A stretch of DNA of 64,000 bases from Candidatus Dojkabacteria bacterium (GTDB taxonomy: Bacteria > Patescibacteriota > Dojkabacteria > SC72). The stretch spans positions 17,399 through 81,398 of the forward strand of contig DATERJ010000018.1 in NCBI GenBank assembly GCA_035271645.1. Direction: 5' to 3'. Below, one piece after another: positions 1 to 64,000 of the stretch (position 1 is the stretch's first letter; each line of letters starts with the position of its first letter). The position numbers and the translations under genes were made by a program. The notes beneath the pieces were generated by a model that did not search any database, was not told the origin of the DNA, and saw only the letters and a program-made list of their open reading frames with translations.

Positions 1-1
1 T

Positions 2-1228
2 ACTGCATCAGCTAATCCTGGAGGAAGTATAACATGGACAACGAATGCTAATACTAAAGATGTTGACCAACATAATGTCACCCTCGTAGTTTGTAAATCA
101 AACTCCTTAGAAAGTAATGGGACATGTACAGCTGGAGATTGGTGTACAAGTTCACCAGCACTTTCGAACCCTTCATGTACATACAACATCCCAAGTGTAG
201 CAGCAGATGCAACTGGAATTAAGGGCTACGTATTTCTTATTGACATTCACAAAACACCACATTCAACAACCCCTACAGAAACAACCTTTGCAATTAACAA
301 TGTTGCTCCAACGGTAAGTAATGTAAAACTTAATAGTGAAGGAGCTATTACACTGACAACAAAGGCCATAAAAAATGTGCCTGTAACACTAACTGTTGAA
401 GATAATAACGGTTGTGCAACTACCGAGGTAACTTCAGTAGTTGCATATGTATACAGATCTGGTGTGGGGTCAACCAATTGTAATACTACTACACATCACA
501 ACACCAACTATTGCTACACTGCAATTGACTGTGACCAAGATATGGAATCATGTACGGGAGGTGCTTCTGCAACATACACATGCCAAGTACCTATGCAATA
601 CTATGCAGACCCAACTGTTGCAAACACTGTATTTGCAGGACAATATTGGATAGCAACTGTAACCGCGACAGATGATGATAATGCAACTGGTACAGCATCA
701 TCAACATCACAAGATGCCGTTGTAAATTCATTGCTTGCATTTGATGTTTCTGATGATCCAGTATCTATTGCTGCAGAAATTAATTATGGTTCATTAAGTA
801 TTGGACAGATAGCAGATGATGCAACACTCCCACAACGACTATATACAATCCCTACTGGTAATGTAGGGTTAGATCAAAAACATCACTCTGATGTGGGCTA
901 TATGTGTACTGACTTCAATGATACAGACCCTGATATACCTTGTGATGAGGGGACACCTATCCCAATAGCAAAACAACACTACGGTTTGGCAAATAATGTT
1001 GCCTATTCTGCAGGAACTGCACTTACAACTACTGCTGTAGAGGTTGAGCTTAATGTTCCAAAGATTAATGCAGGTACAATTACACACAAAAGTACATGGT
1101 GGGGTATTCAAATCCCATTTGGTATAATAGCTGGTACATATACTGGGCAGAATATTATAACTGCAGTAGTTGATGAAACCACTAATAGGTGGGGTTTACC
1201 AACAGGAGAAGCTTATGCTAAACCTTAA
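2..1228 (+). CDS. Secreted or surface Cys-containing protein, 5'-partial. Paralog of 2691..4484 and of the C-terminal module of 7642..12093.
   Basis: The frame is open from the window edge; the ORF track starts at the first in-frame start codon (377). Motifs shared with the paralogs: VVCK..G.C..G.WC, NPSCTY, NNVAP.VS.VKLN, VEDNNGC, AYVYRSG, NYCY, QYYADPT, WIATV.ATD, WWGI.IP. Confidence 0.6.
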   Translation, partial: TASANPGGSITWTTNANTKDVDQHNVTLVVCKSNSLESNGTCTAGDWCTSSPALSNPSCTYNIPSVAADATGIKGYVFLIDIHKTPHSTTPTETTFAINNVAPTVSNVKLNSEGAITLTTKAIKNVPVTLTVEDNNGCATTEVTSVVAYVYRSGVGSTNCNTTTHHNTNYCYTAIDCDQDMESCTGGASATYTCQVPMQYYADPTVANTVFAGQYWIATVTATDDDNATGTASSTSQDAVVNSLLAFDVSDDPVSIAAEINYGSLSIGQIADDATLPQRLYTIPTGNVGLDQKHHSDVGYMCTDFNDTDPDIPCDEGTPIPIAKQHYGLANNVAYSAGTALTTTAVEVELNVPKINAGTITHKSTWWGIQIPFGIIAGTYTGQNIITAVVDETTNRWGLPTGEAYAKP

Positions 1229-1276
1229 TTCTATATAACTAATTTATATTTAATTAATTAAACTTATATAAATAAA

Positions 1277-2626
1277 ATGAAGAACATCAAAAAAACAATA
1301 AAATCAGCACTACTTGCTGTCACACTACTACTTCTGAGCAGTGTAGTGGCACATGCTGGATTTGGTATATCACCAGCAGACTTCAATGTGGACTTCCTAA
1401 AGCCAGGTAGTACATATACAAAAACATATCTACTCTCAAGATCTGGAGATTTTGGAGAAATGAATATTGTGGTAGAACCAGACATGGGAATCGCAAATGA
1501 TTGGCTCTCATTTACACCAGGAAAATCCTTTATATTCAAGAAAGGTGCTAGAACCATGGAATTCAAAGTTACTGTAAATGTACCCATCTCAGCAGAATAC
1601 AAGGAATATCCAGGAACATTTACACTAAGAGCACTACCTTCAGATGCAGAGGTAAGAGGAGTCACAATTGCGCAGGGGTTAGAGTTAAATAGTGATATTA
1701 AGGTAACTGAAGAAGAAATCAAGAGCCTTGCAATACAAAACATCAGAGTTGAAGACACAGTTATTGGAACACCTATTGTTGTAAAATTAGTAGGAGATAA
1801 CAAGGGTAATGTCGATACTACCCCTACTCTTAAAATTGTAATTATGGACCTGCAAGACAAGGTTTTAGAAGAGCATGATATTGCAGACCTAGCAACTATT
1901 GAGGCAGGTGTAACAAAAGAGGTCTCTGCAGAGTTTGGTACTTCCTTAGAGAAAGGAGAGTACTATGCAGAAGTTGAAGTTTTTCTAGATGGTAAAGCAT
2001 TAAGAAAAGAAAAAATGGTCTTTAATATGGTTGAAGAGAAAGTTGTTACAAAAGCAGGAACAGAAGATACAGATAAGAGCAGTATTACAACATTCCTAGA
2101 AGATAACAAAGATTATCTATGGATTGTTGCACTAGCTGCACTAATCGGACTATTAGTTCTTGTCCTAATTAGTGTATTCTGGAAAGGAAGAGATAGAGAG
2201 GGGAAATCAACTGATGATCCACTATCAGTAGCAGGTGGAAGCAAGAGCTCTACAAGAGTTACGCTTTCATTGGCCTTCGGATTACTAGCTACCTTGGCAA
2301 TAATTACAAATATCTCATCGAATATTGAAGTTAAGGAAGCTATCATGCCAGATAGACAAGCAGAAGTACAAGGAACAACAGATACTATTATCAAGCCCTC
2401 ACAACCTATGTTAACTGTTGTTGAGAGTGTTGTTAGAAATAAGGAAGGATATCCTGTATATGACAGAGCTGATGAAACATCCAATGTTATCTACGAAGCA
2501 AAGGAAAATGAGCAGTTAGAGGTTGTTAGAGAATCAGGTGATTGGTATCAGGTTAAGCTTCCAACTGGTGCTATGGGTTGGGTTTCTAAATCTATTGTAA
2601 AATCTGAAACAACAAGGGAGAGGTAG
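1277..2626 (+). CDS. Membrane-anchored protein with an N-terminal signal peptide, internal TM segments and a C-terminal bacterial SH3-like domain.
   Basis: N-terminus MKNIKKTIKSALLAVTLLLLSSVVAHA looks like a signal peptide. Hydrophobic stretches WIVALAALIGLLVLVLISVFW and LSLAFGLLATLAIITNI. C-terminus YPVYDRADETSNVIYEAKENEQLEVVRESGDWYQVKLPTGAMGWVSKS resembles SH3b. Confidence 0.5.
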   Translation: MKNIKKTIKSALLAVTLLLLSSVVAHAGFGISPADFNVDFLKPGSTYTKTYLLSRSGDFGEMNIVVEPDMGIANDWLSFTPGKSFIFKKGARTMEFKVTVNVPISAEYKEYPGTFTLRALPSDAEVRGVTIAQGLELNSDIKVTEEEIKSLAIQNIRVEDTVIGTPIVVKLVGDNKGNVDTTPTLKIVIMDLQDKVLEEHDIADLATIEAGVTKEVSAEFGTSLEKGEYYAEVEVFLDGKALRKEKMVFNMVEEKVVTKAGTEDTDKSSITTFLEDNKDYLWIVALAALIGLLVLVLISVFWKGRDREGKSTDDPLSVAGGSKSSTRVTLSLAFGLLATLAIITNISSNIEVKEAIMPDRQAEVQGTTDTIIKPSQPMLTVVESVVRNKEGYPVYDRADETSNVIYEAKENEQLEVVRESGDWYQVKLPTGAMGWVSKSIVKSETTRER

Positions 2627-2690
2627 TCTTCGGACTACTTTTCCTTAACTAAGGAATAACATTATTTAACATGTACTATATAGAAACCCT

Positions 2691-4484
2691 ATGAAGTATA
2701 AAAAACATATAGCATGGGGACTTGCAATACTGATTCTTGTTGCATCTTCCTTTGCATTAATTAAAAGATTTAATACACATGCACAGACAGGTGTTACTAA
2801 GACATTTACAACCAAGGTAACTGTTGGTAATAGTGCACCTGTGTTTACAGTTGACCCTGCAGAGTCTCCAGCATCTTCGACAACAAGCCCTACTGCACCA
2901 AATACACTAATGACTTTCTCTGCTAAAGCAACAGATGCAAACAATCACGGCTACTACTTCCTTGTATGTAGTATCGTAGATACAGCAAACCCTGACAACG
3001 ACAGAGCAGTTGCAAGCCCTACTGGTGGAGCACCAAGCTGTCCAGCCACTTCAACAAAATATTGTGGAACTACCAGTGCAGTAGCGAGTGGTTCTACAGC
3101 TAGCTGTACCCGTACAACTGAGTCATCAGATCCATATGAAAACAAGTGGAATGCCTATGTCTGTGATAACTTTGCTTCAGGTTCATCGTGTTCGTTACCT
3201 AATCGAGGTAGTGGAGCTTCTGGTTCACCTTTCTATGTAAACCATGCTCCTACTTTTACAGCAATTAGCAATACTGCCAGTACAGTTGAAGATGCACAAA
3301 CACCAGGTAATAGCTACACTGTTACTTGGACAAGTACTGCCTCCGACCCAACAGATGGACACCAAGTAAAACTCCTTATCTGTAAAACTCAACAGATGTC
3401 TAATGGAGTATGTACAGGTGGAAATTGGTGTGAGAGTACACTTGCGAATTCAGATCCAACTTGCACATATACATTACCCGCAGTACCAGTTGCAGATGGG
3501 GAATACGAAGCCTATGCATACGTAGTAGATGCACATAATACACCTGCTGCGGGGGAAGGTACTAAACAAGGAAGTAAAAGTAGTTATTATGTTAAGAACG
3601 TAGCCCCTGTGGTTAGTGCTGTTAAATTGAATGCCGAAGCTTCCCCTATCACACTAGTAGCAGGTGGAACAAAGTCTGTATCCATAACGGCAGATGTTAC
3701 TGATGATAATGGTTGTTCAGCTACAGAGCTCCCTGTCACCAAAATAAAGGCATATGTTTACAGATCAGGACTTGCTAATGGGTTTAGTGATTGTGATGCA
3801 TTAGGAGATGGCAATGCCAATTACTGCTACGCTGAAATCTCATGTACTCGTGGTACATGCTCTGGAACAAAAGTACCCATCACATGTAGTGTCTCCATGC
3901 AATACTATGCTGACCCTACTGACTCAAATAATGCTGCCACCAGTTTCGCAAGTCAACATTGGGTAGCAACAGTTAAAGCAACAGACAACGGTTTCGGTAC
4001 AGGTGGAACAAACCCATTATCTCATAATGCAACCTCTACAGCAGTTGTTGAAGTTGCTTCACTAGCTGCATTCAATATTACAGCATCAATAGACTATGAC
4101 GAAGTTGCTGCAGGAGAAAGAAGTGGTAACGGCAAACTAGACAAAACAATCGTAACAACACCAACAGGTAATGTTCCAATGAATCAGTTATACTCTGGTT
4201 CAAATATGTGTACTGACTACGATGATTGTTCTACTGATGCTGGTTACACTCCTATAAATGTAAACAAACAAAAATATGCACTAGCTGCAAATACAAGCTA
4301 TGCAACAGGTGGTACAGCTCTCTCAGCAACTCCTACCCTTGTAAATATCAATGTTCCAAAAGTTACTGATGGTACGAATGTAACAACAAGAACATCATGG
4401 TGGGGTATTGAGATTCCAACTAATACACTACCAGGGGTATACAACGGTCTTAACACTATTACATCACAAGTTAAGACAACATAA
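2691..4484 (+). CDS. Secreted or anchored Cys-containing surface protein, paralog family member.
   Basis: N-terminal hydrophobic anchor (AWGLAILILVASSFALI). It shares the conserved C-terminal module with 2..1228 and 7642..12093 (LLICKTQ..GVCTGGNWC, DPTCTY, KNVAPVVSAVKLN, DDNGC, KAYVYRSG, NYCY, QYYADPTD, WVATVKATDNGFGTGGTNP, WWGIEIP). Confidence 0.6.
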   Translation: MKYKKHIAWGLAILILVASSFALIKRFNTHAQTGVTKTFTTKVTVGNSAPVFTVDPAESPASSTTSPTAPNTLMTFSAKATDANNHGYYFLVCSIVDTANPDNDRAVASPTGGAPSCPATSTKYCGTTSAVASGSTASCTRTTESSDPYENKWNAYVCDNFASGSSCSLPNRGSGASGSPFYVNHAPTFTAISNTASTVEDAQTPGNSYTVTWTSTASDPTDGHQVKLLICKTQQMSNGVCTGGNWCESTLANSDPTCTYTLPAVPVADGEYEAYAYVVDAHNTPAAGEGTKQGSKSSYYVKNVAPVVSAVKLNAEASPITLVAGGTKSVSITADVTDDNGCSATELPVTKIKAYVYRSGLANGFSDCDALGDGNANYCYAEISCTRGTCSGTKVPITCSVSMQYYADPTDSNNAATSFASQHWVATVKATDNGFGTGGTNPLSHNATSTAVVEVASLAAFNITASIDYDEVAAGERSGNGKLDKTIVTTPTGNVPMNQLYSGSNMCTDYDDCSTDAGYTPINVNKQKYALAANTSYATGGTALSATPTLVNINVPKVTDGTNVTTRTSWWGIEIPTNTLPGVYNGLNTITSQVKTT

Positions 4485-4502
4485 CACAATAGTAAAAGTG
4501 GA

Positions 4503-5576
4503 TTAAAACGAAAGTCTTGGTTCTCTATCTATATTCAAAATATCAGATGGAGTATCCAAGACTTTTTTGTTTAGGATAGAATAGTAAGCAGCAACACCTA
4601 CCATACCTGCATTATCACCCCTAAACTCCTTCTCAGGATACACATATACCAAATCATTCTTTCTAGCAACCTGACCTACCTTCCTCAAAATCTCCTCGCT
4701 ATTAAACACACCTCCACCTACAAACAAACTCTTTACCTCTGGATACTTCTCAATTGCCTTCTCAAGCTTAATAACCAAAGATTCAATAATCATATCAAGA
4801 AAACCCCTACAAAAATCATAAACCCATTCACTATCCTTTTCATACTCCTCTCTTAACTCCTTTGTCTTGTACAAAGCAGCTGTCTTTACACCAGAATAGC
4901 TAAAATTAAGATCGTTAGAATGCTTCATAGGGATTGTAAAAGTAATCTTACCCCTCTTTCCCTTCTTAGCAAACTCTGTAAGAGTAGGACCACCTGGATA
5001 ACCAAAGTTAAGCATCCTCCCCACCTTATCAAACGCCTCACCTACTGCATCATCCAATGTCTCACCTAACTTCATATACTTTCCAATCTTTTCCACATAT
5101 ATCAACTCCGTATGCTTTCCTGAAATCAGTAAACCTAAAGCAGGAAAAAGAGATTCAACATTACTCTTCACCAAACCATTACCATTAGAATTCAAAAGTA
5201 AACCAGAAAGAAGATGACCTTCCATATGATTAACCAGAACAAATGGTTTCTTGTACTTAATTGCTAAATCTTGTGCAAACTTCAAACCAACCTCTAAATC
5301 TATAGCCAAACCCGGACCATATGTACAAGCAATGTAATCCACATCCTCAATACTAACCTTAGCCTTCCTCAATGCTTCATCATATACCAAAGGTATATTC
5401 TTCTCATGTTCCCTACGAGCAATATCAGGCACAACACCACCCCACTGAGCATGAATCTCAACCTGAGAAGAAACAACAGAACTAAGTACCCTACGACCGT
5501 TCAAAAGGGCCACAGAAGTATCATCACAACTAGTATCAAATGCAATTATCAAAGGATCTTTACTCATATACCTCAA
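4503..5576 (-). CDS. tsaD: tRNA N6-adenosine threonylcarbamoyltransferase TsaD (Kae1/TsaD family).
   Basis: IIAFDTSCDDTSVALL, SQVEIHAQWGGVVPDIARREH, GPGLAIDLEVG and VNHMEGHLL are diagnostic of bacterial TsaD. It overlaps the downstream tsaC-tsaE ORF by 17 nt. Confidence 0.85.
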   Translation of the reverse strand: MRYMSKDPLIIAFDTSCDDTSVALLNGRRVLSSVVSSQVEIHAQWGGVVPDIARREHEKNIPLVYDEALRKAKVSIEDVDYIACTYGPGLAIDLEVGLKFAQDLAIKYKKPFVLVNHMEGHLLSGLLLNSNGNGLVKSNVESLFPALGLLISGKHTELIYVEKIGKYMKLGETLDDAVGEAFDKVGRMLNFGYPGGPTLTEFAKKGKRGKITFTIPMKHSNDLNFSYSGVKTAALYKTKELREEYEKDSEWVYDFCRGFLDMIIESLVIKLEKAIEKYPEVKSLFVGGGVFNSEEILRKVGQVARKNDLVYVYPEKEFRGDNAGMVGVAAYYSILNKKVLDTPSDILNIDREPRLSF

Positions 5577-6669
5577 TACTCCTTTCCTCCAAAGAAATGT
5601 ATTTAATCACAACCTTAAACATCCTTATACCCATATTATCACACAAAGCGGAAATCTCTTGAAAAAACTTATCCGCCCACTCTATCAGCACAATATCACC
5701 ATTCTCCAAATGCTCTATCAATCCAGATTTCTCTAACTCACCCTCCTCTAACCTCCAAGTATCCATATGTGCAAAGACCTTCTTCTTACCACCTCTCACA
5801 TACCCATACTCATTGATTAACGTATATGTAGGAGAATTTACAATCTCACTAACACCAAGAGACTCTCCAACACCCTTAGCAAACTGTGTCTTACCTGCAC
5901 CAAGTTCTCCGCTTAATGCAACAACAGTAGGAATATCTAAAGGAAGATACTTATCTGCGAAATCCTTAGCAAATTTAATTGTCTCTTCTTCACTCTTTGT
6001 CTCTACTTCTAATATCTTCTTGTTTTTAATCAATGCATCCTCAAACTCAACCTTACCCTGTCTTAATACTGAGAGTTCATTTAATGTAGTATCAAGAACT
6101 GTAGATGGTTGATTCTTAGGTAACTCACCTGCATCTAAAAAGAGACCTATCAAATCAAAACTTTTCTTAGGTAAATCTTTAATTAACTGATTAATACTAT
6201 ATGGTGCTGACCTATATGACATATTTGCTGACGTAGCAGTAATTGGCTTACCAAACTTTTTAATTAACTCTAATGTAAAATCATAGTCAGGATATCTAAT
6301 ACCCACAGCTCCTTGTTGAGAAACTACTGGTGGCAAAAGATTACCTTTACTCATTGATATTACTGTAATTGGTCCTGGTAGATAGTTTTTGTAAAGATTC
6401 TCAGCCATCTCATTAATCTCTACATATTCTTCAGCCATCTCTTTATCTGATACTGCAATAGATATCGGTTTAGAACCTCTTAATTTCTTGTATTCCATAA
6501 TCTTCTTTAATGCCTCTGAGTTAGTAGCATCACCTCCTAATCCATAACATGTCTCCGTTGGATATACAATTAACCCACCATCTTTTAAGACTTCAATGGC
6601 TTGTTTAATTGCTTCCTCTTTATTTTTAATTACATCTATTCTTTTCATGGTATAATGGATATTATACAA
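5560..6669 (-). CDS. Fusion protein: TsaC/YrdC (Sua5 N-domain) fused to the TsaE P-loop ATPase.
   Basis: N-terminal half has YrdC motifs (LKDGGLIVYPTETCYGLGGDATN, LPGPITVI, GIRYPD, PITATSANMS). C-terminal half has the TsaE/YjeE Walker A ALSGELGAGKTQFAKGVG plus VNSPTYTLINEY. Confidence 0.75.
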   Translation of the reverse strand: MYNIHYTMKRIDVIKNKEEAIKQAIEVLKDGGLIVYPTETCYGLGGDATNSEALKKIMEYKKLRGSKPISIAVSDKEMAEEYVEINEMAENLYKNYLPGPITVISMSKGNLLPPVVSQQGAVGIRYPDYDFTLELIKKFGKPITATSANMSYRSAPYSINQLIKDLPKKSFDLIGLFLDAGELPKNQPSTVLDTTLNELSVLRQGKVEFEDALIKNKKILEVETKSEEETIKFAKDFADKYLPLDIPTVVALSGELGAGKTQFAKGVGESLGVSEIVNSPTYTLINEYGYVRGGKKKVFAHMDTWRLEEGELEKSGLIEHLENGDIVLIEWADKFFQEISALCDNMGIRMFKVVIKYISLEERSIEVYE

Positions 6670-6715
6670 GGGATATGGCTATATATCCATATTTTTACAT
6701 TATTACAAAACTGCT

Positions 6716-7177
6716 ATGATAGAGAATTATGAGAAAAACAGTATAGATATTGAGACTGTTTTACCTAGTAGAACAGTCTACAGTAACAATGGAATCGATT
6801 ATACTGTATATACAGAAGACCTTTCTCCTAAGGCAACAGACAGAGCTTTTGGGTATACCAACCCTTTAAATGAGGAAGAAATATTTTTGTTTCAGATAAT
6901 GGTAGAGGGTAATGAATATGCACCTAGCAATATTAAACTTCTAATGGAATTACCTCTTGAAGATGATGATTTTGTAAGATATCTGATTGATAAAGGGGAG
7001 AATCTTAAGTTAGTAGTAGAAGAAGATAGAAAGAAAGGAGAGTTAAGAAATTGGAGAAGTGTTTTTGAAGTTGATGGAGACAGATTTACACTAACCTATA
7101 TGGAAGATACAAAAGATGAGGGGGTAAGTCTCCACGACAACTATTTGAAAAGGATTGAGAACAGAAAAAGTAACTAA
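6716..7177 (+). CDS. Hypothetical acidic protein.
   Basis: ORF of 153 aa with no recognised motif. Confidence 0.35.
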   Translation: MIENYEKNSIDIETVLPSRTVYSNNGIDYTVYTEDLSPKATDRAFGYTNPLNEEEIFLFQIMVEGNEYAPSNIKLLMELPLEDDDFVRYLIDKGENLKLVVEEDRKKGELRNWRSVFEVDGDRFTLTYMEDTKDEGVSLHDNYLKRIENRKSN

Positions 7178-7194
7178 ATTGTTATTTTACCCAT

Positions 7195-7515
7195 ATGGAA
7201 ACATTACATTTAACACAAGATACATTCCAGAAAGAGATTAAAGAGTTTGAAGGAGTTGCTTTAGTCGACTTCTGGGCTCCTTGGTGTGGTCCTTGTCAGA
7301 TATTAGGTCCTGTCATTGAAGAACTCACTAAAGAATTTGAAGATGGTGTAAAGATATGTAAAGTAAATGTGGATGAGGAAGGATCATTGGCACAGGAATA
7401 TGAGATTATGAGTATTCCAACAGTATATATTTTCAAAAATGGAGAGATAGTAGATACATTGATTGGTCTACAAAGCAAAGATGCGTACAAAGAAGCTATA
7501 GAGAAATATCTTTAG
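7195..7515 (+). CDS. trxA: Thioredoxin.
   Basis: WCGPC active site (FWAPWCGPCQILGP), thioredoxin-sized at 106 aa. Confidence 0.85.
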   Translation: METLHLTQDTFQKEIKEFEGVALVDFWAPWCGPCQILGPVIEELTKEFEDGVKICKVNVDEEGSLAQEYEIMSIPTVYIFKNGEIVDTLIGLQSKDAYKEAIEKYL

Positions 7516-7641
7516 AGAAACTCTAACCCAATGAAACTAATAGCTGTTCCTTACCAAGGAGAAGGCTGTTTAGTGTTGTTTCTATTGTGAAAAACGTATA
7601 TATTATAGTAACGATGGATTCCTATGGATTAATGTAACTGA

Positions 7642-10600
7642 ATGATTAAGAAAAATAATAGAAAAAAGTTCTTGTTAAGTACTGCTAGTCTTTTTTTGGC
7701 TTTGGGATTGATTTTCTCCGCTGTACAGGATAGTAAGAGAATGGATGATGGAAATAAGAATATCGTTAGCATTAGTGAAGAAGGAGAGGTAAAAGGGGGA
7801 GAGATAATGGCAAACTGTTCATACTACCCATTATGTGATTTTCCAGCAGGACCAGGGGGATGTTATCAAGCAGGTGGATCTTGTGGACCAGGAGAATTCT
7901 CCTGCCCTACAAATCAAAGTGTTTGTTGTGACAGAGGTAGTTGTGGTTCATGTAATCCTTGTACGGGTGTTTATCAAAGTAGTAATAATGGGTGTCCCTC
8001 TACTAGTAAGTCCTGTACCAGATATGACTGTCGTGGGAGTTGCGGCACAACCACTCTCACATGTTATCTCATTCAATACTCCATCAGCTATTCTGCAGGA
8101 AATGGAGGCTCTATCTCAGGGGCAACTAATCAATCCGTGTGTTACAATCAGAGTGGATCACAGGTTACTGCTGTTGCAAATAGTGGATATACCTTCTCCC
8201 AATGGAGTGATGGGAATACATCACCATCGAGAAGTGATGTGGCTACAGGGAATAAAAGTTTTACTGCCAGTTTTACTCAAAGCCCCAACAATCCACCAAC
8301 CACACCTACATCACTACTAACTAATGGACAAACCAATCCTACAAATGTAGATACAGCCACCCCATACTTTAGTGCGATATTTAATGACCCTGATAGTGGA
8401 GATACAGGTGTACACTATCAAATTCAAGTAAATACGAACTCCTCTTTTACTGGGACAACGATGTGGGATAGTGGAAAAACCGCTATGACCTCTACAGCCA
8501 ATGGTTCTAGGAGTCCCAATATTACATACGCAGGTACCAACCTCCCTTTAGATGGAACTATGTACTACTGGAGAATAAAGTTTTGGGATAATAATGGAGC
8601 TGATAGTCCTTGGTCTGCTACTGCACAATTTACTATGCGTTACACAATACCAGCTCCTTCTGGTCTTCTTACTAATGGGCAAACTAATCCAACAGGAGTA
8701 ACTACGCCATACCCATATTTTAGTGCAATATATAATAACTACTCAGGAAGAGGTAATGCTACACATGCACACCTACAAGTTTACTTAGGTAGTGTCCTTC
8801 CAGAAAACCAAGTTTGGAACTTCAATGATGCAATACCCAATGTAGCACCGGGGAACAGAAGTTCAAATATTACATACGGAGGAGATCCACTACCACAAAA
8901 TGGCGCTACATATATTTGGAGAATTAGATTCTGGGATGGGGTGGCCTACTATAGTGAGTGGCAACATGGACAATTCACCATGAATAGTGGAAGTAGTCCT
9001 ACTGCTCCTACTGGCCTTCTAACTAATGGACAAACTAATCCTGTAGGTGTAACTACACCACAACCATACTTTAGTGCAATATTTAATGATCCTAATAGTG
9101 GAGATACTGCTGTGTATTATCAAATCTTTGTTGTTTATTATGATGGTTTTACTTATCAAACTCAATGGGATAGTGGGAAAACTGCTATGACCCCCACCCC
9201 CGTTGGCTCAAGGAGTCCCAATATCACATACAATGGACCAACATTACAAGCAGGTAGAGAATATAACTGGCAAATAAAATTCTGGGATAATTCTGGATTA
9301 GAAGGTGTTTTCTCTAACATTTCTTCAAATCGTTTTACTATGAACACCCCACCTACCGCTCCAACAGCACCATTAACAAATGGGATGACAAACCCAACAG
9401 ATGTAGCCTCCACACCCTACTTTAGTGCTATATTTAACGATGCTGATAGTACAGATACAGGTGTATATTATCAAATCCAAGTCAACACTAATTCCTCCTT
9501 CTCGGGAACAACTATGTGGGATAGTGGAAAAACCGCCATGACAGCCACAAACCCTAGTTCTAGAAGTCCCAATATTAACTATGCTGGGAATACCCTCTCA
9601 TACAATGGAACAACATACTATTGGAGAATTAGGTTCTGGGATAATCATGGGGTAGTTAGTCCCTACTCTTCTACTGCTCAATTCACTACAGTCATATCAG
9701 GCGCTGCGCCCACATCACTTCTAACCAATGGACAAACTAACCCGACAAATGTAGTACCTTCACCAGCACCATACTTTAGTGCAATATTTAATCACAGTAA
9801 TCCAAGTCGTAGAGCAGTACACTATCAGATTATAATGACAGTAAGTGGTATGCAAGTTTGGAATAGTGGAAAAACCTCTATGACCTCTACCGCCCCTGGT
9901 AGTAGATGTCCTAATATTACATACAATGGCTCTCATACCTTAGACCATAATGGAAATGTATACAAATGGACAATTGTCTTCTGGGATGACCTAGGGGTGC
10001 AGACTGCAACCTCAGCAGAAGCACAGTTTACTATGAACAGACGCCCTACTCCACCTACTGGACTACTGACAGAGGGACAAACAAATCCCTCAGGTGTTAC
10101 CGATACAACACCTGAATTTAGTGCGATATATAACAATCCTACTGGAACACCTGCTGTATACTACCAAATTCAAGTAAACGAAAAAGCTAACTTTACTGGT
10201 ACTATGAAATGGGATAGTGGGAAAACTTCAATGGCTTCATTAAGTAATGGCTCAAGAAGCCCAGATATTGAGTATGCTGGTTCTACTCTTACTCAGAATG
10301 GACAAACCTACTTCTGGAAGATTAGATTCTGGGATAATCTGGGAGGTGATGGTGAGTGGTCAGCTGTAAACTACTTCACTATGCACAATAATGCATATAC
10401 CTTTACAATCAGCTCAGAGGGGACACAGGTCAATCCCGTAACAATGGATCGAATAGAGGGAGGTGATGAATTATATATGGGAGGAGTATTTAGTTTTACG
10501 GTGTATAATATTAATCCTGCATTCTCACAGCCGGGAATAACTAGTATTACATTACAAAGAACTTGGACCTCTGGGAGTGGAGATATTGACAGAGCTATTC

Positions 10601-12093
10601 TCCTTTCTACTACAACCGCTTCTGGACAAACCTGTCCTACAACTCTGCCTAGTAGTACTTCATACTTTGGTGGCGCTTCAGACCCATATGGCTCTGGCTC
10701 TAGCGTAACTATAAATGGAAGTCTTGGTGTTGCTCCTGGTCAACAGGGATGTATATATGTGATATATTCATTCGCCCCTAAGAGTGTTTCAGAAGGTAGT
10801 GTATTAGATTTTCAGGTTACAAACTTTACAGCCAACTTCACGGGAACCAAATTTGGACTCCCTGCAAACATAACCGGTACTACAACATTCATACCTACTC
10901 CTAAACCACCTACTTTTACGAACATTACAAACAATGGACCGAAAGATCCTGGGGGAACAATAACATTTAGCACTACATCCTCTGATCCAGATGGTGACAA
11001 TGTGAAATTGGTAGTCTGTAAAACACAAGGTGTTACAGGAACAGCCTGTGATGGTGGCGATGATGATACATACTGTACAAGTAGCTTTGTTGGCTCTAAC
11101 CCATCATGTTCATGGGATATACCATCAGTATATCCTGATGGATCATACTATGCATACCCATACATCTTTGATAGTACTAACTTACCCGCAGATAGCATAC
11201 GACAAGGTGCTGCTCATGCATTTACTGTAAACAATGTAGCACCCTTACCTACAAGCATTAGTATAAATGGAGGAGATGATATTACTCTGGTTACAGGAAC
11301 TACCAAATCCGTAACTTTAAATGTTAGTGTTAGAGATAACAACGGATGTGGTAATGATGAGATTGATACTGTCAAAGCGTATATGTACCGATCTGGAATT
11401 ACTGGTGGATATAGCTCTTGCGATACATTAGATGAGAATAATGCTAACAATTGCTATCCAGAAATACCCTGTACATTTGTGAGTTGTACTGGAACTCAAT
11501 CAGAATTACCCAATATTGCACAATATACATGTAATACAAGTCTCCAATACTATGCTGATCCTACTGACAGTTACTCTCCTTTTCCAGATGAGAGCTGGAT
11601 TGCAACAGTTAAGGCTACTGATAATGGTTTCGGCCTAGGTGGAACAAACCCATTAACAGGGACATGGGGCATTACTAATGGAGTTGATGTAAATTCTCTG
11701 TTGGCATTTAATATTACCCAAGAGTTAAACTACGGAGTACTTCTTGCAGGGCAGATTATCTCACCTCTTGCATCAACAACAACAATTACTTCTGCTGGTA
11801 ATGTAGCTTTGAACCATTCTGTCTCTGGTGATGATATGTGTGAAGACTATCCTGCATGTGAGGGGAGTAAAATTCTTGTTGACCAACAGAAGTATGCTCT
11901 TAATGCTTCAACGGAATGGAAAGATGGGACAAAGCTAAGTGCCACTCCTACAAATGTCTTCACCAACCTACCCAAACAGACTACATCTACACCAACTTCG
12001 GTAAATATCTGGTGGGGGATATTAGCTCCAACAGGAACACCACCCAAGCAATATATAGGAAAAAATACTGTGACTTCTTCTGTTGCCCACTAA
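7642..12093 (+). CDS. Giant (1483 aa) cell-surface protein. Domain order: N-terminal anchor, Cys-rich region, Listeria-Bacteroides-type repeat, six FN3-like tandem repeats, then the C-terminal paralog module.
   Basis: N-terminus FLLSTASLFLALGLIFSAV. Cys-rich CSYYPLCDFPAGPGGCYQAGGSCGPGEFSCP...CCDRGSCGSCNPC. YSISYSAGNGG...GYTFSQWSDG resembles the InlB B-/Flg_new repeat. Repeats carry the motif LLTNGQTNPT.V...PYFSAIFNDPDSGDT..YYQIQVNTNSSF.GTTMWDSGKTAMT...GSRSPNITYAG..L..NGT.YYWRIRFWDN.G..S.WS..AQFT, which resembles the rhamnosidase-type FN3 'W.IRFWD..G..S.WS' motif. The C-terminal module is shared with 2..1228 and 2691..4484. Confidence 0.7.
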   Translation: MIKKNNRKKFLLSTASLFLALGLIFSAVQDSKRMDDGNKNIVSISEEGEVKGGEIMANCSYYPLCDFPAGPGGCYQAGGSCGPGEFSCPTNQSVCCDRGSCGSCNPCTGVYQSSNNGCPSTSKSCTRYDCRGSCGTTTLTCYLIQYSISYSAGNGGSISGATNQSVCYNQSGSQVTAVANSGYTFSQWSDGNTSPSRSDVATGNKSFTASFTQSPNNPPTTPTSLLTNGQTNPTNVDTATPYFSAIFNDPDSGDTGVHYQIQVNTNSSFTGTTMWDSGKTAMTSTANGSRSPNITYAGTNLPLDGTMYYWRIKFWDNNGADSPWSATAQFTMRYTIPAPSGLLTNGQTNPTGVTTPYPYFSAIYNNYSGRGNATHAHLQVYLGSVLPENQVWNFNDAIPNVAPGNRSSNITYGGDPLPQNGATYIWRIRFWDGVAYYSEWQHGQFTMNSGSSPTAPTGLLTNGQTNPVGVTTPQPYFSAIFNDPNSGDTAVYYQIFVVYYDGFTYQTQWDSGKTAMTPTPVGSRSPNITYNGPTLQAGREYNWQIKFWDNSGLEGVFSNISSNRFTMNTPPTAPTAPLTNGMTNPTDVASTPYFSAIFNDADSTDTGVYYQIQVNTNSSFSGTTMWDSGKTAMTATNPSSRSPNINYAGNTLSYNGTTYYWRIRFWDNHGVVSPYSSTAQFTTVISGAAPTSLLTNGQTNPTNVVPSPAPYFSAIFNHSNPSRRAVHYQIIMTVSGMQVWNSGKTSMTSTAPGSRCPNITYNGSHTLDHNGNVYKWTIVFWDDLGVQTATSAEAQFTMNRRPTPPTGLLTEGQTNPSGVTDTTPEFSAIYNNPTGTPAVYYQIQVNEKANFTGTMKWDSGKTSMASLSNGSRSPDIEYAGSTLTQNGQTYFWKIRFWDNLGGDGEWSAVNYFTMHNNAYTFTISSEGTQVNPVTMDRIEGGDELYMGGVFSFTVYNINPAFSQPGITSITLQRTWTSGSGDIDRAILLSTTTASGQTCPTTLPSSTSYFGGASDPYGSGSSVTINGSLGVAPGQQGCIYVIYSFAPKSVSEGSVLDFQVTNFTANFTGTKFGLPANITGTTTFIPTPKPPTFTNITNNGPKDPGGTITFSTTSSDPDGDNVKLVVCKTQGVTGTACDGGDDDTYCTSSFVGSNPSCSWDIPSVYPDGSYYAYPYIFDSTNLPADSIRQGAAHAFTVNNVAPLPTSISINGGDDITLVTGTTKSVTLNVSVRDNNGCGNDEIDTVKAYMYRSGITGGYSSCDTLDENNANNCYPEIPCTFVSCTGTQSELPNIAQYTCNTSLQYYADPTDSYSPFPDESWIATVKATDNGFGLGGTNPLTGTWGITNGVDVNSLLAFNITQELNYGVLLAGQIISPLASTTTITSAGNVALNHSVSGDDMCEDYPACEGSKILVDQQKYALNASTEWKDGTKLSATPTNVFTNLPKQTTSTPTSVNIWWGILAPTGTPPKQYIGKNTVTSSVAH
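8291..10383 (+). repeat. Six tandem in-frame ~349-nt (~116-aa) repeats inside the giant surface-protein gene.
   Basis: Repeat units start with SLLTNGQTNPTNV, GLLTNGQTNPTGV, GLLTNGQTNPVGV, APLTNGMTNPTDV, SLLTNGQTNPTNV and GLLTEGQTNPSGV. Units 1 and 4 share a near-identical stretch VNTNSSF(T/S)GTTMWDSGKTAMT; the DNA 'atgtgggatagtggaaaaaccgc.atgac' recurs at ~8460 and ~9515. Confidence 0.6.
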
Positions 12094-12143
12094 CCAATTG
12101 TTATTATTTAATGATTTTGATATACTCTCTACTGTATTGATAT

Positions 12144-12220
12144 GGAGTGGTAGCTCAATTGGTTAGAGCATCGCACTGTCACTGCGAAGGTTGCGGGTTC
12201 GAGCCCCGTCCATTCCGCCA
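12144..12220 (+). tRNA. tRNA-Asp (anticodon GTC), CCA encoded.
   Basis: Cloverleaf read directly: acceptor GGAGTGG/CCATTCC, D-arm GCTC-AATTGGTT-AGAGC, anticodon stem TCGCA/TGCGA with loop CTGTCAC (GTC), T-arm GCGGG-TTCGAGC-CCCGT, discriminator G plus CCA. Coordinates ±1-2 nt. Confidence 0.8.
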
Positions 12221-12236
12221 GATTTGAGTTATTTTC

Positions 12237-12887
12237 CTAACCAAGACCTGCTTTATTAAAAAAGTTATCCTTTGGATTTTTCTCTCTAAACTTTTGTCTT
12301 AGTAAAGCAATAGTTGTAGTGAAACCATTCTCAGGATCTAAATATGCTAAAGCAGTAAGAATTCCTTCTACCAGCTTTCTTTGTAATGGAATATGTTTGA
12401 GTTGATTTAACTCTTTTACCAGACTGTTCTCAAAATCACCCATCTCATTATTCTCCAAATATGTTTCCCAATCCTTTATTTCAAATTTACCTTCTCCAAG
12501 ATGGTACTTACTATGAATATATGTCCTAAGTTTAGAAAACTTTTGACATATTATAATAAATGGATTGTCATATTCTGTTAGAGACTGTATGTTGGAAGCA
12601 ACAGAATTAGAAGAGTTGTCTGCTTCTACTGGAATATCACAATTAGTAATTTCGTTGATTCTTTCCACTATCCTCTTATTTGAAATAGCAGCACCACCAA
12701 TTGTTAAAATTGATGCCTCAACACCCTCCTCTATTAGTCTCTGAGCTTCGTGATGTGCACATAGAGCCATAAGGACATTCTCCGGAGGAATATCTATCTC
12801 AAAATCTTCTCCTAATGCTTCTAAACTATATGCTTCCCTAGAAGCATCATGTTCATAGCTTAGTATTGCTATTTCTCTTTCATCCAT
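12237..12887 (-). CDS. Hypothetical protein.
   Basis: ORF of 216 aa with no confident family assignment. Confidence 0.35.
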   Translation of the reverse strand: MDEREIAILSYEHDASREAYSLEALGEDFEIDIPPENVLMALCAHHEAQRLIEEGVEASILTIGGAAISNKRIVERINEITNCDIPVEADNSSNSVASNIQSLTEYDNPFIIICQKFSKLRTYIHSKYHLGEGKFEIKDWETYLENNEMGDFENSLVKELNQLKHIPLQRKLVEGILTALAYLDPENGFTTTIALLRQKFREKNPKDNFFNKAGLG

Positions 12888-12993
12888 AGGTAATTATATC
12901 ATTTTGTTTCTAAAACGTATATGTACCAACATTTTCAATATGTCTCAAAAAAGAATTGCTATCTAAGCTAATTTCCTATACCATTACAATGTA

Positions 12994-13791
12994 ATGAAAA
13001 AAGCACAACTATCTACTCTTAACCATCAATATACACAGAAAGCTAATACACTAATCCCCTATGAAATATATCTTAAATACTCAACTCAAAAAGACATATC
13101 AATAATACAACTTCAAAAAATACTCTCTAGATTTAAGAACAATCAGAACAGAATTCTAGATGTGGGTTCTGGAGATGGATTATATCTTCTACAATCTCTT
13201 CCTGAAGAAAATAATTTTGAAATTACATTCTTAGAACCAGCTAAAGATCTTTTTGAGAAACTAAAAACGAATATAGAAAAATATAATAATTGTAAGGCTG
13301 TTAATGAGACTTTTGAAGAATTCTATACAAGGAACAAGAACAAATTCGATATTATCCTTGCATCACATCTATATCATTTTCCTGAAGATGAATATTCAAT
13401 ATTTCTTTCACAACTCATTTCACTCTTAGAAGATTCAGGTACTTTAATATGGATAGAGAGAGGTGTAGATGAAGTAACAGATTTTAAGAAAAGATTTAAG
13501 AGTATGTTAGTTCCTAGTAGATATCCAGAAGATTGGAAACCAAGAAGTTATAACAAAGCTTTAGGTATATTAAAAGAACAATCAGGTAATATAGAATTAA
13601 TACTTAATGAATCAGAACTTAGATTTCCATATGAAGAGAATTTAGATGAAGTAATAGCATTAGTAGAGTTTTATTTAAACATTGATTGGATTTCTATACC
13701 AATAGATACACAGAATGAGATATTAGAGTATATTGAGGATAAGGGAGGTGTTTTAAAAGAAGAGGAAGGTATAATTATCTTTAGAAACTAA
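12994..13791 (+). CDS. Class I SAM-dependent methyltransferase.
   Basis: Motif I ILDVGSGDGLYLL; acidic residue after beta-2 (ITFLEPA). Confidence 0.55.
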   Translation: MKKAQLSTLNHQYTQKANTLIPYEIYLKYSTQKDISIIQLQKILSRFKNNQNRILDVGSGDGLYLLQSLPEENNFEITFLEPAKDLFEKLKTNIEKYNNCKAVNETFEEFYTRNKNKFDIILASHLYHFPEDEYSIFLSQLISLLEDSGTLIWIERGVDEVTDFKKRFKSMLVPSRYPEDWKPRSYNKALGILKEQSGNIELILNESELRFPYEENLDEVIALVEFYLNIDWISIPIDTQNEILEYIEDKGGVLKEEEGIIIFRN

Positions 13792-13819
13792 ATTGTTATT
13801 TGACATGGCTCATTGACCA

Positions 13820-14794
13820 TTGTTATCCTTTACTATGTCTAAGCTGTTAAGACCAATACAGAATTTTATTAAAAAGCACTATCTTTGGGGATTATTTTTA
13901 GTAGCAATATCTTTTTTAGTATGGCTTGTTCCTAAGGAATATCACTCATTAAGAATATTAGCATCCTTTTTCTCAATTTTTGGAATAGGTTGTATCATAT
14001 TTTTTGATGGTTTAGATTACAAACTCTCTGGAAGTTCATTGTTAGTAAATAATAAGAACTTGAAATTTGTTAAAACATTTGGTCTTACAGGAGTTCTAAT
14101 GGGTTTAATACTGGATATATCTGTTCATGTAATCACAAAGAACTATATTTACCCTTACTTCACTACTCCTATTTATTTCCTCCTTTTCATACCTGGATTT
14201 ATGTTTTACTTCCTCATCATTGGAGAAAGTTACTTCGCATGTAAATCTATTTTAGATAGATACCTCAAAAGACCTTTAGTGAAGAAAGTAAATCCAAAGT
14301 TATTGAAAGCTGTAAACATCTTACTCCTTATACTAGGTTTTTTAGGCATTTCTTATGCTTTATATCACTATTTTACTGCATATTCACAGATAGGAGAATT
14401 TACTTACTCCACAAACACACCAATAAAGTTAGAAACAAATCTTGGGGTTACTATGTTGTTGGGAACATCTATATGGTTAGTTATCGAAGCAATTGGTTTC
14501 TTCCTAAACAAAAAAATGCTAATTACCTTTTTATGTAGAGGATACTTCCGCCCTCTTCTTGCAGTATTACTAGCTTGTATAATACTCGGTATTCCTATGG
14601 AAATCTGGAATATTCCTCTTAATTTATGGACATACACAAACATACCTTTTGACCATATCCAACTATTCAAAGTTCCTATCTTCGTATATTTAAGCTGGCC
14701 ATTTCATTATTTACCATTTTTATCACTATACCTATTAGTAAGTAAGGAAGTTGCAGAGGCACCATATGAATTAGATAGAATTAAAACACCGTAG
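13820..14794 (+). CDS. Polytopic membrane protein.
   Basis: At least 7 hydrophobic segments; no recognised motif. Confidence 0.45.
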   Translation: MLSFTMSKLLRPIQNFIKKHYLWGLFLVAISFLVWLVPKEYHSLRILASFFSIFGIGCIIFFDGLDYKLSGSSLLVNNKNLKFVKTFGLTGVLMGLILDISVHVITKNYIYPYFTTPIYFLLFIPGFMFYFLIIGESYFACKSILDRYLKRPLVKKVNPKLLKAVNILLLILGFLGISYALYHYFTAYSQIGEFTYSTNTPIKLETNLGVTMLLGTSIWLVIEAIGFFLNKKMLITFLCRGYFRPLLAVLLACIILGIPMEIWNIPLNLWTYTNIPFDHIQLFKVPIFVYLSWPFHYLPFLSLYLLVSKEVAEAPYELDRIKTP

Positions 14795-14809
14795 ATAGCA
14801 GTAAAAACT

Positions 14810-15268
14810 ATGAAATACAAAACACACCCTCAATTTCCTAATCAACCAATTCTCTTTGAAACAAATCATTGGTTTATATCTCTTTGGGAAAATCAATATT
14901 ACTTAGGTAGAGCTAGTATAGAGTATAAAGATTTATCAAAAAGACATCTTTCTGAACTAACAGATGAAGAAGTATTAGAACTATTCTCATTGATAAAGAA
15001 ATATGAAATAGCTCTCAAAAAAGCATTTAATACTACAAACTTTAACTGGACATGTTTAATGAATAACTCTTACAAAGAGAAGAATAAAGATAATCCAGAA
15101 TTACTACATATACATGTATGGCCTAGATATAGAGATACTGTTGAATTTAATGGAGAAGTTTTTAAAGATGAGGTATTTGCACATCATTATGATAAGACAA
15201 AAGAAAAGTATGTTGATAAAGATTTTTTAATTGTACTTAGAGATAAGATATTATCTCATTGGTTTTAG
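14810..15268 (+). CDS. HIT-family nucleotide hydrolase or transferase.
   Basis: Histidine triad-like LLHIHVWPR (H.H.H..). Confidence 0.55.
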   Translation: MKYKTHPQFPNQPILFETNHWFISLWENQYYLGRASIEYKDLSKRHLSELTDEEVLELFSLIKKYEIALKKAFNTTNFNWTCLMNNSYKEKNKDNPELLHIHVWPRYRDTVEFNGEVFKDEVFAHHYDKTKEKYVDKDFLIVLRDKILSHWF

Positions 15269-16073
15269 AAAAAAGAATATCTGAATTATATTTATTCTGT
15301 AGTTGTTCTAAATAAGAGTCTAAATTAAGATCTGTGTTTATTCTAAGAAATTCTTTATTTTTAATTATATATTCTTGATACCTTTTTATATTCTCAGACA
15401 AACTAAGTCTTAGTTTATCAACATTCTCTATCACCCCATGAATATCATTGTATTCATTTAGTAGCTTTCGTGCTGTAATAGCTCCAATCCCAGGGACACC
15501 TTTAATATTGTCACTAACATCTCCCTTTAGAGATATATAGTCAACATATTGCGAAGGCATTATGTTGTATTTATTCAGCACCCCATTTACATTTAGTGTC
15601 TTTATTCTCCCCTGTACTTCTTTTGCTAGAAATATCTCATTACTTACAAGTTGTACAAAATCATTATCTCCAGAAGAGATATATTTTGTACTTTGAGAGA
15701 AGTATCTATTAGACGCTAGTGTTCCAATAACATCATCTGCTTCAGAATCAGGATCTTCAATTACTGGAACTTCTGCAATTTCTAATAGTTGTTTGATGAT
15801 AGATAGTTGTTGAAACATTTCATCATCATAATTATTTCTATTACTTTTGTATTCTGGCATTTCTATTTTCTTGTTAAGAAGTCCTGTTTCAGAATCAAAT
15901 ACAACAACTACATTCTCTGGATTTAAATACTCTACTATTCTCCTCATAAATGCTAAGAATCCATATACTGCATTTCCTTGTCTACCATCAGGCAGTTTAA
16001 TTGCTGAAGGGAGTCCATAGTAGGCACGAAAGAGATAATTAAAACCATCTATGATTAATATATTATCCTTCAT
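15237..16073 (-). CDS. 5'-3' exonuclease / flap endonuclease (Pol I N-terminal-domain-like, standalone).
   Basis: H3TH motif GDVSDNIKGVPGIGAITARKLL; N-terminal PIN-like acidic cluster (IIDGFNYLFRAYY...EADD). Confidence 0.7.
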   Translation of the reverse strand: MKDNILIIDGFNYLFRAYYGLPSAIKLPDGRQGNAVYGFLAFMRRIVEYLNPENVVVVFDSETGLLNKKIEMPEYKSNRNNYDDEMFQQLSIIKQLLEIAEVPVIEDPDSEADDVIGTLASNRYFSQSTKYISSGDNDFVQLVSNEIFLAKEVQGRIKTLNVNGVLNKYNIMPSQYVDYISLKGDVSDNIKGVPGIGAITARKLLNEYNDIHGVIENVDKLRLSLSENIKRYQEYIIKNKEFLRINTDLNLDSYLEQLQNKYNSDILFSKTNEIISYL

Positions 16074-16095
16074 AATAATCTTCTGAAGTATTACA

Positions 16096-16608
16096 CTAAC
16101 CTAAAATATCTTCCTCTATATATTTCTTAACTAATTCATTAATCTCAGGATAATTCTCATATGTTAGTAATCCTAATGCCTCATCTACATCTCTCCATTG
16201 ATTTTCTAATACAACACCATCTTCATATATCTCTGGTTGTTTACCTTCTTCTTTCTCACTATTTAGTAAAGCTAAGAAATAGTGATCTGTTTTTAACTGT
16301 ATCTCTGTCCAATCTAATTCATATGTAGCTGACCCTAGATATCTAAGTAGAGATATATCAGAATAACCAGATTCCTCTCTTACTTCCCTAAGTGCTGTAT
16401 CCTCCAATGTCTCCTCCCCCTCTTTATGTCCTTTAGGTAATACATATTTAGTAGTACCATCTGGCCATACTTTTTGAATAACTAATAACTTAACATTATC
16501 ATCTTCTTTTTTAACAAGAAAACAACCTGCAGAGGTATTAACTCTTCTTCTTTTTTCAAGAGAGGATGTATCTCCAATTCTTACTGTTTTTGGTAATATA
16601 TTTTTCAT
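16096..16608 (-). CDS. Nudix hydrolase.
   Basis: Nudix box GHKEGEETLEDTALREVREESG. Confidence 0.7.
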   Translation of the reverse strand: MKNILPKTVRIGDTSSLEKRRRVNTSAGCFLVKKEDDNVKLLVIQKVWPDGTTKYVLPKGHKEGEETLEDTALREVREESGYSDISLLRYLGSATYELDWTEIQLKTDHYFLALLNSEKEEGKQPEIYEDGVVLENQWRDVDEALGLLTYENYPEINELVKKYIEEDILG

Positions 16609-16615
16609 CTTTATT

Positions 16616-17287
16616 CTAGTTAATTATATCATCCACTTTATATATCTTCCCTTCTGGAAATACTGTCACATCTCCTTCCCCTATAACAGAGATTTCTCTG
16701 CTATCAACAAAGATTCCAGAATTCTCAGGTATTGCAATAATATTTAGATTCGATTTTTTAATATAGTTGGATATATCAGAATCCCATCTCTGCTCATAAT
16801 GTACAAAGATATTATTTCCATTAATCATATTTAATCCATCTAAATTCTTTAGATTAACATTATTAGGATCTAAAGAATTTGCTGTTTCAATTGTTTTTGC
16901 AAAAATCAAAGCACCTGCACTTCCCCCACTAATTGGAATATCTGTTTCTGTTAATAATCTCTTTAAACTTTTATCAAATCCCAATTCCTTTAAAGTCTTT
17001 AATAGGTAGAAAGTATTACCTCCTCCTATAAATACTCCACCATAATTAAGAAGATCTTCATATTTATGTTCCTTAATCTTTTCTTCATCCCACATAGTAA
17101 TGTTAAAATCTCCATATCTACTTAGCATATTACTACACCATTTATAACAATCAGAATAGCTATATTTTCCATTATGCATAGCTATTGGTACATACAATAT
17201 GTTTTTATTTTTTAAAAGAGATGTAAACAAAAGATCTGATTCTTTTGATTGATCTTCTGATCCTCCACCAACAAGGATTAATTTCAT
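16616..17287 (-). CDS. Peptidase S51 family (dipeptidase E / cyanophycinase-like).
   Basis: MKLILVGGG...GGVFIGGGNTFYLL...ISGGSAGALIF match the S51 serine-nucleophile region. Confidence 0.55.
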   Translation of the reverse strand: MKLILVGGGSEDQSKESDLLFTSLLKNKNILYVPIAMHNGKYSYSDCYKWCSNMLSRYGDFNITMWDEEKIKEHKYEDLLNYGGVFIGGGNTFYLLKTLKELGFDKSLKRLLTETDIPISGGSAGALIFAKTIETANSLDPNNVNLKNLDGLNMINGNNIFVHYEQRWDSDISNYIKKSNLNIIAIPENSGIFVDSREISVIGEGDVTVFPEGKIYKVDDIIN

Positions 17288-17324
17288 AGATGAATAGTTA
17301 AATTTATTAAAACAATTGTACTCC

Positions 17325-18008
17325 TTACTCCTTCTTCTGTATCTTCTCTAACTTCCTCCAGTTATATATCCCATACAAATCATTTATTAAATTAATAATG
17401 GGATTGAATAACATGGGGATTAAAACTAGATTACCACCAATGACAGGTATTCCCCATAATACAATTAATATTAAATCATTTACTACATAGAAATAGAAAC
17501 TGTATTTACTTCTTCTAACACCTAGATAGATAGCAAACAAACTATCTATAACTGATAAAGAGGAAACAAATAATTGATCAGTATTAAATGCTTTTAGTAA
17601 GAAATATATTAATACAAAAGCTATTACAGCTACAACAGATACAATGCACCATTCTTTTGCTTTTATCGTATTCACTTCAACTGAATCTGTTTCTTTGTTT
17701 TGATGTTTTATCCAAGAGACAATACCCATGATATACATTGGAAGCATAATACATAGGTAGATAATTACTTCTCCGTAATATCTGTTCTTAAATGAAACAA
17801 TGGAATACAAAGCAACAATAAGTAAGCCAAATATCTGTCCTAGATTCTTACCTTTGGCTAATAATAATGCTGTTGTGATTCCTACAATAGAACAAGCAGT
17901 GGTTAGTAAGTCTGATTTAAAAACTACCCCTACTATACTTACTAGAATAATACTTCCAAACAAAAGTATTTTTTCAAATGTTGTCCATCCTTTAAATATA
18001 TTTTTCAT
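17325..18008 (-). CDS. PnuC-like nicotinamide riboside / NMN transporter (membrane).
   Basis: About 7 TM helices and ~227 aa, with Trp and Asn-rich helix patterns similar to PnuC; adjacent to a P-loop kinase, as in pnuC-nadR. Assigned by pattern only. Confidence 0.4.
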   Translation of the reverse strand: MKNIFKGWTTFEKILLFGSIILVSIVGVVFKSDLLTTACSIVGITTALLLAKGKNLGQIFGLLIVALYSIVSFKNRYYGEVIIYLCIMLPMYIMGIVSWIKHQNKETDSVEVNTIKAKEWCIVSVVAVIAFVLIYFLLKAFNTDQLFVSSLSVIDSLFAIYLGVRRSKYSFYFYVVNDLILIVLWGIPVIGGNLVLIPMLFNPIINLINDLYGIYNWRKLEKIQKKE

Positions 18009-18055
18009 GTTTTTACAACTGAAATAGTTAATTATTACAGCAATTATACACTTTT

Positions 18056-18529
18056 TTACATCTTAATAACTATTAATTTCTTCGCATTTGCTTTACAAAG
18101 ATTAAACCTATCCTTCTCTTTGTAATGTCTTGGTATATCTGTATTTAAATCTATACCTTCAGAAGAATATCTATCCTTTATGGTAGTAAAACATAGTTTA
18201 ACTGTACTTACAAAACTAAACTTTTTTCTAATCTCTGGATTACTAAACCACCTTTTAAATATTCTAGATACTGTTTCCAATACCCCTATTTGAAGGTATA
18301 TAACCTTGTCTGCAGCTTTAACATATTCAGGGATATAATATGCACCCTCAATTATCCAATCAGAATCTATCTTTACAACTTTCTTAATCTCTTCAACAGT
18401 AAACATCCTTTTCTCTGTTTCATTGTAAAAATCATCTGTTCTGTATACTGGTATCTTTAATTCTTTAGTAACTTTGTTTGCATATGTTGTCTTACCACTT
18501 CCAGAACTTCCTGTAATATATATCCTCAT
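18056..18529 (-). CDS. Small P-loop NTPase / nucleoside or nucleotide kinase.
   Basis: Walker A ITGSSGSGKTT at the N-terminus; 157 aa. Confidence 0.5.
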   Translation of the reverse strand: MRIYITGSSGSGKTTYANKVTKELKIPVYRTDDFYNETEKRMFTVEEIKKVVKIDSDWIIEGAYYIPEYVKAADKVIYLQIGVLETVSRIFKRWFSNPEIRKKFSFVSTVKLCFTTIKDRYSSEGIDLNTDIPRHYKEKDRFNLCKANAKKLIVIKM

Positions 18530-18748
18530 ACATTGATTCTATCACAGTTTACCTTAGATAAAGGAATTGATAATATATATAAAATGAGATTAATAAAGGA
18601 AGAAGTAAAATACAAAAACTATAGACAAGTACTCCTAAGAACTTTTGAAGATGAGAATGGAAACATATCTAAAATTTCTTTTATCAATTTCCCACATTAC
18701 TCATCAGATAACATATAAGAGAAGCACCTTTGTGATATACTCCAATAT

Positions 18749-19258
18749 ATGAAAACTAAATTCAAGACATTTTACTGGAGTAAAAATACAGAGGTAATAT
18801 TTCAACCTTTTACAGAATTACCTAAAGATATTCCTGTTACTTCTTGTATGGGTATGGCTGTATTAAACAAAGAACAGTTAGTACTCTCTAGTCCAGATAG
18901 AGGTTGGGGTTTACCAGGTGGACATTCTGAAGAAGAAGAAACACCAGTAGAAACTCTTGTTAGAGAATTGGAAGAAGAAGCTGCTGTTGAGATAGATTTG
19001 GATACTCTCCAAGTAGTCGGTGGTTGGTTAATTAAGAAAATTCATAAGACAGAGAAGAACAGTAAATATCCTGACCTTGCCTACCAGTTATTATTCATAG
19101 CTGATATTAAAAAGGTTAATGAATTTACAGAAAAATTTGAAGTTCATCAGCGTATCTTTGTGCCGATAAAGGATGTACTTAACTATACTGGTGGTCCTAA
19201 TTTCATACCGATATTTAACTATGTTATTGATACATACCCAGAGAGATTTACTAGATAA
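18749..19258 (+). CDS. Nudix hydrolase.
   Basis: Nudix box GGHSEEEETPVETLVRELEEEAAV. Confidence 0.65.
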   Translation: MKTKFKTFYWSKNTEVIFQPFTELPKDIPVTSCMGMAVLNKEQLVLSSPDRGWGLPGGHSEEEETPVETLVRELEEEAAVEIDLDTLQVVGGWLIKKIHKTEKNSKYPDLAYQLLFIADIKKVNEFTEKFEVHQRIFVPIKDVLNYTGGPNFIPIFNYVIDTYPERFTR

Positions 19259-19275
19259 AATTTAAATATCATAAC

Positions 19276-20058
19276 ATGTACAAAGAATTAACAAAGAAAG
19301 ATTGGTATAAGTTATTAAAATTTCCTGAAGATAAAAAGGTAGATGCAATCATTGTTAGTGGTGTTGCCTTAGCAAACAGAGATAGAGAGATAGGATTTTT
19401 AGAACAAGCACTATCTAATTACAAAGATGTAAAGAAGGTTGAATATATACAAGATCGTTTTTTCTCTTCAATATATGAATTTGAGATTGGAGATAAACTA
19501 ATATGGTTTGATGTAGTATATGGAGGTGCATACCTCTCTGAACTCTTACATATAGGATGTCTGTTTGGTAGTAAGAGAAACTATCTAGTTGGTAGTTGTG
19601 GTGGATTACAGAAGAATTTAGAAACAGGAGATTTAGTTATTCCTATATATACATATGGAGATGAGAGTACTACTAGAATATATCAACCTAATGTTAAAGA
19701 TAATAAACATTATGCAAACGAAGAATTAAGAGAAGAGTTTGTTAAGAGTATGAGTGATTACAAAGTACACAGCGGACCAATTATGACATGTCAGGCAATG
19801 ATGGGAGAAAGAGCTGAAGATATTAAGAGGTGGGAAAAGGAAGGATATCTAGGAGTAGAGATGGAGAGTTCTACATTCTTTGCAGTATCAAATAGTTTTA
19901 ATGTACCTAGTGTAGCATTACTACATGTATCTGATAATTTAGTAAAAAATATACTCTATGGAGATGAGGAATTAGCAAAGAAGAAGGAATACAGAAACAA
20001 GATTAGAGTGTATAAATATGAGGAAATTATTAGGCATATCATGGACTCCACCTTCTAA
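19276..20058 (+). CDS. PNP/UDP-family nucleoside phosphorylase or nucleosidase.
   Basis: GSCGGL....GDLVIP and VEMESSTFFAV match PNP_UDP_1 signatures. Confidence 0.55.
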   Translation: MYKELTKKDWYKLLKFPEDKKVDAIIVSGVALANRDREIGFLEQALSNYKDVKKVEYIQDRFFSSIYEFEIGDKLIWFDVVYGGAYLSELLHIGCLFGSKRNYLVGSCGGLQKNLETGDLVIPIYTYGDESTTRIYQPNVKDNKHYANEELREEFVKSMSDYKVHSGPIMTCQAMMGERAEDIKRWEKEGYLGVEMESSTFFAVSNSFNVPSVALLHVSDNLVKNILYGDEELAKKKEYRNKIRVYKYEEIIRHIMDSTF

Positions 20059-20898
20059 TTAGAAAGACAAATGCTCAATATACTCCTCACTACAACCGAT
20101 CTCTCTAAAGAGATCGAAAAGTAGTCCTACCCTATCATCCTTCCCTCTCTTCTTCCAACTTACTATCTTTCTTAAAGCAACGATGAAGAGGAATGATTCA
20201 AGAGCTTTTTTATCAAACTTAAAAACATTATCATATGCCTCATATACCTTAATACCAAATCTAGAATCATTAATTATTGATTTTGCAATATCCATTAGTG
20301 GAGAGTTAAATCCAGCTTCATTACCATAATCAATTAGATAATATTTATCATCTCTAACTAGAACATTATTTGAAGAGAAATCCATATGACAGAATACAAT
20401 CTCAGGATTTGCTTCTAAATACTCTTCTATAATGTTGTAATGGTAAGGTAGATGTTCCTGTGCTACATCTACTTTCCTTAAGAATTGTTTGTTTATATAT
20501 TCTGGGAATGTTTTAAACTCACCTTCCATTGTTCCAGGATGTATTTCACCAAAACCACTCCCTTTTATCTCATGCATAGCCTTCATCATGAGAGCTAATC
20601 TATCAAAGGAATCTTCTTTAATGTCTTTTGAGAGATTACCACCATCTATATATTCCATAAGCATACATGCCATGTCATTATGTATTTTAATCTCTACTGT
20701 TTCTGGTGTTAGTATTCCTAATGGTTTGAGTAATGGAGATATTTCTTGGTAGAGGTATTTGTTTGGTATGTTTAGTTTAAGGATGTAGTATTCTCCATCT
20801 ATTTTTACTTTGAATGTGGATTTACTTGCTCCTGAATCTATATCATGTATCTCTTCTACATTTGGGTAGAGTTCATAAATGATTTCTTTGTAGTTCAT
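20059..20898 (-). CDS. Aminoglycoside / choline-kinase-type phosphotransferase (protein-kinase-like fold).
   Basis: Catalytic loop HMDFSSNNVLV and the DFG-equivalent LIDYGNEAGF. Confidence 0.65.
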   Translation of the reverse strand: MNYKEIIYELYPNVEEIHDIDSGASKSTFKVKIDGEYYILKLNIPNKYLYQEISPLLKPLGILTPETVEIKIHNDMACMLMEYIDGGNLSKDIKEDSFDRLALMMKAMHEIKGSGFGEIHPGTMEGEFKTFPEYINKQFLRKVDVAQEHLPYHYNIIEEYLEANPEIVFCHMDFSSNNVLVRDDKYYLIDYGNEAGFNSPLMDIAKSIINDSRFGIKVYEAYDNVFKFDKKALESFLFIVALRKIVSWKKRGKDDRVGLLFDLFREIGCSEEYIEHLSF

Positions 20899-20924
20899 TT
20901 TGGTTATATATATTTAATTTATAT

Positions 20925-21695
20925 TTATTTCTTAGCAATATACAAAAGATGCTCTCCGTACCCCAATTGGTCTTCTCTCTCTGCTGTTGTTCTTAGATAG
21001 TCTATCCATACCTCATACTGATCCTCTGGTAAACTATCTATTCGTTCTTTAATGAGATCACTAATACCATCTGTTGTTAGATGGTGTACTTTAGAGAGGC
21101 CATTTCTTTTCATTAATTCTTCCATTTCACTTGGATACATGAGTGTAAATACATTTTCGTTATCCCCTATTCTAAATCCTTCAAGTATCTCCTCTTTGTA
21201 TTTCACAACATAATCATCAAACTTTTTCACTCTCTTTACAAATGTAAGGTTATTAGAGATATATGCAGAGTATATTAATCCTCCCTTTTTACATACCCTC
21301 TTAGCTTCTTGTATTACCTTATCCCTATCCCCTCCTTCTAGGTGATAGAGAGGTCCTAGGTTTAGTACCATATCGAATGTTTCATCTTCGTACATTGATA
21401 AGTTTCTTGCATCTCCTAGTACAGGGTTAATATTCATATCCTCAGTTATCTTAGATTTAAGGATATCTAAGTTCTCCTTAATATATTCTAGTGCATCTAC
21501 TTCATGTCCTTTGGATGCATAGAGAAGAGAGTATACTCCTGTACCTGCACCTAGTTCTAATATCTTCATACCTTTTTTAAGATATTTATCTATGTAGTCT
21601 GTAGTTAGTATGAATTCTGTTTTATGTTTTTGGTCTTTAAAGAGTCTATCGTCTTCTGTGTATATATTGTTGTAGTAATTTTGTAAGGTATTCAT
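20925..21695 (-). CDS. Class I SAM-dependent methyltransferase.
   Basis: Motif I ILELGAGTGVYSLLYA; acidic D/E after beta-2 (EVDALE). Confidence 0.6.
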   Translation of the reverse strand: MNTLQNYYNNIYTEDDRLFKDQKHKTEFILTTDYIDKYLKKGMKILELGAGTGVYSLLYASKGHEVDALEYIKENLDILKSKITEDMNINPVLGDARNLSMYEDETFDMVLNLGPLYHLEGGDRDKVIQEAKRVCKKGGLIYSAYISNNLTFVKRVKKFDDYVVKYKEEILEGFRIGDNENVFTLMYPSEMEELMKRNGLSKVHHLTTDGISDLIKERIDSLPEDQYEVWIDYLRTTAEREDQLGYGEHLLYIAKK

Positions 21696-21713
21696 ACTTT
21701 ATATATGATTAAA

Positions 21714-22268
21714 TTATTCCAGTATCTTCATTACAGCTAAATATTTTTCCTTAACCATCTCTTGTGCTTCAGGTATCATTTTGTTGTAACTTTCAGTAAG
21801 TTTCTTCTTAACTCGTTGCTTACCTTCCTTAATATCATAACCAAAAACTTTGTATACAAGATAGAACATATCGGGAATACTTTTAAAGTGTGACATGGCA
21901 TCTGCAGAAGCTAAACATTTGGCTTCCAAGGTCTTCTGAGGGATACCTGTACTACCTCTATGAGAGTAAATACAATCTTTAACAATATCTATCTTCTTAG
22001 GGTCATACCCTAAACTATTTAAATATTCTTCTGCATATTTAGCACCATCTATATGATGATTTTCATTTCTACCATCTATTCTTGCAATGTCATGTAACAA
22101 TGATGCTATCTCCACTATTTCTACAGATGCTCCTAGTTTCTCTGCTAATTCCTTTGCATATTCAACAACATATTTGACATGTATTTCATACATATTTACA
22201 CCATCTACATCACCTTTGTCTTCATATCTCTTTACTACATGTTTTCTAACTTCTTCCACTATATCCAT
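21714..22268 (-). CDS. HD-domain phosphohydrolase.
   Basis: H...HD motif (EIASLLHDIARID) plus downstream His and Asp residues. Confidence 0.6.
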   Translation of the reverse strand: MDIVEEVRKHVVKRYEDKGDVDGVNMYEIHVKYVVEYAKELAEKLGASVEIVEIASLLHDIARIDGRNENHHIDGAKYAEEYLNSLGYDPKKIDIVKDCIYSHRGSTGIPQKTLEAKCLASADAMSHFKSIPDMFYLVYKVFGYDIKEGKQRVKKKLTESYNKMIPEAQEMVKEKYLAVMKILE

Positions 22269-22373
22269 ATGTGTATTTTACACTAAATTGGTATGACAAG
22301 AAATATATATTTAATCTTGGGTTCATTTTCATTGTCTAAAATATGTATAGGTATAATTTAGATATATCCATAC

Positions 22374-22862
22374 ATGAGTGATATAGATATTCTAATTAAG
22401 GTTAGGAGTGTTAAGGATACTTTTAGAAAAAGATTAACACCTGGCATTGGGAATATAGATAGAAGACAGAGAAAACCAAGTAAGCATGAGATGAGTATGG
22501 CAGAGGTTGTAGTTAGAGAGTTTGGTGGGAAGATAAAGTTCCTGAAAGAAAAAAGACAAGAGGGTATAAAAATGCCTGATGCTATCTGGTCTGGTATTAA
22601 GTTGGAGATCAAAGAAGCTAGTGGAAAGTCTAGTATAAATAACAGAGTTAGAAAGGGTGTAGAACAGGTAGGAGAGAGAGGTATAATCTTTTTAGACATA
22701 AGTAAGAACAAGAAAAACATTAAAGAGATTCGAACAGAGGCTATAAATAGAGTTAAAAGAAGTAAGACAGAGAGTAAATCTAAATACTTTCATATCAATA
22801 TTATCTTTTTTAAAAAGGGAAAGGTTTTGGATGTTGTAGAGATAAAAAAGAGAAAAGCATAG
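22374..22862 (+). CDS. Small basic protein with a PD-(D/E)xK-like motif; paralog of 49510..49962.
   Basis: MPDAIWSGIKLEIKEASGKS...GERGIIFLDIS. The motif D.[IV]W.G...E[IL]K...GK......[GV]..G.R.IFLD is shared with ORF 49510..49962. Confidence 0.35.
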   Translation: MSDIDILIKVRSVKDTFRKRLTPGIGNIDRRQRKPSKHEMSMAEVVVREFGGKIKFLKEKRQEGIKMPDAIWSGIKLEIKEASGKSSINNRVRKGVEQVGERGIIFLDISKNKKNIKEIRTEAINRVKRSKTESKSKYFHINIIFFKKGKVLDVVEIKKRKA

Positions 22863-22895
22863 CCCGACACAAGGGTTCGGGGAGCTTTTCTCTTC
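22863..22895 (+). terminator. Hairpin plus T-rich tract downstream of 22374..22862.
   Basis: cccga-cacaagggt-tcggg followed by gagcttttctcttcc. Confidence 0.4.
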
Positions 22896-23247
22896 CTATC
22901 TTTATTATATAAAAAGAGTTAGATTTAAGCAAATGGAAATAAAAAAGGTGGAAGCTTAGACCTGACACAAAGGGGTCAGGTGGCCTCCACCTCTCTATAT
23001 ATATTATACAAAAATTAGGGGTGTTTTTCAATTTTTTAGGTTTTAAGACTACCAAATGGAATATAAATCATGATGAGAGGGTAATAGAGTTAGATTATTC
23101 GGTTATAGAGAAGGAAAGGAATTACTAGATATCTTTTAGTATTTATTGTAGATGTTTGTAATATTATTCTGATTGTAAGAGTTTTGTAATAACTGGGTGG
23201 TAAAATAATTATATAGGGATACATATCTAATTTGACTACCTAACCAT

Positions 23248-24213
23248 TTGTCACAAAAGAAGAATGTAAATATAAGGTTACCAAAGCAAACTAAAGGTAG
23301 ACACACCATATATATTGATGAGTCAGGAACAGCATCATTAAAAGACAAAGAAAAGTTCTTTATACTCACAGGTGTAATTGCTACCAACCACAGTTTTAAT
23401 GATGTTGAAGAATTCTATTTTAACCTAAAAAGAAAATACTTTGGGTATATTCAACATCTACATTCTGTTGAGCTATTTAGTGAAAATACAAAGTATGTAC
23501 GAAAAAGCAAAGCTCAATTGTTTAAGATAAAGAAATATAGAAAAAGATATATACAAGAATTAGCATACTTTTTAGATACTGTACCATTTGTATTTTTAAC
23601 AATCATAGTTGATAAAGAGAGAATGTTAAAAAGTCTATCACCAGTTAAAATAGATCATCCTTGGGCTACCACAATAGGAGAAGCAAAGAAAATATTTACA
23701 GAGACACACAACGATGAAACTCCTTTTATAGATGCAAAAATTGCAGATGTTATAGATACTATTAATAAACACAAAATACTCCCAACCGACTATTTCAGGC
23801 CACTAAAAATTGCATATAGAGAATTGTTAGAACAATATTTTAAAAACTACCAATACAATATTTATACCACAGGATCAAAGATGCAGATATGTGTAGAATC
23901 ATCTGAGTACCAATCACGAATTTTAAAATACACAGAAGAATTTCTATTGGAAACAGATAGGGTGCAACCGAAACCTAAGAGAACAAAATTTTCGAGAAGA
24001 CTAAAAAACAGTATGTACAGTCTATCCTTTCCTAATAAAAAAGCTAAATTTCTTGGTTTAGAGATAGCAGATATTATCTCATATGGTTATTATCTTTCAT
24101 CACATCATAGAAGGTGTAAGAATGAACTCTATAAAGATATTTGGAAAGTTATTGAGAAAAGAAAGAAGGATATTGAACAGAAATATAATATGAGGTGTGT
24201 AGTTAAGATCTAA
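23248..24213 (+). CDS. DUF3800-family protein.
   Basis: N-terminal HTIYIDESGTAS...FFILTGVI motif characteristic of DUF3800. A second DUF3800 gene is at 35114..35740. Confidence 0.5.
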   Translation: MSQKKNVNIRLPKQTKGRHTIYIDESGTASLKDKEKFFILTGVIATNHSFNDVEEFYFNLKRKYFGYIQHLHSVELFSENTKYVRKSKAQLFKIKKYRKRYIQELAYFLDTVPFVFLTIIVDKERMLKSLSPVKIDHPWATTIGEAKKIFTETHNDETPFIDAKIADVIDTINKHKILPTDYFRPLKIAYRELLEQYFKNYQYNIYTTGSKMQICVESSEYQSRILKYTEEFLLETDRVQPKPKRTKFSRRLKNSMYSLSFPNKKAKFLGLEIADIISYGYYLSSHHRRCKNELYKDIWKVIEKRKKDIEQKYNMRCVVKI

Positions 24214-24250
24214 AAAAAAAAGAGGGAGTCGTACGTGCCAACTCCCTATA
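24212..24250. terminator. Bidirectional intrinsic terminator between convergent genes.
   Basis: A10 run, then the gggagt-cgtacgtgcca-actccc hairpin. On the minus strand the hairpin is followed by T10, so it terminates 24330..25124(-) and probably 23248..24213(+). Confidence 0.55.
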
Positions 24251-24329
24251 TGTTTGCATTATACAATACTAGATAAAAGAAAAGCAAGAGGTTTTTCTTT
24301 TATGTTTTGATTATATAAAAAGGATAGTA

Positions 24330-25124
24330 TTAAAGCAAAAGAGAAAGCATTTTTAACTGTATATCCCCTATTGTTTTCTCTAATACAAAAGTGTCCTTTT
24401 TTAGTTTCCATATTCTAAATACTTGTATATGGGACATAGATGGGTCATGGATAGATGTTACTAGTTTCTTCTTACCTTTGTTGTCATACAACCTAAAAAA
24501 CATTGGGTGTTCTACTATCCAATTATCTTCTTCGTTTTCTTTAGTGTTAAATGGTACTTTAATAGCTTTACCGTCTTCTAGTTTGTAGATGGTTATACTA
24601 TCCTTAGAACCACTCTCCCATTTCCCAACTACTAGGTATTCGTATTTACTAGATGAATATATGACCATACTTACCTCCCCTTCTATACTCCCTTCTTCTT
24701 CCCATACTTCATACCTTACATTGTCCTCTACTACATTATCGTTGTATTTAAGATTACAACCTTTAGGGTCTCCATATACAATGTTATCTATATCTTCTTT
24801 AGGACAGTTTAGTTCTAGTGTATATTCATCTTTTAATGTCCATATTACATTTACATCTGATTTTTCTTTAGTTAATTGATATTTAGGTTTGTTTACTAAT
24901 TGATCTATTTGTTTATATCCTTCTATATCCTTATTCCAATCATATATATATTTATCTATGTTATATGTTTTCTTTAATTCTTTTAGTTCTAATGAATATT
25001 TCTTTTCAAATGATATTTGTTCTTCTGTTTTTTTATTTATTATATATATGTATATGGATATACATATGATTAGTAGTAGGAGAAATATTATTAGTAATGT
25101 TTTTGGTTTGATGTTTTTTAACAT
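24330..25124 (-). CDS. N-terminally membrane-anchored hypothetical protein.
   Basis: N-terminal TM LLIIFLLLLIICISIYIYII; the rest is hydrophilic with no recognised domain. Confidence 0.4.
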   Translation of the reverse strand: MLKNIKPKTLLIIFLLLLIICISIYIYIINKKTEEQISFEKKYSLELKELKKTYNIDKYIYDWNKDIEGYKQIDQLVNKPKYQLTKEKSDVNVIWTLKDEYTLELNCPKEDIDNIVYGDPKGCNLKYNDNVVEDNVRYEVWEEEGSIEGEVSMVIYSSSKYEYLVVGKWESGSKDSITIYKLEDGKAIKVPFNTKENEEDNWIVEHPMFFRLYDNKGKKKLVTSIHDPSMSHIQVFRIWKLKKDTFVLEKTIGDIQLKMLSLLL

Positions 25125-25240
25125 TGGGTTAGTATGTTAAGTTCAATTAATTTATCATATCATTTTTCCTTCTGTTTCTTCCACTAATTTAATCCACTAA
25201 TTGATATAATAGACTAGCAATAAATTGTGGAACAAGCGTT

Positions 25241-25483
25241 ATGAACGAGGAAAAAATCGAAAAAAACATATCTCCAACATTGAGGAAGTATGTTTTAACC
25301 TTAAGACATGAGTACGGATTCTATTCAGAAGAGGAGCAAAGAGAATTAGTCCTTTGGGGTGAGAAAGCCCCTGAGGTAGTACTCAGTTTAGCTCAGAACT
25401 TAGTCATGGACAGAGATAGAACTCATCTCAACCACGGAAGAGAATACAAGTGTATCCTAGTCAGTTTAACAAGACAAGAGTAA
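25241..25483 (+). CDS. Small hypothetical protein (80 aa).
   Basis: ORF only; sits at the edge of the R-M island. Confidence 0.25.
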   Translation: MNEEKIEKNISPTLRKYVLTLRHEYGFYSEEEQRELVLWGEKAPEVVLSLAQNLVMDRDRTHLNHGREYKCILVSLTRQE

Positions 25484-25566
25484 TTTAGACAAAGATGCAA
25501 AAACTTTGCCCTGTTTTTAGTGACCTTAATAGATTCCTACTATTAACAATACTGGTACTACATGAA

Positions 25567-26277
25567 CTAAGTTACTACAGAAAACATTTCCAATTTCTCT
25601 TTCCTCTCTTCCCAGTCAGGACACTGCTTAGTTAATAATCTATAAAAATCTTTATCATGTCTCTTGTGCTTCATATGACATAATTCATGAGTAATAACAT
25701 AATCTATACAACTAGTAGGTGCTTTGATTAAATCGATATTCAAATATACTTTTTTATTACTAAGAAAACTACCCCACCTTTTACTCATTTTACGAATATC
25801 TAATACAGGGGTAAATTTATAAGAAAAAGACTTAAGTACCTCTTTATACCTTCTACGAAAAACTATTTCTGCTCTTTCAGAATACCATTTTGACAACAAA
25901 TTCTTATTATGAGAAGAATTACAAACTTCTTTCTTTGTTCTTAGTTCTATAACTCCTTTCTGCAATTTCACAGATTCTTCTTTGCTTTTCTTAACCTTTA
26001 ACTTGTATTGCCTGCCCAAATAATAAAAACTTTCTCCTGATATATAATCCTTCTTATACTTTTTCCCGTTATACTTATCAAAATACCTTATCTGCTTCTC
26101 CATCCAAGACCATTTTCTCTTTAAAAATTTCTCTATCTCCTCTTCCTTTGCCTTTAGTGGAGCTTTAACAACAAGAGATTTATCTGGTTTTACAACCAGA
26201 CTTATCGTCTTCCTCTTACTTTTGAATAGAGAATACTCATATGAGTATTTCCCATAATTAAAAACCTTAGACTTCAT
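25567..26277 (-). CDS. YgjP/DUF45-family (M48-like, WLM/SprT-related) zinc metallopeptidase.
   Basis: HExxH motif ITHELCHMKHKRHDKDF near the C-terminus. It lies directly downstream of hsdR, a known association. Confidence 0.7.
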   Translation of the reverse strand: MKSKVFNYGKYSYEYSLFKSKRKTISLVVKPDKSLVVKAPLKAKEEEIEKFLKRKWSWMEKQIRYFDKYNGKKYKKDYISGESFYYLGRQYKLKVKKSKEESVKLQKGVIELRTKKEVCNSSHNKNLLSKWYSERAEIVFRRRYKEVLKSFSYKFTPVLDIRKMSKRWGSFLSNKKVYLNIDLIKAPTSCIDYVITHELCHMKHKRHDKDFYRLLTKQCPDWEERKEKLEMFSVVT

Positions 26278-26280
26278 TTC

Positions 26281-29200
26281 TTACAAAATTTCATAATTAT
26301 TTTGTGCAAGAGTCATTATTTTCTCAATAAGATCCCATATGTCTTCATTACTTAAATCAACCCCTCTACCTATTTTCACCACATCGTAAAGATAATCATC
26401 TAATTCATTCCTCATCATCCTTTTCTTCTCAGAGTTTATCTGCCAATCAATTACTGCTTCTCTTTTTAGAATCCCAAATATTTCCAAACAACTAACGATG
26501 ATACAATCCTCATCTAGCCCATGCTTTTTAAAATCTCCCCTTAGATTCCTATAAAAGATATCAACCCCTTCATTTGATTTTATTATATCTGGTAAATCTT
26601 CATCCTCTTTGTTAAGTACTTGTCTACTAAGTTCCTTTGCCTGTTTCAAAGCCTCAATATCAGCCAATTTCTTCTCCCTCATTGCCTGAAGCAAAGCATC
26701 TATCTTGTCAGAGAATTTTCTGTAAAACTTTGGATCTTTCCCCATCCTCTCAGAAACTTCTTTCTGTGTTTGTGAGAGAATCGCAGCCGCTTTAGATTTA
26801 TCTGAACCCAAATCCTCTACAGCCTCCTTAAAAGCTTCCTCATCTGTTATTGAAATCTGTGTTGTTAGTAACTCCGCTTCTTCTGCTTTAATATTTTTAT
26901 CCAAAATATTAATCAAGGCCTGTTTGTATTTCTTAAAATCGGGGGCATCAGAGTATCTAATACTGGCTGTTTTCCTAAGATTTGTATATTTCTTAAGATC
27001 CAACTTAAACATATCAATCTTGTCAAAACTGTCTACAAACTCTTTAAGAATAATACACTCATTAAAGATTCTGATAAAAGCATTTAAATCCTCATAGAAT
27101 CCCTTCCTTACCTGCTCATCTTCTAAATGCTCTAAGTATGCCTCATCATCTTCAGGAACATCTTTGAAAGTATCATATAATTTTTCATACTGTGCTTCTA
27201 ACTCCTCTATCTTCTCATCAACATCAATCAAAGTCCCTTTAACATCCTCGTCATCATAGTTACCAAATAAATCCATAGCCGTTTTAAGATTTTTTGCATT
27301 TTCAGAGTAGTCTATGATATATCCTGCTGTTTTCGGTAAGACATCATTTTCAAACAAACGATTTACTCTAGCTATTGCTTGAAGTAGGTTATGATCCTTC
27401 AGTTCTCTGGCTAAATACAAAACTGTGTTTCTCGGAGCATCAAAACCAGTAAGTAGTTTATGAACAACTATCAAAATTTCAACACCATCTTCATTATATT
27501 TAAAACTATCTATAACTTCTCGTTCATAAGATTCTAAACTTTGATATTTACCTTTTATCTCTCTCAGGTATTCTTCAACCTCTTTCTTATGACTATCCTC
27601 ATAACTACTAATTTCATTTTCATCTGATATTACTAATGCAGTATTTATATCTGATTCATTCTGGAAATATCTTTGGAATAATGTTGCTGCATATTTAGAA
27701 GGTGCAACAATCTGAGCTTTAAGTCCAGTTCCTTTTAGGTGCTTGTTAAAATGCTCCTTGATATCATACCCTATCTCAACAATCCTCGCAGGTGTTTCCT
27801 GCATAGCCTTTGTTTCGATCTCTCTCTGTATATCTCGCATGGTAAAGTTATCCTTTTTTAATTCTTCCTCCAATCGTGCTACCTGTTTATCAATCTCCTT
27901 TTCATCCTGTCGCAAATCAACATATCGACCTTCATAAATCAAAGGAAGAACAATACCGTCATTTAAAGCATCATCTATTGTATATCTATCTATAAATCTG
28001 CCAAACTGATTCTCAGATTTCTTTTCCTTAAGAATTGGAGTACCTGTAAAACCAATGTAACAAGCATTAGGTATAACTCTATTCATCTCTAGGTTAGCTT
28101 CTCCTCCCTGAGATCTATGTACCTCATCTATTAACACAAATATATTTTTATCCTTATCTACAAATCCAGCTCGTATGTCTTTTGCTGCTTGGAACTTGAA
28201 TACTAATGTTGTAATCACATCTGGGGTTTTCTCCTTAATCTTTTTTAATAAATCTTTCCCACTTTTCGCTTTCTTTATCTCTTTCTTAAGACCTGCATTC
28301 TCAAAAGTTTCTTTGATTTGCTGATCTAAATCTCTTCTGTCTGTGACAATAAAGATTCTTGGATTCTCTATCTCAGGATCTTCAATTAAGGCTTTGACAA
28401 ACATAACCATTGTTAAAGATTTACCTGAACCTTGTGTTTGCCAAAGAATACCTCCCTCTCTTCTTTCTCCATGTTCTGTTTTCTCTATATTCCTTATCCT
28501 ATTCAATGCTCTCTTGATTGCAAAGAACTGTTGGTATCTCATAACTTTCTTCACACCAGCATCATAAAGTATGTGATTCTTAGAGATATCTAACAATCTC
28601 TCTTTTCTTAACATACCATATACTCCTCTATCTTGTTCAGAAACTTCTCTGTTAGTTTTTTGTTGATGACCATATGTTTGTCCATTTAAATCTTTCAATA
28701 TTTGAGTGTAAAGGGAGTTGTCTATCTCTTTTGATATAACTCTTGTTATTTCATCATCAAACTCCTTCTTAAATTGTTTTCTGTTCTTCCATTCCTCTTC
28801 AGCAATATCTCTTTCCTGCCATTTTGCATAGAAATTGTTTGGTGTTCCTGTTGTTCCATATCTAAAATCTATTTTGTTTGATGCTATTAAAAGCTGAGGG
28901 TAGATAAAGAGTTTAGGACATCTATCTGGACTCTGATTTCTATTCTGTTGAGTTATTGCGAACTCTACTTCCTTGGAAGATTTTTTGTTTTCAATAACAA
29001 CAAAGGGTATACCATTAACAAATATAACTATGTCTGGTCTAATTGTTGATTTACCTGTAGCTTCAAATTCGACTATAAAGGAGAAGTCATTGTTTTCTAT
29101 ATTATCGAAATCTATAAATCTGAAACTTTTTGATTCATATTTACCATTGTGGAAAACTTTTATTGTTTTCCCTCCTTTTTTAGGCATTATTGTTTGATAT

Positions 29201-29475
29201 ATCTTTTTAGATGTATCTATTATTCCTTCCAAAGGAATATTTTCGAGTTCTTCTATAGCTTCTATTATATTTTTATCACTAAAGATTTCTTCTGTTGCAT
29301 TATTTATTCTCTTTAATGATTCAAATGCTGTGTCTTTGAGTATGAACTTATTAGTATCTCCTCTTCTTTCTTCCATTACCTCATTTACAGGTATGTATCT
29401 GTAACCCATGTTTACTAACATTTCTACAAATGGTAGTTGTGATTGTTTTACTTCATCAAAATCTATATCTGTCAT
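26281..29475 (-). CDS. hsdR: Type I restriction enzyme R subunit.
   Basis: 1064 aa. Helicase motif I ILWQTQGSGKSLTMV, motif II VLIDEVHRS, and the N-terminal nuclease region with IVIFVNGIPFVVIENKK (PD-(D/E)xK). Confidence 0.9.
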   Translation of the reverse strand: MTDIDFDEVKQSQLPFVEMLVNMGYRYIPVNEVMEERRGDTNKFILKDTAFESLKRINNATEEIFSDKNIIEAIEELENIPLEGIIDTSKKIYQTIMPKKGGKTIKVFHNGKYESKSFRFIDFDNIENNDFSFIVEFEATGKSTIRPDIVIFVNGIPFVVIENKKSSKEVEFAITQQNRNQSPDRCPKLFIYPQLLIASNKIDFRYGTTGTPNNFYAKWQERDIAEEEWKNRKQFKKEFDDEITRVISKEIDNSLYTQILKDLNGQTYGHQQKTNREVSEQDRGVYGMLRKERLLDISKNHILYDAGVKKVMRYQQFFAIKRALNRIRNIEKTEHGERREGGILWQTQGSGKSLTMVMFVKALIEDPEIENPRIFIVTDRRDLDQQIKETFENAGLKKEIKKAKSGKDLLKKIKEKTPDVITTLVFKFQAAKDIRAGFVDKDKNIFVLIDEVHRSQGGEANLEMNRVIPNACYIGFTGTPILKEKKSENQFGRFIDRYTIDDALNDGIVLPLIYEGRYVDLRQDEKEIDKQVARLEEELKKDNFTMRDIQREIETKAMQETPARIVEIGYDIKEHFNKHLKGTGLKAQIVAPSKYAATLFQRYFQNESDINTALVISDENEISSYEDSHKKEVEEYLREIKGKYQSLESYEREVIDSFKYNEDGVEILIVVHKLLTGFDAPRNTVLYLARELKDHNLLQAIARVNRLFENDVLPKTAGYIIDYSENAKNLKTAMDLFGNYDDEDVKGTLIDVDEKIEELEAQYEKLYDTFKDVPEDDEAYLEHLEDEQVRKGFYEDLNAFIRIFNECIILKEFVDSFDKIDMFKLDLKKYTNLRKTASIRYSDAPDFKKYKQALINILDKNIKAEEAELLTTQISITDEEAFKEAVEDLGSDKSKAAAILSQTQKEVSERMGKDPKFYRKFSDKIDALLQAMREKKLADIEALKQAKELSRQVLNKEDEDLPDIIKSNEGVDIFYRNLRGDFKKHGLDEDCIIVSCLEIFGILKREAVIDWQINSEKKRMMRNELDDYLYDVVKIGRGVDLSNEDIWDLIEKIMTLAQNNYEIL

Positions 29476-29480
29476 ATTCC

Positions 29481-30701
29481 TTATTTATTATTTTTAAATT
29501 TAGGTAATCTAATATTTCCTGTTACTAGGTTATTTATTAGGTATTTTCTTTGTTGTTCCATTAGAGTTTTTTTATTTTCTAATAGTTCTATTTCTTTGTT
29601 GGATTGGGTGAGGATTCTTACTATTTCTTTTTGTTCTTGGAGAGGAGGAATAGTTACAGACATCTTCCTTAAATCACTACCATAAAGATGAACGATTGTT
29701 ATCCCTTGTGCAAGTCGAGCCATGTCTAATTTCTTAGCATATGAAAGATAGTATGCTAGAAATTCACCATCAATATCTTTCTTAGGTCTAAATATATTAA
29801 TATCTCCCCCTAATAAAACATCATCTCTCATTAAACAAGATGCTGTTGCAACATCTAAAGCATTAGTTGTTGTAGATGCTGGAACTAGAACATCACCTTT
29901 AACTGATCGGACTCCTTCACTAATGTTCGTACGACTAGATACTTCATCTATTATATCACCGTATGTTGTATATAACTCACCATACAATATACATTCTTCT
30001 TGTCCATTGTCATCTAATACTGCTTTAGAAAGACCACGACCTTTTAACACACTTACTATGTCTCCTAGTCGATGTTCCTTAAGATAATCTTTTTTAATTG
30101 TTTTATATGAGAGTAGATTTTGTATTAGATATTTTTCAACATTTTTCTTTACTTCTATCTTTTTATCTAAGAGTTCTATGTATTTATCCCATTTTTCTAT
30201 AGTAGATACGATTTCTTTTTGTTCTTCAATAATGGGAGTGTTTATCTTGAAATTACCTATTAAATCTAAAGTCAACTGTGGCTGTGCGCTACCGAATACT
30301 GCTTTGGTTACTTCTCTTGCAAACAAAGAAGAACCCATAAATAATTGTAGATATCTAGTATCTAGACTTTCTTCCATATTACGAATAATAACCATTCCAG
30401 AATTGATTCTTATATGAGAAAATGTAACATCATCACCATAATATGCAAATCTCCCAACTGTCCCTCTAGTTGTTAAGACCAGATCTCCCCTGAACAACTT
30501 ACCATTACCCATCAAGTTGTCTTTCTCTAAAGAAATAAACTTTGTATGAGAGAAATCAAAAGTACCTTCTTGAATATTGTCTGCACTCAGAAATACACAG
30601 TCTCCGTTCTCGGACAAATCATCACTCTTAGGATAGTTTTTCCCCCTGTCCCCATCAATAATTTTTATATTTAAATCTCTTAACTTTTTTCTACAAAACA
30701 T
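29481..30701 (-). CDS. hsdS: Type I R-M specificity subunit with two target-recognition domains.
   Basis: 406 aa. The conserved coiled-coil regions IIEEQKEIVSTIEKWDKYIELLDKKIE and IPPLQEQKEIVRILTQSNKEIELLENKK each repeat once, one per TRD. Confidence 0.85.
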   Translation of the reverse strand: MFCRKKLRDLNIKIIDGDRGKNYPKSDDLSENGDCVFLSADNIQEGTFDFSHTKFISLEKDNLMGNGKLFRGDLVLTTRGTVGRFAYYGDDVTFSHIRINSGMVIIRNMEESLDTRYLQLFMGSSLFAREVTKAVFGSAQPQLTLDLIGNFKINTPIIEEQKEIVSTIEKWDKYIELLDKKIEVKKNVEKYLIQNLLSYKTIKKDYLKEHRLGDIVSVLKGRGLSKAVLDDNGQEECILYGELYTTYGDIIDEVSSRTNISEGVRSVKGDVLVPASTTTNALDVATASCLMRDDVLLGGDINIFRPKKDIDGEFLAYYLSYAKKLDMARLAQGITIVHLYGSDLRKMSVTIPPLQEQKEIVRILTQSNKEIELLENKKTLMEQQRKYLINNLVTGNIRLPKFKNNK

Positions 30702-31822
30702 ATTTCTCTAATATCCCTTTTTAAATTATCTGATTCTCCCTGAACCTTCCCCACCATTCTCTTAGCTCTCTCTAATACATGGTCATAAGTTAGTATACTA
30801 ATATTTTGATAGGTTGAGTTTAATACTCTATACATTTTCTTTTCTTCATCATTCCATTCAATATTTCTACCATATATCAAGGTAATTTTAGGTTTTAATA
30901 ATGTATACCCACCTAATTTCTCAAGATACTCGGCATCATTTATCTTCTTCTCTATTTCTACAAGATACTTCATACATTGTACAGTTGCTTTTGTTAGATT
31001 TGCTGTTGGACATGTATCAGAGGTCCAAAAACTTGAACTCGGCAATTTTAACTCTACAATATCTACAAAACCATCATAAGATTGTAGTAAATAATCTGTG
31101 ATATCATCTTCATCAATATTACGATGATCTAACATTTCCACATATTCCGCACCTAATATCCACTTGTTTTCCTTGAAAAACCTTTGCCAAACCTCTTCAT
31201 CTTTACCAACTCCAAGTTCATTCTTGTATTTTTCAAATTCCGCCTCATCATTCAAGATTTTCTCAAATCTATCGACTGCCCTTTTCCTGTGAGTTATATC
31301 TTCAAGATCACCATACTGAAGTAAATTGAAATTTCTTACAATCTCTGTAAGTTTTTCTTGACCAACAGGATCTTTAACAACTAAATCCAAGAACTTCTTT
31401 AATTCTTCAGGGTTTTCGATGATTGACTTATCCAACATCAAAGTTCTATTTGCAATCGATTCCAAATCCAAATTTGAAAACACATGTAGTAACTGCAAAA
31501 TCCTCTCAAAAGCAAGTGTCGAAAAATGTATCTTTTCCAACCTTTTATTAGACAACTTTGAGATTTCCACTCCATCTATTTTCTTAGAGTTTGTTAAATA
31601 TGTCACTCTTAAACAAATTTTAGGAGATATTTTAATTTTTATATCTTCACCTTCAGAATCTGGGCAATCAGTTACTGAGATATACTTGCCTTCGCCACTA
31701 GCAAAGTCAGCTACATATATAACCCCATTCTTCTTATTTTCTAAAATACTCTCCTCCGAAGTATCAAAAGGTTCTATTCCTGTATAAGCATTATCCATTT
31801 TCAGAATAACTTTTAAACTCAA
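30680..31822 (-). CDS. Embedded PD-(D/E)xK nuclease-like protein, Shedu/DUF4263-like, between hsdM and hsdS.
   Basis: C-terminal region ...ILGAEYVEMLDHRNIDEDDITDYLLQSYDGFVDIVELKLPSSSFW has a D...D..E.K core. Its ~380-aa size and position in the operon resemble single-gene defense nucleases. The start overlaps hsdS by 22 nt and the stop abuts hsdM. Confidence 0.4.
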   Translation of the reverse strand: MSLKVILKMDNAYTGIEPFDTSEESILENKKNGVIYVADFASGEGKYISVTDCPDSEGEDIKIKISPKICLRVTYLTNSKKIDGVEISKLSNKRLEKIHFSTLAFERILQLLHVFSNLDLESIANRTLMLDKSIIENPEELKKFLDLVVKDPVGQEKLTEIVRNFNLLQYGDLEDITHRKRAVDRFEKILNDEAEFEKYKNELGVGKDEEVWQRFFKENKWILGAEYVEMLDHRNIDEDDITDYLLQSYDGFVDIVELKLPSSSFWTSDTCPTANLTKATVQCMKYLVEIEKKINDAEYLEKLGGYTLLKPKITLIYGRNIEWNDEEKKMYRVLNSTYQNISILTYDHVLERAKRMVGKVQGESDNLKRDIREICFVEKS

Positions 31823-31823
31823 C

Positions 31824-33341
31824 TTAACTAATCCCCAAATCCTTAAGACATTCTTTCATCTCTTTCTCTAATCTCTTAAGTTCTGGTTCTATATCTTCTA
31901 ATTCTTTCAAATTAGCTTTAATATCTACTGGTTCCTCCTCCTCAAATGTATCTACATACCTAGTAATATTAAGATTAAAATCATTCTCCTCTATCTCATC
32001 AGGATTAACTACCCTCGCGAACTTCTCAACATCTTTTCTTGCAACATAGGTATCATAAATCTTCTGTATATTCTCATCAGATAATGTATTCTTAGGAGAA
32101 CCTGCTACAAACTCCTTAGATGCTTCTATAAAGAAGATATCTTTCCTATCTTCATTCTCACCACCCTCTTCTCTAGATCTATCTATAATTAGTAAAACAA
32201 CAGGTATATCCGTTGTTTGAAATAACTTTCCTGGTAAACCAATAACAGCATCAATAATATTCTCTTCTATAAATCTTCTTCTTATCTTTCCTTCTGCCCC
32301 ACTTCTAAACAAAACACCATGGGGTACAACTATTACAGCTCTACCAGATTTAGGTTTTAATGTCTCAACTGCATGAGTAATGAAAGCATAATCTCCATTC
32401 CCTTTTGGTGGAATACCTCTAAAGAACCTATTGTATTTATCACCCTCAGCATTCTCAGCTCCCCATTTATCTAAAGAATATGGAGGATTTGCTACGATAA
32501 TATCAAACTTCATTAACCTATCATTCTCTACCAATTGAGGATTGTTTAATGTATCACCCCATTCAATTCTTGCATCATCTTTACCATGAAGAAACATATT
32601 CATTCTACATAATTGATATGTACTACCTTTTGATTCCTGCCCATACAATGCATAGTCCTTAGAACCACTCTCTTCAACTTCTTTACCTGCTAGTAGGAGC
32701 ATACCTCCAGAGCCACATGCAAAATCCGCTATCCTATCACCCTTTTTAGGTTGTGCAAGTTTAGCTACAATTTTAGAAATTTGAGTAGGAGAAAAGAATT
32801 CTCCTGCTTTTTTACCTGCATCTGCTCCAAACCTCTCAATCATGTACATATATGCATTACCCATAACATCATCATCTACATCTGTTAAATCTATCTTTGC
32901 AAAATCTTTAATCAAATTCCTAATCATCTTGTTTCTCTCCTCTAACTTTCCTAATACTGCTTCTGAATTGAAATCTACACTAAATACTCCTCCTAACTTT
33001 GCTTCATTAGCATCTTCTATCTTAGCAAGTACCTTGTTCAATTCTTCTCCAATATTATCCTCTTCCATAATGCTGTAAATGTAGTCAAAAGATGTATTTG
33101 GAGGAAGATAGAATCTATCAAGTTTCATTTTTGCCTCTATTCTTTCCTTATCATTAGCAAATCTCTCTTTATATTCTTCCCTCTTTTTATTTGATAAATC
33201 ACTAAGATATTTGAAGAACAACATAACTAAAACATAATCCTTGTATATACTGGCATCTACTGCTGTCCTAGATGAGTCTGCAGCTGCCCAAAGAACTTTA
33301 TTAAGTTCTTCTTGTGAATATTTCTTGGTGTTTCTTGCCAT
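31824..33341 (-). CDS. hsdM: Type I R-M N6-adenine DNA methyltransferase subunit.
   Basis: N-terminal HsdM helical domain, FADFACGSGGMLL (motif I) and VANPPYS (motif IV). Confidence 0.9.
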   Translation of the reverse strand: MARNTKKYSQEELNKVLWAAADSSRTAVDASIYKDYVLVMLFFKYLSDLSNKKREEYKERFANDKERIEAKMKLDRFYLPPNTSFDYIYSIMEEDNIGEELNKVLAKIEDANEAKLGGVFSVDFNSEAVLGKLEERNKMIRNLIKDFAKIDLTDVDDDVMGNAYMYMIERFGADAGKKAGEFFSPTQISKIVAKLAQPKKGDRIADFACGSGGMLLLAGKEVEESGSKDYALYGQESKGSTYQLCRMNMFLHGKDDARIEWGDTLNNPQLVENDRLMKFDIIVANPPYSLDKWGAENAEGDKYNRFFRGIPPKGNGDYAFITHAVETLKPKSGRAVIVVPHGVLFRSGAEGKIRRRFIEENIIDAVIGLPGKLFQTTDIPVVLLIIDRSREEGGENEDRKDIFFIEASKEFVAGSPKNTLSDENIQKIYDTYVARKDVEKFARVVNPDEIEENDFNLNITRYVDTFEEEEPVDIKANLKELEDIEPELKRLEKEMKECLKDLGIS

Positions 33342-33350
33342 TTTAATTTT

Positions 33351-33929
33351 TTAAAAATTTAATTTCTTAACAGCATAATTAAGAATATTTTCATTAATAT
33401 CCTTCTTCCTATCTAAAAGATCTTTCTGTTTAACAATATTATCATACAAAGAGATGATTCTTTTTTGATATTCGATATCTGGGACTGGTATATTTAATCT
33501 TTCTAATTGGCTTTTAGAAATTCCTTTTATATATGCTCCAATACTTATTTTCTCTAATTCCTTCTGACCTTCAGGAGAGGAGAGATATATTGCTAAATAC
33601 TTTGGAATTAGTTTTTTGTTATTTACTCTGACAACTAGAATGGATGATGTTGCTATTGCATCGAGGTTTTCATCAAAGTAACCCACAGTCGAATTACCTT
33701 TTGAGGCTACTAATACATCCCTTTTCTTAAGGAAGGCAAGGGTTTCTAGGTCATCTGTATCAACTTTCTGTAAAGATTCTAGATCAAAATTGATAGAATT
33801 AGGAAGTAAATCTTGAGATTGAATTACCAGTGTTTTTCCTTGGGGCATTTTAGCAACAGACATTCTAAATGAGTATCCTGACAATATATCTGCTACTTGA
33901 TTTAGTCTATATCTCTCTATCATACACAC
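33351..33929 (-). CDS. Half-size HsdS (single target-recognition domain) upstream of hsdM.
   Basis: 192 aa. One TRD plus the conserved HsdS helix ISKSQLERLNIPVPDIEYQKRIISLYDNIV... Confidence 0.65.
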   Translation of the reverse strand: MCMIERYRLNQVADILSGYSFRMSVAKMPQGKTLVIQSQDLLPNSINFDLESLQKVDTDDLETLAFLKKRDVLVASKGNSTVGYFDENLDAIATSSILVVRVNNKKLIPKYLAIYLSSPEGQKELEKISIGAYIKGISKSQLERLNIPVPDIEYQKRIISLYDNIVKQKDLLDRKKDINENILNYAVKKLNF

Positions 33930-33961
33930 ATTATAGCACAGGTGTTTAAATTTGTCAAGCC

Positions 33962-34981
33962 CTACCTCCCTACTGTCCCCAAAACCACCCTCTCACATAA
34001 TTCTTCAAATGATATACCTACTACCATAGCTTCCTGTGGTAATAAACTAGTAGGAGTCATACCAGGTAATGTATTAGCTTCTAAACAAAAAAATTTGTTT
34101 TTTGTATCACTAAGTAAAAAATCTATCCTAGAATAACTACCTAAACCCAATACATTATGTACTCTTAATGCAATACTCCTTACCTCTTTTTCTTTCTCTT
34201 GGGTTAAGTTACTAGGACAAACCTCAATACTAGCTCCCTTCTGATACTTGTTCTTGTAATCATAGAAACCTTTCTTAGGTATAACCTCAATACTAGGTAA
34301 CACCTCCCCATTCAATATACCTACAGAAAACTCCCTACCCTTAATATACTCCTCAAGAAGAATATCATCAGAATACCTCCTAGCCTCTCTAACAGCATCA
34401 TCTAACCCATCCTTACTTCTTACTATCCTAACCCCTACACTAGAACCACAATCCAATGGTTTAACTACACAAGGAATATCAAACTTAGGTATCTCTGCTC
34501 CCTTCTTAACTACAACATACTTAGGAGTAAGAATACCATTCTTAACAAACACATCCTTACTCTTACCTTTATCCATAGCTAACATAGAAGATTTAGAATC
34601 ACTACCTGTATATCTAATACCTAAATCTTCAAATATTTTCTGTAACTTACCATTCTCTCCAATATCACCATGTAATCCTAAAAATACAACATCACTATAC
34701 TTACATATCTCTAATACATTCTTCCCTATCTTCTCACTACCATATATCTTTTCTAATTCTTTTAAATCAGGTTCATTCTTAGGTACTACATATTTAAATG
34801 GTTTACCACCTTTCTTAAACAACTTAGATATACCACCCTTAGGAATATCACAACCTAAATACAGATCTAACATACATACACTATGATTATTCTTTAACAA
34901 AGCATTCCCTATTAAAGCACCAGAAGACAGAGATACATCTCTCTCAGGACTAAGACCACCACATAGTACTACAATATTCAT
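33962..34981 (-). CDS. ddl: D-alanine--D-alanine ligase.
   Basis: MNIVVLCGGLSPERDVSLSSG N-terminus; ATP-grasp motifs (FLGLHG..GENG, CVVKPLDCGSSVGV, EANTLPGMT). Confidence 0.85.
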   Translation of the reverse strand: MNIVVLCGGLSPERDVSLSSGALIGNALLKNNHSVCMLDLYLGCDIPKGGISKLFKKGGKPFKYVVPKNEPDLKELEKIYGSEKIGKNVLEICKYSDVVFLGLHGDIGENGKLQKIFEDLGIRYTGSDSKSSMLAMDKGKSKDVFVKNGILTPKYVVVKKGAEIPKFDIPCVVKPLDCGSSVGVRIVRSKDGLDDAVREARRYSDDILLEEYIKGREFSVGILNGEVLPSIEVIPKKGFYDYKNKYQKGASIEVCPSNLTQEKEKEVRSIALRVHNVLGLGSYSRIDFLLSDTKNKFFCLEANTLPGMTPTSLLPQEAMVVGISFEELCERVVLGTVGR

Positions 34982-35113
34982 AGTTAGAGTATATATTATT
35001 TCTATACAACACTCACCTAAAATATGGTATAATGTATATAGAGTGATTTAGTGTCGAATTGTTGCCATTATGGTATGCGTTTCTGAGAAATCAGAATAGG
35101 CACTAAATCCATT

Positions 35114-35740
35114 CTATTTCATCACACAAACATCTATAACCTTTTTCCTTATCACTTCTAGATATATATCACTATCATTTCTTCCCCTCTCTAAAGATTT
35201 GTATATACTACCAACAACCATATCAACAACTTGTATCATCGGTTCACTCCTAGAATCTACATATTTAACCCCTGAGATATATTTATCTTTATATTTCCCA
35301 TTCAACCCCCTTATTTCAGAATTAATAGCTCTTTTCATTTCTCTCTCTTTCTTACCATCTACCACTAGTTTCGCAGAATCTAACAAATGAAGATTCTTTG
35401 TTAGTAATTGTCTAAAAAAGTAATTGTAATAATCATGTTTATTCTTTATGACAACATGAGAAAAGTACGAGTTCTTATCAACCACTAAACACACAACTCT
35501 CATATCAAAATCTTTTACAAGAGAAAGAAATTTCAGCCTTAACTCTTTGTTCGCCTTTCGAAACTTAAATTCAAAACAATCACTTTTTCCTAGTGATTTC
35601 TTAAATCTCACAACCTCCCTCCTACTCTTTTCTACTACCGATTTAGAATTAAAGAGAATCATACATAGCACAAAGAAAGGACTAGAACCCTTATCTAGCT
35701 TAATACCTGGATCTCCTGATTCATCTATGAAAACAATCAT
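35114..35740 (-). CDS. DUF3800-family protein, second copy.
   Basis: N-terminal MIVFIDESGDPG...FFVLCMILF; same family as 23248..24213. Confidence 0.5.
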   Translation of the reverse strand: MIVFIDESGDPGIKLDKGSSPFFVLCMILFNSKSVVEKSRREVVRFKKSLGKSDCFEFKFRKANKELRLKFLSLVKDFDMRVVCLVVDKNSYFSHVVIKNKHDYYNYFFRQLLTKNLHLLDSAKLVVDGKKEREMKRAINSEIRGLNGKYKDKYISGVKYVDSRSEPMIQVVDMVVGSIYKSLERGRNDSDIYLEVIRKKVIDVCVMK

Positions 35741-35826
35741 AGGTGAATTCTAGCACTAAGCCTTCCTAAAGGTATTAAGAGTTAATTAAAACAGGTCTAT
35801 AATGATGAAAACATCTTTATTCCTAT

Positions 35827-36351
35827 ATGCTATACTATCCTATGCCCAATCTACTAATATATATATTAATATTAATCCCCATACTCCTTGTACTAACCAT
35901 TCTCTCATCATTATCAAACAAAGGTCGTCTAAACAAAAATCTAAAAGCATATACATATACAAGAAAACCATACATCATGACCAAAGGAGAAAATGAATTC
36001 TTTCAAGTACTAACCAAAATACTTCAAAACAAATATTACATATTTCCTCAAATACACCTAACAACATTCCTAGAACACAAAGTAATGGGACAAACATGGA
36101 AAGGTGCTAAAGCTCATATAGATAGATTATCTGTAGACTATGTAATATGTGATAAGAAATATCTCTCTCCCATGATCGCAATCGAATTAGATGACTCTAC
36201 ACATAACAGAGGGGATAGGATTGTAAGAGATACAGAAGTAGAAAGAATATTACAAGAAGCTAAAGTACCACTAATTAGAATCCCATATACTGATAGATTT
36301 AAGGAAGAAGAGATTAAAGAGAAAGTTTTTCAATATCTCAAATCTAACTAA
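35827..36351 (+). CDS. DUF2726-family protein (PD-(D/E)xK / NERD-like) with an N-terminal membrane anchor.
   Basis: TKGENEFFQVL...IFPQIHL...HIDRLSVDYVICDKKYLSPMIAIELDDSTHNRGDRIVRD...KVPLIRIP matches the DUF2726 core. N-terminal TM LLIYILILIPILLVLTIL. Confidence 0.65.
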   Translation: MLYYPMPNLLIYILILIPILLVLTILSSLSNKGRLNKNLKAYTYTRKPYIMTKGENEFFQVLTKILQNKYYIFPQIHLTTFLEHKVMGQTWKGAKAHIDRLSVDYVICDKKYLSPMIAIELDDSTHNRGDRIVRDTEVERILQEAKVPLIRIPYTDRFKEEEIKEKVFQYLKSN

Positions 36352-36363
36352 TGAAAAGGAATA

Positions 36364-37386
36364 CTACTCAATCACCCCACCACCTACAATGTAGTCATTG
36401 TCATAGAATACTACTGATTGACCAGGTGTAATAGCTCTCTGAGGTATATCAAATACTACCTTTACTTTATTATCACTCACAGGAAATATTGTACAACCTG
36501 CTTCCTTAGCCCCATACCTAATCTTAGCAGTAACCCTCATCTCCTTCTCTAACTTCTCAAACATAATCCAATTAAGATTACTAGCTACTAATGTATCACC
36601 TAATGTATCCTCATCATCACCTAATACAATAACATTCCTCTTAACATCAATGTCTACTACAAACAGAGGTTTGTTACTTGCAATACCCAAACCCTTCCTC
36701 TGTCCTACAGTATAGTTGTATACACCACTATGCTCACCTAATACATTCCCATTAACATCTACAAACTTACCATTAGGCATCTTCTTCTTAGTAGTGCTTT
36801 CAATGAAGCCAACATAGTCGTTATCTTCGATAAAGCATACCTCCTGACTATCCTCCTTCTCTGCAACAAACAAATCATTCTCCTTAGCTATCCTCCTTAC
36901 CTCCTCTTTCTCCATCCCCCCTATCGGAAACAATATCCTAGATAGTTGTTCTTGTGTAAGTCTGTAAAGAAAATATGCTTGATCCTTACCACTACTCTTC
37001 CCTTTCTTAAGAAGATATCTACCATCCCTCTCCTCTATCTGTGCATAATGACCAGTAGCAATATATTCAGCACCTAAGTCCATAGCTCCATCTAGTAATG
37101 CACTAAACTTAATCTCCTTGTTACATACCACACATGGATTAGGTGTTCTTCCTGCCAAATATTCATCTACAAAATATTTCATAACCTTTTCCTTAAAGAT
37201 ATCTCTAAAATCAAAAACATTAAATGGAATATCTAACTTCTTAGCTATCTTTCTAGAATCCTCTACAGCTTTCTCTGTTTGATATATTTCCATAGTACCA
37301 CCTATGACATCATATCCTTGTTGTTTAAGAAGAAGTGCAGCTACAGAACTATCTACACCACCACTCATTGCTATTAATACTTTCAT
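36364..37386 (-). CDS. mnmA: tRNA-specific 2-thiouridylase.
   Basis: PP-loop MKVLIAMSGGVDSSVAALLL, the CxxC region PNPCVVCNK and GHYA. Confidence 0.85.
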   Translation of the reverse strand: MKVLIAMSGGVDSSVAALLLKQQGYDVIGGTMEIYQTEKAVEDSRKIAKKLDIPFNVFDFRDIFKEKVMKYFVDEYLAGRTPNPCVVCNKEIKFSALLDGAMDLGAEYIATGHYAQIEERDGRYLLKKGKSSGKDQAYFLYRLTQEQLSRILFPIGGMEKEEVRRIAKENDLFVAEKEDSQEVCFIEDNDYVGFIESTTKKKMPNGKFVDVNGNVLGEHSGVYNYTVGQRKGLGIASNKPLFVVDIDVKRNVIVLGDDEDTLGDTLVASNLNWIMFEKLEKEMRVTAKIRYGAKEAGCTIFPVSDNKVKVVFDIPQRAITPGQSVVFYDNDYIVGGGVIE

Positions 37387-37485
37387 ATCATGATTATACT
37401 GTATCTCCCAAGAAAAGAAGAGTTAAAAAGAAAAGTACAAAAAGATATGGTATATTGTTAAAAGATTACATGATAAATTAAAAAT

Positions 37486-38451
37486 ATGAAAATAGTTTTA
37501 AATAATGCTAAATATGAAAAAGCTAATTTTGCTAATGAGCAAGAATTAGAAGATGCTGTTCTTAAACATTCCAAAGAGATATTTGGAGAAGACTGCCTCT
37601 ACATCTCTGTCAAAAGAAGAATTCAAAATCAAAGGAATAGTTTCATTAATATCCCTGATGCATACGTAGTTGATTTTAGGGGAAGACCAAAACTTTGGGT
37701 TGTTGAGAACGAACTTTCTACACATGATTCCTTTAAACATATTGGGATACAAATGCTTCAGTTTGCATCACAATTTACAGAAGGTTCTTTTCAAGTTAAA
37801 ACAATTCTTTTAGAAGCCATAAATGGTGATAAAGGATTACTTGAGAAAGCAAATACTCTAACAAAGAAAATTAAATATCCAAATATAGGGGCAGTTCTGG
37901 ACTATGCAATATTTAGAAATGATTTTGGTTTTATCATTGTAATAGATGATATTAATGAAGACTTACGTAGTGTAACACAAGAGCTAGCAAGACAACCAGA
38001 ATTACTACAAATACAAAAATATGTATCTACTGACAAGAAAGAAGTTATGTATGCTTACGAAGAACTACTTAGTGATGTTGTTGAATCTACATCTGCATGG
38101 GTTGCTGATATGGATGATATTGATACCATTGTTGCCCCTGCAAGAGAAGAAGGATTTAAGAGAGTTTTCCTAGGAGAGAAGGAATGGTATTCGATAAAGA
38201 TTGCCTCTTCAGTAATTCCAAGATTGAAATATTTAGCAATGTATGAAGTTGCTCCTGTTAGTGCCATTAGGTGGATTGGTAAAATTGAATCTATTCAACC
38301 ATATGAAGACACTGGGAAATACAAGATCATTCTTTCGGATATAAAAGAGATTCCTCCAATTAAACTAGGACACCCAAGATATACACCATATGGACATAGA
38401 TATACTACATTTGAGCTATTAATGAAAGCGAAAACCTTAGGAGATTTGTAA
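37486..38451 (+). CDS. Hypothetical protein; possible N-terminal nuclease-like motif.
   Basis: IPDAYVVDFRGRPKLWVVENELSTH (D...E.E pattern). Weak support. Confidence 0.3.
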   Translation: MKIVLNNAKYEKANFANEQELEDAVLKHSKEIFGEDCLYISVKRRIQNQRNSFINIPDAYVVDFRGRPKLWVVENELSTHDSFKHIGIQMLQFASQFTEGSFQVKTILLEAINGDKGLLEKANTLTKKIKYPNIGAVLDYAIFRNDFGFIIVIDDINEDLRSVTQELARQPELLQIQKYVSTDKKEVMYAYEELLSDVVESTSAWVADMDDIDTIVAPAREEGFKRVFLGEKEWYSIKIASSVIPRLKYLAMYEVAPVSAIRWIGKIESIQPYEDTGKYKIILSDIKEIPPIKLGHPRYTPYGHRYTTFELLMKAKTLGDL

Positions 38452-38459
38452 GACAATAC

Positions 38460-39491
38460 CTAAAACCCTAACTTAGCCTTCTCTAAAATATCTAACATCC
38501 TCTCCTGTACCTTCTCTGGCATACCCTCTATTGATTTGTTTACAAAACCCTTAACCACTATCTCCTCAGCATCATCATGACTAAAACCTTTTGTTTGAAG
38601 ATACTCTATCTCCTCACTAGAAACCTTACCTAAAAAAGCCTCATGTGTTAATTGAGTATTACTGTTCTTAGAAAAAAGTTGGGGTATAGCGGTAACCTTA
38701 GCTCCATCTGTTAGTAGTAGAGCATTACAATCAATATGTCCCTTTGAGTTATCACCCACACCTTCTAGTATTGTGTTGGTAACAAAATCACCACCACCAT
38801 TAACAGCGGATGAATGAATCTCCCCTACACTATCCTTACCCAAAAGCTTAATATTACCACCAAGATCAATATTTGATTTAGGATGGATATATGAAAGGGA
38901 ATTTAGAATGGTCTGACCACCATCATCTACCTCAACAGTAGGATTAGAAACAATCTCCTTAACCTTCTCCCAAACAATATAGTTGGATATATATCTACCA
39001 CCCTTAGCAACATGAACCTTAACATTTGGATATACCTTAGAAGTACTACCCCATGAATGAATCATATTAAATATCAATGTAGCATTCTCACCAACAAAAA
39101 TATCTGTCACAGACCTATGTATATTACCTTTAACATGCTTACCTGAAAGACAACCAGTAAAAAGCTCGAGATGACCACCCTCTTCTACTACAATGACATT
39201 CTGTACCCTTTGTTCTAAACCTTCCTCTGATGTAAGAAAACATGTCTGAGCATTACCAAAAGAATTCTTAGAACACTTAATGAAATATCCTGTATATTTC
39301 TTCCAATCATTCTTCTGAAGTACTAACTTCTTCTCCTTAATATACTTACCAACCAAAGGATTAGATATACTCAAAACCTCTAAAGTTTCAGTATCACTCT
39401 CAAGCAGCAAAGGCTCATTATCATTAAGAACAATATATGGATCAAAACCGATGTTCATATAGTTGTTGAGAAAGTCTTCCAAGTTCATCAT
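38460..39491 (-). CDS. SufB/SufD-family Fe-S cluster assembly protein.
   Basis: Beta-helix repeat region with GG..HID/HIDC... and the C-terminal SufBD signature; it overlaps sufC by 4 nt in operon arrangement. Confidence 0.7.
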   Translation of the reverse strand: MMNLEDFLNNYMNIGFDPYIVLNDNEPLLLESDTETLEVLSISNPLVGKYIKEKKLVLQKNDWKKYTGYFIKCSKNSFGNAQTCFLTSEEGLEQRVQNVIVVEEGGHLELFTGCLSGKHVKGNIHRSVTDIFVGENATLIFNMIHSWGSTSKVYPNVKVHVAKGGRYISNYIVWEKVKEIVSNPTVEVDDGGQTILNSLSYIHPKSNIDLGGNIKLLGKDSVGEIHSSAVNGGGDFVTNTILEGVGDNSKGHIDCNALLLTDGAKVTAIPQLFSKNSNTQLTHEAFLGKVSSEEIEYLQTKGFSHDDAEEIVVKGFVNKSIEGMPEKVQERMLDILEKAKLGF

Positions 39492-40261
39492 TTCTTTACC
39501 TCCTTACAATTTACACATTTACTGTATCCCTTCTCCTTAATACATTCCAATATCTCCATCGGTTTACCAACACAAGCAATCTTACCTCTGTACATTACAG
39601 CACCCTTAACAGCATCAATATATTTCAGAATATCACCAGAATGGGTAACAATGATTCCCATTGCTTTCTTCTTCTTAAGAAGATTCCCCATATATTCCCC
39701 AACCTTCTTCAAGTTATCAAGATCAATACCTGAATCAGGCTCATCAAAAAGAAACACCTTAGTATTCTCAAGCATAGCTAAAGAGAGAAGCTCACTCCTC
39801 TTTACCTCACCACCAGAAAGACCAACATTAATATCCCTCTTAAGAAACTTCCTTGCATCTAAACTATCAATATCTTTAGAATACTCCTTCCAAACTAAAT
39901 CATCCCCTACACTCTCCTTTGCAACATCCTCAAACTTAACACCCTTCAAGCTAGGAGGATTCTGATACATATATGCAAGACCACTCTTAACTCTCTCATC
40001 TATCTTTAAACCATTAATCTTCTTACCTTCAAGAAGAATATCTCCACTTACCTCATACTTAGAAAAACCCATACATGCTCTAAAAAGTGTTGACTTACCA
40101 CAACCATTAGGACCAAACAAAACAAAAAACTTACCAACAGGAACTGTAAAGTCCTGAGTCAGACCTTTAATTATCTCTTGCCCATCTACTGTTACTGAAA
40201 GATTCTTTACTTTAAACATACCTCCCATTATACCATGCAAAAAGAGAAATACACTAAACAC
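39488..40261 (-). CDS. sufC: Fe-S cluster assembly ATPase SufC.
   Basis: Walker A FGPNGCGKSTL, ABC signature LSGGEVKRSELL, Walker B LFDEPDSGIDL. Confidence 0.85.
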   Translation of the reverse strand: MFSVFLFLHGIMGGMFKVKNLSVTVDGQEIIKGLTQDFTVPVGKFFVLFGPNGCGKSTLFRACMGFSKYEVSGDILLEGKKINGLKIDERVKSGLAYMYQNPPSLKGVKFEDVAKESVGDDLVWKEYSKDIDSLDARKFLKRDINVGLSGGEVKRSELLSLAMLENTKVFLFDEPDSGIDLDNLKKVGEYMGNLLKKKKAMGIIVTHSGDILKYIDAVKGAVMYRGKIACVGKPMEILECIKEKGYSKCVNCKEVKK

Positions 40262-40320
40262 TTCCCTTTACAGAAACCCAAAAGAATGTTACCATTACAA
40301 AGATTTCAACACATACCCAT

Positions 40321-42171
40321 ATGGAGAAAAAAAAGAACGAAGAAAAGAAAACACCCAGTCTCGTTAAGCTGTTAATATTCATCTATGAGAAATATTACAA
40401 AAAGAATGAATACACATGGCAGATTTGGGCATATACCATATTAAGATTCATATCAAGAGTATATCCACTCATCTACAGCTACATACTAGCTAAGATAATT
40501 GATGGAATAACGGTAAACTACAACCAAGGTGTAGGCTTTGAATCTCTAGTACCGATCATAGTGACAGGAGTTATTGTAACACTACTTGGAATCTTAGCTA
40601 ACAACTTCTACAGATACGTTGACAGTCTAAGGGCCATCTGGAGAACACACCTAGAAGACAAAGTATATCTCCAAAAATACCTAGAGATTGAACCAAAAGC
40701 ATATGAAAATCCAGAGTTTGTTAGTATGAAGAACACACTTAATTGGAATACATGGGATATCACAGGTTCTCTCTACGACTCAGTAAGTGTACTCTCCCTT
40801 ACCCCTGTTATCATCATCTCATTCATCTCCATCTTCTCACTAGTGCCAGGATTTGCATTTCTTGGAATCCTTGCAAGTATACCATCAGCTTTGATTATAA
40901 AACACTTTGGTAAACGAGTATGGAATATTTGGGGGGACAAAGGAGAAGAAAAGATTAAATACTCCAGTTACCGAAACACCTTCTGGAGCACACAGTTTGA
41001 AAAGATGCAAGAAGCTTTTGTATTTAAATATGGAAAATATCTCATCCAGAAAGCTCACGATTTGAACAGAAGCTTTAGTCAGAAGCTTCAGAAAAATGTT
41101 GAAAAAAGGTATATTTGGAGTACTATTGCAGAGCTCTTCTCATGGGCTTTAACTATTTTTGTATTTATATATTCAGTCAAACTCGTATTTGATGGACAAC
41201 TTACAATCGGTATGCTCACATTTGTTCTTTCTGCATATCAAAAATTTAGTTCTGATATTGGAGAAGTACTCTACACAATCTCTTCGATAACAGGAAACAG
41301 AAAAGTAATACAAACCTTCTACGATTTACAAAACTGGAAAAACACACAAGTTAGTGGAGATGTTGTTCTAAAGAATGTAGACAAAGGTGTCTCAATTGAA
41401 TTAAAAAATGTTTGGTTTAAGTATGAAAGAAGCAAAAAGTGGGTATTGAAGAATATCAACTTTTCGATAAAAGCAGATTAGGACATTGCTGTAGTTGGAA
41501 AGAATGGTGCAGGAAAGAGTACGTTGATTAAGTTGCTACTTAGAATATATGACCCACAGAAAGGAAAAATTTTAATTAACGGAGTTAATATCAAAAAGCT
41601 AAACTTAGATGAATACTACAAACTCGTAGGTATCCTCTCCCAAACATTTAACAGATTTAACATCTCTGCATCAGATAATATTTTCATTGGTGATGTTACG
41701 AATACCAACAAAGAAGATATCGTTACAGCTGCTAAGAAGTCAGATATACATTCAACAATTCAGAAACTACCTAAAAAATACAACACCTTTATCAGCAGGG
41801 AAGTAAAAGATGGAACAGAGTTCTCTGGTGGAGAGTGGCAGAAGTTAGCAATGGCCAGAGCATTCTTTAGAGATGCCAAGTTCCTAATCTTAGATGAACC
41901 TACTAGTGCAGTAGACAGTATCTCCGAAGAGAAGATATTTGAAAACTTTAGAGAGAACTCTAAGCACAAGACAACACTAATAGTATCACACAGATTTGCT
42001 ACTGTAAGAAATGCAAACAGAATCCTAGTTATTGACAAAGGAAGGATTGCTGAAGATGGCCCACACAAGGAGTTAATGAAGCAGAAGGGATTGTATAGTG
42101 AGATGTATTCTAAACAAGTTGGGAGAAATGATTATAGAGATAACAGTAAAAACAAAACAGAAGATATCTAA
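40321..42171 (+). pseudogene. ABC exporter (TMD-NBD fused) split by a single in-frame TAG at ~41479-41481. Either a nonsense pseudogene or a read-through candidate.
   Basis: ORFs 40321..41481 and 41524..42171 are in the same frame. The sequence reads ...NINFSIKAD-TAG-DIAVVGKNGAGKSTLIKLL, so the stop sits immediately before Walker A. Downstream are the LSGGQ-like FSGGEWQKLAMARAF and Walker B FLILDEPTSAVD. Confidence 0.6.
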
Positions 42172-42346
42172 GGTTGAGAAGATAGATGAAAGAACCTACA
42201 AGGTCTTTGTTAAATCTCCCCCTACTCAAAACAAAGCAAATATTGAGGTTGTAAAACTCCTCTCTGATTACTTTAATGTTGCCAAATCCGATATAAAGAT
42301 TAAGTTGGGTAAAACAAGCTCTAAGAAAGTTGTAGAGATAACATAG
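42098..42346 (+). CDS. DUF167 (YggU/UPF0235) family protein. The true start is probably ~42128 (MIIEITV...).
   Basis: ...EITVKTKQKISKVEKIDERTYKVFVKSPPTQNKANIEVVKLLSDYFNV matches DUF167. The 5' end of the ORF overlaps the ABC gene. Confidence 0.5.
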   Translation: MRCILNKLGEMIIEITVKTKQKISKVEKIDERTYKVFVKSPPTQNKANIEVVKLLSDYFNVAKSDIKIKLGKTSSKKVVEIT

Positions 42347-42491
42347 AATACTGTGGTTACCTCATGAGTTTTCCTTTTGTCAGTAATGACTATTAGCATT
42401 TTGTTACGATTAGTTAACTTACTACAAGTTTTTGTTGCAAACAGATAAAGCCTAAAGTATAATGGTTGGGTCGGTTTAACAAACAAAGAAA

Positions 42492-43082
42492 ATGCCAGAA
42501 ACAGAAACATCTAACTACTCGGAGAAGATAGAACAACAATTTGATCCAGAGTTAATAAAAGAGAATATTGAAATTCTTAATACCATAAATGAGTCTTTTT
42601 CTACAAAACTATCTCCTTTCTACCTAGATTCAGAACATCAAATTGTAGCATATGCACATAGAATGCGACCTAAGGATTACGATAGAATATACACAATTCC
42701 AACAGATGCAGACTATATTGTTTTTTCCCCATATGGTGCGACTATCTTTAGGCTCTTTAACACAACAGACCCTGAAGTTCCTAATAGTCGAAGAAACTAT
42801 GACCCTTCATATTTAACAACAACTGGTCTAGCTACAATTACCAGACACCTCATAGAGAATTCTCATAATCGGGCAGTTATCACACCAGGGATTACACAAG
42901 ATGATGAAAGCAAGGAAGATATTTTTCTAGTTCAGGGAGTCAACTTACCTCACCTTCTACCAATATACGAGAAGCGTGATCCATTCTTGAGATATATTGA
43001 TGCAGAGGATAGGAGACTACAGAAGAAAAAAGAAAAAAAACAACTACAACTCCAGAAGGAACTTAAGAAAGCCAGAAGATAA
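42492..43082 (+). CDS. Hypothetical protein with a Lys-rich C-terminus.
   Basis: ORF only. Confidence 0.3.
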   Translation: MPETETSNYSEKIEQQFDPELIKENIEILNTINESFSTKLSPFYLDSEHQIVAYAHRMRPKDYDRIYTIPTDADYIVFSPYGATIFRLFNTTDPEVPNSRRNYDPSYLTTTGLATITRHLIENSHNRAVITPGITQDDESKEDIFLVQGVNLPHLLPIYEKRDPFLRYIDAEDRRLQKKKEKKQLQLQKELKKARR

Positions 43083-43244
43083 TCAATATTTCCAAAGTTA
43101 ACTCGTTATTTCACATCAGTAAGATGATGTAGTACAATGAGAATGTATATAAAATAAGTGTAAAAATATATGGATGAGTATTTTATAGATGACTATGGTT
43201 GTTGTCCCTGTGACTACTGCTTAGCACACAACGAAGCAATACAA

Positions 43245-43922
43245 ATGCCAAGAATTGGAGATCCAGCCCCAGCATTTAAGGCAGTTACTACACAAGGAGA
43301 GATTGATTTTCCTAAACAGTATGAAGGTAGTTGGGTGATTCTTTTTAGCCACCCTGCAGACTTTACACCTGTATGTACTTCTGAATTTATGACATTTGCT
43401 ACAAGGGAGAAAGAATTCAATGAATTAAACTGTAAGTTAGTTGGCCTTTCTGTAGATGGTCTTTACAGTCATATTGCATGGTTAAGAACAATCAAGGAGA
43501 AAATGGAATGGAATGGTATGAAGGATGTAGAGGTAACATTTCCATTGATTGAGGATATTACAATGGAAGTATCTAGAAAATACGGAATGATTCAACCAGG
43601 AGAAAGTAGTACCAAGGCAGTAAGAGCAGTATTCTTCATTGATCCAAAGGGCATCATTAGAACAATAATATACTATCCACAAAGTACAGGTAGAAACTTT
43701 GATGAGCTACTAAGAGTTCTTAAATCTCTACAAACCGCAGATGAGTTTGGTGTTGCTACACCAGCTGATTGGAATCCAGGAGATGATGTAATTGTACCAA
43801 CTGCTGGATCATGTGGTGTTGCAAAGGACAGAATGCAGGATGGTGATATGGATTGTAAAGACTGGTTCTTCTGTACAAAGAAGTTAAGTAAGGAAGAGAT
43901 TGAGGAGAAGATAAAGAAGTAG
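43245..43922 (+). CDS. 1-Cys-type peroxiredoxin (Prx6/archaeal-like) with a C-terminal Cys-containing extension.
   Basis: Canonical start MPRIGDPAPAFKA and peroxidatic motif DFTPVCTSEF. The ORF track begins at 43170, but that N-terminal extension (YGCCPCDYC) is probably untranslated. C-terminus GSCGVAKDRMQDGDMDCKDWFFC. Confidence 0.8.
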   Translation: MPRIGDPAPAFKAVTTQGEIDFPKQYEGSWVILFSHPADFTPVCTSEFMTFATREKEFNELNCKLVGLSVDGLYSHIAWLRTIKEKMEWNGMKDVEVTFPLIEDITMEVSRKYGMIQPGESSTKAVRAVFFIDPKGIIRTIIYYPQSTGRNFDELLRVLKSLQTADEFGVATPADWNPGDDVIVPTAGSCGVAKDRMQDGDMDCKDWFFCTKKLSKEEIEEKIKK

Positions 43923-43943
43923 ATTCTGTAATTTCTAACAAAA

Positions 43944-44393
43944 TTGAATATGAAAGACAAAAAGGAGAAATTAAATCTAAAGACTTTCTTAATTATTTTC
44001 TGTTTCTCCCTGTTATATGTATTTCTCCTTTCCTCTTTCCCTATCAAAAACAAAGTTTGTTGTATGTTTGGTGTTTCTAGATACCATGGGCCACTATTTG
44101 GAGTATCTAACTCAGTAGAAACCTATGAAGAAGCACAATATGTGTATAAATACTCCACACCTAAATTGATAAGTCTTGGTTATGATTTCGCTGTCAACTG
44201 GGTTCTTGTGGTTATAGATGTTTTTCTAGCCCTAGCTCTTTCTTCCCTCATACAGAAGATTATCACAAACAAGATTTACAAAAAGAAAAACTTCTGGATA
44301 TATGCAGTTATAGTGGGAATTACAATAACGATAGTGCTTCACCTCATCTTTAGATCTATACTACTAAACTCTGGAAGTTACATTGCAGGCTAA
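43944..44393 (+). CDS. Small membrane protein.
   Basis: Three hydrophobic segments. Confidence 0.35.
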   Translation: MNMKDKKEKLNLKTFLIIFCFSLLYVFLLSSFPIKNKVCCMFGVSRYHGPLFGVSNSVETYEEAQYVYKYSTPKLISLGYDFAVNWVLVVIDVFLALALSSLIQKIITNKIYKKKNFWIYAVIVGITITIVLHLIFRSILLNSGSYIAG

Positions 44394-44409
44394 TAGCTTT
44401 TTACACTCC

Positions 44410-45183
44410 TTAATATTTCCTTTTTACAACAAAAACCTCAGGTAGTAATCCTCCCTCATTTACAGTAGCTACACTCTCTACACCCCAAACATCTTTTTTA
44501 AATACATCTCTTAAAAGTTGTTTCTCCTGTGTAAGCAACACTAACATCCCCTGCTTTCTAAGCAGTTTCTGAGCAATCTTTTCTAAAGCAGAATACAGAT
44601 TTATATTTTCCACATGAGTACCTGTTCTAATACCAAATGGTAAATTACTAACAATCTTATCTACATTCCTCTTTGCCAATTTAATATTCTCAATATCACT
44701 TCTAAAAAGCTTATACCTACTTTTCTCTATACCCCCAGCTTGGAAATTTAATTCGCTCGTAGATATCGCCCTACTACTCACATCAGAACAGATTACTCGT
44801 TTAATATTAAAATATTTAAGAGCAGTAATAGGAATAACTGAAGAACCACAAAAAGGATCATACAAAATATCTTGTTCTCTTAATTCAGCTATCATACACA
44901 TGATATATGCAAGAGAAGGATTAATACCTGCTGGCATATATCCCTTTCTCCATTCTCTTTTTGAAAGATTGAGAACTCTACCAGAACTACTTTCTATATG
45001 AGTCGGAGAGTAAAGGTCTCTAAATATTTCAATATCCTCTTGATTGCTATTAAAAATTATCTCCTTTTTACCCTCTTTGAGTATTATTACATCAGGATAT
45101 TTTTCTAAAAGCTCTTTTAATACAAAAGGCCTTGTCCCTTCCAAACAAGTTAGAGTGTAAGTTTGCAGATTGTTTTTCATCAA
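44410..45183 (-). CDS. Putative RNA (m2G/m6A-type) methyltransferase, Trm11/RlmL (UPF0020)-like.
   Basis: Motif I LYDPFCGSSVIP and motif IV SNLPFG (N/D-P-P-F/Y). Confidence 0.55.
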   Translation of the reverse strand: MMKNNLQTYTLTCLEGTRPFVLKELLEKYPDVIILKEGKKEIIFNSNQEDIEIFRDLYSPTHIESSSGRVLNLSKREWRKGYMPAGINPSLAYIMCMIAELREQDILYDPFCGSSVIPITALKYFNIKRVICSDVSSRAISTSELNFQAGGIEKSRYKLFRSDIENIKLAKRNVDKIVSNLPFGIRTGTHVENINLYSALEKIAQKLLRKQGMLVLLTQEKQLLRDVFKKDVWGVESVATVNEGGLLPEVFVVKRKY

Positions 45184-46022
45184 TATTTTACATTTCTTAA
45201 AATATTTTCTAATTCCCTTTTATCAAAAATTGCATCTAAATCTTTAGCAACCTCCGAATGATTAGGAACATGAATGCTAACTCCAGTATAGAAAAGTATT
45301 TGGTCTTTAGTTAATTTCGTATGAGGACCACTACCCCTATTTACCACATGTCTATACACATAGAAAGGGTCTACAACAGAAATATTACCTCTCCTCTCTA
45401 AAGAATGAAAACCTAATCTTTTTGCTTCATTGTAAACAATATCTCCTCTCAGGGTGTTAGGTTGAGGAACACCTGCAACTCCCTTGTACCTTTCAAAAAA
45501 GACATCAGCAGTATTACTTCCCCTTCTCCTCTCTTCTATCAAATCTCTAAAAAAGATTATCTTAGATGGACCTCCTGTATATATCAATGTCCTTGTTGGC
45601 ATAGACTCAAAAGCCATTGGATTAGTAATTGCTTCTTTGTACATATTCCAATATGTATCTTCTGATATCTTTCTACTTTCAGAAATATTCCCAATCACAT
45701 CATACCCATTTCTTGATAGGAACTCTTCAACTTGATTCACCATATGATACATCTCAGGTCTTAATACTAGGAAAGAAACATTCTCTTGTGCAATCTTCTC
45801 AGCAACAGCAAACTTCTCTTCATGTTCTAGTGAAGATTTTTCTAATTGAGATTTTAGATACTGTTTGTAGTGTTCTGGTTTTAAGAAATATTTCATAAAC
45901 TCATCACTAATACGTGCGGAATATTCAGGATCTATCTCTGTCCTTGGGATATCAACTCCTAAATCTTCTATAACCTCTTCATTCCTTTCTTGTAGAATCT
46001 CGTGATTCTCTTGTAGTTCCAT
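45180..46022 (-). CDS. Hypothetical; divergent nucleoside-diphosphate-kinase-like region.
   Basis: GVAGVPQPNTLRGDIV resembles NDK 'A.PGTIRGDF', but the HGSD motif is absent. Confidence 0.25.
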   Translation of the reverse strand: MELQENHEILQERNEEVIEDLGVDIPRTEIDPEYSARISDEFMKYFLKPEHYKQYLKSQLEKSSLEHEEKFAVAEKIAQENVSFLVLRPEMYHMVNQVEEFLSRNGYDVIGNISESRKISEDTYWNMYKEAITNPMAFESMPTRTLIYTGGPSKIIFFRDLIEERRRGSNTADVFFERYKGVAGVPQPNTLRGDIVYNEAKRLGFHSLERRGNISVVDPFYVYRHVVNRGSGPHTKLTKDQILFYTGVSIHVPNHSEVAKDLDAIFDKRELENILRNVKY

Positions 46023-46054
46023 AATTTCTTCAGTTATTATATAATAAACCTATA

Positions 46055-46690
46055 ATGAAATCTATTTCACAGTACAATAAAGACTGGGAAGAAAAGAATA
46101 TTACAATACCCCTTATTATTCTTATAGGTGGATATGCAGGTACTGGGAAATCAACACTTGCTCAAAACATTATAAGTCAAATACCTCATCTTAACAGCTT
46201 TCCCACAGGTATTATACGAGCAACTCTAAGAGATTACATATCACAAGAGGACAACCCATTTCTTTATAGCCATACATATGATTTGCATCAAATAGAAGGA
46301 GATGTTAGAGAGCACTACCTTCAACAATGCAAGCCTATTGTTGATGCTATAAACCAAGCAATCGATTTCGCAGAGAGTGAGAAACAGATGATTCTTTTTG
46401 ATGGGAATCATATCTTACCTGGTCAGATGAACCCAACAAATAAACCTAATGTAATCGAGATATATCTTAAAGTATCCAACCCTAACACTCATATGAAGAT
46501 GCTCTCAGGACCTACACATAACAGGGATATATCGGAGGAACAATTTCAAACAGCAAGAATACTGCATGATTATATAGTTCAAAGAGCCCAAGAGTTTAAG
46601 AAACCTGTTTTTGAATATGATTCTCCTAGAGATAAGATTTTTAGGATTATAGAAGATAAATTAACATCATTATATCAATCTACTAAGTAG
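46055..46690 (+). CDS. P-loop kinase-like protein.
   Basis: Walker A ILIGGYAGTGKSTLAQNI. Confidence 0.45.
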   Translation: MKSISQYNKDWEEKNITIPLIILIGGYAGTGKSTLAQNIISQIPHLNSFPTGIIRATLRDYISQEDNPFLYSHTYDLHQIEGDVREHYLQQCKPIVDAINQAIDFAESEKQMILFDGNHILPGQMNPTNKPNVIEIYLKVSNPNTHMKMLSGPTHNRDISEEQFQTARILHDYIVQRAQEFKKPVFEYDSPRDKIFRIIEDKLTSLYQSTK

Positions 46691-47197
46691 CTCAAGAAGA
46701 TAATCATAGTTTTCATACCTATGATTATTGTTCTCCTCCCCTATACATTCATACTTGTTTACTACAACATTATCACCACTAATATTCATAACTTCTGTAT
46801 AAGAACCAGCTGGATCAAATTCTTTTTGATACACATTAACTGGATATGAAGTATATTTCTCTAAATCAGTAAAATCATAATTAAGTTTCTTACCCAAGTT
46901 GTAAGCCATACCTACAATTAATACACCTTTTGGTTTCTTTACTAAATCTTTTAGAGAATTAAAGAAGATAATACTACCTATTGATTTAGCAAAAAGAATA
47001 TATTCTTCATCAGAACTATTTACAATGTCTAAGAATTTCTTGGTTTCTAATTCTATATCTGCTTTTTCTTCCCCTTTTTCCCAATGATCATAGTAAGATA
47101 TTTTTGTATTAGTAAACTTCTCTTGGAATTTCTTCTCTACATTCTCTATCCATTCCTTGTTAGATATATTTTGTCCTGAGAGTAATATTATTCTCAT
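46670..47197 (-). CDS. Hypothetical; possible alpha/beta serine-hydrolase fold.
   Basis: MRIILLSG...FAKSIGS nucleophile-elbow-like motif. Weak support. Confidence 0.25.
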   Translation of the reverse strand: MRIILLSGQNISNKEWIENVEKKFQEKFTNTKISYYDHWEKGEEKADIELETKKFLDIVNSSDEEYILFAKSIGSIIFFNSLKDLVKKPKGVLIVGMAYNLGKKLNYDFTDLEKYTSYPVNVYQKEFDPAGSYTEVMNISGDNVVVNKYECIGEENNNHRYENYDYLLELLSRLI

Positions 47198-47252
47198 AAT
47201 ACAGGCTATAAAAATTAATAAGATATCTCTACCAGTTTACTAGAATCCGAAC

Positions 47253-48017
47253 CTACCTATTTAAATCTAAGTATGGATTTAAACTAAACTTTTTAATTGT
47301 TGTTGTTTTTCCTTCCTTAACCTCAAAGATTATCATCTTACCTCCATGTTCCTTTTCATTAAGAATCATAGACCTTGGACTCATAAGAGGATAATCATAT
47401 TTCTTTAGTTCTTGTTCTGCACTTCCACAGTATGGTAATGTATCTACTTTCCCTTCTCCATCAGCATAGTAGGTACACTCTTTCAAGGCATAAACTTCAT
47501 AAACATTTTGTGATGCACCTTGAGTATCTGCACCATCACTTGTATAGACTGTGAAGTCAACTATGTATTTACCTACTGGTAATTTAACTTCATAACCATA
47601 AGAAGGATTCCACTTTAACTCGTTAGAATATTGCTTTTTGTCGTTACTATTTCTAATCCAATAACAATACTGTAATGAAATATCATTATAATTAGAGAAA
47701 CAGACCCTATGTGCAGGATTAAAAGATGCAGGAAAACCTGTCTTAAATCTTATCTTCCCTTCTTTCGTAGAACTCACCTTTGGTTTGGCTTCTGTTGGTT
47801 TATCTTCTGTTGGAGATACTACCTCTTGAATGGTACTTAATTTCTCATTCGCTTTATCTAATTCCTCTTGTAGTTCTGCTATCTCTATTTCTTTAGCAAC
47901 TATTCTAGCATCCATATCTTCTTTCATTGTATTCCACTTAGTATATCCAAAGTATCCACCTACTCCTACTATTGCAACAGAGAGAACTATTGCAATTATC
48001 TTAACTGTTTTATTCAT
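47253..48017 (-). CDS. N-terminally anchored secreted protein with a coiled-coil.
   Basis: TM IIAIVLSVAIVGVGGYFGY, then coiled-coil EIEIAELQEELDKANEKLSTIQE. Confidence 0.4.
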   Translation of the reverse strand: MNKTVKIIAIVLSVAIVGVGGYFGYTKWNTMKEDMDARIVAKEIEIAELQEELDKANEKLSTIQEVVSPTEDKPTEAKPKVSSTKEGKIRFKTGFPASFNPAHRVCFSNYNDISLQYCYWIRNSNDKKQYSNELKWNPSYGYEVKLPVGKYIVDFTVYTSDGADTQGASQNVYEVYALKECTYYADGEGKVDTLPYCGSAEQELKKYDYPLMSPRSMILNEKEHGGKMIIFEVKEGKTTTIKKFSLNPYLDLNR

Positions 48018-48048
48018 ATTATATTTTAAAAAGCTTAATTACTAAATA

Positions 48049-64000: not shown

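Follow-up and report, generated by a model that had tools for sequence, protein, structure and literature searches.

Patescibacteria (CPR), which are thought to be monoderm, make up a large part of bacterial diversity, and most of them live attached to other cells. Apart from type IV pili and the Pam pili described in 2026, little is known, to our knowledge, of how they attach. Elsewhere, tip adhesins such as FimH, PapG and CfaE join a variable N-terminal binding domain to a constant pilin domain at the very C-terminus, and the S-layer of the Sulfolobales combines a lattice protein with a membrane stalk (SlaA and SlaB).

The Pam system comprises the pilins PamA, PamB and PamE, the membrane-anchored, PapD/FimC-like chaperones PamC and PamD, the anchor PamR and the tip protein PamT (Troman et al., bioRxiv 10.64898/2026.03.03.709456). 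According to the same study, its subunits (structures of PamA and PamB, WP_260763287.1 and WP_260763280.1, are PDB 25PZ and 25QA) consist of a beta-sandwich N-terminal domain, a linker strand and a truncated Ig-like C-terminal domain, bear a Sec signal and have their cysteines paired, while PamC, PamD and PamR each have two beta-domains between a signal peptide and a C-terminal transmembrane (TM) helix. Pam homologs were found there mainly in Saccharimonadia and Microgenomatia, next to genes for ATP synthase, CorB and MFS proteins. The WxL clusters of Firmicutes encode small WxL proteins, large WxL proteins and a ‘WxLIP’ partner with the architecture DUF916-DUF3324-TM (Hassan et al. 2023, PMC10599100). 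Families with six and three Ig-like domains have been predicted as S-layer proteins of Patescibacteria (bioRxiv 10.1101/2024.05.28.596244; Kuroda et al. 2024, PMC10936435).

We analyzed a window of 64,000 nucleotides from the small genome of a Candidatus Dojkabacteria (CPR) bacterium, in which three co-directional paralogs on the plus strand, here called A, B and C, share a C-terminal module (43-45% identity, E ~1e-90 to 1e-112). Gene A (HKM20224.1; 2..1228) is truncated by the left edge of the window, which retains the C-terminal 408 of its 611 aa; it is complete at L001:6703-8538 of the same genome. Gene B (HKM20226.1; 2691..4484) encodes 597 aa, and the giant paralog C (HKM20231.1; 7642..12093) encodes 1483 aa. 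An initial annotation had proposed the shared module, and identity, motifs and cysteine pattern all confirm it. Its length, which had been put at ~450 aa, is about 410 aa (domains D2-D4, below), and homology between A and B extends over their whole length (43% identity, E ~1e-112), whereas B and C align over 417 aa (45% identity, E=2e-92). The common motifs, some slightly varied, are VVCK/LICK..C..G.WC, NPSCTY/DPTCTY/NPSCSW, NNVAP, DNNGC, AYVYRSG, NYCY, QYYADPTD, WIATVKATDNGFG and WWGI.IP. A and B have 18 cysteines at equivalent positions, forming nine conserved pairs, and are evenly conserved over all four of their domains, with no hypervariable region. The proteins are acidic and rich in T, A and S.

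The AlphaFold2 model of gene B contains an N-terminal helix followed by four beta-sandwich domains (full-length pLDDT 81.9), encoded by 2691-2786 (helix or signal), 2796-3248 (D1), 3249-3599 (D2), 3600-4046 (D3) and 4047-4481 (D4). The corresponding parts of gene A within the window are a partial D2 (2-301), D3 (302-718) and D4 (719-1225), and the module of gene C (10906..12090) is made up of a D2-type Cys-Ig domain (10906-11235), D3 (11236-11682) and D4 (11683-12090). D1 and D2 are two copies of one Cys-rich domain (hhalign probability 98.5%). D3 and D4 together span ~290 aa with four Cys pairs and were modeled as a rigid two-domain unit (pLDDT 94.2, pTM 0.86), within which D4 is a complete, confident domain with no indication of a missing strand. 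The linker of this unit is conserved only moderately, and its C-terminal hairpin (WWGI.IP..G.Y.G.N) strongly.

Searches of Pfam, NCBIfam and PDB returned no match to the shared module, in agreement with the earlier impression that it lacks a characterized function. The best, though weak, Foldseek neighbors of D3-D4 were CfaE, CfaB and CsuE (donor-strand pilus subunits and adhesins), RbmA and PapD; the pilus-subunit matches were poor (best TM 0.38, best E 1e-4), and generic tandem-Ig proteins scored about as well. Profile searches of PDB sequences and Foldseek against PDB entries up to 2026-04-08 returned no Pam protein among their matches. Two Foldseek searches of PDB with the AlphaFold2 model revealed no enzyme or catalytic fold. 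We therefore consider it highly improbable that the module belongs to an enzyme or nutrient-binding protein, for example as a glycan-active or substrate-capture domain. Its last beta-hairpin does weakly match the Ig-like domain at the N-terminus of GH123 glycosidases, and Rha78A-type Ig repeats are known in rhamnosidases, but these matches concern accessory Ig domains rather than catalytic ones and lie far below cut-offs.

Each of the three proteins has an N-terminal signal, as had been claimed, in the form of a single hydrophobic segment with no second TM segment; for gene A this signal lies outside the window and is present in the L001 copy. The predicted cleavage site is AxA-like in A and B (TEA↓Q and THA↓Q) and reads FSA↓V in C, whose signal peptide (7642..7722; aa 1-27) ends in ...LIFSA↓VQD, with its hydrophobic segment at aa 10-28. 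A, B and C all lack the class III signal peptide motif of type IV and Tad pilins (G↓F/M...E5) at their N-termini. One member from Paceibacteria gave a weak match to Tad (PF13400; E=0.0017) and has no Glu at position +5. None of the three proteins contains an LPXTG motif, a C-terminal TM or hydrophobic segment, or an SLH, CWB2 or PGBD/PG_binding domain in Pfam-type searches, and covalent or classical anchoring is therefore unlikely. We take A, B and C to be disulfide-stabilized, all-beta proteins that are predicted to be exported by Sec and are probably located at the cell surface.

Exhaustive hmmsearch placed D3-D4 in 1,228 clusters, defined at 50% identity. The unit ends at most 15 residues from the C-terminus (median 5) for 145 of the top 150 clusters, within proteins that range from 183 to 4,157 aa; the minimal true members are a signal peptide plus D3-D4 and nothing else. 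D3-D4 turns out to be a Patescibacteria-wide C-terminal unit that had hitherto gone without annotation. Payloads of 32 large members include Laminin_G_3 (in nine), DUF2341 (in seven) and Ig_Rha78A_N (in five), as well as Flg_new, fn3, PKD, PATR, LVIVD, FG-GAP and CBM96; PG_binding_1 occurs in just two of the 32.

Gene C is one such payload-bearing member. Its signal peptide is followed by a Cys-rich region without a family match (7804..8076; aa 55-145) that holds 15 of the 16 cysteines found within aa 59-167, an InlB B-repeat or Listeria-Bacteroides repeat (8077..8283; Flg_new_2, aa 146-214, E=3.5e-8), and six tandem Ig/FN3-like repeats (8305..10386; PF25788 Ig_Rha78A_N, E=8e-74) with a period of ~117 aa, marked by the motif LT[NE]G[QM]TNP at aa 226, 343, 460, 578, 694 and 809. 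All three elements had been recognized at the outset. The region between the repeats and the module (10387..10905; aa 916-1088) has neither a family match nor a match to D1-D4.

Key to the interpretation of the locus is a conserved reading frame that the initial annotation had omitted. Located between A and B, this gene (HKM20225.1; 1277..2626, plus strand) encodes a membrane protein of 449 aa with a signal peptide (1277-1357; AHA↓GFGISP), an ectodomain (1358-2122), two TM helices (2123-2191 and 2252-2320) and an SH3b domain (2444-2599). The ectodomain of ~250 aa has Ig-like signals, with weak matches to the E-set families CARDB, NEW3 and DUF7490. Homologs keep a constant plan: a signal peptide, an ectodomain of ~250 aa and, around residue 285, a TM helix. 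To this, Dojkabacteria partners add the SH3b domain and the second TM helix; the mature N-terminus, A↓GFGISP, is among the most conserved stretches. At 47 of the 51 informative loci, a partner homolog directly follows a core family gene on the same strand, at a median gap of 41 nt, and these loci span Dojkabacteria, Paceibacteria-type, ABY1-type and other lineages. Such adjacency in distantly related classes would be difficult to account for if the two proteins were not functionally linked. A mirror-tree test gave a weak and inconsistent signal (partial r 0.29 vs 0.10 overall), reversed in loci with short partners. The surrounding genes include enolase and tsaD in Dojkabacteria, and a MacB ABC transporter and cohesin/dockerin genes in Paceibacteria.

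These observations bear on whether A, B and C might be independent, free-standing adhesins, with the shared module as a host-binding head and the neighboring membrane protein unrelated to them. Such an arrangement has some appeal, since CPR bacteria are episymbionts, lectin-like, FN3 and InlB-repeat payloads are typical of adhesins, and the conserved module would be distal if the N-terminal helix were an uncleaved anchor. We nevertheless regard it as quite unlikely: besides the adjacency of the partner, the hosts of these lineages vary widely and yet the module is conserved phylum-wide, it is strictly C-terminal irrespective of payload, and no hypervariable domain is present. Given a conserved cassette with the partner, evenly conserved domains and a module carried by ~1,200 clusters, we conclude that A and B are most probably not free-standing adhesins. 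Their initial description as diversified adhesin-like paralogs is not supported for the A/B pair in its syntenic cassette. Gene C does carry adhesin-type payload domains, and members with such payloads may plausibly attach to hosts.

The strictly C-terminal position of D3-D4 would also be expected of a secretion or sorting domain similar to the CTD of T9SS, read by the MacB-type ABC transporter that Paceibacteria-type loci encode beside the pair, and with the partner as an attachment or processing factor; at ~16 loci the genes immediately upstream of a family gene encode a MacB_PCD/FtsX permease and an ABC ATPase. No such transporter was found near the Dojkabacteria loci, including within the 64-kb window, however, and the proteins already bear N-terminal Sec-type signals. 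A 290-aa module with four conserved disulfides also far exceeds known sorting tags, and we hold this explanation to be very unlikely.

An S-layer-type coat, in which A and B are the protomers of a two-dimensional lattice, the partner is the membrane stalk and payload-bearing members such as C insert through their D3-D4, is also conceivable, and we judge it unlikely. The core, phylum-wide and syntenic nature of the cassette, the acidic, T/S/A-rich Ig-like chains with all domains evenly conserved, and the pairing of a secreted Ig chain with a TM-anchored partner are all consistent with a coat; the S-layer protein EA1 is among the weak Foldseek matches, CPR cells have been reported with S-layers, and Ig-chain S-layer proteins are predicted for Patescibacteria. 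The published CPR candidates nevertheless appear, by description, to belong to a different family: PMX_810_sub_00350, of 692 aa, combines a canonical signal peptide with a peptidoglycan-binding domain and has a best UniRef match of 29% identity, whereas A, B and C have no PGBD. Bacterial S-layer proteins are usually Cys-poor, unlike A and B, and the terminal position of D3-D4 in proteins of up to 4,157 aa is more in keeping with a tag for anchoring or assembly than with a lattice protomer.

The reading that we favor, at somewhat less than even probability, casts D3-D4 as a module for assembly or anchoring that the co-encoded membrane partner would capture at the cell surface, probably through beta-strand complementation. 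Capture would resemble the mode suggested for the PamC/D chaperones and the PamR anchor, with WxLIP and WxL proteins as an analogous case. As four-domain proteins, A and B may polymerize or otherwise assemble into a constitutive base, either a fiber or a coat. On this base the giant C would use the same D3-D4 to attach a long stalk, made up of six Ig repeats, the InlB-type repeat and a Cys knot, which might bind to a host or to a particle. The weak mirror-tree signal, the poor structural matches to pilus subunits and the completeness of D4 in the model count against this reading. The SH3b domain of the Dojkabacteria partner is predicted to be external and to bind peptidoglycan. A broader version, which we consider doubtful, is a phylum-wide, usher-less donor-strand fiber system of CPR that would extend Pam to Dojkabacteria, Paceibacteria and ABY1, with the hundreds of giants that bear lectin, FN3, PKD or beta-propeller payloads as interchangeable tip adhesins, plugged into a single conserved assembly unit, of a general host-attachment apparatus.

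The module in ~1,200 protein clusters, its near-obligatory partner and the catalog of payloads define a testable phylum-wide unit. If the contact between module and partner is real, it would show how to recognize the surface-displayed proteome, candidate host-binding proteins included, in the genome of any CPR bacterium, and offer a handle for pull-downs, labeling or the disruption of genes in those few CPR that can be cultivated.

Compared with known systems, the cassette differs from chaperone-usher pili (Pap/Fim, CFA/I, Csu) in that the clustered neighborhoods of family loci contain no usher-like gene, and among 43 partner homologs (best 25 of 119 families) Pfam gave no match to PapD_N or PapD_C. 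Those pili are still the best structural neighbors of D3-D4, though weak ones (TM-score ≤0.38). The D3-D4 proteins share with two-domain tip adhesins a variable N-terminal part and a constant C-terminal module, and a C-terminal strand motif (G.Y.G..T) is conserved as in chaperone-usher pili. With the predicted CPR S-layer proteins they have in common secreted Ig-like chains, a wide distribution over classes and a proposed place in the envelope; compared by description, they have a membrane partner instead of the PGBD of the published candidates.

The organization of the WxL clusters is closely paralleled: minimal proteins contain only the shared domain, large ones add variable N-terminal binding domains to a C-terminal shared domain, the co-encoded partner, like WxLIP, has a signal peptide, Ig-like domains (two in WxLIP) and a TM helix (C-terminal in WxLIP), and attachment is non-covalent (as proposed for D3-D4). 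These likenesses do not amount to proven homology. None of A, B and C matched the WxL domain (PF13731) at E<=1, nor did the 32 large members, DUF916 and DUF3324 were absent from the 25 families (of 119) matched by most of the same 43 partner homologs and from the Pfam annotation of 44 database matches, and Foldseek comparison of D3-D4 with WxLIP was insignificant (probability 0.16-0.35). D3-D4, moreover, is Cys-rich, comprises two domains over 290 aa and comes from a different phylum.

Several features set the cassette apart from Pam as well: its core subunits carry two extra Cys-rich domains (D1-D2), a single partner stands in place of two chaperones and an anchor, the Dojkabacteria partner bears an SH3b domain, the neighbors are enolase and tsaD or MacB and cohesin/dockerin genes rather than ATP synthase, CorB and MFS genes, and donor-strand exchange is predicted rather than demonstrated for D3-D4. 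The likenesses, drawn by description and with homology unproven, are CPR-specific, Sec-exported Ig-fold subunits with paired cysteines and a putative two-domain beta assembly unit whose structural relatives, weak ones for D3-D4, are chaperone-usher pilins, with RbmA and PapD turning up in both studies; the Pam study lists relatives of these kinds for its pilins, anchor and chaperones. To these is added, at the level of domain architecture, an operon-encoded partner (47/51 loci) that, like PamC, PamD and PamR, has a signal peptide, an Ig-like ectodomain and a TM helix. By this analogy, the module and its partner suggest a surface fiber or anchoring system resembling Pam pili.

Three co-directional genes in the first 12 kb of the window, A (2-1228), B (2691-4484; 597 aa) and C (7642-12093; 1483 aa), share a C-terminal part, as the initial annotation had reported; B and C align with 45% identity across 417 residues (E=2e-92). 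The part common to all three measures ~410 aa, somewhat less than the ~450 aa first estimated. Gene A is cut by the left edge of the window, so that its last 408 residues are visible; the full-length protein, seen in L001, a contig of this organism with 100% identity over B, has 611 aa and is 43% identical to B along its entire length. The motifs and cysteine pattern listed for the family are present, with 18 cysteines position-matched between A and B. Each protein has a single N-terminal hydrophobic segment and no further transmembrane (TM) segment, in agreement with the signal or anchor sequences ascribed to all three, although the N-terminus of A lies outside the window and was seen in L001. 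An AxA-like site follows this segment in A (TEA-Q) and B (THA-Q), with FSA-V in C, and none of the three carries an LPXTG motif. The family proteins are acidic (pI 4.5-5.2) and abundant in T, A and S. Gene C adds the Cys-rich region (16 cysteines between residues 59 and 167), the Listeria-Bacteroides-type repeat (InlB-type Flg_new_2, E=3.5e-8) and the six FN3-like repeats noticed earlier (~117 aa each; PF25788, Ig_Rha78A_N, E=8e-74). The proteins are deposited as HKM20224.1, HKM20226.1 and HKM20231.1 of a Candidatus Dojkabacteria MAG, each annotated 'hypothetical protein'; the shared part belongs to no Pfam or NCBIfam family and no sequence relative was found in the PDB, which bears out the view that it lacks a characterised function. 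A tRNA-Asp(GTC) gene (12144-12220, forward strand) lies directly 3' of C.

Between A and B lies an overlooked membrane-protein gene (1277-2626; 449 aa), deposited as 'SH3 domain-containing protein' (HKM20225.1), which we term the partner. Its product comprises a predicted signal peptide (AHA-GFGISP), an ectodomain of ~250 aa with weak E-set/Ig signals only (CARDB, NEW3, DUF7490), two TM helices joined by a short basic loop, and an SH3b domain of the type known from cell-wall hydrolases, which the TM topology places outside the cell. Partner proteins outside Dojkabacteria are shorter (~300-390 aa): a short tail follows the signal peptide, the ectodomain and a single TM helix. The homologs bear no family name other than SH3. 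The mature N-terminus, GFGISP, is among the most conserved stretches of the protein (G30 invariant, A27 and P33 above 90% across 43 homologs), which suggests that it is functional after processing; possibly it is a donor strand. A variant of ~626 aa (L011:2508-4391, L015:4194-6074 and L028:1563-3443) has six predicted TM segments rather than two between signal peptide and SH3b. A small hairpin (GTAGTC-TTCG-GACTAC, then TTTT; 2623-2642) overlaps the partner stop codon ahead of gene B and may act as a weak terminator or attenuator; it is absent from the consensus-scan list, and the promoter and terminator scan as a whole gave no excess over shuffled expectation. The AT-rich leaders 5' of the partner, B and C starts (1255-1276, 2670-2690 and 7620-7641) contain no recognisable Shine-Dalgarno sequence.

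AlphaFold2 modelling from an 86-sequence alignment predicted an N-terminal helix (residues 4-32) and, after it, an all-beta chain in which four beta-sandwich domains, D1 to D4, are strung together (pLDDT 81.9). D1 (36-186) is homologous to D2 (187-303) in profile comparison (hhalign probability 98.5%, E=1.7e-15), and by that measure the two are a duplicated Cys-rich domain; D3 and D4, which form the C-terminal module, are unrelated to D1/D2 and to one another. For the middle region of gene C and its Cys knot, no homology to D1-D4 was found. Predicted alone, as the initial annotation had suggested for the C-terminal module, D3-D4 forms a rigid all-beta unit with very high confidence (pLDDT 94.2, pTM 0.86). 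Foldseek searches of the PDB with the whole chain returned generic tandem-Ig proteins only (integrin legs, complement MG domains and antibodies; best TM 0.24). Those with D3-D4 gave weak matches (best E=1e-4, best TM 0.38), among which subunits and tip adhesins of donor-strand pili (CfaE, CfaB and CsuE) ranked first together with RbmA, with PapD and WxLIP lower. Neither search met an enzyme fold. A match of the module to a known enzyme domain was also considered: no catalytic family or fold was found, the sole matches being accessory Ig domains of GH123 and Rha78A, and since no fold supports an enzymatic or nutrient-binding function we give that explanation almost no weight.

Scanning species-representative genomes turned up 77 loci, with full-length matches at 28-47% identity, in Dojkabacteria and in MAGs labelled Lloyd-, Sung-, Falkow-, Staskawicz-, Kaiser-, Shapiro-, Peregrini- and Doudnabacteria, Minisyncoccia and others; no Saccharimonadia label occurs among the family members sampled. 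The division into A-type and B-type genes holds among close relatives only, and we rejected it as marking ancient orthologous groups. Dojkabacteria keep the gene order enolase, family gene, partner, family gene, tsaD, tsaC/E, thioredoxin and, optionally, the giant gene. Of the 51 loci with sufficient downstream sequence, 47 have a partner homolog immediately after the family gene and in the same orientation, at a median gap of 41 nt. Conservation across Dojkabacteria orthologs is even over D1-D4 (1.25-1.45 bits), the N-terminal helix alone being variable. Both observations speak against a picture of free-standing adhesin paralogs with an unrelated neighbour, which we regard as quite unlikely. 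Mirror-tree analysis gave weak and inconsistent support for co-evolution of D3-D4 with the partner (partial r 0.29, against 0.10 for D1-D2, with the order reversed in short-partner loci).

Several further features were recorded at these loci and elsewhere in the window. A single ORF (5560-6669, reverse strand) fuses TsaC/Sua5 (PF01300) with TsaE (PF02367) and overlaps the start of tsaD (4503-5576, reverse strand) by 17 nt; the fusion is kept in all Dojkabacteria loci examined. Tandem 551-aa family genes at L045:1640-3292 and 3358-5010, which agree with each other in length, in N-terminal sequence and in their match statistics against gene B, look like a recent duplication, or possibly an assembly artefact. 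G+C is 0.38-0.41 where surface-protein genes dominate (1-4 kb and 8-12 kb) and ~0.30-0.35 elsewhere; because synteny is conserved, we do not read this as foreign origin, and it is consistent with T/A/S/G-rich protein composition. A Type I restriction-modification locus (26281-33929, reverse strand) encodes HsdR, HsdS, HsdM and a second short HsdS, with an SduA_C gene (Shedu-type nuclease C-terminal domain; 30680-31822) between hsdS and hsdM. An Rfam DUF3800-IX RNA motif (35045-35113, forward strand; 53.8 bits) lies ~11 kb from a DUF3800 gene (23248-24213, forward strand), and a tRNA-Glu(CTC) gene is found at 58177-58251 (reverse strand).

An exhaustive hmmsearch of 1.84 billion representatives with a D3-D4 profile yielded 1,228 clusters at E<=1e-3, 964 of them at E<=1e-10. 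Among the best 150 of the 1,228 clusters, D3-D4 ends within 15 residues of the C-terminus in 145 (median 5). These proteins range from 183 to 4,157 aa, and true minimal members (~310 aa) consist of a signal peptide and D3-D4 alone. The N-terminal domains of 32 large members from fetched loci include Laminin_G_3 (nine), DUF2341 (seven) and Rha78A-type Ig (five), with Flg_new, FN3, PG_binding_1, PKD, PATR, LVIVD, FG-GAP, CBM96 and NHL as further payloads; gene C is one such payload-bearing large member. An S-layer-like coat with a membrane stalk would agree with the ubiquity, composition and Ig chain of the family, but it fits poorly with the high Cys content and with a module carried on 4,000-aa proteins, and the published candidate CPR S-layer proteins carry a peptidoglycan-binding domain (PGBD) and appear to be a different family; we consider such a coat unlikely. 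A direct link to those candidates was sought and set aside: GMX57981.1 was traced to PMX_810_sub_00350 (2079 nt, PGBD), which is probably another family.

Paceibacteria/ABY1-type loci (L079:70-15269 and L054, L061 and L070, among others) contain a longer, conserved co-directional cluster: a large family member, two further proteins (one of 240 aa, one rich in FN3), an ABC ATPase (~441 aa), a MacB_PCD/FtsX permease, the core family gene with its partner, a protein combining DUF4215, Big_6 and dockerin, and cohesin-domain proteins. Judged by this content, non-cellulolytic CPR bacteria may have a surface assembly of the cohesin-dockerin type; none of the extra genes occurs within the 64-kb window. 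D3-D4 might be a C-terminal sorting tag for the MacB-type transporter encoded there, but the Dojkabacteria loci lack this transporter, and we judge this very improbable. An attempt to follow family expression through MacB synteny in the Kuroda tables was abandoned, those MacB genes belonging to a different system with DUF5666 neighbours. Paceibacteria members (L079:6935-8788 and alignment) conserve an N-terminal hydrophobic region, AGKI.I.T.L.G..VF..AF.FD, that is variable in Dojkabacteria; it gives a weak TadE/G-like match (PF13400, E=0.0017) and may be a retained anchor, not a cleaved signal.

A constant unit at the extreme C-terminus, swappable payloads, minimal proteins made of the module alone and a membrane-anchored tandem-Ig partner that is almost always present together point to a logic of non-covalent surface assembly or anchoring. 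We tentatively propose, at somewhat short of an even chance, that assembly or anchoring is the role of D3-D4, which the partner would capture, probably via strand complementation; the contact, polymerisation and a role in attachment are what we infer from these patterns. The constitutive fibre or coat would consist of A and B, C would carry its payload as a member of tip or adhesin type, and the SH3b tail of the Dojkabacteria partner would tie the complex to peptidoglycan. The broader idea of a donor-strand fibre system that spans the phylum, works without an usher and has interchangeable tip adhesins is rather doubtful. Family, partner and C-terminal-module rule are unannotated and, as far as the searched literature shows, undescribed.

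Searches of the family, the partner and their neighbourhoods for WxL, DUF916, DUF3324, PapD, usher, SLH/CWB2 and LPXTG features and for class III signals found none of these, and we assign the family to none of the Pam, WxL, classical chaperone-usher, S-layer, LPXTG or type IV pilin systems; our claim is that it works like some of them, not that it is a member. The WxL clusters of Firmicutes encode a small WxL protein and large ones whose WxL domain is C-terminal, alongside WxLIP, which is built from a signal peptide, DUF916, DUF3324 and TM (PMC10599100), and their display logic is common to the D3-D4 family and its partner. In the CPR Pam pilus system, Sec-exported pilins of two Ig-fold domains with paired cysteines polymerise by donor-strand exchange; the PapD/FimC-like chaperones of the operon, like its RbmA-like anchor, carry a C-terminal TM helix, the anchor being predicted to insert its N-terminal strand into the pilin (bioRxiv 10.64898/2026.03.03.709456). 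In its predicted layout the partner resembles the Pam chaperones and anchor, it has a conserved mature N-terminus besides, and the weak structural neighbours of D3-D4 are of the same kinds as those of Pam proteins; these likenesses underlie the proposed capture of D3-D4 by the partner. The PDB copies searched did not show the Pam structures 25PZ and 25QA. The system would be of an already known kind, in which proteins are displayed non-covalently at the surface, or donor-strand fibres are built, with the help of a membrane-anchored tandem-Ig protein.

What the first reader, a model, noticed from the sequence alone, without database searches (positions are those of the whole stretch)
23248..36351. 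Two DUF3800 genes bracket the R-M island, with a DUF2726 nuclease-like gene just beyond
DUF3800 proteins (N-terminal IDESG motif) occur at 23248-24213 (+) and 35114-35740 (-), flanking the R-M operon and ddl. Immediately beyond lies a DUF2726 PD-(D/E)xK/NERD-like gene (35827-36351) with a membrane anchor. Upstream sits a small PD-(D/E)xK-like basic protein (22374-22862). This concentration of poorly characterised nuclease-fold genes around an R-M system is typical of defense islands. Duplicated DUF3800 at both edges could mark island boundaries or a two-copy accessory function.
Basis: partly seen in the sequence, partly recalled or inferred. Interest (0 to 1): 0.6.

Follow-up and report, generated by a model that had tools for sequence, protein, structure and literature searches.

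The report
Nuclease genes with convergent partner RNAs
In a strain-variable, defence-rich stretch of a tiny candidate-phylum bacterium's genome, the two 'DUF3800' genes are not duplicates but two different RNase H2-like genes, and each ends against its own small RNA gene on the opposite strand (one RNA is a known orphan motif, the other matched no catalogued RNA family), which makes the unexplained link between DUF3800 proteins and RNAs easier to test.

Summary
The gene calls are right. DUF3800 domains lie at 23248-24213 (+) and 35114-35740 (-), and DUF2726 lies at 35827-36351. Between them sit ddl and a type I R-M operon with a Shedu gene embedded in it. The organism is a Candidatus Dojkabacteria.

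The 'duplicated boundary markers' reading fails. The two DUF3800 proteins share only the N-terminal motif, ddl separates them, and close strains carry each one independently.

Each DUF3800 gene ends against a small RNA gene on the opposite strand:
- **DUF3800b (35114-35740):** the Rfam DUF3800-IX RNA at 35045-35113 (+). It was present in 77 of 77 testable relatives, always convergent, usually with its own TTGACA/TATAAT promoter.
- **DUF3800a (23248-24213):** a roughly 40-nt hairpin RNA at about 24212-24251 (-). It was found in 13 of 14 distinct relatives. It is more conserved than the coding sequence, matches no Rfam family, and has tandem extra copies in two loci.

Both proteins model as RNase HII-like. 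DUF3800a sits directly after hsdM inside type I R-M operons in three relatives. RNA-only loci exist: two strains, and eight phage-like contigs.

Best reading: these are obligate nuclease plus small-RNA modules, probably defence or toxin-antitoxin-like. That function is inferred, not shown.

The parts
22374..22862 (+). Small basic protein (162 aa). A stand-alone copy of a PD..ExK nuclease domain that is otherwise found at the C-terminus of phage MuF or minor-capsid 'polymorphic toxin' proteins (CdiA_C-like). Its own terminator hairpin (about 22848-22894) overlaps its UAG stop codon.
   Evidence: No family hit for the window protein itself. Invariant E39, E44, P68, D69, E78 and K80. Profile search gave 502 hits, mostly C-terminal. 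The larger relatives carry Phage_Mu_F or Phage_min_cap2 plus CdiA_C PF18451. It lies next to a DUF3800a-family gene in L015 as well, but in the other gene order.
23167..23247 (+). Conserved upstream region of the DUF3800a cassette; likely its promoter and 5' UTR.
   Evidence: Nucleotide homology with L021 starts at 23167. A conserved TTGTAAGA..TGGTA(T/A)AA block is seen in the upstream alignment. Its function as a promoter is inferred.
23248..24213 (+). DUF3800a: a 321-aa DUF3800 protein with an RNase HII-like fold and helical insertions. Invariant D24, E25, H72, E217 and D275. It has ExxD where other DUF3800 proteins have QxxD.
   Evidence: Pfam PF12686, 39.6 bits. Family alignment A1. AF2 model pLDDT 86.4. 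Foldseek top hits are RNase HII 1EKE (E 7.7e-3, probability 0.98) and human RNase H2A 3PUF.
24212..24251 (-). Candidate small RNA partner of DUF3800a (about 40 nt): 5' AUAUA, an 8-bp hairpin GGGAGUUG/CGACUCCC with loop GCACGUA (24246-24224), then a U-run whose end abuts the DUF3800a stop codon. It matches no Rfam family.
   Evidence: CM R2 hit at 24215-24257 (-), 51.5 bits, E 9e-10; this is the only hit in the 64-kb window. Terminator scan finds a site at 24247-24223 on the - strand. Present at the stop codon in 13 of 14 distinct family loci. 100% of 96 cells pair, with 3 compensatory pairs and 12 G.U against 0 A.C. No hits in 547 kb of control DNA. No Rfam match at E<=10. The exact RNA ends are inferred.
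24258..24287 (-). Putative promoter of that small RNA: -10 TATAAT (24263-24258) and a weak -35 TTGCTT (24287-24282), 18-nt spacer.
   Evidence: A -10-like hexamer lies 7-9 nt before the conserved AU(A/G)YA lead-in in every family locus. Clear TTGACA-like -35 boxes occur in L016, L150, L152 and L154. The simple promoter scan does not list this site in the window.
25567..33929 (-). Type I R-M operon with inserted genes: one-domain hsdS (33351-33929), hsdM (31824-33341), Shedu sduA (30680-31822), hsdS (29481-30701), hsdR (26281-29475) and a YgjP-like metallopeptidase (25567-26277). Gaps between genes are 9 nt or less, or the genes overlap.
   Evidence: Pfam. PADLOC SduA E 1.2e-61 and Specificity_I. 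Coordinates. Close strains L011 and L021 have a different type I system here.
33962..34981 (-). ddl (D-Ala-D-Ala ligase). A housekeeping gene that forms the conserved anchor on the right of the swappable R-M cassette.
   Evidence: Pfam. L021 ddl is 95.5% identical at protein level, and homology to the window starts at 33983.
35025..35033 (+). Extended -10 element TGGTATAAT of the DUF3800-IX RNA gene.
   Evidence: Sequence. In 72 distinct relatives, TATAAT sits at -17..-12 (53-81% per position), TTgaca around -41 and uACAAA at -6..-1 relative to the motif start. L004 keeps homology up to 35000, so the promoter travels with the RNA.
35045..35113 (+). DUF3800-IX RNA (Rfam RF02968): a 69-nt three-way junction. 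Its 3' end abuts the stop codon of DUF3800b on the other strand.
   Evidence: Rfam 53.8 bits against a gathering score of 36.8, E 8e-9. Folding z-score -5.1. In 39 relatives, 88.9% of cells pair and 18 of 24 pairs have compensatory changes; 0 of 500 shuffles reach this. Two near-invariant U.G pairs (38/39 and 39/39 sequences). 219 G.U against 21 A.C.
35114..35740 (-). DUF3800b: a 208-aa DUF3800 protein with an RNase HII-like fold. Invariant D6, S8, G9, D10, E57, K89, S163, Q170 and D173 (DE...QxxD).
   Evidence: Pfam 63.6 bits. PADLOC candidate PDC-M04A, E 9e-12. Alignment A2. AF2 model pLDDT 90.8. Foldseek 1EKE RNase HII, E 5.6e-5, TM 0.54.
35827..36351 (+). DUF2726 (PD-(D/E)xK-type) protein, transcribed divergently from DUF3800b, with a possible N-terminal membrane helix. 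It is a neighbour in this species only.
   Evidence: Pfam. Translation. Adjacent in 10 near-identical metagenome contigs. Not among the recurrent neighbours in 68 other DUF3800b loci.

Best explanation
**What the region is.** It is a strain-variable defence neighbourhood of a Candidatus Dojkabacteria genome. A swappable type I R-M operon, here carrying a Shedu gene, lies to the left of ddl.

**What the two DUF3800 genes are.** They are unrelated members of the RNase H2-like DUF3800 superfamily. Each is half of a compact two-part module: the protein gene, and a small RNA gene on the opposite strand. The RNA gene has its own promoter in relatives, and its terminator ends at or over the protein's stop codon.
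- For DUF3800b the RNA is the known 69-nt DUF3800-IX three-way junction (35045-35113, +).
- For DUF3800a it is a roughly 40-nt hairpin RNA (about 24212-24251, -) that matched no Rfam family.

**Shown here:** the architecture, the strict co-occurrence, the strand, the structural covariation, the fold, and the R-M embedding.

**Inferred:** the RNA binds its cognate DUF3800 protein and keeps an RNase H2-like nuclease in check, as an antitoxin-like or regulatory partner. The module would then work as a phage-defence or addiction element. Loss or titration of a short-lived RNA would free the nuclease to attack RNA:DNA hybrids or structured nucleic acid.
For: **Co-occurrence and geometry**
- The IX RNA was found in 77 of 80 DUF3800b loci. 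The other three contigs end less than 50 nt after the gene. The RNA is always on the opposite strand.
- The gap from stop codon to RNA falls in two groups: -2 to +6 nt, or 16-44 nt. In the first 39 loci inspected, the larger gaps go with a separate terminator hairpin.
- The hairpin RNA was found at the stop codon in 13 of 14 distinct DUF3800a loci. It had no hits in 547 kb of control DNA and only one hit in the window.

**Independent transcription units**
- Conserved -35/-10 boxes lie upstream on the RNA strand.
- Second tandem RNA copies, not used to train the model, occur in L152/L153 and L013, each preceded by its own -10-like hexamer.

**The functional strand is antisense to the gene**
- 219 G.U against 21 A.C for IX; 12 against 0 for the hairpin. 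Near-invariant U.G pairs (38/39 and 39/39 sequences).

**Selection on the RNA itself**
- 18 of 24 pairs (IX) and 3 of 8 pairs (hairpin) show compensatory changes.
- The hairpin element is 95% identical between loci whose proteins are 65% identical and whose coding DNA is 71% identical.

**Fold**
- RNase HII is the top solved structure for both models. This agrees with PMC7736814 and PMC10910872.

**Defence context**
- DUF3800a lies directly after hsdM in three independent type I operons, at the point where the window's operon carries Shedu, and next to R-M or NucS-like nucleases in others.
- DUF3800b matches PADLOC candidate PDC-M04A and, weakly, the retron type VII DUF3800 model.

**Asymmetry of loss**
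- The RNA survives without the protein in L021 (IX RNA intact, DUF3800b replaced) and in L011 (5' half of DUF3800a deleted, RNA intact).
- No protein without its RNA was seen.
- Eight distinct phage-like contigs carry IX-like RNAs with no DUF3800 gene in the DNA fetched.
Against: - No expression, binding, toxicity or phage data exist for any DUF3800 plus RNA pair.
- The antitoxin role is an analogy. An RNA that is an essential cofactor, a processing substrate or a cis-antisense regulator fits the co-occurrence equally well.
- The promoter evidence is comparative. In this AT-rich window the -35 boxes are weak and the simple promoter scan does not list either site.
- Most immediate neighbours of DUF3800b in 68 other loci are housekeeping or unknown genes, and only a minority are R-M or defence genes.
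- The loci were found by protein search, so 'no protein without RNA' is well sampled, but RNA-only loci are not.
- The two RNA-only strains rest on single metagenome contigs. The 'viral' contigs are predictions, and no relative was found in deposited phage genomes or plasmids.
- The DUF3800a RNA set is small: 14 distinct loci, 12 of them in the model.
Confidence: 0.55

Rival explanations
1. The convergent elements are only transcription terminators or insulators. They stop antisense read-through into the DUF3800 genes, or end the gene's own transcript, and have no RNA product with a function of its own.
For: Both elements end in a stem followed by a U-run and sit exactly at the gene ends. In the window a minus-strand gene (24330-25124) lies upstream of the DUF3800a hairpin and could use it as its terminator.
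Against: - The elements travel with the DUF3800 genes whatever lies downstream, including same-strand genes such as hsdS in L021.
- Conserved -35/-10 boxes lie at a fixed distance on the RNA strand.
- Extra tandem copies with their own promoters lie 115-180 nt away from any stop codon.
- The IX RNA is a three-way junction with invariant junction and loop bases, far more than a terminator needs.
- Loop and flank sequence is conserved above the level of the coding DNA.
Confidence: 0.1
2. The RNAs are cis-antisense regulators, comparable to type I toxin-antitoxin pairs that overlap at their 3' ends. The DUF3800 mRNA reads through the RNA gene, the two transcripts form a duplex, and the mRNA is degraded or its synthesis is blocked by transcriptional collision. 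No protein-RNA complex is needed.
For: The convergent, abutting or overlapping geometry holds in every locus of both families. There is no U-run after the hairpin on the gene strand, so the mRNA probably extends across the RNA gene.
Against: - Cis-antisense pairing is guaranteed by the shared DNA, so it does not explain conserved intramolecular helices with compensatory changes, near-invariant U.G wobbles, or near-identical RNA sequence across phyla.
- RNA-only copies on phage-like contigs have no sense partner.
- The proteins are 208-321-aa enzymes, not small membrane peptides.
- A test for pairing between the IX RNA and the 5' region of its own mRNA was negative.
Confidence: 0.15
3. The RNA is an obligatory cofactor, scaffold or substrate of an RNA-protein effector, as crRNA or omega RNA is for its nuclease. 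It activates or targets the nuclease rather than inhibiting it.
For: Co-occurrence is strict and the RNA core is strongly conserved. RNase H-like folds commonly work with RNA partners, and a TPR-DUF3800 protein is linked to Cas12a2 systems (PMC10910872).
Against: - Neither RNA has a variable segment that could act as a guide. The single-stranded parts (ACAAA, AUGYA) are short and conserved.
- A phage has no obvious gain from carrying a host nuclease's cofactor alone, yet eight phage-like contigs hold orphan RNAs.
- RNA-only remnants in strains do not discriminate between the two models.
Confidence: 0.2
4. One reading: the two DUF3800 genes are duplicates that mark the two ends of one mobile defence island running from 22.3 to 36.4 kb.
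For: They lie on either side of the R-M operon, and the interval is rich in nuclease-fold genes.
Against: - The proteins are not detectably paralogous beyond the domain signature, E 0.011 over 32 residues.
- ddl lies inside the interval.
- Strain comparisons put the swap breakpoints at about 25.1 kb and 33.98 kb.
- DUF3800b, its RNA and DUF2726 stay with mnmA and SufBD in ten contigs.
- The DUF3800a cassette is found at unrelated sites in relatives.
- No long terminal repeats bracket the interval.
Confidence: 0.03

Closest known systems
DUF3800-associated RNA motifs I-XI (Weinberg et al. 2017, PMC5737381; Rfam RF02968 for IX)
   Same: The element at 35045-35113 is a clear member of DUF3800-IX. 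The second RNA shares the defining association with a DUF3800 gene. Function is unknown for all of them.
   Different: The hairpin RNA next to DUF3800a matches none of the Rfam families, even at E<=10. It is much smaller (about 40 nt, one hairpin). This work adds a fixed architecture for both RNAs: convergent, own promoter, terminator at the stop codon. [quoted passage not shown]
Type III toxin-antitoxin systems (ToxIN-like; recalled from established knowledge)
   Same: A protein nuclease paired with a dedicated small structured RNA of about 35-70 nt. The RNA is likely made in excess from a strong promoter. Both occur among defence genes. Phage-borne RNA-only copies recall the pseudo-ToxI decoys of phages.
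   Different: In type III systems the RNA is a tandem repeat array upstream on the same strand, and the toxin itself cuts it into units. Here the RNA is usually single, convergent and downstream, with its own promoter and terminator. The protein has an RNase H2-like fold, not a ToxN/AbiEii-type fold. Toxicity and neutralisation are untested.
Retron type VII (RT plus msDNA plus DUF3800 effector; Mestre et al. 2020, PMC7736814)
   Same: A DUF3800 RNase H2-like protein coupled to a dedicated structured nucleic acid in a predicted defence system. Like the retron proteins, DUF3800a lacks the Q of the QxxD motif.
   Different: No reverse transcriptase or msr/msd is near either gene. The partner here is a plain small RNA. 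The PADLOC retron-VII DUF3800 model matches DUF3800b only weakly (E 1.6e-4) and does not match DUF3800a.
RNase HII / RNase H2 (PDB 1EKE, 3PUF)
   Same: It is the best structural match for both models, and both share the N-terminal (I/F)-D-E-(S/A)-G strand motif.
   Different: About 10-13% identity and TM-score only 0.34-0.54. The later acidic residues are arranged differently (QxxD or ExxD helix), which was described as a 'catalytic rearrangement' in PMC10910872. DUF3800a has large helical insertions. The substrate is unknown.
Type I R-M operons with inserted accessory defence genes
   Same: The window has hsdM-sduA-hsdS-hsdR-ygjP. Relatives have hsdM-DUF3800a-hsdS-(AAA_15)-hsdR.
   Different: The inserted DUF3800a cassette brings a promoter that fires against the direction of the operon.

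Membership tests
DUF3800 (Pfam PF12686) | Profile match above the gathering score (21 bits) | tested here: met
   39.6 bits for 23248-24213; 63.6 bits for 35114-35740.
DUF3800 (Pfam PF12686) | N-terminal DE motif and C-terminal QxxD motif (as described in PMC7736814) | tested here: inconclusive
   DUF3800b has both: D6-E7, with Q170 and D173 invariant. DUF3800a has D24-E25 but E272-x-x-D275 in place of QxxD, as the retron type VII proteins do.
DUF3800 (Pfam PF12686) | RNase H2-like fold | tested here: met
   The AF2 models have pLDDT 90.8 and 86.4. Foldseek's top solved structure is 1EKE RNase HII for both: E 5.6e-5 for b; E 7.7e-3, probability 0.98 for a. The TM-scores are modest (0.54 and 0.34-0.46).
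DUF3800-IX RNA (Rfam RF02968) | Covariance-model score above the gathering score (36.8 bits) | tested here: met
   53.8 bits, E 8e-9, full length 1-67.
DUF3800-IX RNA (Rfam RF02968) | Three-way junction supported by covariation, and adjacency to a DUF3800 gene | tested here: met
   18 of 24 pairs have compensatory changes and 88.9% of cells pair, against 31-46% in the slid controls. The RNA abuts DUF3800b here and in 77 of 77 testable relatives.
Any Rfam 15 family (for the 24212-24251 hairpin RNA) | Covariance-model match at the site | tested here: not met
   Only a chance-level L20_leader match (24210-24305, 21 bits against a gathering score of 58.7, E 3.3) overlaps the site at E<=5 in the window. 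No match lies at the equivalent sites of six relatives at E<=10.
Type III toxin-antitoxin | RNA antitoxin as tandem repeats upstream of the toxin gene, on the same strand, in one operon | tested here: not met
   Both RNAs are downstream and convergent, are usually single copy, and have their own promoter.
Type III toxin-antitoxin | Protein is toxic and is neutralised by direct RNA binding | not testable with these tools
   This needs expression and binding experiments.
Type I toxin-antitoxin (3'-overlapping antisense) | Small hydrophobic toxin peptide | tested here: not met
   The proteins are 208 and 321 aa and model as soluble RNase H2-like enzymes.
Retron type VII | Adjacent reverse transcriptase and msr/msd | tested here: not met
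   No RT domain was found in any ORF of at least 80 aa between 19.3 and 39.5 kb. No retron ncRNA was found by Rfam.
Shedu (SduA) | DUF4263/SduA_C nuclease domain | tested here: met
   Pfam SduA_C 70.6 bits. PADLOC SduA E 1.2e-61.
Type I restriction-modification | hsdR, hsdM and hsdS together | tested here: met
   HSDR_N plus SWI2_SNF2 plus T1R_D3; HsdM_N plus N6_Mtase; Methylase_S twice.
DUF2726 (Pfam PF10881) | Profile match above the gathering score (24.7 bits) | tested here: met
   93.9 bits.
CdiA_C / MuF-type polymorphic-toxin nuclease domain (PF18451), for 22374-22862 | Profile match above the gathering score (26.6 bits) | tested here: inconclusive
   The window protein has no hit and its L015 homologue scores 20.3 bits. 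Relatives found with the family profile do score above threshold: P0119 43.6, P0224 31.7, P0114 27.8. The PD..ExK motif is invariant.

The most novel reading that the evidence does not exclude
DUF3800 proteins as a whole are RNase H2-like effectors, and each is governed by a dedicated small RNA encoded tail-to-tail with the gene. That would be a widespread class of RNA-protein toxin-antitoxin or defence module, distinct in architecture from types I and III. The RNA would be the inhibitor. Phages would carry RNA-only copies as decoys, and in type VII retrons msDNA would play the same part. On this reading the window holds two versions of the module, one with an RNA class that has not been catalogued.
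Probability: 0.3. Interest if true: 0.8.

Novelty: new variant of a known kind. Interest (0 to 1): 0.6.

Why it matters
The eleven DUF3800-associated RNA motifs were reported in 2017 as structured RNAs with no proposed function. The papers found here offer only fold predictions for the protein.

This window and its relatives add several concrete things:
- A fixed, simple architecture for two clades: a convergent small RNA gene with its own promoter, ending at the stop codon.
- Complete co-occurrence of protein and RNA in the loci that could be tested.
- A further RNA class, not in Rfam, for a clade that has no known partner.
- Repeated insertion of the module directly after hsdM in type I R-M operons, the point where the window's own operon carries Shedu.
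- RNA-only copies in strains and on phage-like contigs.

Together these turn 'curious motifs' into a testable model: a small RNA controlling an RNase H2-like nuclease in defence. The constructs needed are only about 1 kb. If the model holds, it would also suggest what the DUF3800 component does in type VII retrons and in the Cas12a2-linked systems.

Tried and rejected
1. **Twin hairpins at 22848-22894 and 22946-22992 as a new DUF3800 RNA.** They fold strongly (z -6.2). However, the first is the terminator of the small ORF and contains its UAG stop codon. The second belongs to a 105-nt relic (22934-23038) that is 96% identical to the 3' end of another allele of that ORF in L015. Rejected.
2. 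**DUF2726 as a functional partner of DUF3800b.** It is adjacent only in this species and is not among the recurrent upstream neighbours in 68 other loci. Rejected as a general partner.
3. **The 24330-25124 protein as a diverged NucS-like nuclease,** like the neighbours of DUF3800a in L015 and L020. No similarity, and no family hit.
4. **Pairing of the IX RNA with the 5' region of its own mRNA.** Cognate pairs are no better than non-cognate pairs in 63 loci, p 0.26. Rejected.
5. **Small ORF plus DUF3800a as a fixed gene pair.** They are adjacent only in the window and L015, and in opposite order. Not supported.
6. **Relatives on sequenced phages and plasmids.** None found by tblastn. No DUF3800a relatives and no copy of its RNA pattern on IMG/VR contigs.
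7. **Literature.** No paper gives a tested function for DUF3800 or its RNAs. The 2017 supplement is not held.
9. **Simple promoter scan of the window.** It does not list either small-RNA promoter, and matches in the region are at or below chance.

Full report
**Organism and observation**

The window has about 32% G+C. The protein at 35114-35740 is identical to one that NCBI names from a Candidatus Dojkabacteria metagenome-assembled genome. The closest genome record is Candidatus Dojkabacteria isolate Gw_SlDig_bin_189 (L011).

Pfam confirms both DUF3800 genes. 23248-24213 (+) scores 39.6 bits and 35114-35740 (-) scores 63.6 bits. It also confirms DUF2726 at 35827-36351 (93.9 bits).

One co-directional block on the minus strand lies between the two DUF3800 genes:
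- ddl, 33962-34981
- a one-domain hsdS, 33351-33929
- hsdM, 31824-33341
- a Shedu sduA gene, 30680-31822 (PADLOC E 1.2e-61)
- hsdS, 29481-30701
- hsdR, 26281-29475
- a YgjP-like peptidase, 25567-26277

The DUF2726 protein has a hydrophobic N-terminus only if the long start codon is used, and gene callers on near-identical contigs disagree about that start.

The small protein at 22374-22862 has no family hit of its own. Its family keeps E39, E44, P68-D69 and E78-x-K80 invariant. A profile of the family finds 502 relatives, most of them the C-terminal 150 residues of larger proteins. Those larger proteins carry phage MuF, minor-capsid or portal domains, followed by a CdiA_C nuclease-toxin domain. 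The gene-level observation is therefore confirmed.

**The two DUF3800 genes are not duplicates and do not bound the island**

BLASTP aligns the two proteins over only 32 N-terminal residues, E 0.011. Each has its own family:
- 'a' is about 300-330 aa, with invariant D24, E25, H72, E217 and D275, and ExxD in place of QxxD.
- 'b' is about 208 aa, with invariant D6, S8-G9-D10, E57, K89, S163, Q170 and D173.

Strain comparisons show where the variable DNA really begins and ends.
- L021 has ddl at 95.5% protein identity and 97.4% nucleotide identity over window 33983-35119. To the left of ddl it carries a different type I system (hsdR 28% identical) in the opposite orientation.
- L011 has the neighbouring kinase at 99% identity. 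It keeps the unknown gene 24330-25124 but then carries yet another type I system (hsdM 32% identical). It lacks window 20941-23152.
- The swappable R-M cassette is therefore about 25.1-33.98 kb, with ddl as the right-hand anchor.
- DUF3800b and DUF2726 stay with mnmA and SufBD in ten near-identical contigs. Both are missing in L021.
- No long repeats bracket 22.3-36.4 kb.

The 'defence island' idea is supported. The 'duplicated boundary markers' idea is not.

**A known RNA sits against DUF3800b**

Rfam places DUF3800-IX (RF02968) at 35045-35113 on the + strand. It scores 53.8 bits against a gathering score of 36.8, E 8e-9. Its last base touches the stop codon of DUF3800b (35114-35116) on the other strand. 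It folds well (z -5.1) and is preceded by TGGTATAAT at 35025-35033.

A metagenome scan gave 80 loci with 31-41% identical relatives of DUF3800b.
- Rfam found the RNA in 38 of the first 40 loci.
- A covariance model built from those hits found it in 77 of 80. The other three contigs end less than 50 nt after the gene.
- The RNA is on the opposite strand in every case.
- Its end lies -2 to +6 nt from the stop codon, or 16-44 nt away. In the first 39 loci inspected, the larger gaps go with a separate terminator hairpin.

Structure and strand are well supported.
- 88.9% of cells pair, against 31-46% in the slid controls. 18 of 24 pairs have compensatory changes, and 0 of 500 shuffles reach this.
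- Two U.G wobbles in P2 are nearly invariant (38/39 and 39/39 sequences).
- Over 75 distinct sequences there are 219 G.U against 21 A.C. The functional strand is therefore the one antisense to the gene.

Upstream on that strand, 72 distinct loci share TTgaca near -41, TATAAT at -17..-12 (53-81% per position) and uACAAA at -6..-1. This is a free-standing small RNA gene that converges on DUF3800b. The immediate upstream neighbours of DUF3800b in 68 loci show no recurrent partner protein, and only a minority are R-M or defence genes. The module is therefore the protein plus the RNA.

**DUF3800a has an equivalent partner that matches no catalogued family**

No Rfam family matched near any DUF3800a gene, and only a chance-level hit (L20_leader, 21 bits, E 3.3) overlaps the site in the window. 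Aligning the 3' flanks showed that every family locus has the same feature just after the stop codon. On the opposite strand there is:
- a -10-like hexamer, with clear TTGACA-like -35 boxes in L016, L150, L152 and L154;
- 7-9 nt of spacer, then AUAUA or (CAG)AUG(C/U)A;
- an 8-9-bp hairpin;
- a U-run that ends at or over the stop codon.

These loci come from Dojkabacteria, Saccharibacteria, Caldisericia and another metagenome-assembled genome.

In the window the parts are:
- hairpin, 24224-24246
- U-run, 24212-24221 (read on the - strand)
- -10 box, 24263-24258
- weak -35 box, 24287-24282

The terminator scan independently calls 24247-24223 on the - strand.

Evidence that the element is a real, specific RNA gene:
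- In 12 sequences all 96 cells pair, and three pairs show compensatory changes. Within GUUG/C(R)(R)C all but one sequence has exactly one U.G wobble, which would be a C.A mismatch on the gene strand (12 G.U, 0 A.C).
- A covariance model hits only at DUF3800a stop codons in 232 kb that includes the whole window. It hits 13 of 14 distinct loci, and L149 has a different hairpin in the same place.
- The model also finds second tandem copies that were not used to train it, in L152/L153 and L013. Each is preceded by its own -10-like hexamer.
- It finds nothing in 547 kb of DUF3800b loci at E<=1.
- The element is better conserved than the gene. For L013 against L015, the protein is 65% identical, the coding DNA 71% and the RNA 95%.

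**Fold and context**

The AF2 models are confident, with pLDDT 90.8 for b and 86.4 for a. The best solved match for both is RNase HII (1EKE): E 5.6e-5 and TM 0.54 for b; E 7.7e-3 and probability 0.98 for a, followed by human RNase H2A. This agrees with two published predictions (PMC7736814; PMC10910872).

DUF3800a lies directly after hsdM in three independent type I operons:
- L013
- L021/L022: hsdM-DUF3800a-hsdS-AAA_15-hsdR
- L152/L153

That is the point, just after hsdM, where the window's own operon carries Shedu. DUF3800a lies beside a type I system in the window, L011 and L015. It lies beside a NucS_C-type nuclease in L015 and L020, and L020 also has a resolvase. Elsewhere it sits among housekeeping genes.

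**RNA without protein**

- L021 keeps ddl and an intact IX RNA (46.7 bits). Homology to the window stops at 35119, and another gene follows.
- L011 has lost the first 177 codons of DUF3800a but keeps the hairpin RNA.
- A search of IMG/VR starting from the conserved IX core found 12 loci, all with full-length RNA hits of 42-62 bits.
- Only three of those have a DUF3800b gene beside the RNA.
- The other nine (eight distinct) have no convergent ORF and no DUF3800 domain in the flanking ORFs tested. Their neighbours are ORFans, a small terminase, an AAA_25 protein and a LAGLIDADG protein.
- No intact DUF3800a or DUF3800b gene without its RNA was seen.

**Mechanism**

Shown here: two obligate modules of a protein plus a convergent small RNA; the functional strand; the structures; the RNase H2-like fold; and the defence context.

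Inferred: the RNA binds the protein and restrains it, in an antitoxin-like way. The arguments are:
- the near-consensus promoters of the RNA genes;
- sequence-specific conservation beyond what pairing requires;
- the asymmetry of loss (RNA-only loci seen, protein-only loci not seen);
- the phage-borne orphan RNAs;
- the analogy with type VII retrons, where a DUF3800 protein accompanies msDNA.

Rival readings are that the RNA is a plain terminator, a cis-antisense regulator, or a cofactor or guide. They are weighed in the rival-explanations section of this report. A test for pairing between the RNA and the 5' region of its own mRNA was negative. No experiment on any DUF3800-RNA pair was found.

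**Novelty and score**

The IX RNA is a new member of a known motif, and the defence island as such is ordinary. The new points are the DUF3800a-associated RNA, the fixed convergent architecture with its own promoter, the R-M operon embedding, and the RNA-only copies. I rate this as a new variant of a known kind, interest 0.6.

The main caveats:
- There are no expression or functional data.
- The DUF3800a set is small (14 distinct loci).
- The promoter evidence for the window itself is comparative only.
- The RNA-only strains and the 'viral' contigs rest on metagenome assemblies and predictions.

Noticed in passing
window 30680-31822 (-): A Shedu sduA gene sits inside the type I R-M operon between hsdM and hsdS. 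It overlaps hsdS by 22 nt and starts 1 nt after the end of hsdM. Relatives carry DUF3800a (plus an AAA_15 ATPase) at the same point, so the position just after hsdM looks like a slot for exchangeable defence genes.
   Followed up: partly
window 33351-33929 (-): An extra one-domain hsdS gene (192 aa) lies between ddl and hsdM, in addition to the full two-domain hsdS at 29481-30701. No long repeats shared by the two genes were seen. It could be a spare or a remnant specificity gene.
   Followed up: partly
window 22934-23038, and 22882-22933 with 24288-24339: A 105-nt relic is 96% identical to the 3' end plus terminator of another allele of the small ORF (L015 7497-7601). A 52-nt direct repeat (71% identity) flanks the relic plus the DUF3800a cassette. 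Both look like scars of cassette insertion or recombination.
   Followed up: partly
L021 8749-8817, and L011 6001-6473: Two RNA-only states occur in close strains. L021 has an intact IX RNA next to ddl, but DUF3800b and DUF2726 are replaced by a membrane-protein gene. L011 has lost the 5' half of DUF3800a, but its hairpin RNA is intact.
   Followed up: partly
L156, L157, L159, L160/L162, L163, L161, L164, L166 (IMG/VR contigs): Full-length DUF3800-IX-like RNAs (42-59 bits) occur with no DUF3800 gene in the 2-15 kb fetched. Their neighbours are ORFans, a small terminase, an AAA_25 protein and a LAGLIDADG protein. They may be phage-borne decoy RNAs.
   Followed up: partly
L152 3532-3575, L153 3385-3428, L013 1546-1586: Second tandem copies of the DUF3800a-associated hairpin RNA lie 115-180 nt beyond the first. 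Each is preceded by its own -10-like hexamer and has a different loop variant. L096 also has a second IX RNA at 2961-3031.
   Followed up: partly
window 37486-38451 (+): A 321-aa gene of unknown function lies between mnmA and SufBD. Its only hit is a faint PtuA-like AAA match (E 0.003). It is present in L001 but absent from near-identical contigs L002, L003 and L005-L008, so it is a strain-specific insertion.
   Followed up: no
window 12144-18700: A tRNA at 12144-12217 is followed by a drop in G+C from about 0.40 to 0.28-0.31. The next 6.5 kb is not shared with the close strain L011, which has about 2.4 kb of other DNA there. This is a second variable segment next to a tRNA gene.
   Followed up: no
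L001-L010 (contig ends), and L004 2008-3129: Most metagenome contigs that carry DUF3800b break within about 100-350 nt after the RNA, at the start of ddl. This fits strain variation there. In L004 an rve-type transposase and type II secretion genes follow the RNA promoter instead of ddl.
   Followed up: partly
L015 7591-8514, and L020 9168-10133: A conserved 307-321-aa protein (69% identical between the two loci) has a DUF8426-type N-terminus and a NucS_C/PD-(D/E)xK C-terminus. It lies next to DUF3800a-family genes and looks like a type IV restriction-like enzyme. L020 also has a resolvase beside it.
   Followed up: no
L103-L148 (IMG/VR): About 22 of the 46 viral-contig loci with DUF3800b relatives lie within 3 kb of a contig end. 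This suggests cargo at prophage edges, or host DNA included in the prophage calls. No relatives were found in deposited phage genomes.
   Followed up: no

Follow-up and report, generated by a model that had tools for sequence, protein, structure and literature searches.

Genes embedded in type I restriction-modification (R-M) operons are already known, with PrrC and TgvAB as examples (Payne et al.), and Shedu has been located inside type I, II, III or IV R-M loci in 602 of 5,499 cases (~11%), which led to the suggestion that Shedu complements R-M (Gu et al., bioRxiv 10.1101/2023.08.10.552793 / Mol Cell 2025). The PD-(D/E)xK motifs I–IV of the Shedu nuclease (E, D, ExK and Q) have been defined on the B. 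cereus protein (Gu et al.), and for E. coli SduA, Loeff et al. described a clamp on free DNA ends and the nicking of linear DNA. With respect to the specificity subunit, truncated HsdS and BlihIA (PMC12429846) provide examples of a half-HsdS that acts as a dimer on a palindromic site.

The window, which is the whole 64-kb stretch of Dojkabacteria DNA analyzed here, carries six consecutive genes on the minus strand that we read, with a probability of about 0.75, as a single-promoter defence operon consisting of a type I R-M system, a second HsdS with a single TRD, a Shedu nuclease and a YgjP-like peptidase, in which the two HsdS proteins would provide dual specificity and SduA would be linked to restriction at the level of DNA. 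Profile searches (Pfam and others) assigned every gene as the original prediction had proposed, HsdR, HsdM, HsdS and DUF45 included. All six family assignments cleared the Pfam curated thresholds by wide margins and, therefore, a chance pattern of ORFs is ruled out, and the catalytic motifs are intact throughout the six genes. The proposal that this is a composite defence module was also supported by the profile searches, which placed a complete type I R-M system and a Shedu nuclease in one operon.

Table. Features of the operon, in the order of transcription, with positions in the window
Feature	Position	Strand	Description
Operon promoter (predicted)	33930..33958	-	TTGACA-17 nt-TATAAT, extended TG, 12/12 match
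half-hsdS	33351..33923	-	190 aa; one TRD + one conserved helix; promoter-proximal gene
hsdM, N6-adenine DNA methyltransferase subunit	31824..33341	-	505 aa; HsdM_N + N6_Mtase
sduA, type-1 Shedu nuclease	30680..31798	-	372 aa from ATG; DUF4263 PD-(D/E)xK
full hsdS	29481..30701	-	406 aa; two TRDs (PF01420, two stretches); TRD1 ~30232-30701, central conserved region 30127-30231, TRD2 ~29658-30126, C-terminal conserved region below 29657
hsdR, restriction/translocase subunit	26281..29475	-	1064 aa; HSDR_N + SWI2_SNF2 + T1R_D3
ygjP-like (DUF45) zinc metallopeptidase	25567..26277	-	236 aa; PF01863

The ORF listing placed the six genes where they had been predicted, with the listed ORFs of sduA (30680-31822) and half-hsdS (33351-33929) reaching further upstream than the starts in the table. 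For sduA, the TTG at 31822 gives a product of 380 aa and a gap of 1 nt behind hsdM, whereas starting at the ATG at 31798, as do the homologues and the gene call of the sister contig (L081, from a 98%-identical strain), gives a gap of 25 nt. The remaining junctions are gaps of 9 nt (half-hsdS/hsdM), 5 nt (hsdS/hsdR) and 3 nt (hsdR/ygjP) and an overlap of 22 nt (sduA/hsdS). Of the packing claimed initially (overlaps of 4–22 nt and gaps of 1–9 nt), the tight spacing was retained, but the 22-nt overlap is the only one and there is none of 4 nt. The start of half-hsdS, which had been set at the GTG at 33929, was revised to the likelier ATG at 33923; the −10 box of the predicted promoter ends at 33930.

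This promoter is the sole 12/12 sigma-70 match in the window, where 0.17 would be expected, and it is placed within the 32 nt that separate half-hsdS from the ddl stop and is identical in L081; in the related locus L001, TTGACG-17-TAGAAT lies 6 nt ahead of the half-hsdS ATG. Because the ATG is only 7 nt past the −10 box, the half-hsdS mRNA is probably leaderless. No convincing terminator was found between the operon genes, the one weak minus-strand terminator-like site lying inside hsdS, and the search for internal promoters returned 46 sigma-70-like sites, in line with the shuffled expectation of 49. Co-transcription of the six genes, as initially proposed, is thus supported, if not proven, by the lone 12/12 promoter before the first gene together with the lack of a convincing intergenic terminator.

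HsdM matched PF02384 N6_Mtase with 335 bits (6e-100), together with HsdM_N, and TIGR00497 with 289 bits (cut-off, 243), and it carries the SAM-binding motif DFACGSG at residue 206 and the catalytic motif NPPY at residue 285, in keeping with a gamma-class N6-adenine methyltransferase. The call of a full HsdS with two TRDs was confirmed by its two PF01420 stretches, and that of HsdR by matches to HSDR_N, SWI2_SNF2/ResIII and T1R_D3 and to TIGR00348 (476 bits; cut-off, 285), with D148...E-N-K as the N-terminal PD-(D/E)xK nuclease and GSGKS at 349 and DEVH at 450 as the SF2 motor. The nearest solved structure is that of EcoR124 HsdR (4e-40, residues 289–869), and the nuclease-plus-SF2-motor architecture is common to HsdR of the operon and that of EcoR124I (type IC), which is, however, only a distant relative. 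As judged by these sequence features, HsdM, HsdS and HsdR are a complete type I R-M system. The operon is also kept in L081, where the sole swap is that of both TRDs of the full hsdS, so that only the central and 3' conserved regions align (94%) and the overall identity is 46% at the aa level. The dN/dS values between the window and L081 were 0.01–0.24 (0.01 for hsdM and 0.11 for ygjP), indicating purifying selection on all genes, with the exception of the hsdS TRDs.

The product of the last gene, predicted as DUF45/YgjP, matched PF01863 with 191 bits over 205 of the 207 profile positions and has HELCH (HExxH) at residue 197; weaker matches were WLM (4e-6) and SprT-like, and no solved relative was found by sequence search. 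An association of YgjP with HsdR has been noted in comparative-genomics work on COG1451. We located ygjP directly after hsdR in L001, L003 (twice), L004, L009, L013, L081 and several metagenome loci. The claim that DUF45 next to hsdR is a recognised association was hence upheld as to its recurrence in many related loci, whereas a published statement to this effect was not found in the literature searched. YgjP would be an accessory protease, for which a role in the turnover of HsdR, that is, restriction alleviation, is a speculative possibility.

The gene of ~380 aa inserted between hsdM and hsdS, which had been described as PD-(D/E)xK-like, was identified as Shedu sduA by 70.6 bits against PF14082/DUF4263 (cut-off, 27), and the PADLOC check returned PDLC00385 (SduA) at 1.2e-61. 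SduA has three parts: an N-terminal beta/alpha domain specific to the clade, a helical linker and the C-terminal DUF4263 PD-(D/E)xK nuclease. Motifs I–IV are E209, D250, E257-x-K259 and Q282 (counted from the TTG start) and are invariant in 27 close homologues; 60 diverse members all retain D, E, K and Q, and at least 90% of them have the motif I Glu. The nuclease core, modelled as a monomer by AlphaFold, is predicted to match the fold of solved Shedu. The N-terminal domain gave an unusable model (pLDDT <50) with the 27 close homologues and one with a pLDDT of 84.7 when the prediction was rerun with the 60 diverse members. It matched no Pfam family and no solved structure detectably, the end-sensing clamp of E. 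coli included, and neither the sPC4/Whirly fold nor the E. coli clamp could be assigned to it. Compared with type 1 Shedu of B. cereus (PDB 8TI8/8TI9) and E. coli (8PS4), the C-terminal DUF4263 PD-(D/E)xK nuclease with all four motifs, the helical linker and the size (typically ~370 aa) are common to all, whereas the N-terminal domain of the present SduA has neither a sequence nor a fold match in the two. A role of SduA as a replacement for HsdR was ruled out because the operon has an intact hsdR.

To delineate the family, the profile of the N-terminal domain was searched exhaustively by HMMER against 1.84 billion representatives, which yielded 91 clusters at 50% identity, every one at most 411 aa long; a word-indexed search with this domain alone returned just 14 fragments of the same family, and the exhaustive search was therefore required. 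All 60 of the 60 full-length members have SduA_C and no other recurrent Pfam domain, apart from one borderline DUF3781 (E 0.00097), and the N-terminal domain occurs in no other type of protein among these representatives. The clade was seen mainly in Patescibacteria. In the 59 informative loci, deduplicated at 95%, 52 (88%) have sduA inside a same-strand type I hsd operon, compared with 4 of 60 distant SduA loci in R-M loci; two further clusters adjoin Dam-class or AlwI type II R-M genes. In total, 7 of the 59 have no hsd genes nearby and, therefore, an R-M partner in cis is not a strict requirement for SduA. The partners span at least seven HsdM families, and the median pairwise identity was 55% for SduA and 35% for HsdM with a Spearman rho of 0.15, indicating no co-evolution: SduA stays at ~55% while the partner HsdM falls to 26–40%. 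Neighbours of outlier or distant members include type IIG, MmeI-like, Dam and AlwI. The same slots in related operons also hold unrelated passengers (AAA_21, AAA_13, Bro-N, RhuM, Mrr and ExoX-like), and embedding alone may therefore mean co-transfer and not functional coupling.

In the mechanism that we favour, SduA would add a second layer to the R-M enzyme as a DNA nuclease expressed along with it. Judged by its E. coli counterpart, SduA would most likely act on linear or cut foreign DNA, including the double-strand ends from type I cleavage, whereas the host chromosome, being circular and methylated, would escape. This analogy is weak with respect to the free-end mechanism, because the N-terminal domain has no detectable relative in solved structures, including the E. 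coli clamp. Since the clade occurs with at least seven unrelated HsdM families, and occasionally by type II/IIG enzymes, without co-evolution, the data suggest that SduA is more likely to be coupled to R-M through DNA than by docking to Hsd subunits.

It may also be, although at somewhat less than even odds, that SduA is an autonomous single-gene Shedu for which the hsd operon provides shared expression and co-transfer without any mechanistic link. Linked selection and transfer have been discussed as a reason for embedding by Payne et al., Shedu is a one-gene system by experiment (Loeff et al.; Gu et al.), and the stand-alone members of the clade, as well as the many unrelated passengers of related operons, fit with such travel. 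However, the embedding of the clade far exceeds that of Shedu overall (88% vs. ~11%) and holds over all those HsdM families, and the type IIG, Dam and AlwI neighbours of outlying and distant members are not easily explained by neutral travel. In the opposite direction, the clade could be a dedicated R-M accessory, whose unique domain senses a product or state from m6A R-M enzymes, such as restriction-generated ends or unmethylated DNA, so that SduA finishes off restricted DNA. We put this forward tentatively and as unlikely in this strong form; if true, the accessory could take the place of degradation of the RecBCD/AddAB type, which CPR bacteria with their reduced genomes may lack.

A guard mechanism like that of PrrC, in which the Hsd complex binds and silences SduA and the nuclease is freed as a suicide or backup nuclease when phage Ocr, ArdA or Stp disables R-M, appears still less probable. 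PrrC is the textbook gene embedded in type I operons and almost exclusive to them, which is the same distribution signature as the near-exclusive embedding of the SduA clade, and many clade members have a conserved C-terminal tail that is acidic, ends in IPF and could be a docking peptide. This tail, however, differs even between the window and the 98%-identical sister strain, the divergence of the HsdM partners described above is not mirrored by SduA, and some members stand alone or have type II Dam/AlwI or MmeI-like enzymes as neighbours. Moreover, SduA has no ABC-ATPase or anticodon-nuclease domain; a PrrC/RloC-type anticodon nuclease was rejected in that only SduA_C was found, with no ATPase domain in Pfam or PADLOC except a marginal match at 1e-3.

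In addition to the DNA-level link of SduA, our reading of the operon includes a second specificity. The half-hsdS call was confirmed by PF01420 at 1.4e-12 in one stretch, and its product shares 23% aa identity with TRD1 of the full HsdS. By analogy with the truncated HsdS proteins cited above, a half-HsdS dimer with HsdM would confer, in addition to the bipartite site of the full HsdS, a second specificity that is palindromic. A half-hsdS is in the same position in L001, L003, L083/84/120 and L087. Its dN/dS against L081 was 0.21, which is imprecise because it rests on only 9 substitutions. Phase variation between the two hsdS genes was rejected, considering their low identity, their location on the same strand, the absence of linking repeats of 14 nt or longer beyond chance-level matches and the absence of a recombinase among the neighbours scanned; the arrangement is not that of an hsdS shufflon (epigenetic inverton). 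It is very doubtful that half-hsdS is a decaying remnant or silent recombination donor and no working subunit: phase-variable type I loci often contain single-TRD hsdS fragments as silent cassettes (PMC7672463), and the imprecise dN/dS would leave room for decay, but the ORF is intact and first behind a perfect promoter, its position is kept in at least five other lineages with different TRDs (31–33% identity), and the two same-strand copies share neither direct nor inverted repeats, with no recombinase nearby.

Taken together, each element of the arrangement has already been published, and the operon is a tidy case of layered phage defence that is for the most part ordinary and, as such, leaves the current understanding unchanged. 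It represents a compact natural form of layered immunity, with one promoter and what would be two specificities, two nucleases and one protease, in Patescibacteria/CPR, a lineage whose defence biology is almost untested by experiment. What the present analysis adds is the SduA clade, which has a private N-terminal domain and occurs almost only within type I hsd operons of many HsdM families and is, therefore, well suited to testing whether embedded defence genes work together mechanistically with the host system or merely travel along.

With regard to known systems, BlihIA of Bacillus licheniformis (PMC12429846) and the S. xylosus type I variant likewise encode a full two-TRD HsdS together with a half HsdS of a single TRD in the same type I operon; compared with BlihIA, the half-HsdS here is encoded by the first gene, upstream of hsdM, and the operon additionally has Shedu and YgjP. 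TgvAB likewise consists of independent defence genes nested in a same-strand type I R-M cluster, but its two genes form a type IV, modification-dependent restriction system and not Shedu. EcoprrI-PrrC (prrABCD, E. coli) likewise has a latent nuclease gene in a type I hsd operon, from a family almost confined there; PrrC, however, which the R-M complex holds, is an anticodon (tRNA) nuclease of the ABC-ATPase kind, whereas SduA acts on DNA, has a different nuclease fold and does not co-evolve with its Hsd partner. The Shedu-in-R-M set of Gu et al. has exactly the arrangement of this operon; they gave an aggregate count, whereas the present analysis resolves one clade, defined by its N-terminal domain, with 88% embedding in type I operons.

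The ORF listing reproduced exactly the six minus-strand genes of the original prediction, and Pfam, PADLOC, and NCBIfam profile searches supported its assignment of HsdR, HsdM, a half and a two-TRD (target-recognition domain) HsdS, and a DUF45 peptidase. The reading of the operon as a type I restriction-modification (R-M) system with an embedded nuclease and a Zn-peptidase was also supported. Catalytic motifs were intact in HsdM (NPPY and DFACGSG), HsdR (D...ENK, GSGKS, and DEVH), and YgjP (zinc-peptidase motif HELCH). The predicted tight packing was confirmed, with gaps of 9 nt (half-hsdS/hsdM), 5 nt (hsdS/hsdR), and 3 nt (hsdR/ygjP), and a hsdM/sduA gap of 1 nt from the TTG at 31822 or 25 nt from the ATG at 31798, the latter being the start in homologues and in the gene call of the sister-strain contig L081; of the several overlaps predicted, one was present, of 22 nt, between sduA and full hsdS.

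Features of the operon and its surroundings, with profile matches
Feature	Coordinates	Strand	Evidence
1483-aa ORF	7642-12093	+	six Rha78A-like Ig repeats, one Listeria-Bacteroides repeat
DUF3800 gene	23248-24213	+	no PADLOC match
YgjP-like peptidase	25567-26277	-	PF01863, 191 bits; weaker WLM and SprT-like matches
HsdR	26281-29475	-	HSDR_N, SWI2_SNF2/ResIII, T1R_D3; TIGR00348, 476 bits
Two-TRD HsdS	29481-30701	-	PF01420 in two stretches
SduA (embedded 380-aa ORF)	30680-31822	-	C-terminal half SduA_C/DUF4263: PF14082, 70.6 bits (cut-off 27); PADLOC SduA, 1e-61
HsdM	31824-33341	-	HsdM_N, N6_Mtase; TIGR00497
Single-TRD (half) HsdS	33351-33929	-	PF01420 in one stretch
Extended -10 promoter	33958-33930	-	TTGACA-17-TGcTATAAT
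DUF3800 gene	35114-35740	-	PADLOC PDC-M04A, 9e-12; DUF3800_VII
DUF2726 gene (REase-like)	35827-36351	+	weak MTES_1575 match; adjoins DUF3800 gene

The embedded gene, predicted to encode a PD-(D/E)xK-like protein, proved consistent with a nuclease and can now be named: its product is, judged by sequence, a type-1 Shedu nuclease, because it carries the SduA_C/DUF4263 match, its family profile matches Shedu proteins of solved structure (8TI8, 8PS4), and three Shedu motifs (D, ExK, Q) do not vary within the family, with the motif I Glu almost invariant. Whole-protein homologues (50-69% identity, about 350-380 aa) bore mostly Patescibacteria/CPR source names. The N-terminal 190 residues matched no Pfam family, and an exhaustive HMMER search with a profile of this domain found only 91 clusters in 1.84 billion representatives, all of at most 411 aa with the domain at the N-terminus. 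SduA_C was present in all 60 full-length members tested and no other Pfam domain recurred, one member giving a borderline DUF3781 match (E 0.00097). The domain was modelled as a helix packed on a five-stranded sheet, for which the PDB held no convincing relative.

The genomic context of the close members of this clade, defined by the shared N-terminal domain, was determined at 20 genome and 57 metagenome loci, with ORFs annotated by locally built HsdM, HsdS, HsdR, and YgjP profiles. Deduplication at 95% identity left 65 clusters, 6 of them on contigs too short to judge; a same-strand hsd operon surrounded sduA in 52, and 7 had informative flanks without hsd genes. About 88% of the informative clusters were thus embedded in type I operons, across many Hsd families, in the orders M-SduA-S-R (the commonest), M-S-SduA-R(-YgjP), R-M-SduA-S, and halfS-M-SduA-S-R-YgjP. 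Among the exceptions, sduA followed a Dam-class MTase (locus L019) or two Dam-class MTases and an AlwI-type endonuclease (L104), and the others appeared solitary apart from L094 and L096. In these two, the neighbourhood is unusual and defence-like, with a 719-aa GIY-YIG, Schlafen-type helicase, and S24 peptidase fusion (L094 5700-7859) and an HTH-SocA/Panacea gene. Among more distant members with the same domain, from Bacteroidota, those in L023 and L026 immediately followed an MmeI/Eco57I-type IIG enzyme, and the one in L024 was embedded in a type I operon. At loci with unrelated Shedu N-termini, hsdM was nearby in only 4 of 60, and 602 of 5,499 Shedu genes (11%) were reported within any R-M system (Gu et al, bioRxiv 10.1101/2023.08.10.552793). 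On contig L003, a 16-kb stretch holds a pair of type I systems (62-1922 and 7843-16184), each with HsdR followed immediately by a YgjP-like gene, and SduA and a half-hsdS only in the second. The frequent embedding across many Hsd families makes the clade a candidate dedicated R-M accessory; the strong version of this reading we consider unlikely, at roughly one chance in five.

As to how SduA is coupled to the Hsd proteins, the comparison favours either a DNA-level link or simple co-transfer and co-expression over protein docking. SduA may act on linear or cut DNA and so be linked to R-M via DNA, by analogy with E. coli SduA, which acts on free DNA ends (Loeff et al). Simple co-transfer with co-expression would fit the existence of stand-alone clade members and the varied other passengers of related operons, GIY-YIG/DUF4357 included. 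Passengers between hsd genes comprised a Bro-N protein, ATPases (AAA_21, with a 215-aa ORF, and the PrrC/RloC-like AAA_13), and several ORFs without a Pfam match, such as one of 448 aa in L004 and another of 272 aa in L009; RhuM, an ExoX-like exonuclease, and Mrr directly followed HsdR. Sites of passengers additional to SduA in the related CPR operons were L002 7757-9596, L008 11052-12161, and L004 8639-9975 and 12298-13644, with more at L009 12281-13099, L017 14853-15647, L012 15398-16297, and L024 16526-17425; some of these passengers could be uncharacterised defence genes. Evidence against PrrC-like partner-specific docking comes from the partner HsdM proteins, which divide into at least 7 families (<45% identity) and have a median pairwise identity of 35%, vs 55% for SduA, with HsdM identity <35% in 41 of 89 locus pairs with SduA identity ≥55%; from a weak rank correlation between SduA and HsdM identity (rho 0.15); and from an SduA C-terminal tail unconserved even among near-identical strains.

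A perfect extended -10 promoter lies in the 32 nt that separate half-hsdS from the ddl stop; it is the sole 12/12 match across the 64-kb window (0.17 expected) and is identical in L081. Its -10 box ends 1 nt upstream of the GTG start of the ORF listing and 7 nt upstream of an ATG at 33923, so that half-HsdS is probably a 190-aa product of a leaderless mRNA; the layout at 33921-33958 (minus strand) resembles that in L001, where a near-consensus promoter lies 6 nt upstream of the half-hsdS ATG. No Shine-Dalgarno sequence was evident upstream of hsdM or sduA in the window. Because this promoter precedes the first gene and the single minus-strand terminator-like site in the operon is weak and lies within hsdS, co-transcription of all six genes is a well-supported prediction.

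Half-HsdS shared just 23% identity with TRD1 of full HsdS, and no repeats common to the two genes were found; both are on one strand, and the scanned neighbours included no recombinase. A role in an inverting shufflon was rejected. A promoter-proximal half-hsdS also occurred in L001, L003, L083/84/120, and L087, with differing TRDs (31-33% identity). BlihIA and S. xylosus carry full and half HsdS within one operon, and truncated HsdS subunits dimerise and recognise palindromic sites (PMC12429846). By analogy, half-HsdS most likely provides a second, palindromic specificity.

L081, an 80.6-kb ENA contig reached via P0001 (a 100%-identical SduA cluster representative), has the same gene order (ddl, half-hsdS, hsdM, sduA, hsdS, hsdR, ygjP). 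By blastn, identity was 97.9% from ddl to most of sduA, against 93.6% across hsdR and ygjP, and hsdS was alignable only in its central (30127-30231) and 3' conserved regions, both TRDs having been exchanged (46% amino acid identity left). The left breakpoint lies inside the sduA 3' end (window 30680-30750, minus strand, vs L081 11049-11062), so that the window SduA tail differs from, and is longer than, that of P0001 (...VGKVQGESDNLKRDIREICFVEKS vs ...VGFVN). Many clade members end with an acidic stretch and 'IPF'. The dN/dS values of half-hsdS (0.21), hsdM (0.01), sduA (0.14), hsdR (0.12), and ygjP (0.11), from few substitutions in the short genes, are consistent with functional genes. The strains differ in the DNA past ygjP and in the ddl-mnmA interval, where DUF3800, DUF2726, and HD-domain genes lie, which indicates that the operon is set among variable cargo. 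One DUF3800 gene lies on each side of the operon; the DUF3800/DUF2726 flanks appear to be exchangeable defence-island cargo surrounding a constant R-M operon, since precisely those parts differ from L081. Elsewhere, the 1483-aa ORF likely encodes a large surface protein; GC content is higher on this left side of the window (about 0.37-0.44) than at 13-25 kb (0.28-0.33).

Each element of the operon has precedent. YgjP after HsdR recurs among the related loci and is familiar from COG1451 comparative genomics, and our literature search found no published statement of this association. Gu et al described Shedu within R-M loci of types I to IV, Shedu N-terminal sensors are diverse in published work, and genes embedded in type I operons include PrrC and TgvAB and have been surveyed systematically as 'guilt-by-embedding' (Payne et al). 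Against this background, the one incremental finding is a Shedu clade defined by its N-terminal domain, mainly from Patescibacteria and predominantly embedded in type I operons.

Follow-up and report, generated by a model that had tools for sequence, protein, structure and literature searches.

An open reading frame embedded in a type I restriction-modification (R-M) operon of a Candidatus Dojkabacteria bacterium, within the 64,000-nucleotide stretch of DNA analysed here (the window), is on the strength of its sequence a genuine Shedu (SduA) nuclease with a complete predicted active site. It belongs to a clade, found mostly in Patescibacteria, that is nearly always carried inside type I operons and that hops between unrelated type I families. 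The annotation itself is correct and no new system is involved: the exact product already bears the name Shedu SduA in GenBank (HKM20254.1), beside subunit M of a type I R-M system. What is added here is the recurrent linkage of this particular clade to type I operons.

The gene lies on the minus strand at 30680-31822 and encodes 380 aa from a TTG start, as the preliminary description had it; translation from the ATG at codon 9 (31798) would instead yield 372 aa, the product as annotated in GenBank. It has 236 homologues with E<=1e-3, the best 120 of which share 51-69% identity over ~90% of the length, and is thus far more than a chance open reading frame. The proposed Shedu/DUF4263-like PD-(D/E)xK identity was borne out by profile and structure comparisons. 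Pfam PF14082 (SduA_C) scored 70.6 bits, its gathering threshold being 27 (E=2.2e-19), over residues 207-349 and 157 of the 159 profile positions, and 19 SduA models of PADLOC matched the product, with a best E of 1.2e-61. The comparison of a structure model with SduA, a check put forward in the preliminary description, gave Foldseek matches of E ~4e-7 to 8ti8/8ti9, and the modelled nuclease fold agrees with that of the solved SduA structures. A search of NCBIfam with the protein returned no match.

The active site differs in part from the one first proposed, a D..D..E.K core within the string YDGFVDIVELK. The string is present at residues 249-259 and its E257-x-K259 element stands, but D250 and D254 are not the catalytic aspartates: D254 varies (D/N) in the clade, and neither is invariant across the wider family. 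Profile alignment to Bacillus cereus SduA identifies D243 as the motif II aspartate, and E209, D243, E257, K259 and Q282 correspond to E204, D249, E264, K266 and Q295 of the B. cereus protein, in the numbering of Gu et al. (PMC10441436). All five are invariant in 44 clade homologues, and among 116 sequences from two subfamilies E209, D243, E257 and Q282 are invariant while K259 is at least 90% conserved.

The ~205 residues ahead of the nuclease are conserved along their whole length among homologues, and the predicted architecture is that of a type 1 Shedu, with an N-terminal regulatory domain followed by the nuclease:

31463..31765, minus strand: N-terminal beta-rich domain of SduA, putative sensor (approximately residues 20-120; AF2 model)
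31208..31462, minus strand: helical linker of SduA (approximately residues 121-205; AF2 helices over 132-203)
30743..31207, minus strand: C-terminal DUF4263 / PD-(D/E)xK nuclease domain of SduA (residues 206-360)
31196-31198 (E209), 31094-31096 (D243), 31052-31054 (E257), 31046-31048 (K259) and 30977-30979 (Q282), minus strand: catalytic codons, from profile alignment to 8ti8

A first AF2 model, built from 44 close homologues, had a pLDDT of 60, with the N-domain below 50. Addition of 59 sequences of a sister family from Bacteroidota raised the pLDDT to 73, the first ~65 residues being still unreliable. The nuclease domain is modelled at 80-97, and the N-domain, at ~50-80, is predicted to form six strands and then one helix. 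A family profile aligned the linker and nuclease to residues 137-378 of B. cereus SduA (E=2e-33), and in profile searches against the PDB the N-terminal ~130 residues aligned to neither solved SduA. As to a class 1A (sPC4/Whirly-like) rather than a 1X N-domain, Foldseek gave a weak match of the N-domain to Pur-alpha repeat III (probability 0.98, E=0.15), and Pfam SduA_N matched in 1 of 35 relatives. In 58 clusters the N-domain was seen solely as the N-terminal part of SduA_C proteins, and SduA_C was present in all 35 full-length members.

B. cereus SduA (PDB 8TI8/8TI9, type 1A) has a common layout with the protein of the window, namely an N-terminal domain, a helical linker and a C-terminal DUF4263 nuclease. 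The two are of similar length (382 and 380 aa) and their motifs I-IV align residue for residue, whereas the identity is just ~17-21% and the N-terminal ~120 residues of the window protein have no sequence match in the B. cereus protein, only a weak hint of a PUR/Whirly-like fold. The B. cereus protein was moreover studied as the product of a stand-alone gene, in contrast to the clade of the window, which is embedded in type I operons. For the N-terminal clamp with which Escherichia coli SduA (PDB 8PS4/8PS5; Loeff et al.) senses DNA ends, no counterpart was detectable in the sequence of the window protein.

The operon surrounding sduA comprises the following features:

33930..33958, minus strand: promoter-like site, TTGACA-17-TATAAT, 12/12 matches plus an extended -10 TG, immediately preceding the first operon gene
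33351..33929, minus strand: first gene, a half-size hsdS of 192 aa with one target-recognition domain (Pfam Methylase_S E=1.4e-12)
31824..33341, minus strand: hsdM, encoding the 505-aa subunit of a type I N6-adenine DNA methyltransferase (Pfam N6_Mtase E=6e-100, HsdM_N E=2e-23; GenBank HKM20255.1, type I R-M subunit M)
30680..31822, minus strand: sduA, Shedu nuclease, 380 aa from TTG 31822 or 372 aa from ATG 31798
29481..30701, minus strand: full-length hsdS, encoding a specificity subunit of 406 aa (two stretches match Pfam Methylase_S, E=2e-36)
26281..29475, minus strand: hsdR, restriction/translocase subunit, 1064 aa (Pfam HSDR_N, SWI2_SNF2, ResIII, T1R_D3-like)
25567..26277, minus strand: gene for a YgjP-like metallopeptidase, closing the cluster (Pfam YgjP-like E=3e-56)

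With hsdM, hsdS and hsdR co-oriented in a cluster whose gaps are at most 10 nt, this is a type I R-M operon. The half-size hsdS holds an equivalent place in related loci L001, L003, L081 and L086, and the YgjP-like gene also follows hsdR in these four and in L004, L009 and L013. The position of sduA between hsdM and hsdS, both confirmed by Pfam, agrees with the preliminary description, but its ends had been swapped there, the start being said to overlap hsdS and the stop to abut hsdM. In fact the TTG start (31822) lies 1 nt past the TAA stop of hsdM (31824-31826), and the end of the gene, with its TAA stop at 30680-30682, overlaps hsdS by 22 nt, counted from the hsdS ATG (30701). The promoter-like site is the sole perfect match in 25000-35200; since the total number of sites there equals the shuffled expectation, it is position and quality that commend this candidate. 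Near sduA no outstanding internal promoter or terminator was found, site counts being at the shuffled expectation. On the best explanation of this organization, a single predicted promoter upstream of the half-size hsdS drives sduA and the type I R-M genes together. Phase variation of hsdS was also considered and rejected: the half-size and full-length genes show only the usual internal HsdS repeat, with no inverted or long direct repeats.

The overlap between sduA and hsdS is strain-specific. L081, a relative at 94-98% identity, has a 17-nt gap instead, and between the two the last ~24 codons of sduA have been replaced together with both target-recognition domains of hsdS. The alternative target-recognition domains are 37% identical, with flanks at 94-98%, and the two SduA proteins are 99% identical outside the swapped tail.

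We then examined where relatives of this protein are encoded. A scan of GTDB genomes with the single sequence found nothing, and a rescan based on an alignment recovered the SduA loci. Clade members lie inside type I operons in 18 of 20 species-level GTDB loci and in all 4 further metagenome contigs (22/24), as against 3 of 60 loci of more distant SduA. Although Shedu has been described as a single-gene system, no clade member clearly stood alone among the contexts examined, and HsdR was found in the clade loci wherever the contig was long enough. The slot of sduA varies among relatives (M-SduA-S-R, M-S-SduA-R and R-M-SduA-S), and SduA keeps to 48-61% identity, compared with 25-76% for the partner HsdM and 24-63% for HsdR. 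Such decoupled identities and changing slots argue against a specific, co-evolved protein contact. In one clade member (L019) the gene adjoins a Dam-like D12 methyltransferase, and members of the Bacteroidota sister family (L023, L026) adjoin MmeI-like type IIG and ISP-like methyltransferase modules; these contexts indicate that the common neighbour is an N6-adenine methyltransferase rather than HsdR.

The suggestion in the preliminary description that a Shedu gene within a type I operon was an undescribed arrangement does not hold, given both the GenBank name and the count of Gu et al. (bioRxiv 2023, PMC10441436; later Mol Cell 2025), who place 602 of 5,499 Shedu genes (~11%) within R-M systems of types I-IV, type I included. 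This is the very kind of arrangement seen here, a Shedu gene within an R-M cluster. The main text of that paper gives counts only, and does not describe a clade that is nearly always embedded, a distribution in Patescibacteria or a slot between hsdM and hsdS. Our literature search found no functional study of a Shedu embedded in a type I operon.

We lean towards the view that the protein is a type 1 Shedu nuclease forming an autonomous second layer of defence packaged in a type I operon. It would be switched on by a DNA structure associated with infection, for example free DNA ends or single-stranded DNA, and once activated would nick or cut DNA. As a self-contained layer, it would gain co-regulation and co-transfer with the R-M genes from its packaging, and the two systems would cover each other's escape routes. 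A role as a second-line effector, also raised in the preliminary description, is plausible. [quoted passage not shown] For the window protein we infer the oligomeric state, the ability to nick DNA, a function against phages and independence of the R-M enzyme; the trigger is a guess, as the N-domain matches neither solved SduA N-domain by sequence and is modelled at moderate confidence.

A broader proposal, possible but doubtful, is that the Patescibacteria-centred clade as a whole is no autonomous single-gene system but constitutes a dedicated accessory nuclease of HsdM-type (N6-adenine) R-M systems, acting in the processing of DNA ends left by restriction or in guarding the methyltransferase complex, with the tips of most members connecting it to the host SSB network. 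More than half of the clade ends in an SSB-like ...DDIPF tail, and the C-terminal tip ...(D/E)(D/N)IPF of most members resembles the C-terminal tail of SSB; in our literature search an SSB-like tail on Shedu was nowhere mentioned. The SduA of the window has no such tail and falls outside the proposed wiring to the SSB network, the tip belonging to most other members.

An unlikely rival model would make SduA a second-stage nuclease that depends on the type I enzyme. HsdR would cut unmethylated invader DNA at random distant sites, and an end-sensing SduA would load on the resulting double-strand ends and nick or degrade the fragments, so that neither repair nor rescue by recombination could follow; an SduA deprived of HsdR cleavage would find little substrate. 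The strong linkage of the clade, with HsdR at every locus on a long enough contig, speaks for this model, and embedding in 22 of 24 loci, against ~11% of Shedu overall within R-M systems of any type, fits functional dependence on R-M at least as well as mere co-location. Persistence of the linkage over several type I families is also expected if the dependence is on DNA ends, which E. coli SduA does recognise, and not on protein contact, and Gu et al. (PMC10441436) suggest that Shedu may complement R-M or BREX. Against it stand the type IIG/ISP-like and D12 neighbours of L023, L026 and L019 and the defence by characterised SduA proteins without an R-M partner. End sensing by the window protein, moreover, would be an analogy, because the E. 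coli clamp has no detectable sequence counterpart there.

An improbable model likens SduA to PrrC, which Payne et al. cite as almost exclusively embedded in type I R-M. SduA would be silenced by binding to the type I methyltransferase/restriction complex and, once a phage disables that complex with an anti-restriction protein (Ocr, ArdA or Stp-like), would be freed as a toxic abortive-infection nuclease. Like PrrC and TgvAB, sduA is an unrelated defence gene placed among hsdM, hsdS and hsdR and co-transcribed with them, and its usual position directly after hsdM mirrors that of prrC; the N-domain, being confined to this SduA family, could serve specifically for docking, and the sister family shares an HsdM-like N6_Mtase module as its neighbour. 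However, SduA is far more conserved than HsdM (48-61% vs 25-76%) and switches type I families, and a specific inhibitory interface is hard to reconcile with this decoupled conservation, which argues weakly against a guard. PrrC is also an ABC-ATPase-regulated anticodon RNase and TgvAB a GmrSD-like type IV system, whereas the window protein is a PD-(D/E)xK DNA nuclease similar to neither; in Pfam and PADLOC searches it matched only SduA models, and no ABC-ATPase or anticodon-nuclease domain of the PrrC type. Very improbable is passive carriage of a functionally unrelated or inactive gene in a type I operon acting as an insertion hot spot for mobile defence genes: equivalent slots of relatives do hold RhuM, Bro-N, Fic, AAA_21+RloB or AAA_13, Payne et al. 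found thousands of genes within BREX, DISARM and type I R-M systems, and the 3' tail of sduA was overwritten in the hsdS allele swap, but the catalytic residues and full-length fold are intact with no frameshift, identity to the SduA of the related strain is 99% apart from that tail, and the linkage of the clade far exceeds that of other SduA.

The SSB-like tail, if functional, would suggest a new way to regulate or localise a Shedu nuclease. More generally, the clade provides a natural test case for whether a defence gene carried in an R-M operon works independently of restriction, in synergy with it, or as its guard.

The protein encoded at 30680-31822 is securely a member of the Shedu family, as the preliminary description had proposed. 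Pfam SduA_C (PF14082) covers residues 207-349 with 70.6 bits against a cut-off of 27, and 19 PADLOC SduA models match (best E=1.2e-61), among which PDLC00392 spans residues 19-359; no NCBIfam model matches. An initial AF2 model scored poorly (pLDDT 60); with a deeper alignment the score rose to pLDDT 73, and to 80-97 for the nuclease domain. The predicted structure matches those of Bacillus cereus SduA (8ti8 and 8ti9, Foldseek E about 4e-7 to 9e-7).

When a profile built from 44 homologues is aligned to B. cereus SduA (8ti8/8ti9) and Escherichia coli SduA (8ps4), E209, D243, E257, K259 and Q282 fall on B. cereus E204, D249, E264, K266 and Q295, the catalytic residues named by Gu et al. (bioRxiv 2023, PMC10441436). 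All five are invariant among the 44 sequences. When the clade of close, mostly patescibacterial relatives was aligned with a sister family 22-29% identical to it (116 sequences), E209, D243, E257 and Q282 were still invariant and K259 was at least 90% conserved. A D..D..E.K motif had been read in YDGFVDIVELK (residues 249-259). Its E.K is right, whereas the role of the aspartate falls to D243, which lies on the preceding beta-strand, 14 residues upstream: D243 aligns to B. cereus D249, while D250 and D254 both vary in the wider alignment (D254 is D or N even within the clade).

The open reading frame lies on the minus strand and encodes 380 amino acids from a TTG start. Pfam analysis of the neighbours bears out its position between hsdM and hsdS; however, its ends had been described the wrong way round, with the start overlapping hsdS and the stop abutting hsdM. 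In the DNA, the hsdM stop TAA (31824-31826) is followed by one spacer base and the sduA TTG at 31822, with GGGGA 9 nt upstream of this TTG, and the sduA stop TAA (30680-30682) lies beyond the hsdS ATG at 30701, giving a 22-nt overlap. GenBank chose an alternative in-frame ATG at 31798 (codon 9), yielding a 372-residue product. An exact-sequence look-up assigns the window to a Candidatus Dojkabacteria (Patescibacteria) MAG and shows the protein already deposited as HKM20254.1, under the name Shedu SduA, next to HKM20255.1, a "type I restriction-modification system subunit M".

Features flanking sduA, in order of transcription (genes assigned by Pfam)
33958-33930, minus strand: promoter-like TTGACA-17-TATAAT with extended -10 TG, a perfect sigma-70 consensus directly upstream of half-hsdS
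33351-33929, minus strand: half-size hsdS (192 aa, single target-recognition domain), opening the operon
31824-33341, minus strand: hsdM
29481-30701, minus strand: full hsdS
26281-29475, minus strand: hsdR
25567-26277, minus strand: YgjP-like metallopeptidase (WLM/SprT-related zinc metallopeptidase), directly after hsdR

From half-hsdS to the YgjP-like gene all genes share the minus strand with intergenic gaps of at most 10 nt, and a site scan found no comparable promoter inside the cluster; overall, promoter-like sites were no more numerous than in shuffled sequence. Most simply read, six genes make up one operon: half-hsdS, hsdM, sduA, hsdS, hsdR and the YgjP-like gene. The two hsdS genes imply two specificities served by one HsdM, and no repeats pointing to phase variation were found between the half and the full hsdS. 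The order half-hsdS then hsdM recurs in four related loci (L001, L003, L081 and L086). The YgjP-like gene again follows hsdR in at least seven related loci with differing type I families and is a conserved companion of hsdR.

The same operon is present in a related strain from another sample (L081), with 93-98% identity across the region. Between the two, both hsdS target-recognition domains and the last ~24 sduA codons are replaced (29616-30753 versus 11046-12153 in L081), one breakpoint, at 30753, falling inside sduA, and the conserved middle part of hsdS (30127-30231) is kept. The pattern suggests a recombinational exchange of specificity. The C-terminal tail of sduA and the 22-nt overlap, which had been taken as a sign of translational coupling to hsdS, would thus be by-products of that exchange.

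The operon flanks (34994-36364 and 24290-25561) do not align with L081 and resemble defence-island slots with variable cargo. Upstream, the window has a 208-aa DUF3800 gene (35114-35740, minus strand) and a DUF2726 (Vsr/REase-like) gene (35827-36351) where L081 has one 320-aa DUF3800 gene; an Rfam DUF3800-IX RNA motif (35045-35113, plus strand, 53.8 bits versus a gathering score of 36.8) immediately adjoins the 208-aa DUF3800 gene on the opposite strand. Downstream of YgjP, the window carries a 264-aa reading frame without family match, and L081 carries DUF6994 and others. A second DUF3800 gene (23248-24213, plus strand) lies on the other side of the island, and a 321-aa frame without Pfam match (37486-38451, plus strand), between mnmA and suf genes, is kept in L081 (3451-4416). 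Further away, 7642-12220 holds a gene whose 1,483-aa product combines six Rha78A-like Ig repeats with Listeria-Bacteroides repeats, and then tRNA-Asp (12144-12220). Right after this tRNA, GC falls from about 40% to about 29-31% and stays low until about 25 kb; this may be the edge of an island.

The N-terminal half of SduA (residues ~20-205) is as well conserved within the clade as the nuclease domain. The AF2 model predicts a domain of six beta-strands plus one helix at about 35-117 and, after it, a helical linker at about 120-203. When residues 1-205 were searched exhaustively with phmmer against 1.84 billion representatives, 58 clusters were retrieved, the match always being N-terminal. All 35 full-length members (>320 aa; 322-411 aa) carry SduA_C, one also matching Pfam SduA_N; the other matches are shorter proteins. 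A profile of these N-domain members aligns to B. cereus SduA from the linker on (residues 137-378, E=2e-33), whereas the first ~130 residues gave no alignment, so that the two proteins are homologous in linker and nuclease. The only fold hint for the beta-domain is a weak match to repeat III of Pur-alpha (E=0.15 in Foldseek, despite a probability of 0.98), which has the Whirly-like fold that Gu et al. link to type 1A Shedu. The succession of putative sensor domain, linker and SduA_C is therefore the layout of a type 1 Shedu.

We found 236 homologues at E<=1e-3, the best 120 being 51-69% identical over about 90% of the length (345-382 aa, mostly Patescibacteria MAGs). Among these 120, 65 end in [IVL]PF, typically as ...E-I-N-P-E-D-I-P-F or DDDIPF (list members P0006-P0120, the C-termini at L003, L004, L006, L008-L010, L012, L018, L021 and L022, and window 30680-30750 were compared). 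The endings DDIPF and DDLPF also occur in two SduAs that are more distant, from Solirubrobacterales and Eubacterium. No such tail is present in the window protein, which ends in DIREICFVEKS, or in its nearest relatives. The C-terminus of E. coli SSB is DDDIPF, and we take the SduA tip to be the same acidic tip as that of bacterial SSB. The preprint of Gu et al. does not mention it, and a literature search on Shedu and SSB found nothing.

Among GTDB species representatives, 20 loci encode full-length relatives (42-61% identity). Annotation of their neighbours with the window HsdM, HsdS, HsdR and YgjP proteins and Pfam placed SduA in a co-oriented type I operon in 18; at L019 a D12 Dam-like methyltransferase precedes it, and at L015 the contig ends at the gene, leaving the context unresolvable. 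Four of four further long metagenome contigs are also type I-embedded, giving 22 of 24 independent contexts. Distant SduA loci, similar in the nuclease domain only, have type I genes within 8 kb in just 3 of 60. Within the clade the slot varies (M-SduA-S-R, M-S-SduA-R or R-M-SduA-S), and SduA is 48-61% identical to the window protein while identity is 25-76% for its partner HsdM and 24-63% for HsdR, where HsdR is detectable at all, the R enzymes belonging to different type I families (EcoEI_R_C versus T1R_D3-like/EcoR124_C). Thus sduA has passed from one type I family to another and kept the association. Accessory cargo seems to be abundant in patescibacterial type I operons: the known R-M passengers RhuM, Bro-N, Fic/DOC, AAA_21+RloB and AAA_13, as well as DUF3892, often accompany sduA there (L002, L004, L005, L008, L009, L010, L085 and L086).

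The sister family, from Bacteroidota (786 matches), has an HsdM-like N6-adenine methyltransferase module as its shared neighbour. SduA lies within a type I operon at L024; at L023 (4799-9128) it follows a gene for an MmeI-like type IIG methyltransferase-endonuclease, whose end it overlaps; and at L026 (6053-9968) it is flanked by an N6_Mtase/MmeI_Mtase gene on one side and a Type_ISP_C specificity gene of its own on the other. The last two contexts show that SduA has also been inserted between methylase and specificity modules of non-type I systems.

Altogether, the best-supported reading, which we hold to be slightly more probable than not, is that of an auto-inhibited, probably tetrameric Shedu nuclease that would be co-expressed with the type I enzyme and act independently of it as a second layer. 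A "single-gene" system is not usually embedded so nearly obligatorily, and for this reason two other models deserve weight. SduA might work on DNA ends made by HsdR, which we consider unlikely; the methyltransferase-centred neighbourhoods of the sister family argue somewhat against strict HsdR dependence. Release of SduA upon inhibition of the R-M complex, as in a PrrC-like guard, is more doubtful still, because the decoupled conservation of SduA and HsdM and the variable slot disfavour a specific protein interface.

The literature search turned up no functional work on Shedu genes in type I operons. TgvAB, a type IV system that lies within a type I operon, has been tested and defends by itself. 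The catalogue of Payne et al. (bioRxiv 2024) lists 17,432 genes that are embedded within BREX, DISARM or type I R-M systems; the authors cite PrrC as one found almost only in type I operons, and Shedu is absent from their main text. The arrangement had been thought undescribed; however, Gu et al. already count 602 of 5,499 Shedu genes within R-M systems, type I included, and a further 87 within BREX, and suggest that Shedu may complement these systems. The sduA gene of the window is a further example of this known arrangement, whose novelty is unsupported; what goes beyond the literature consulted is only the linkage to type I R-M at the level of a whole clade and the SSB-like tail of most relatives.
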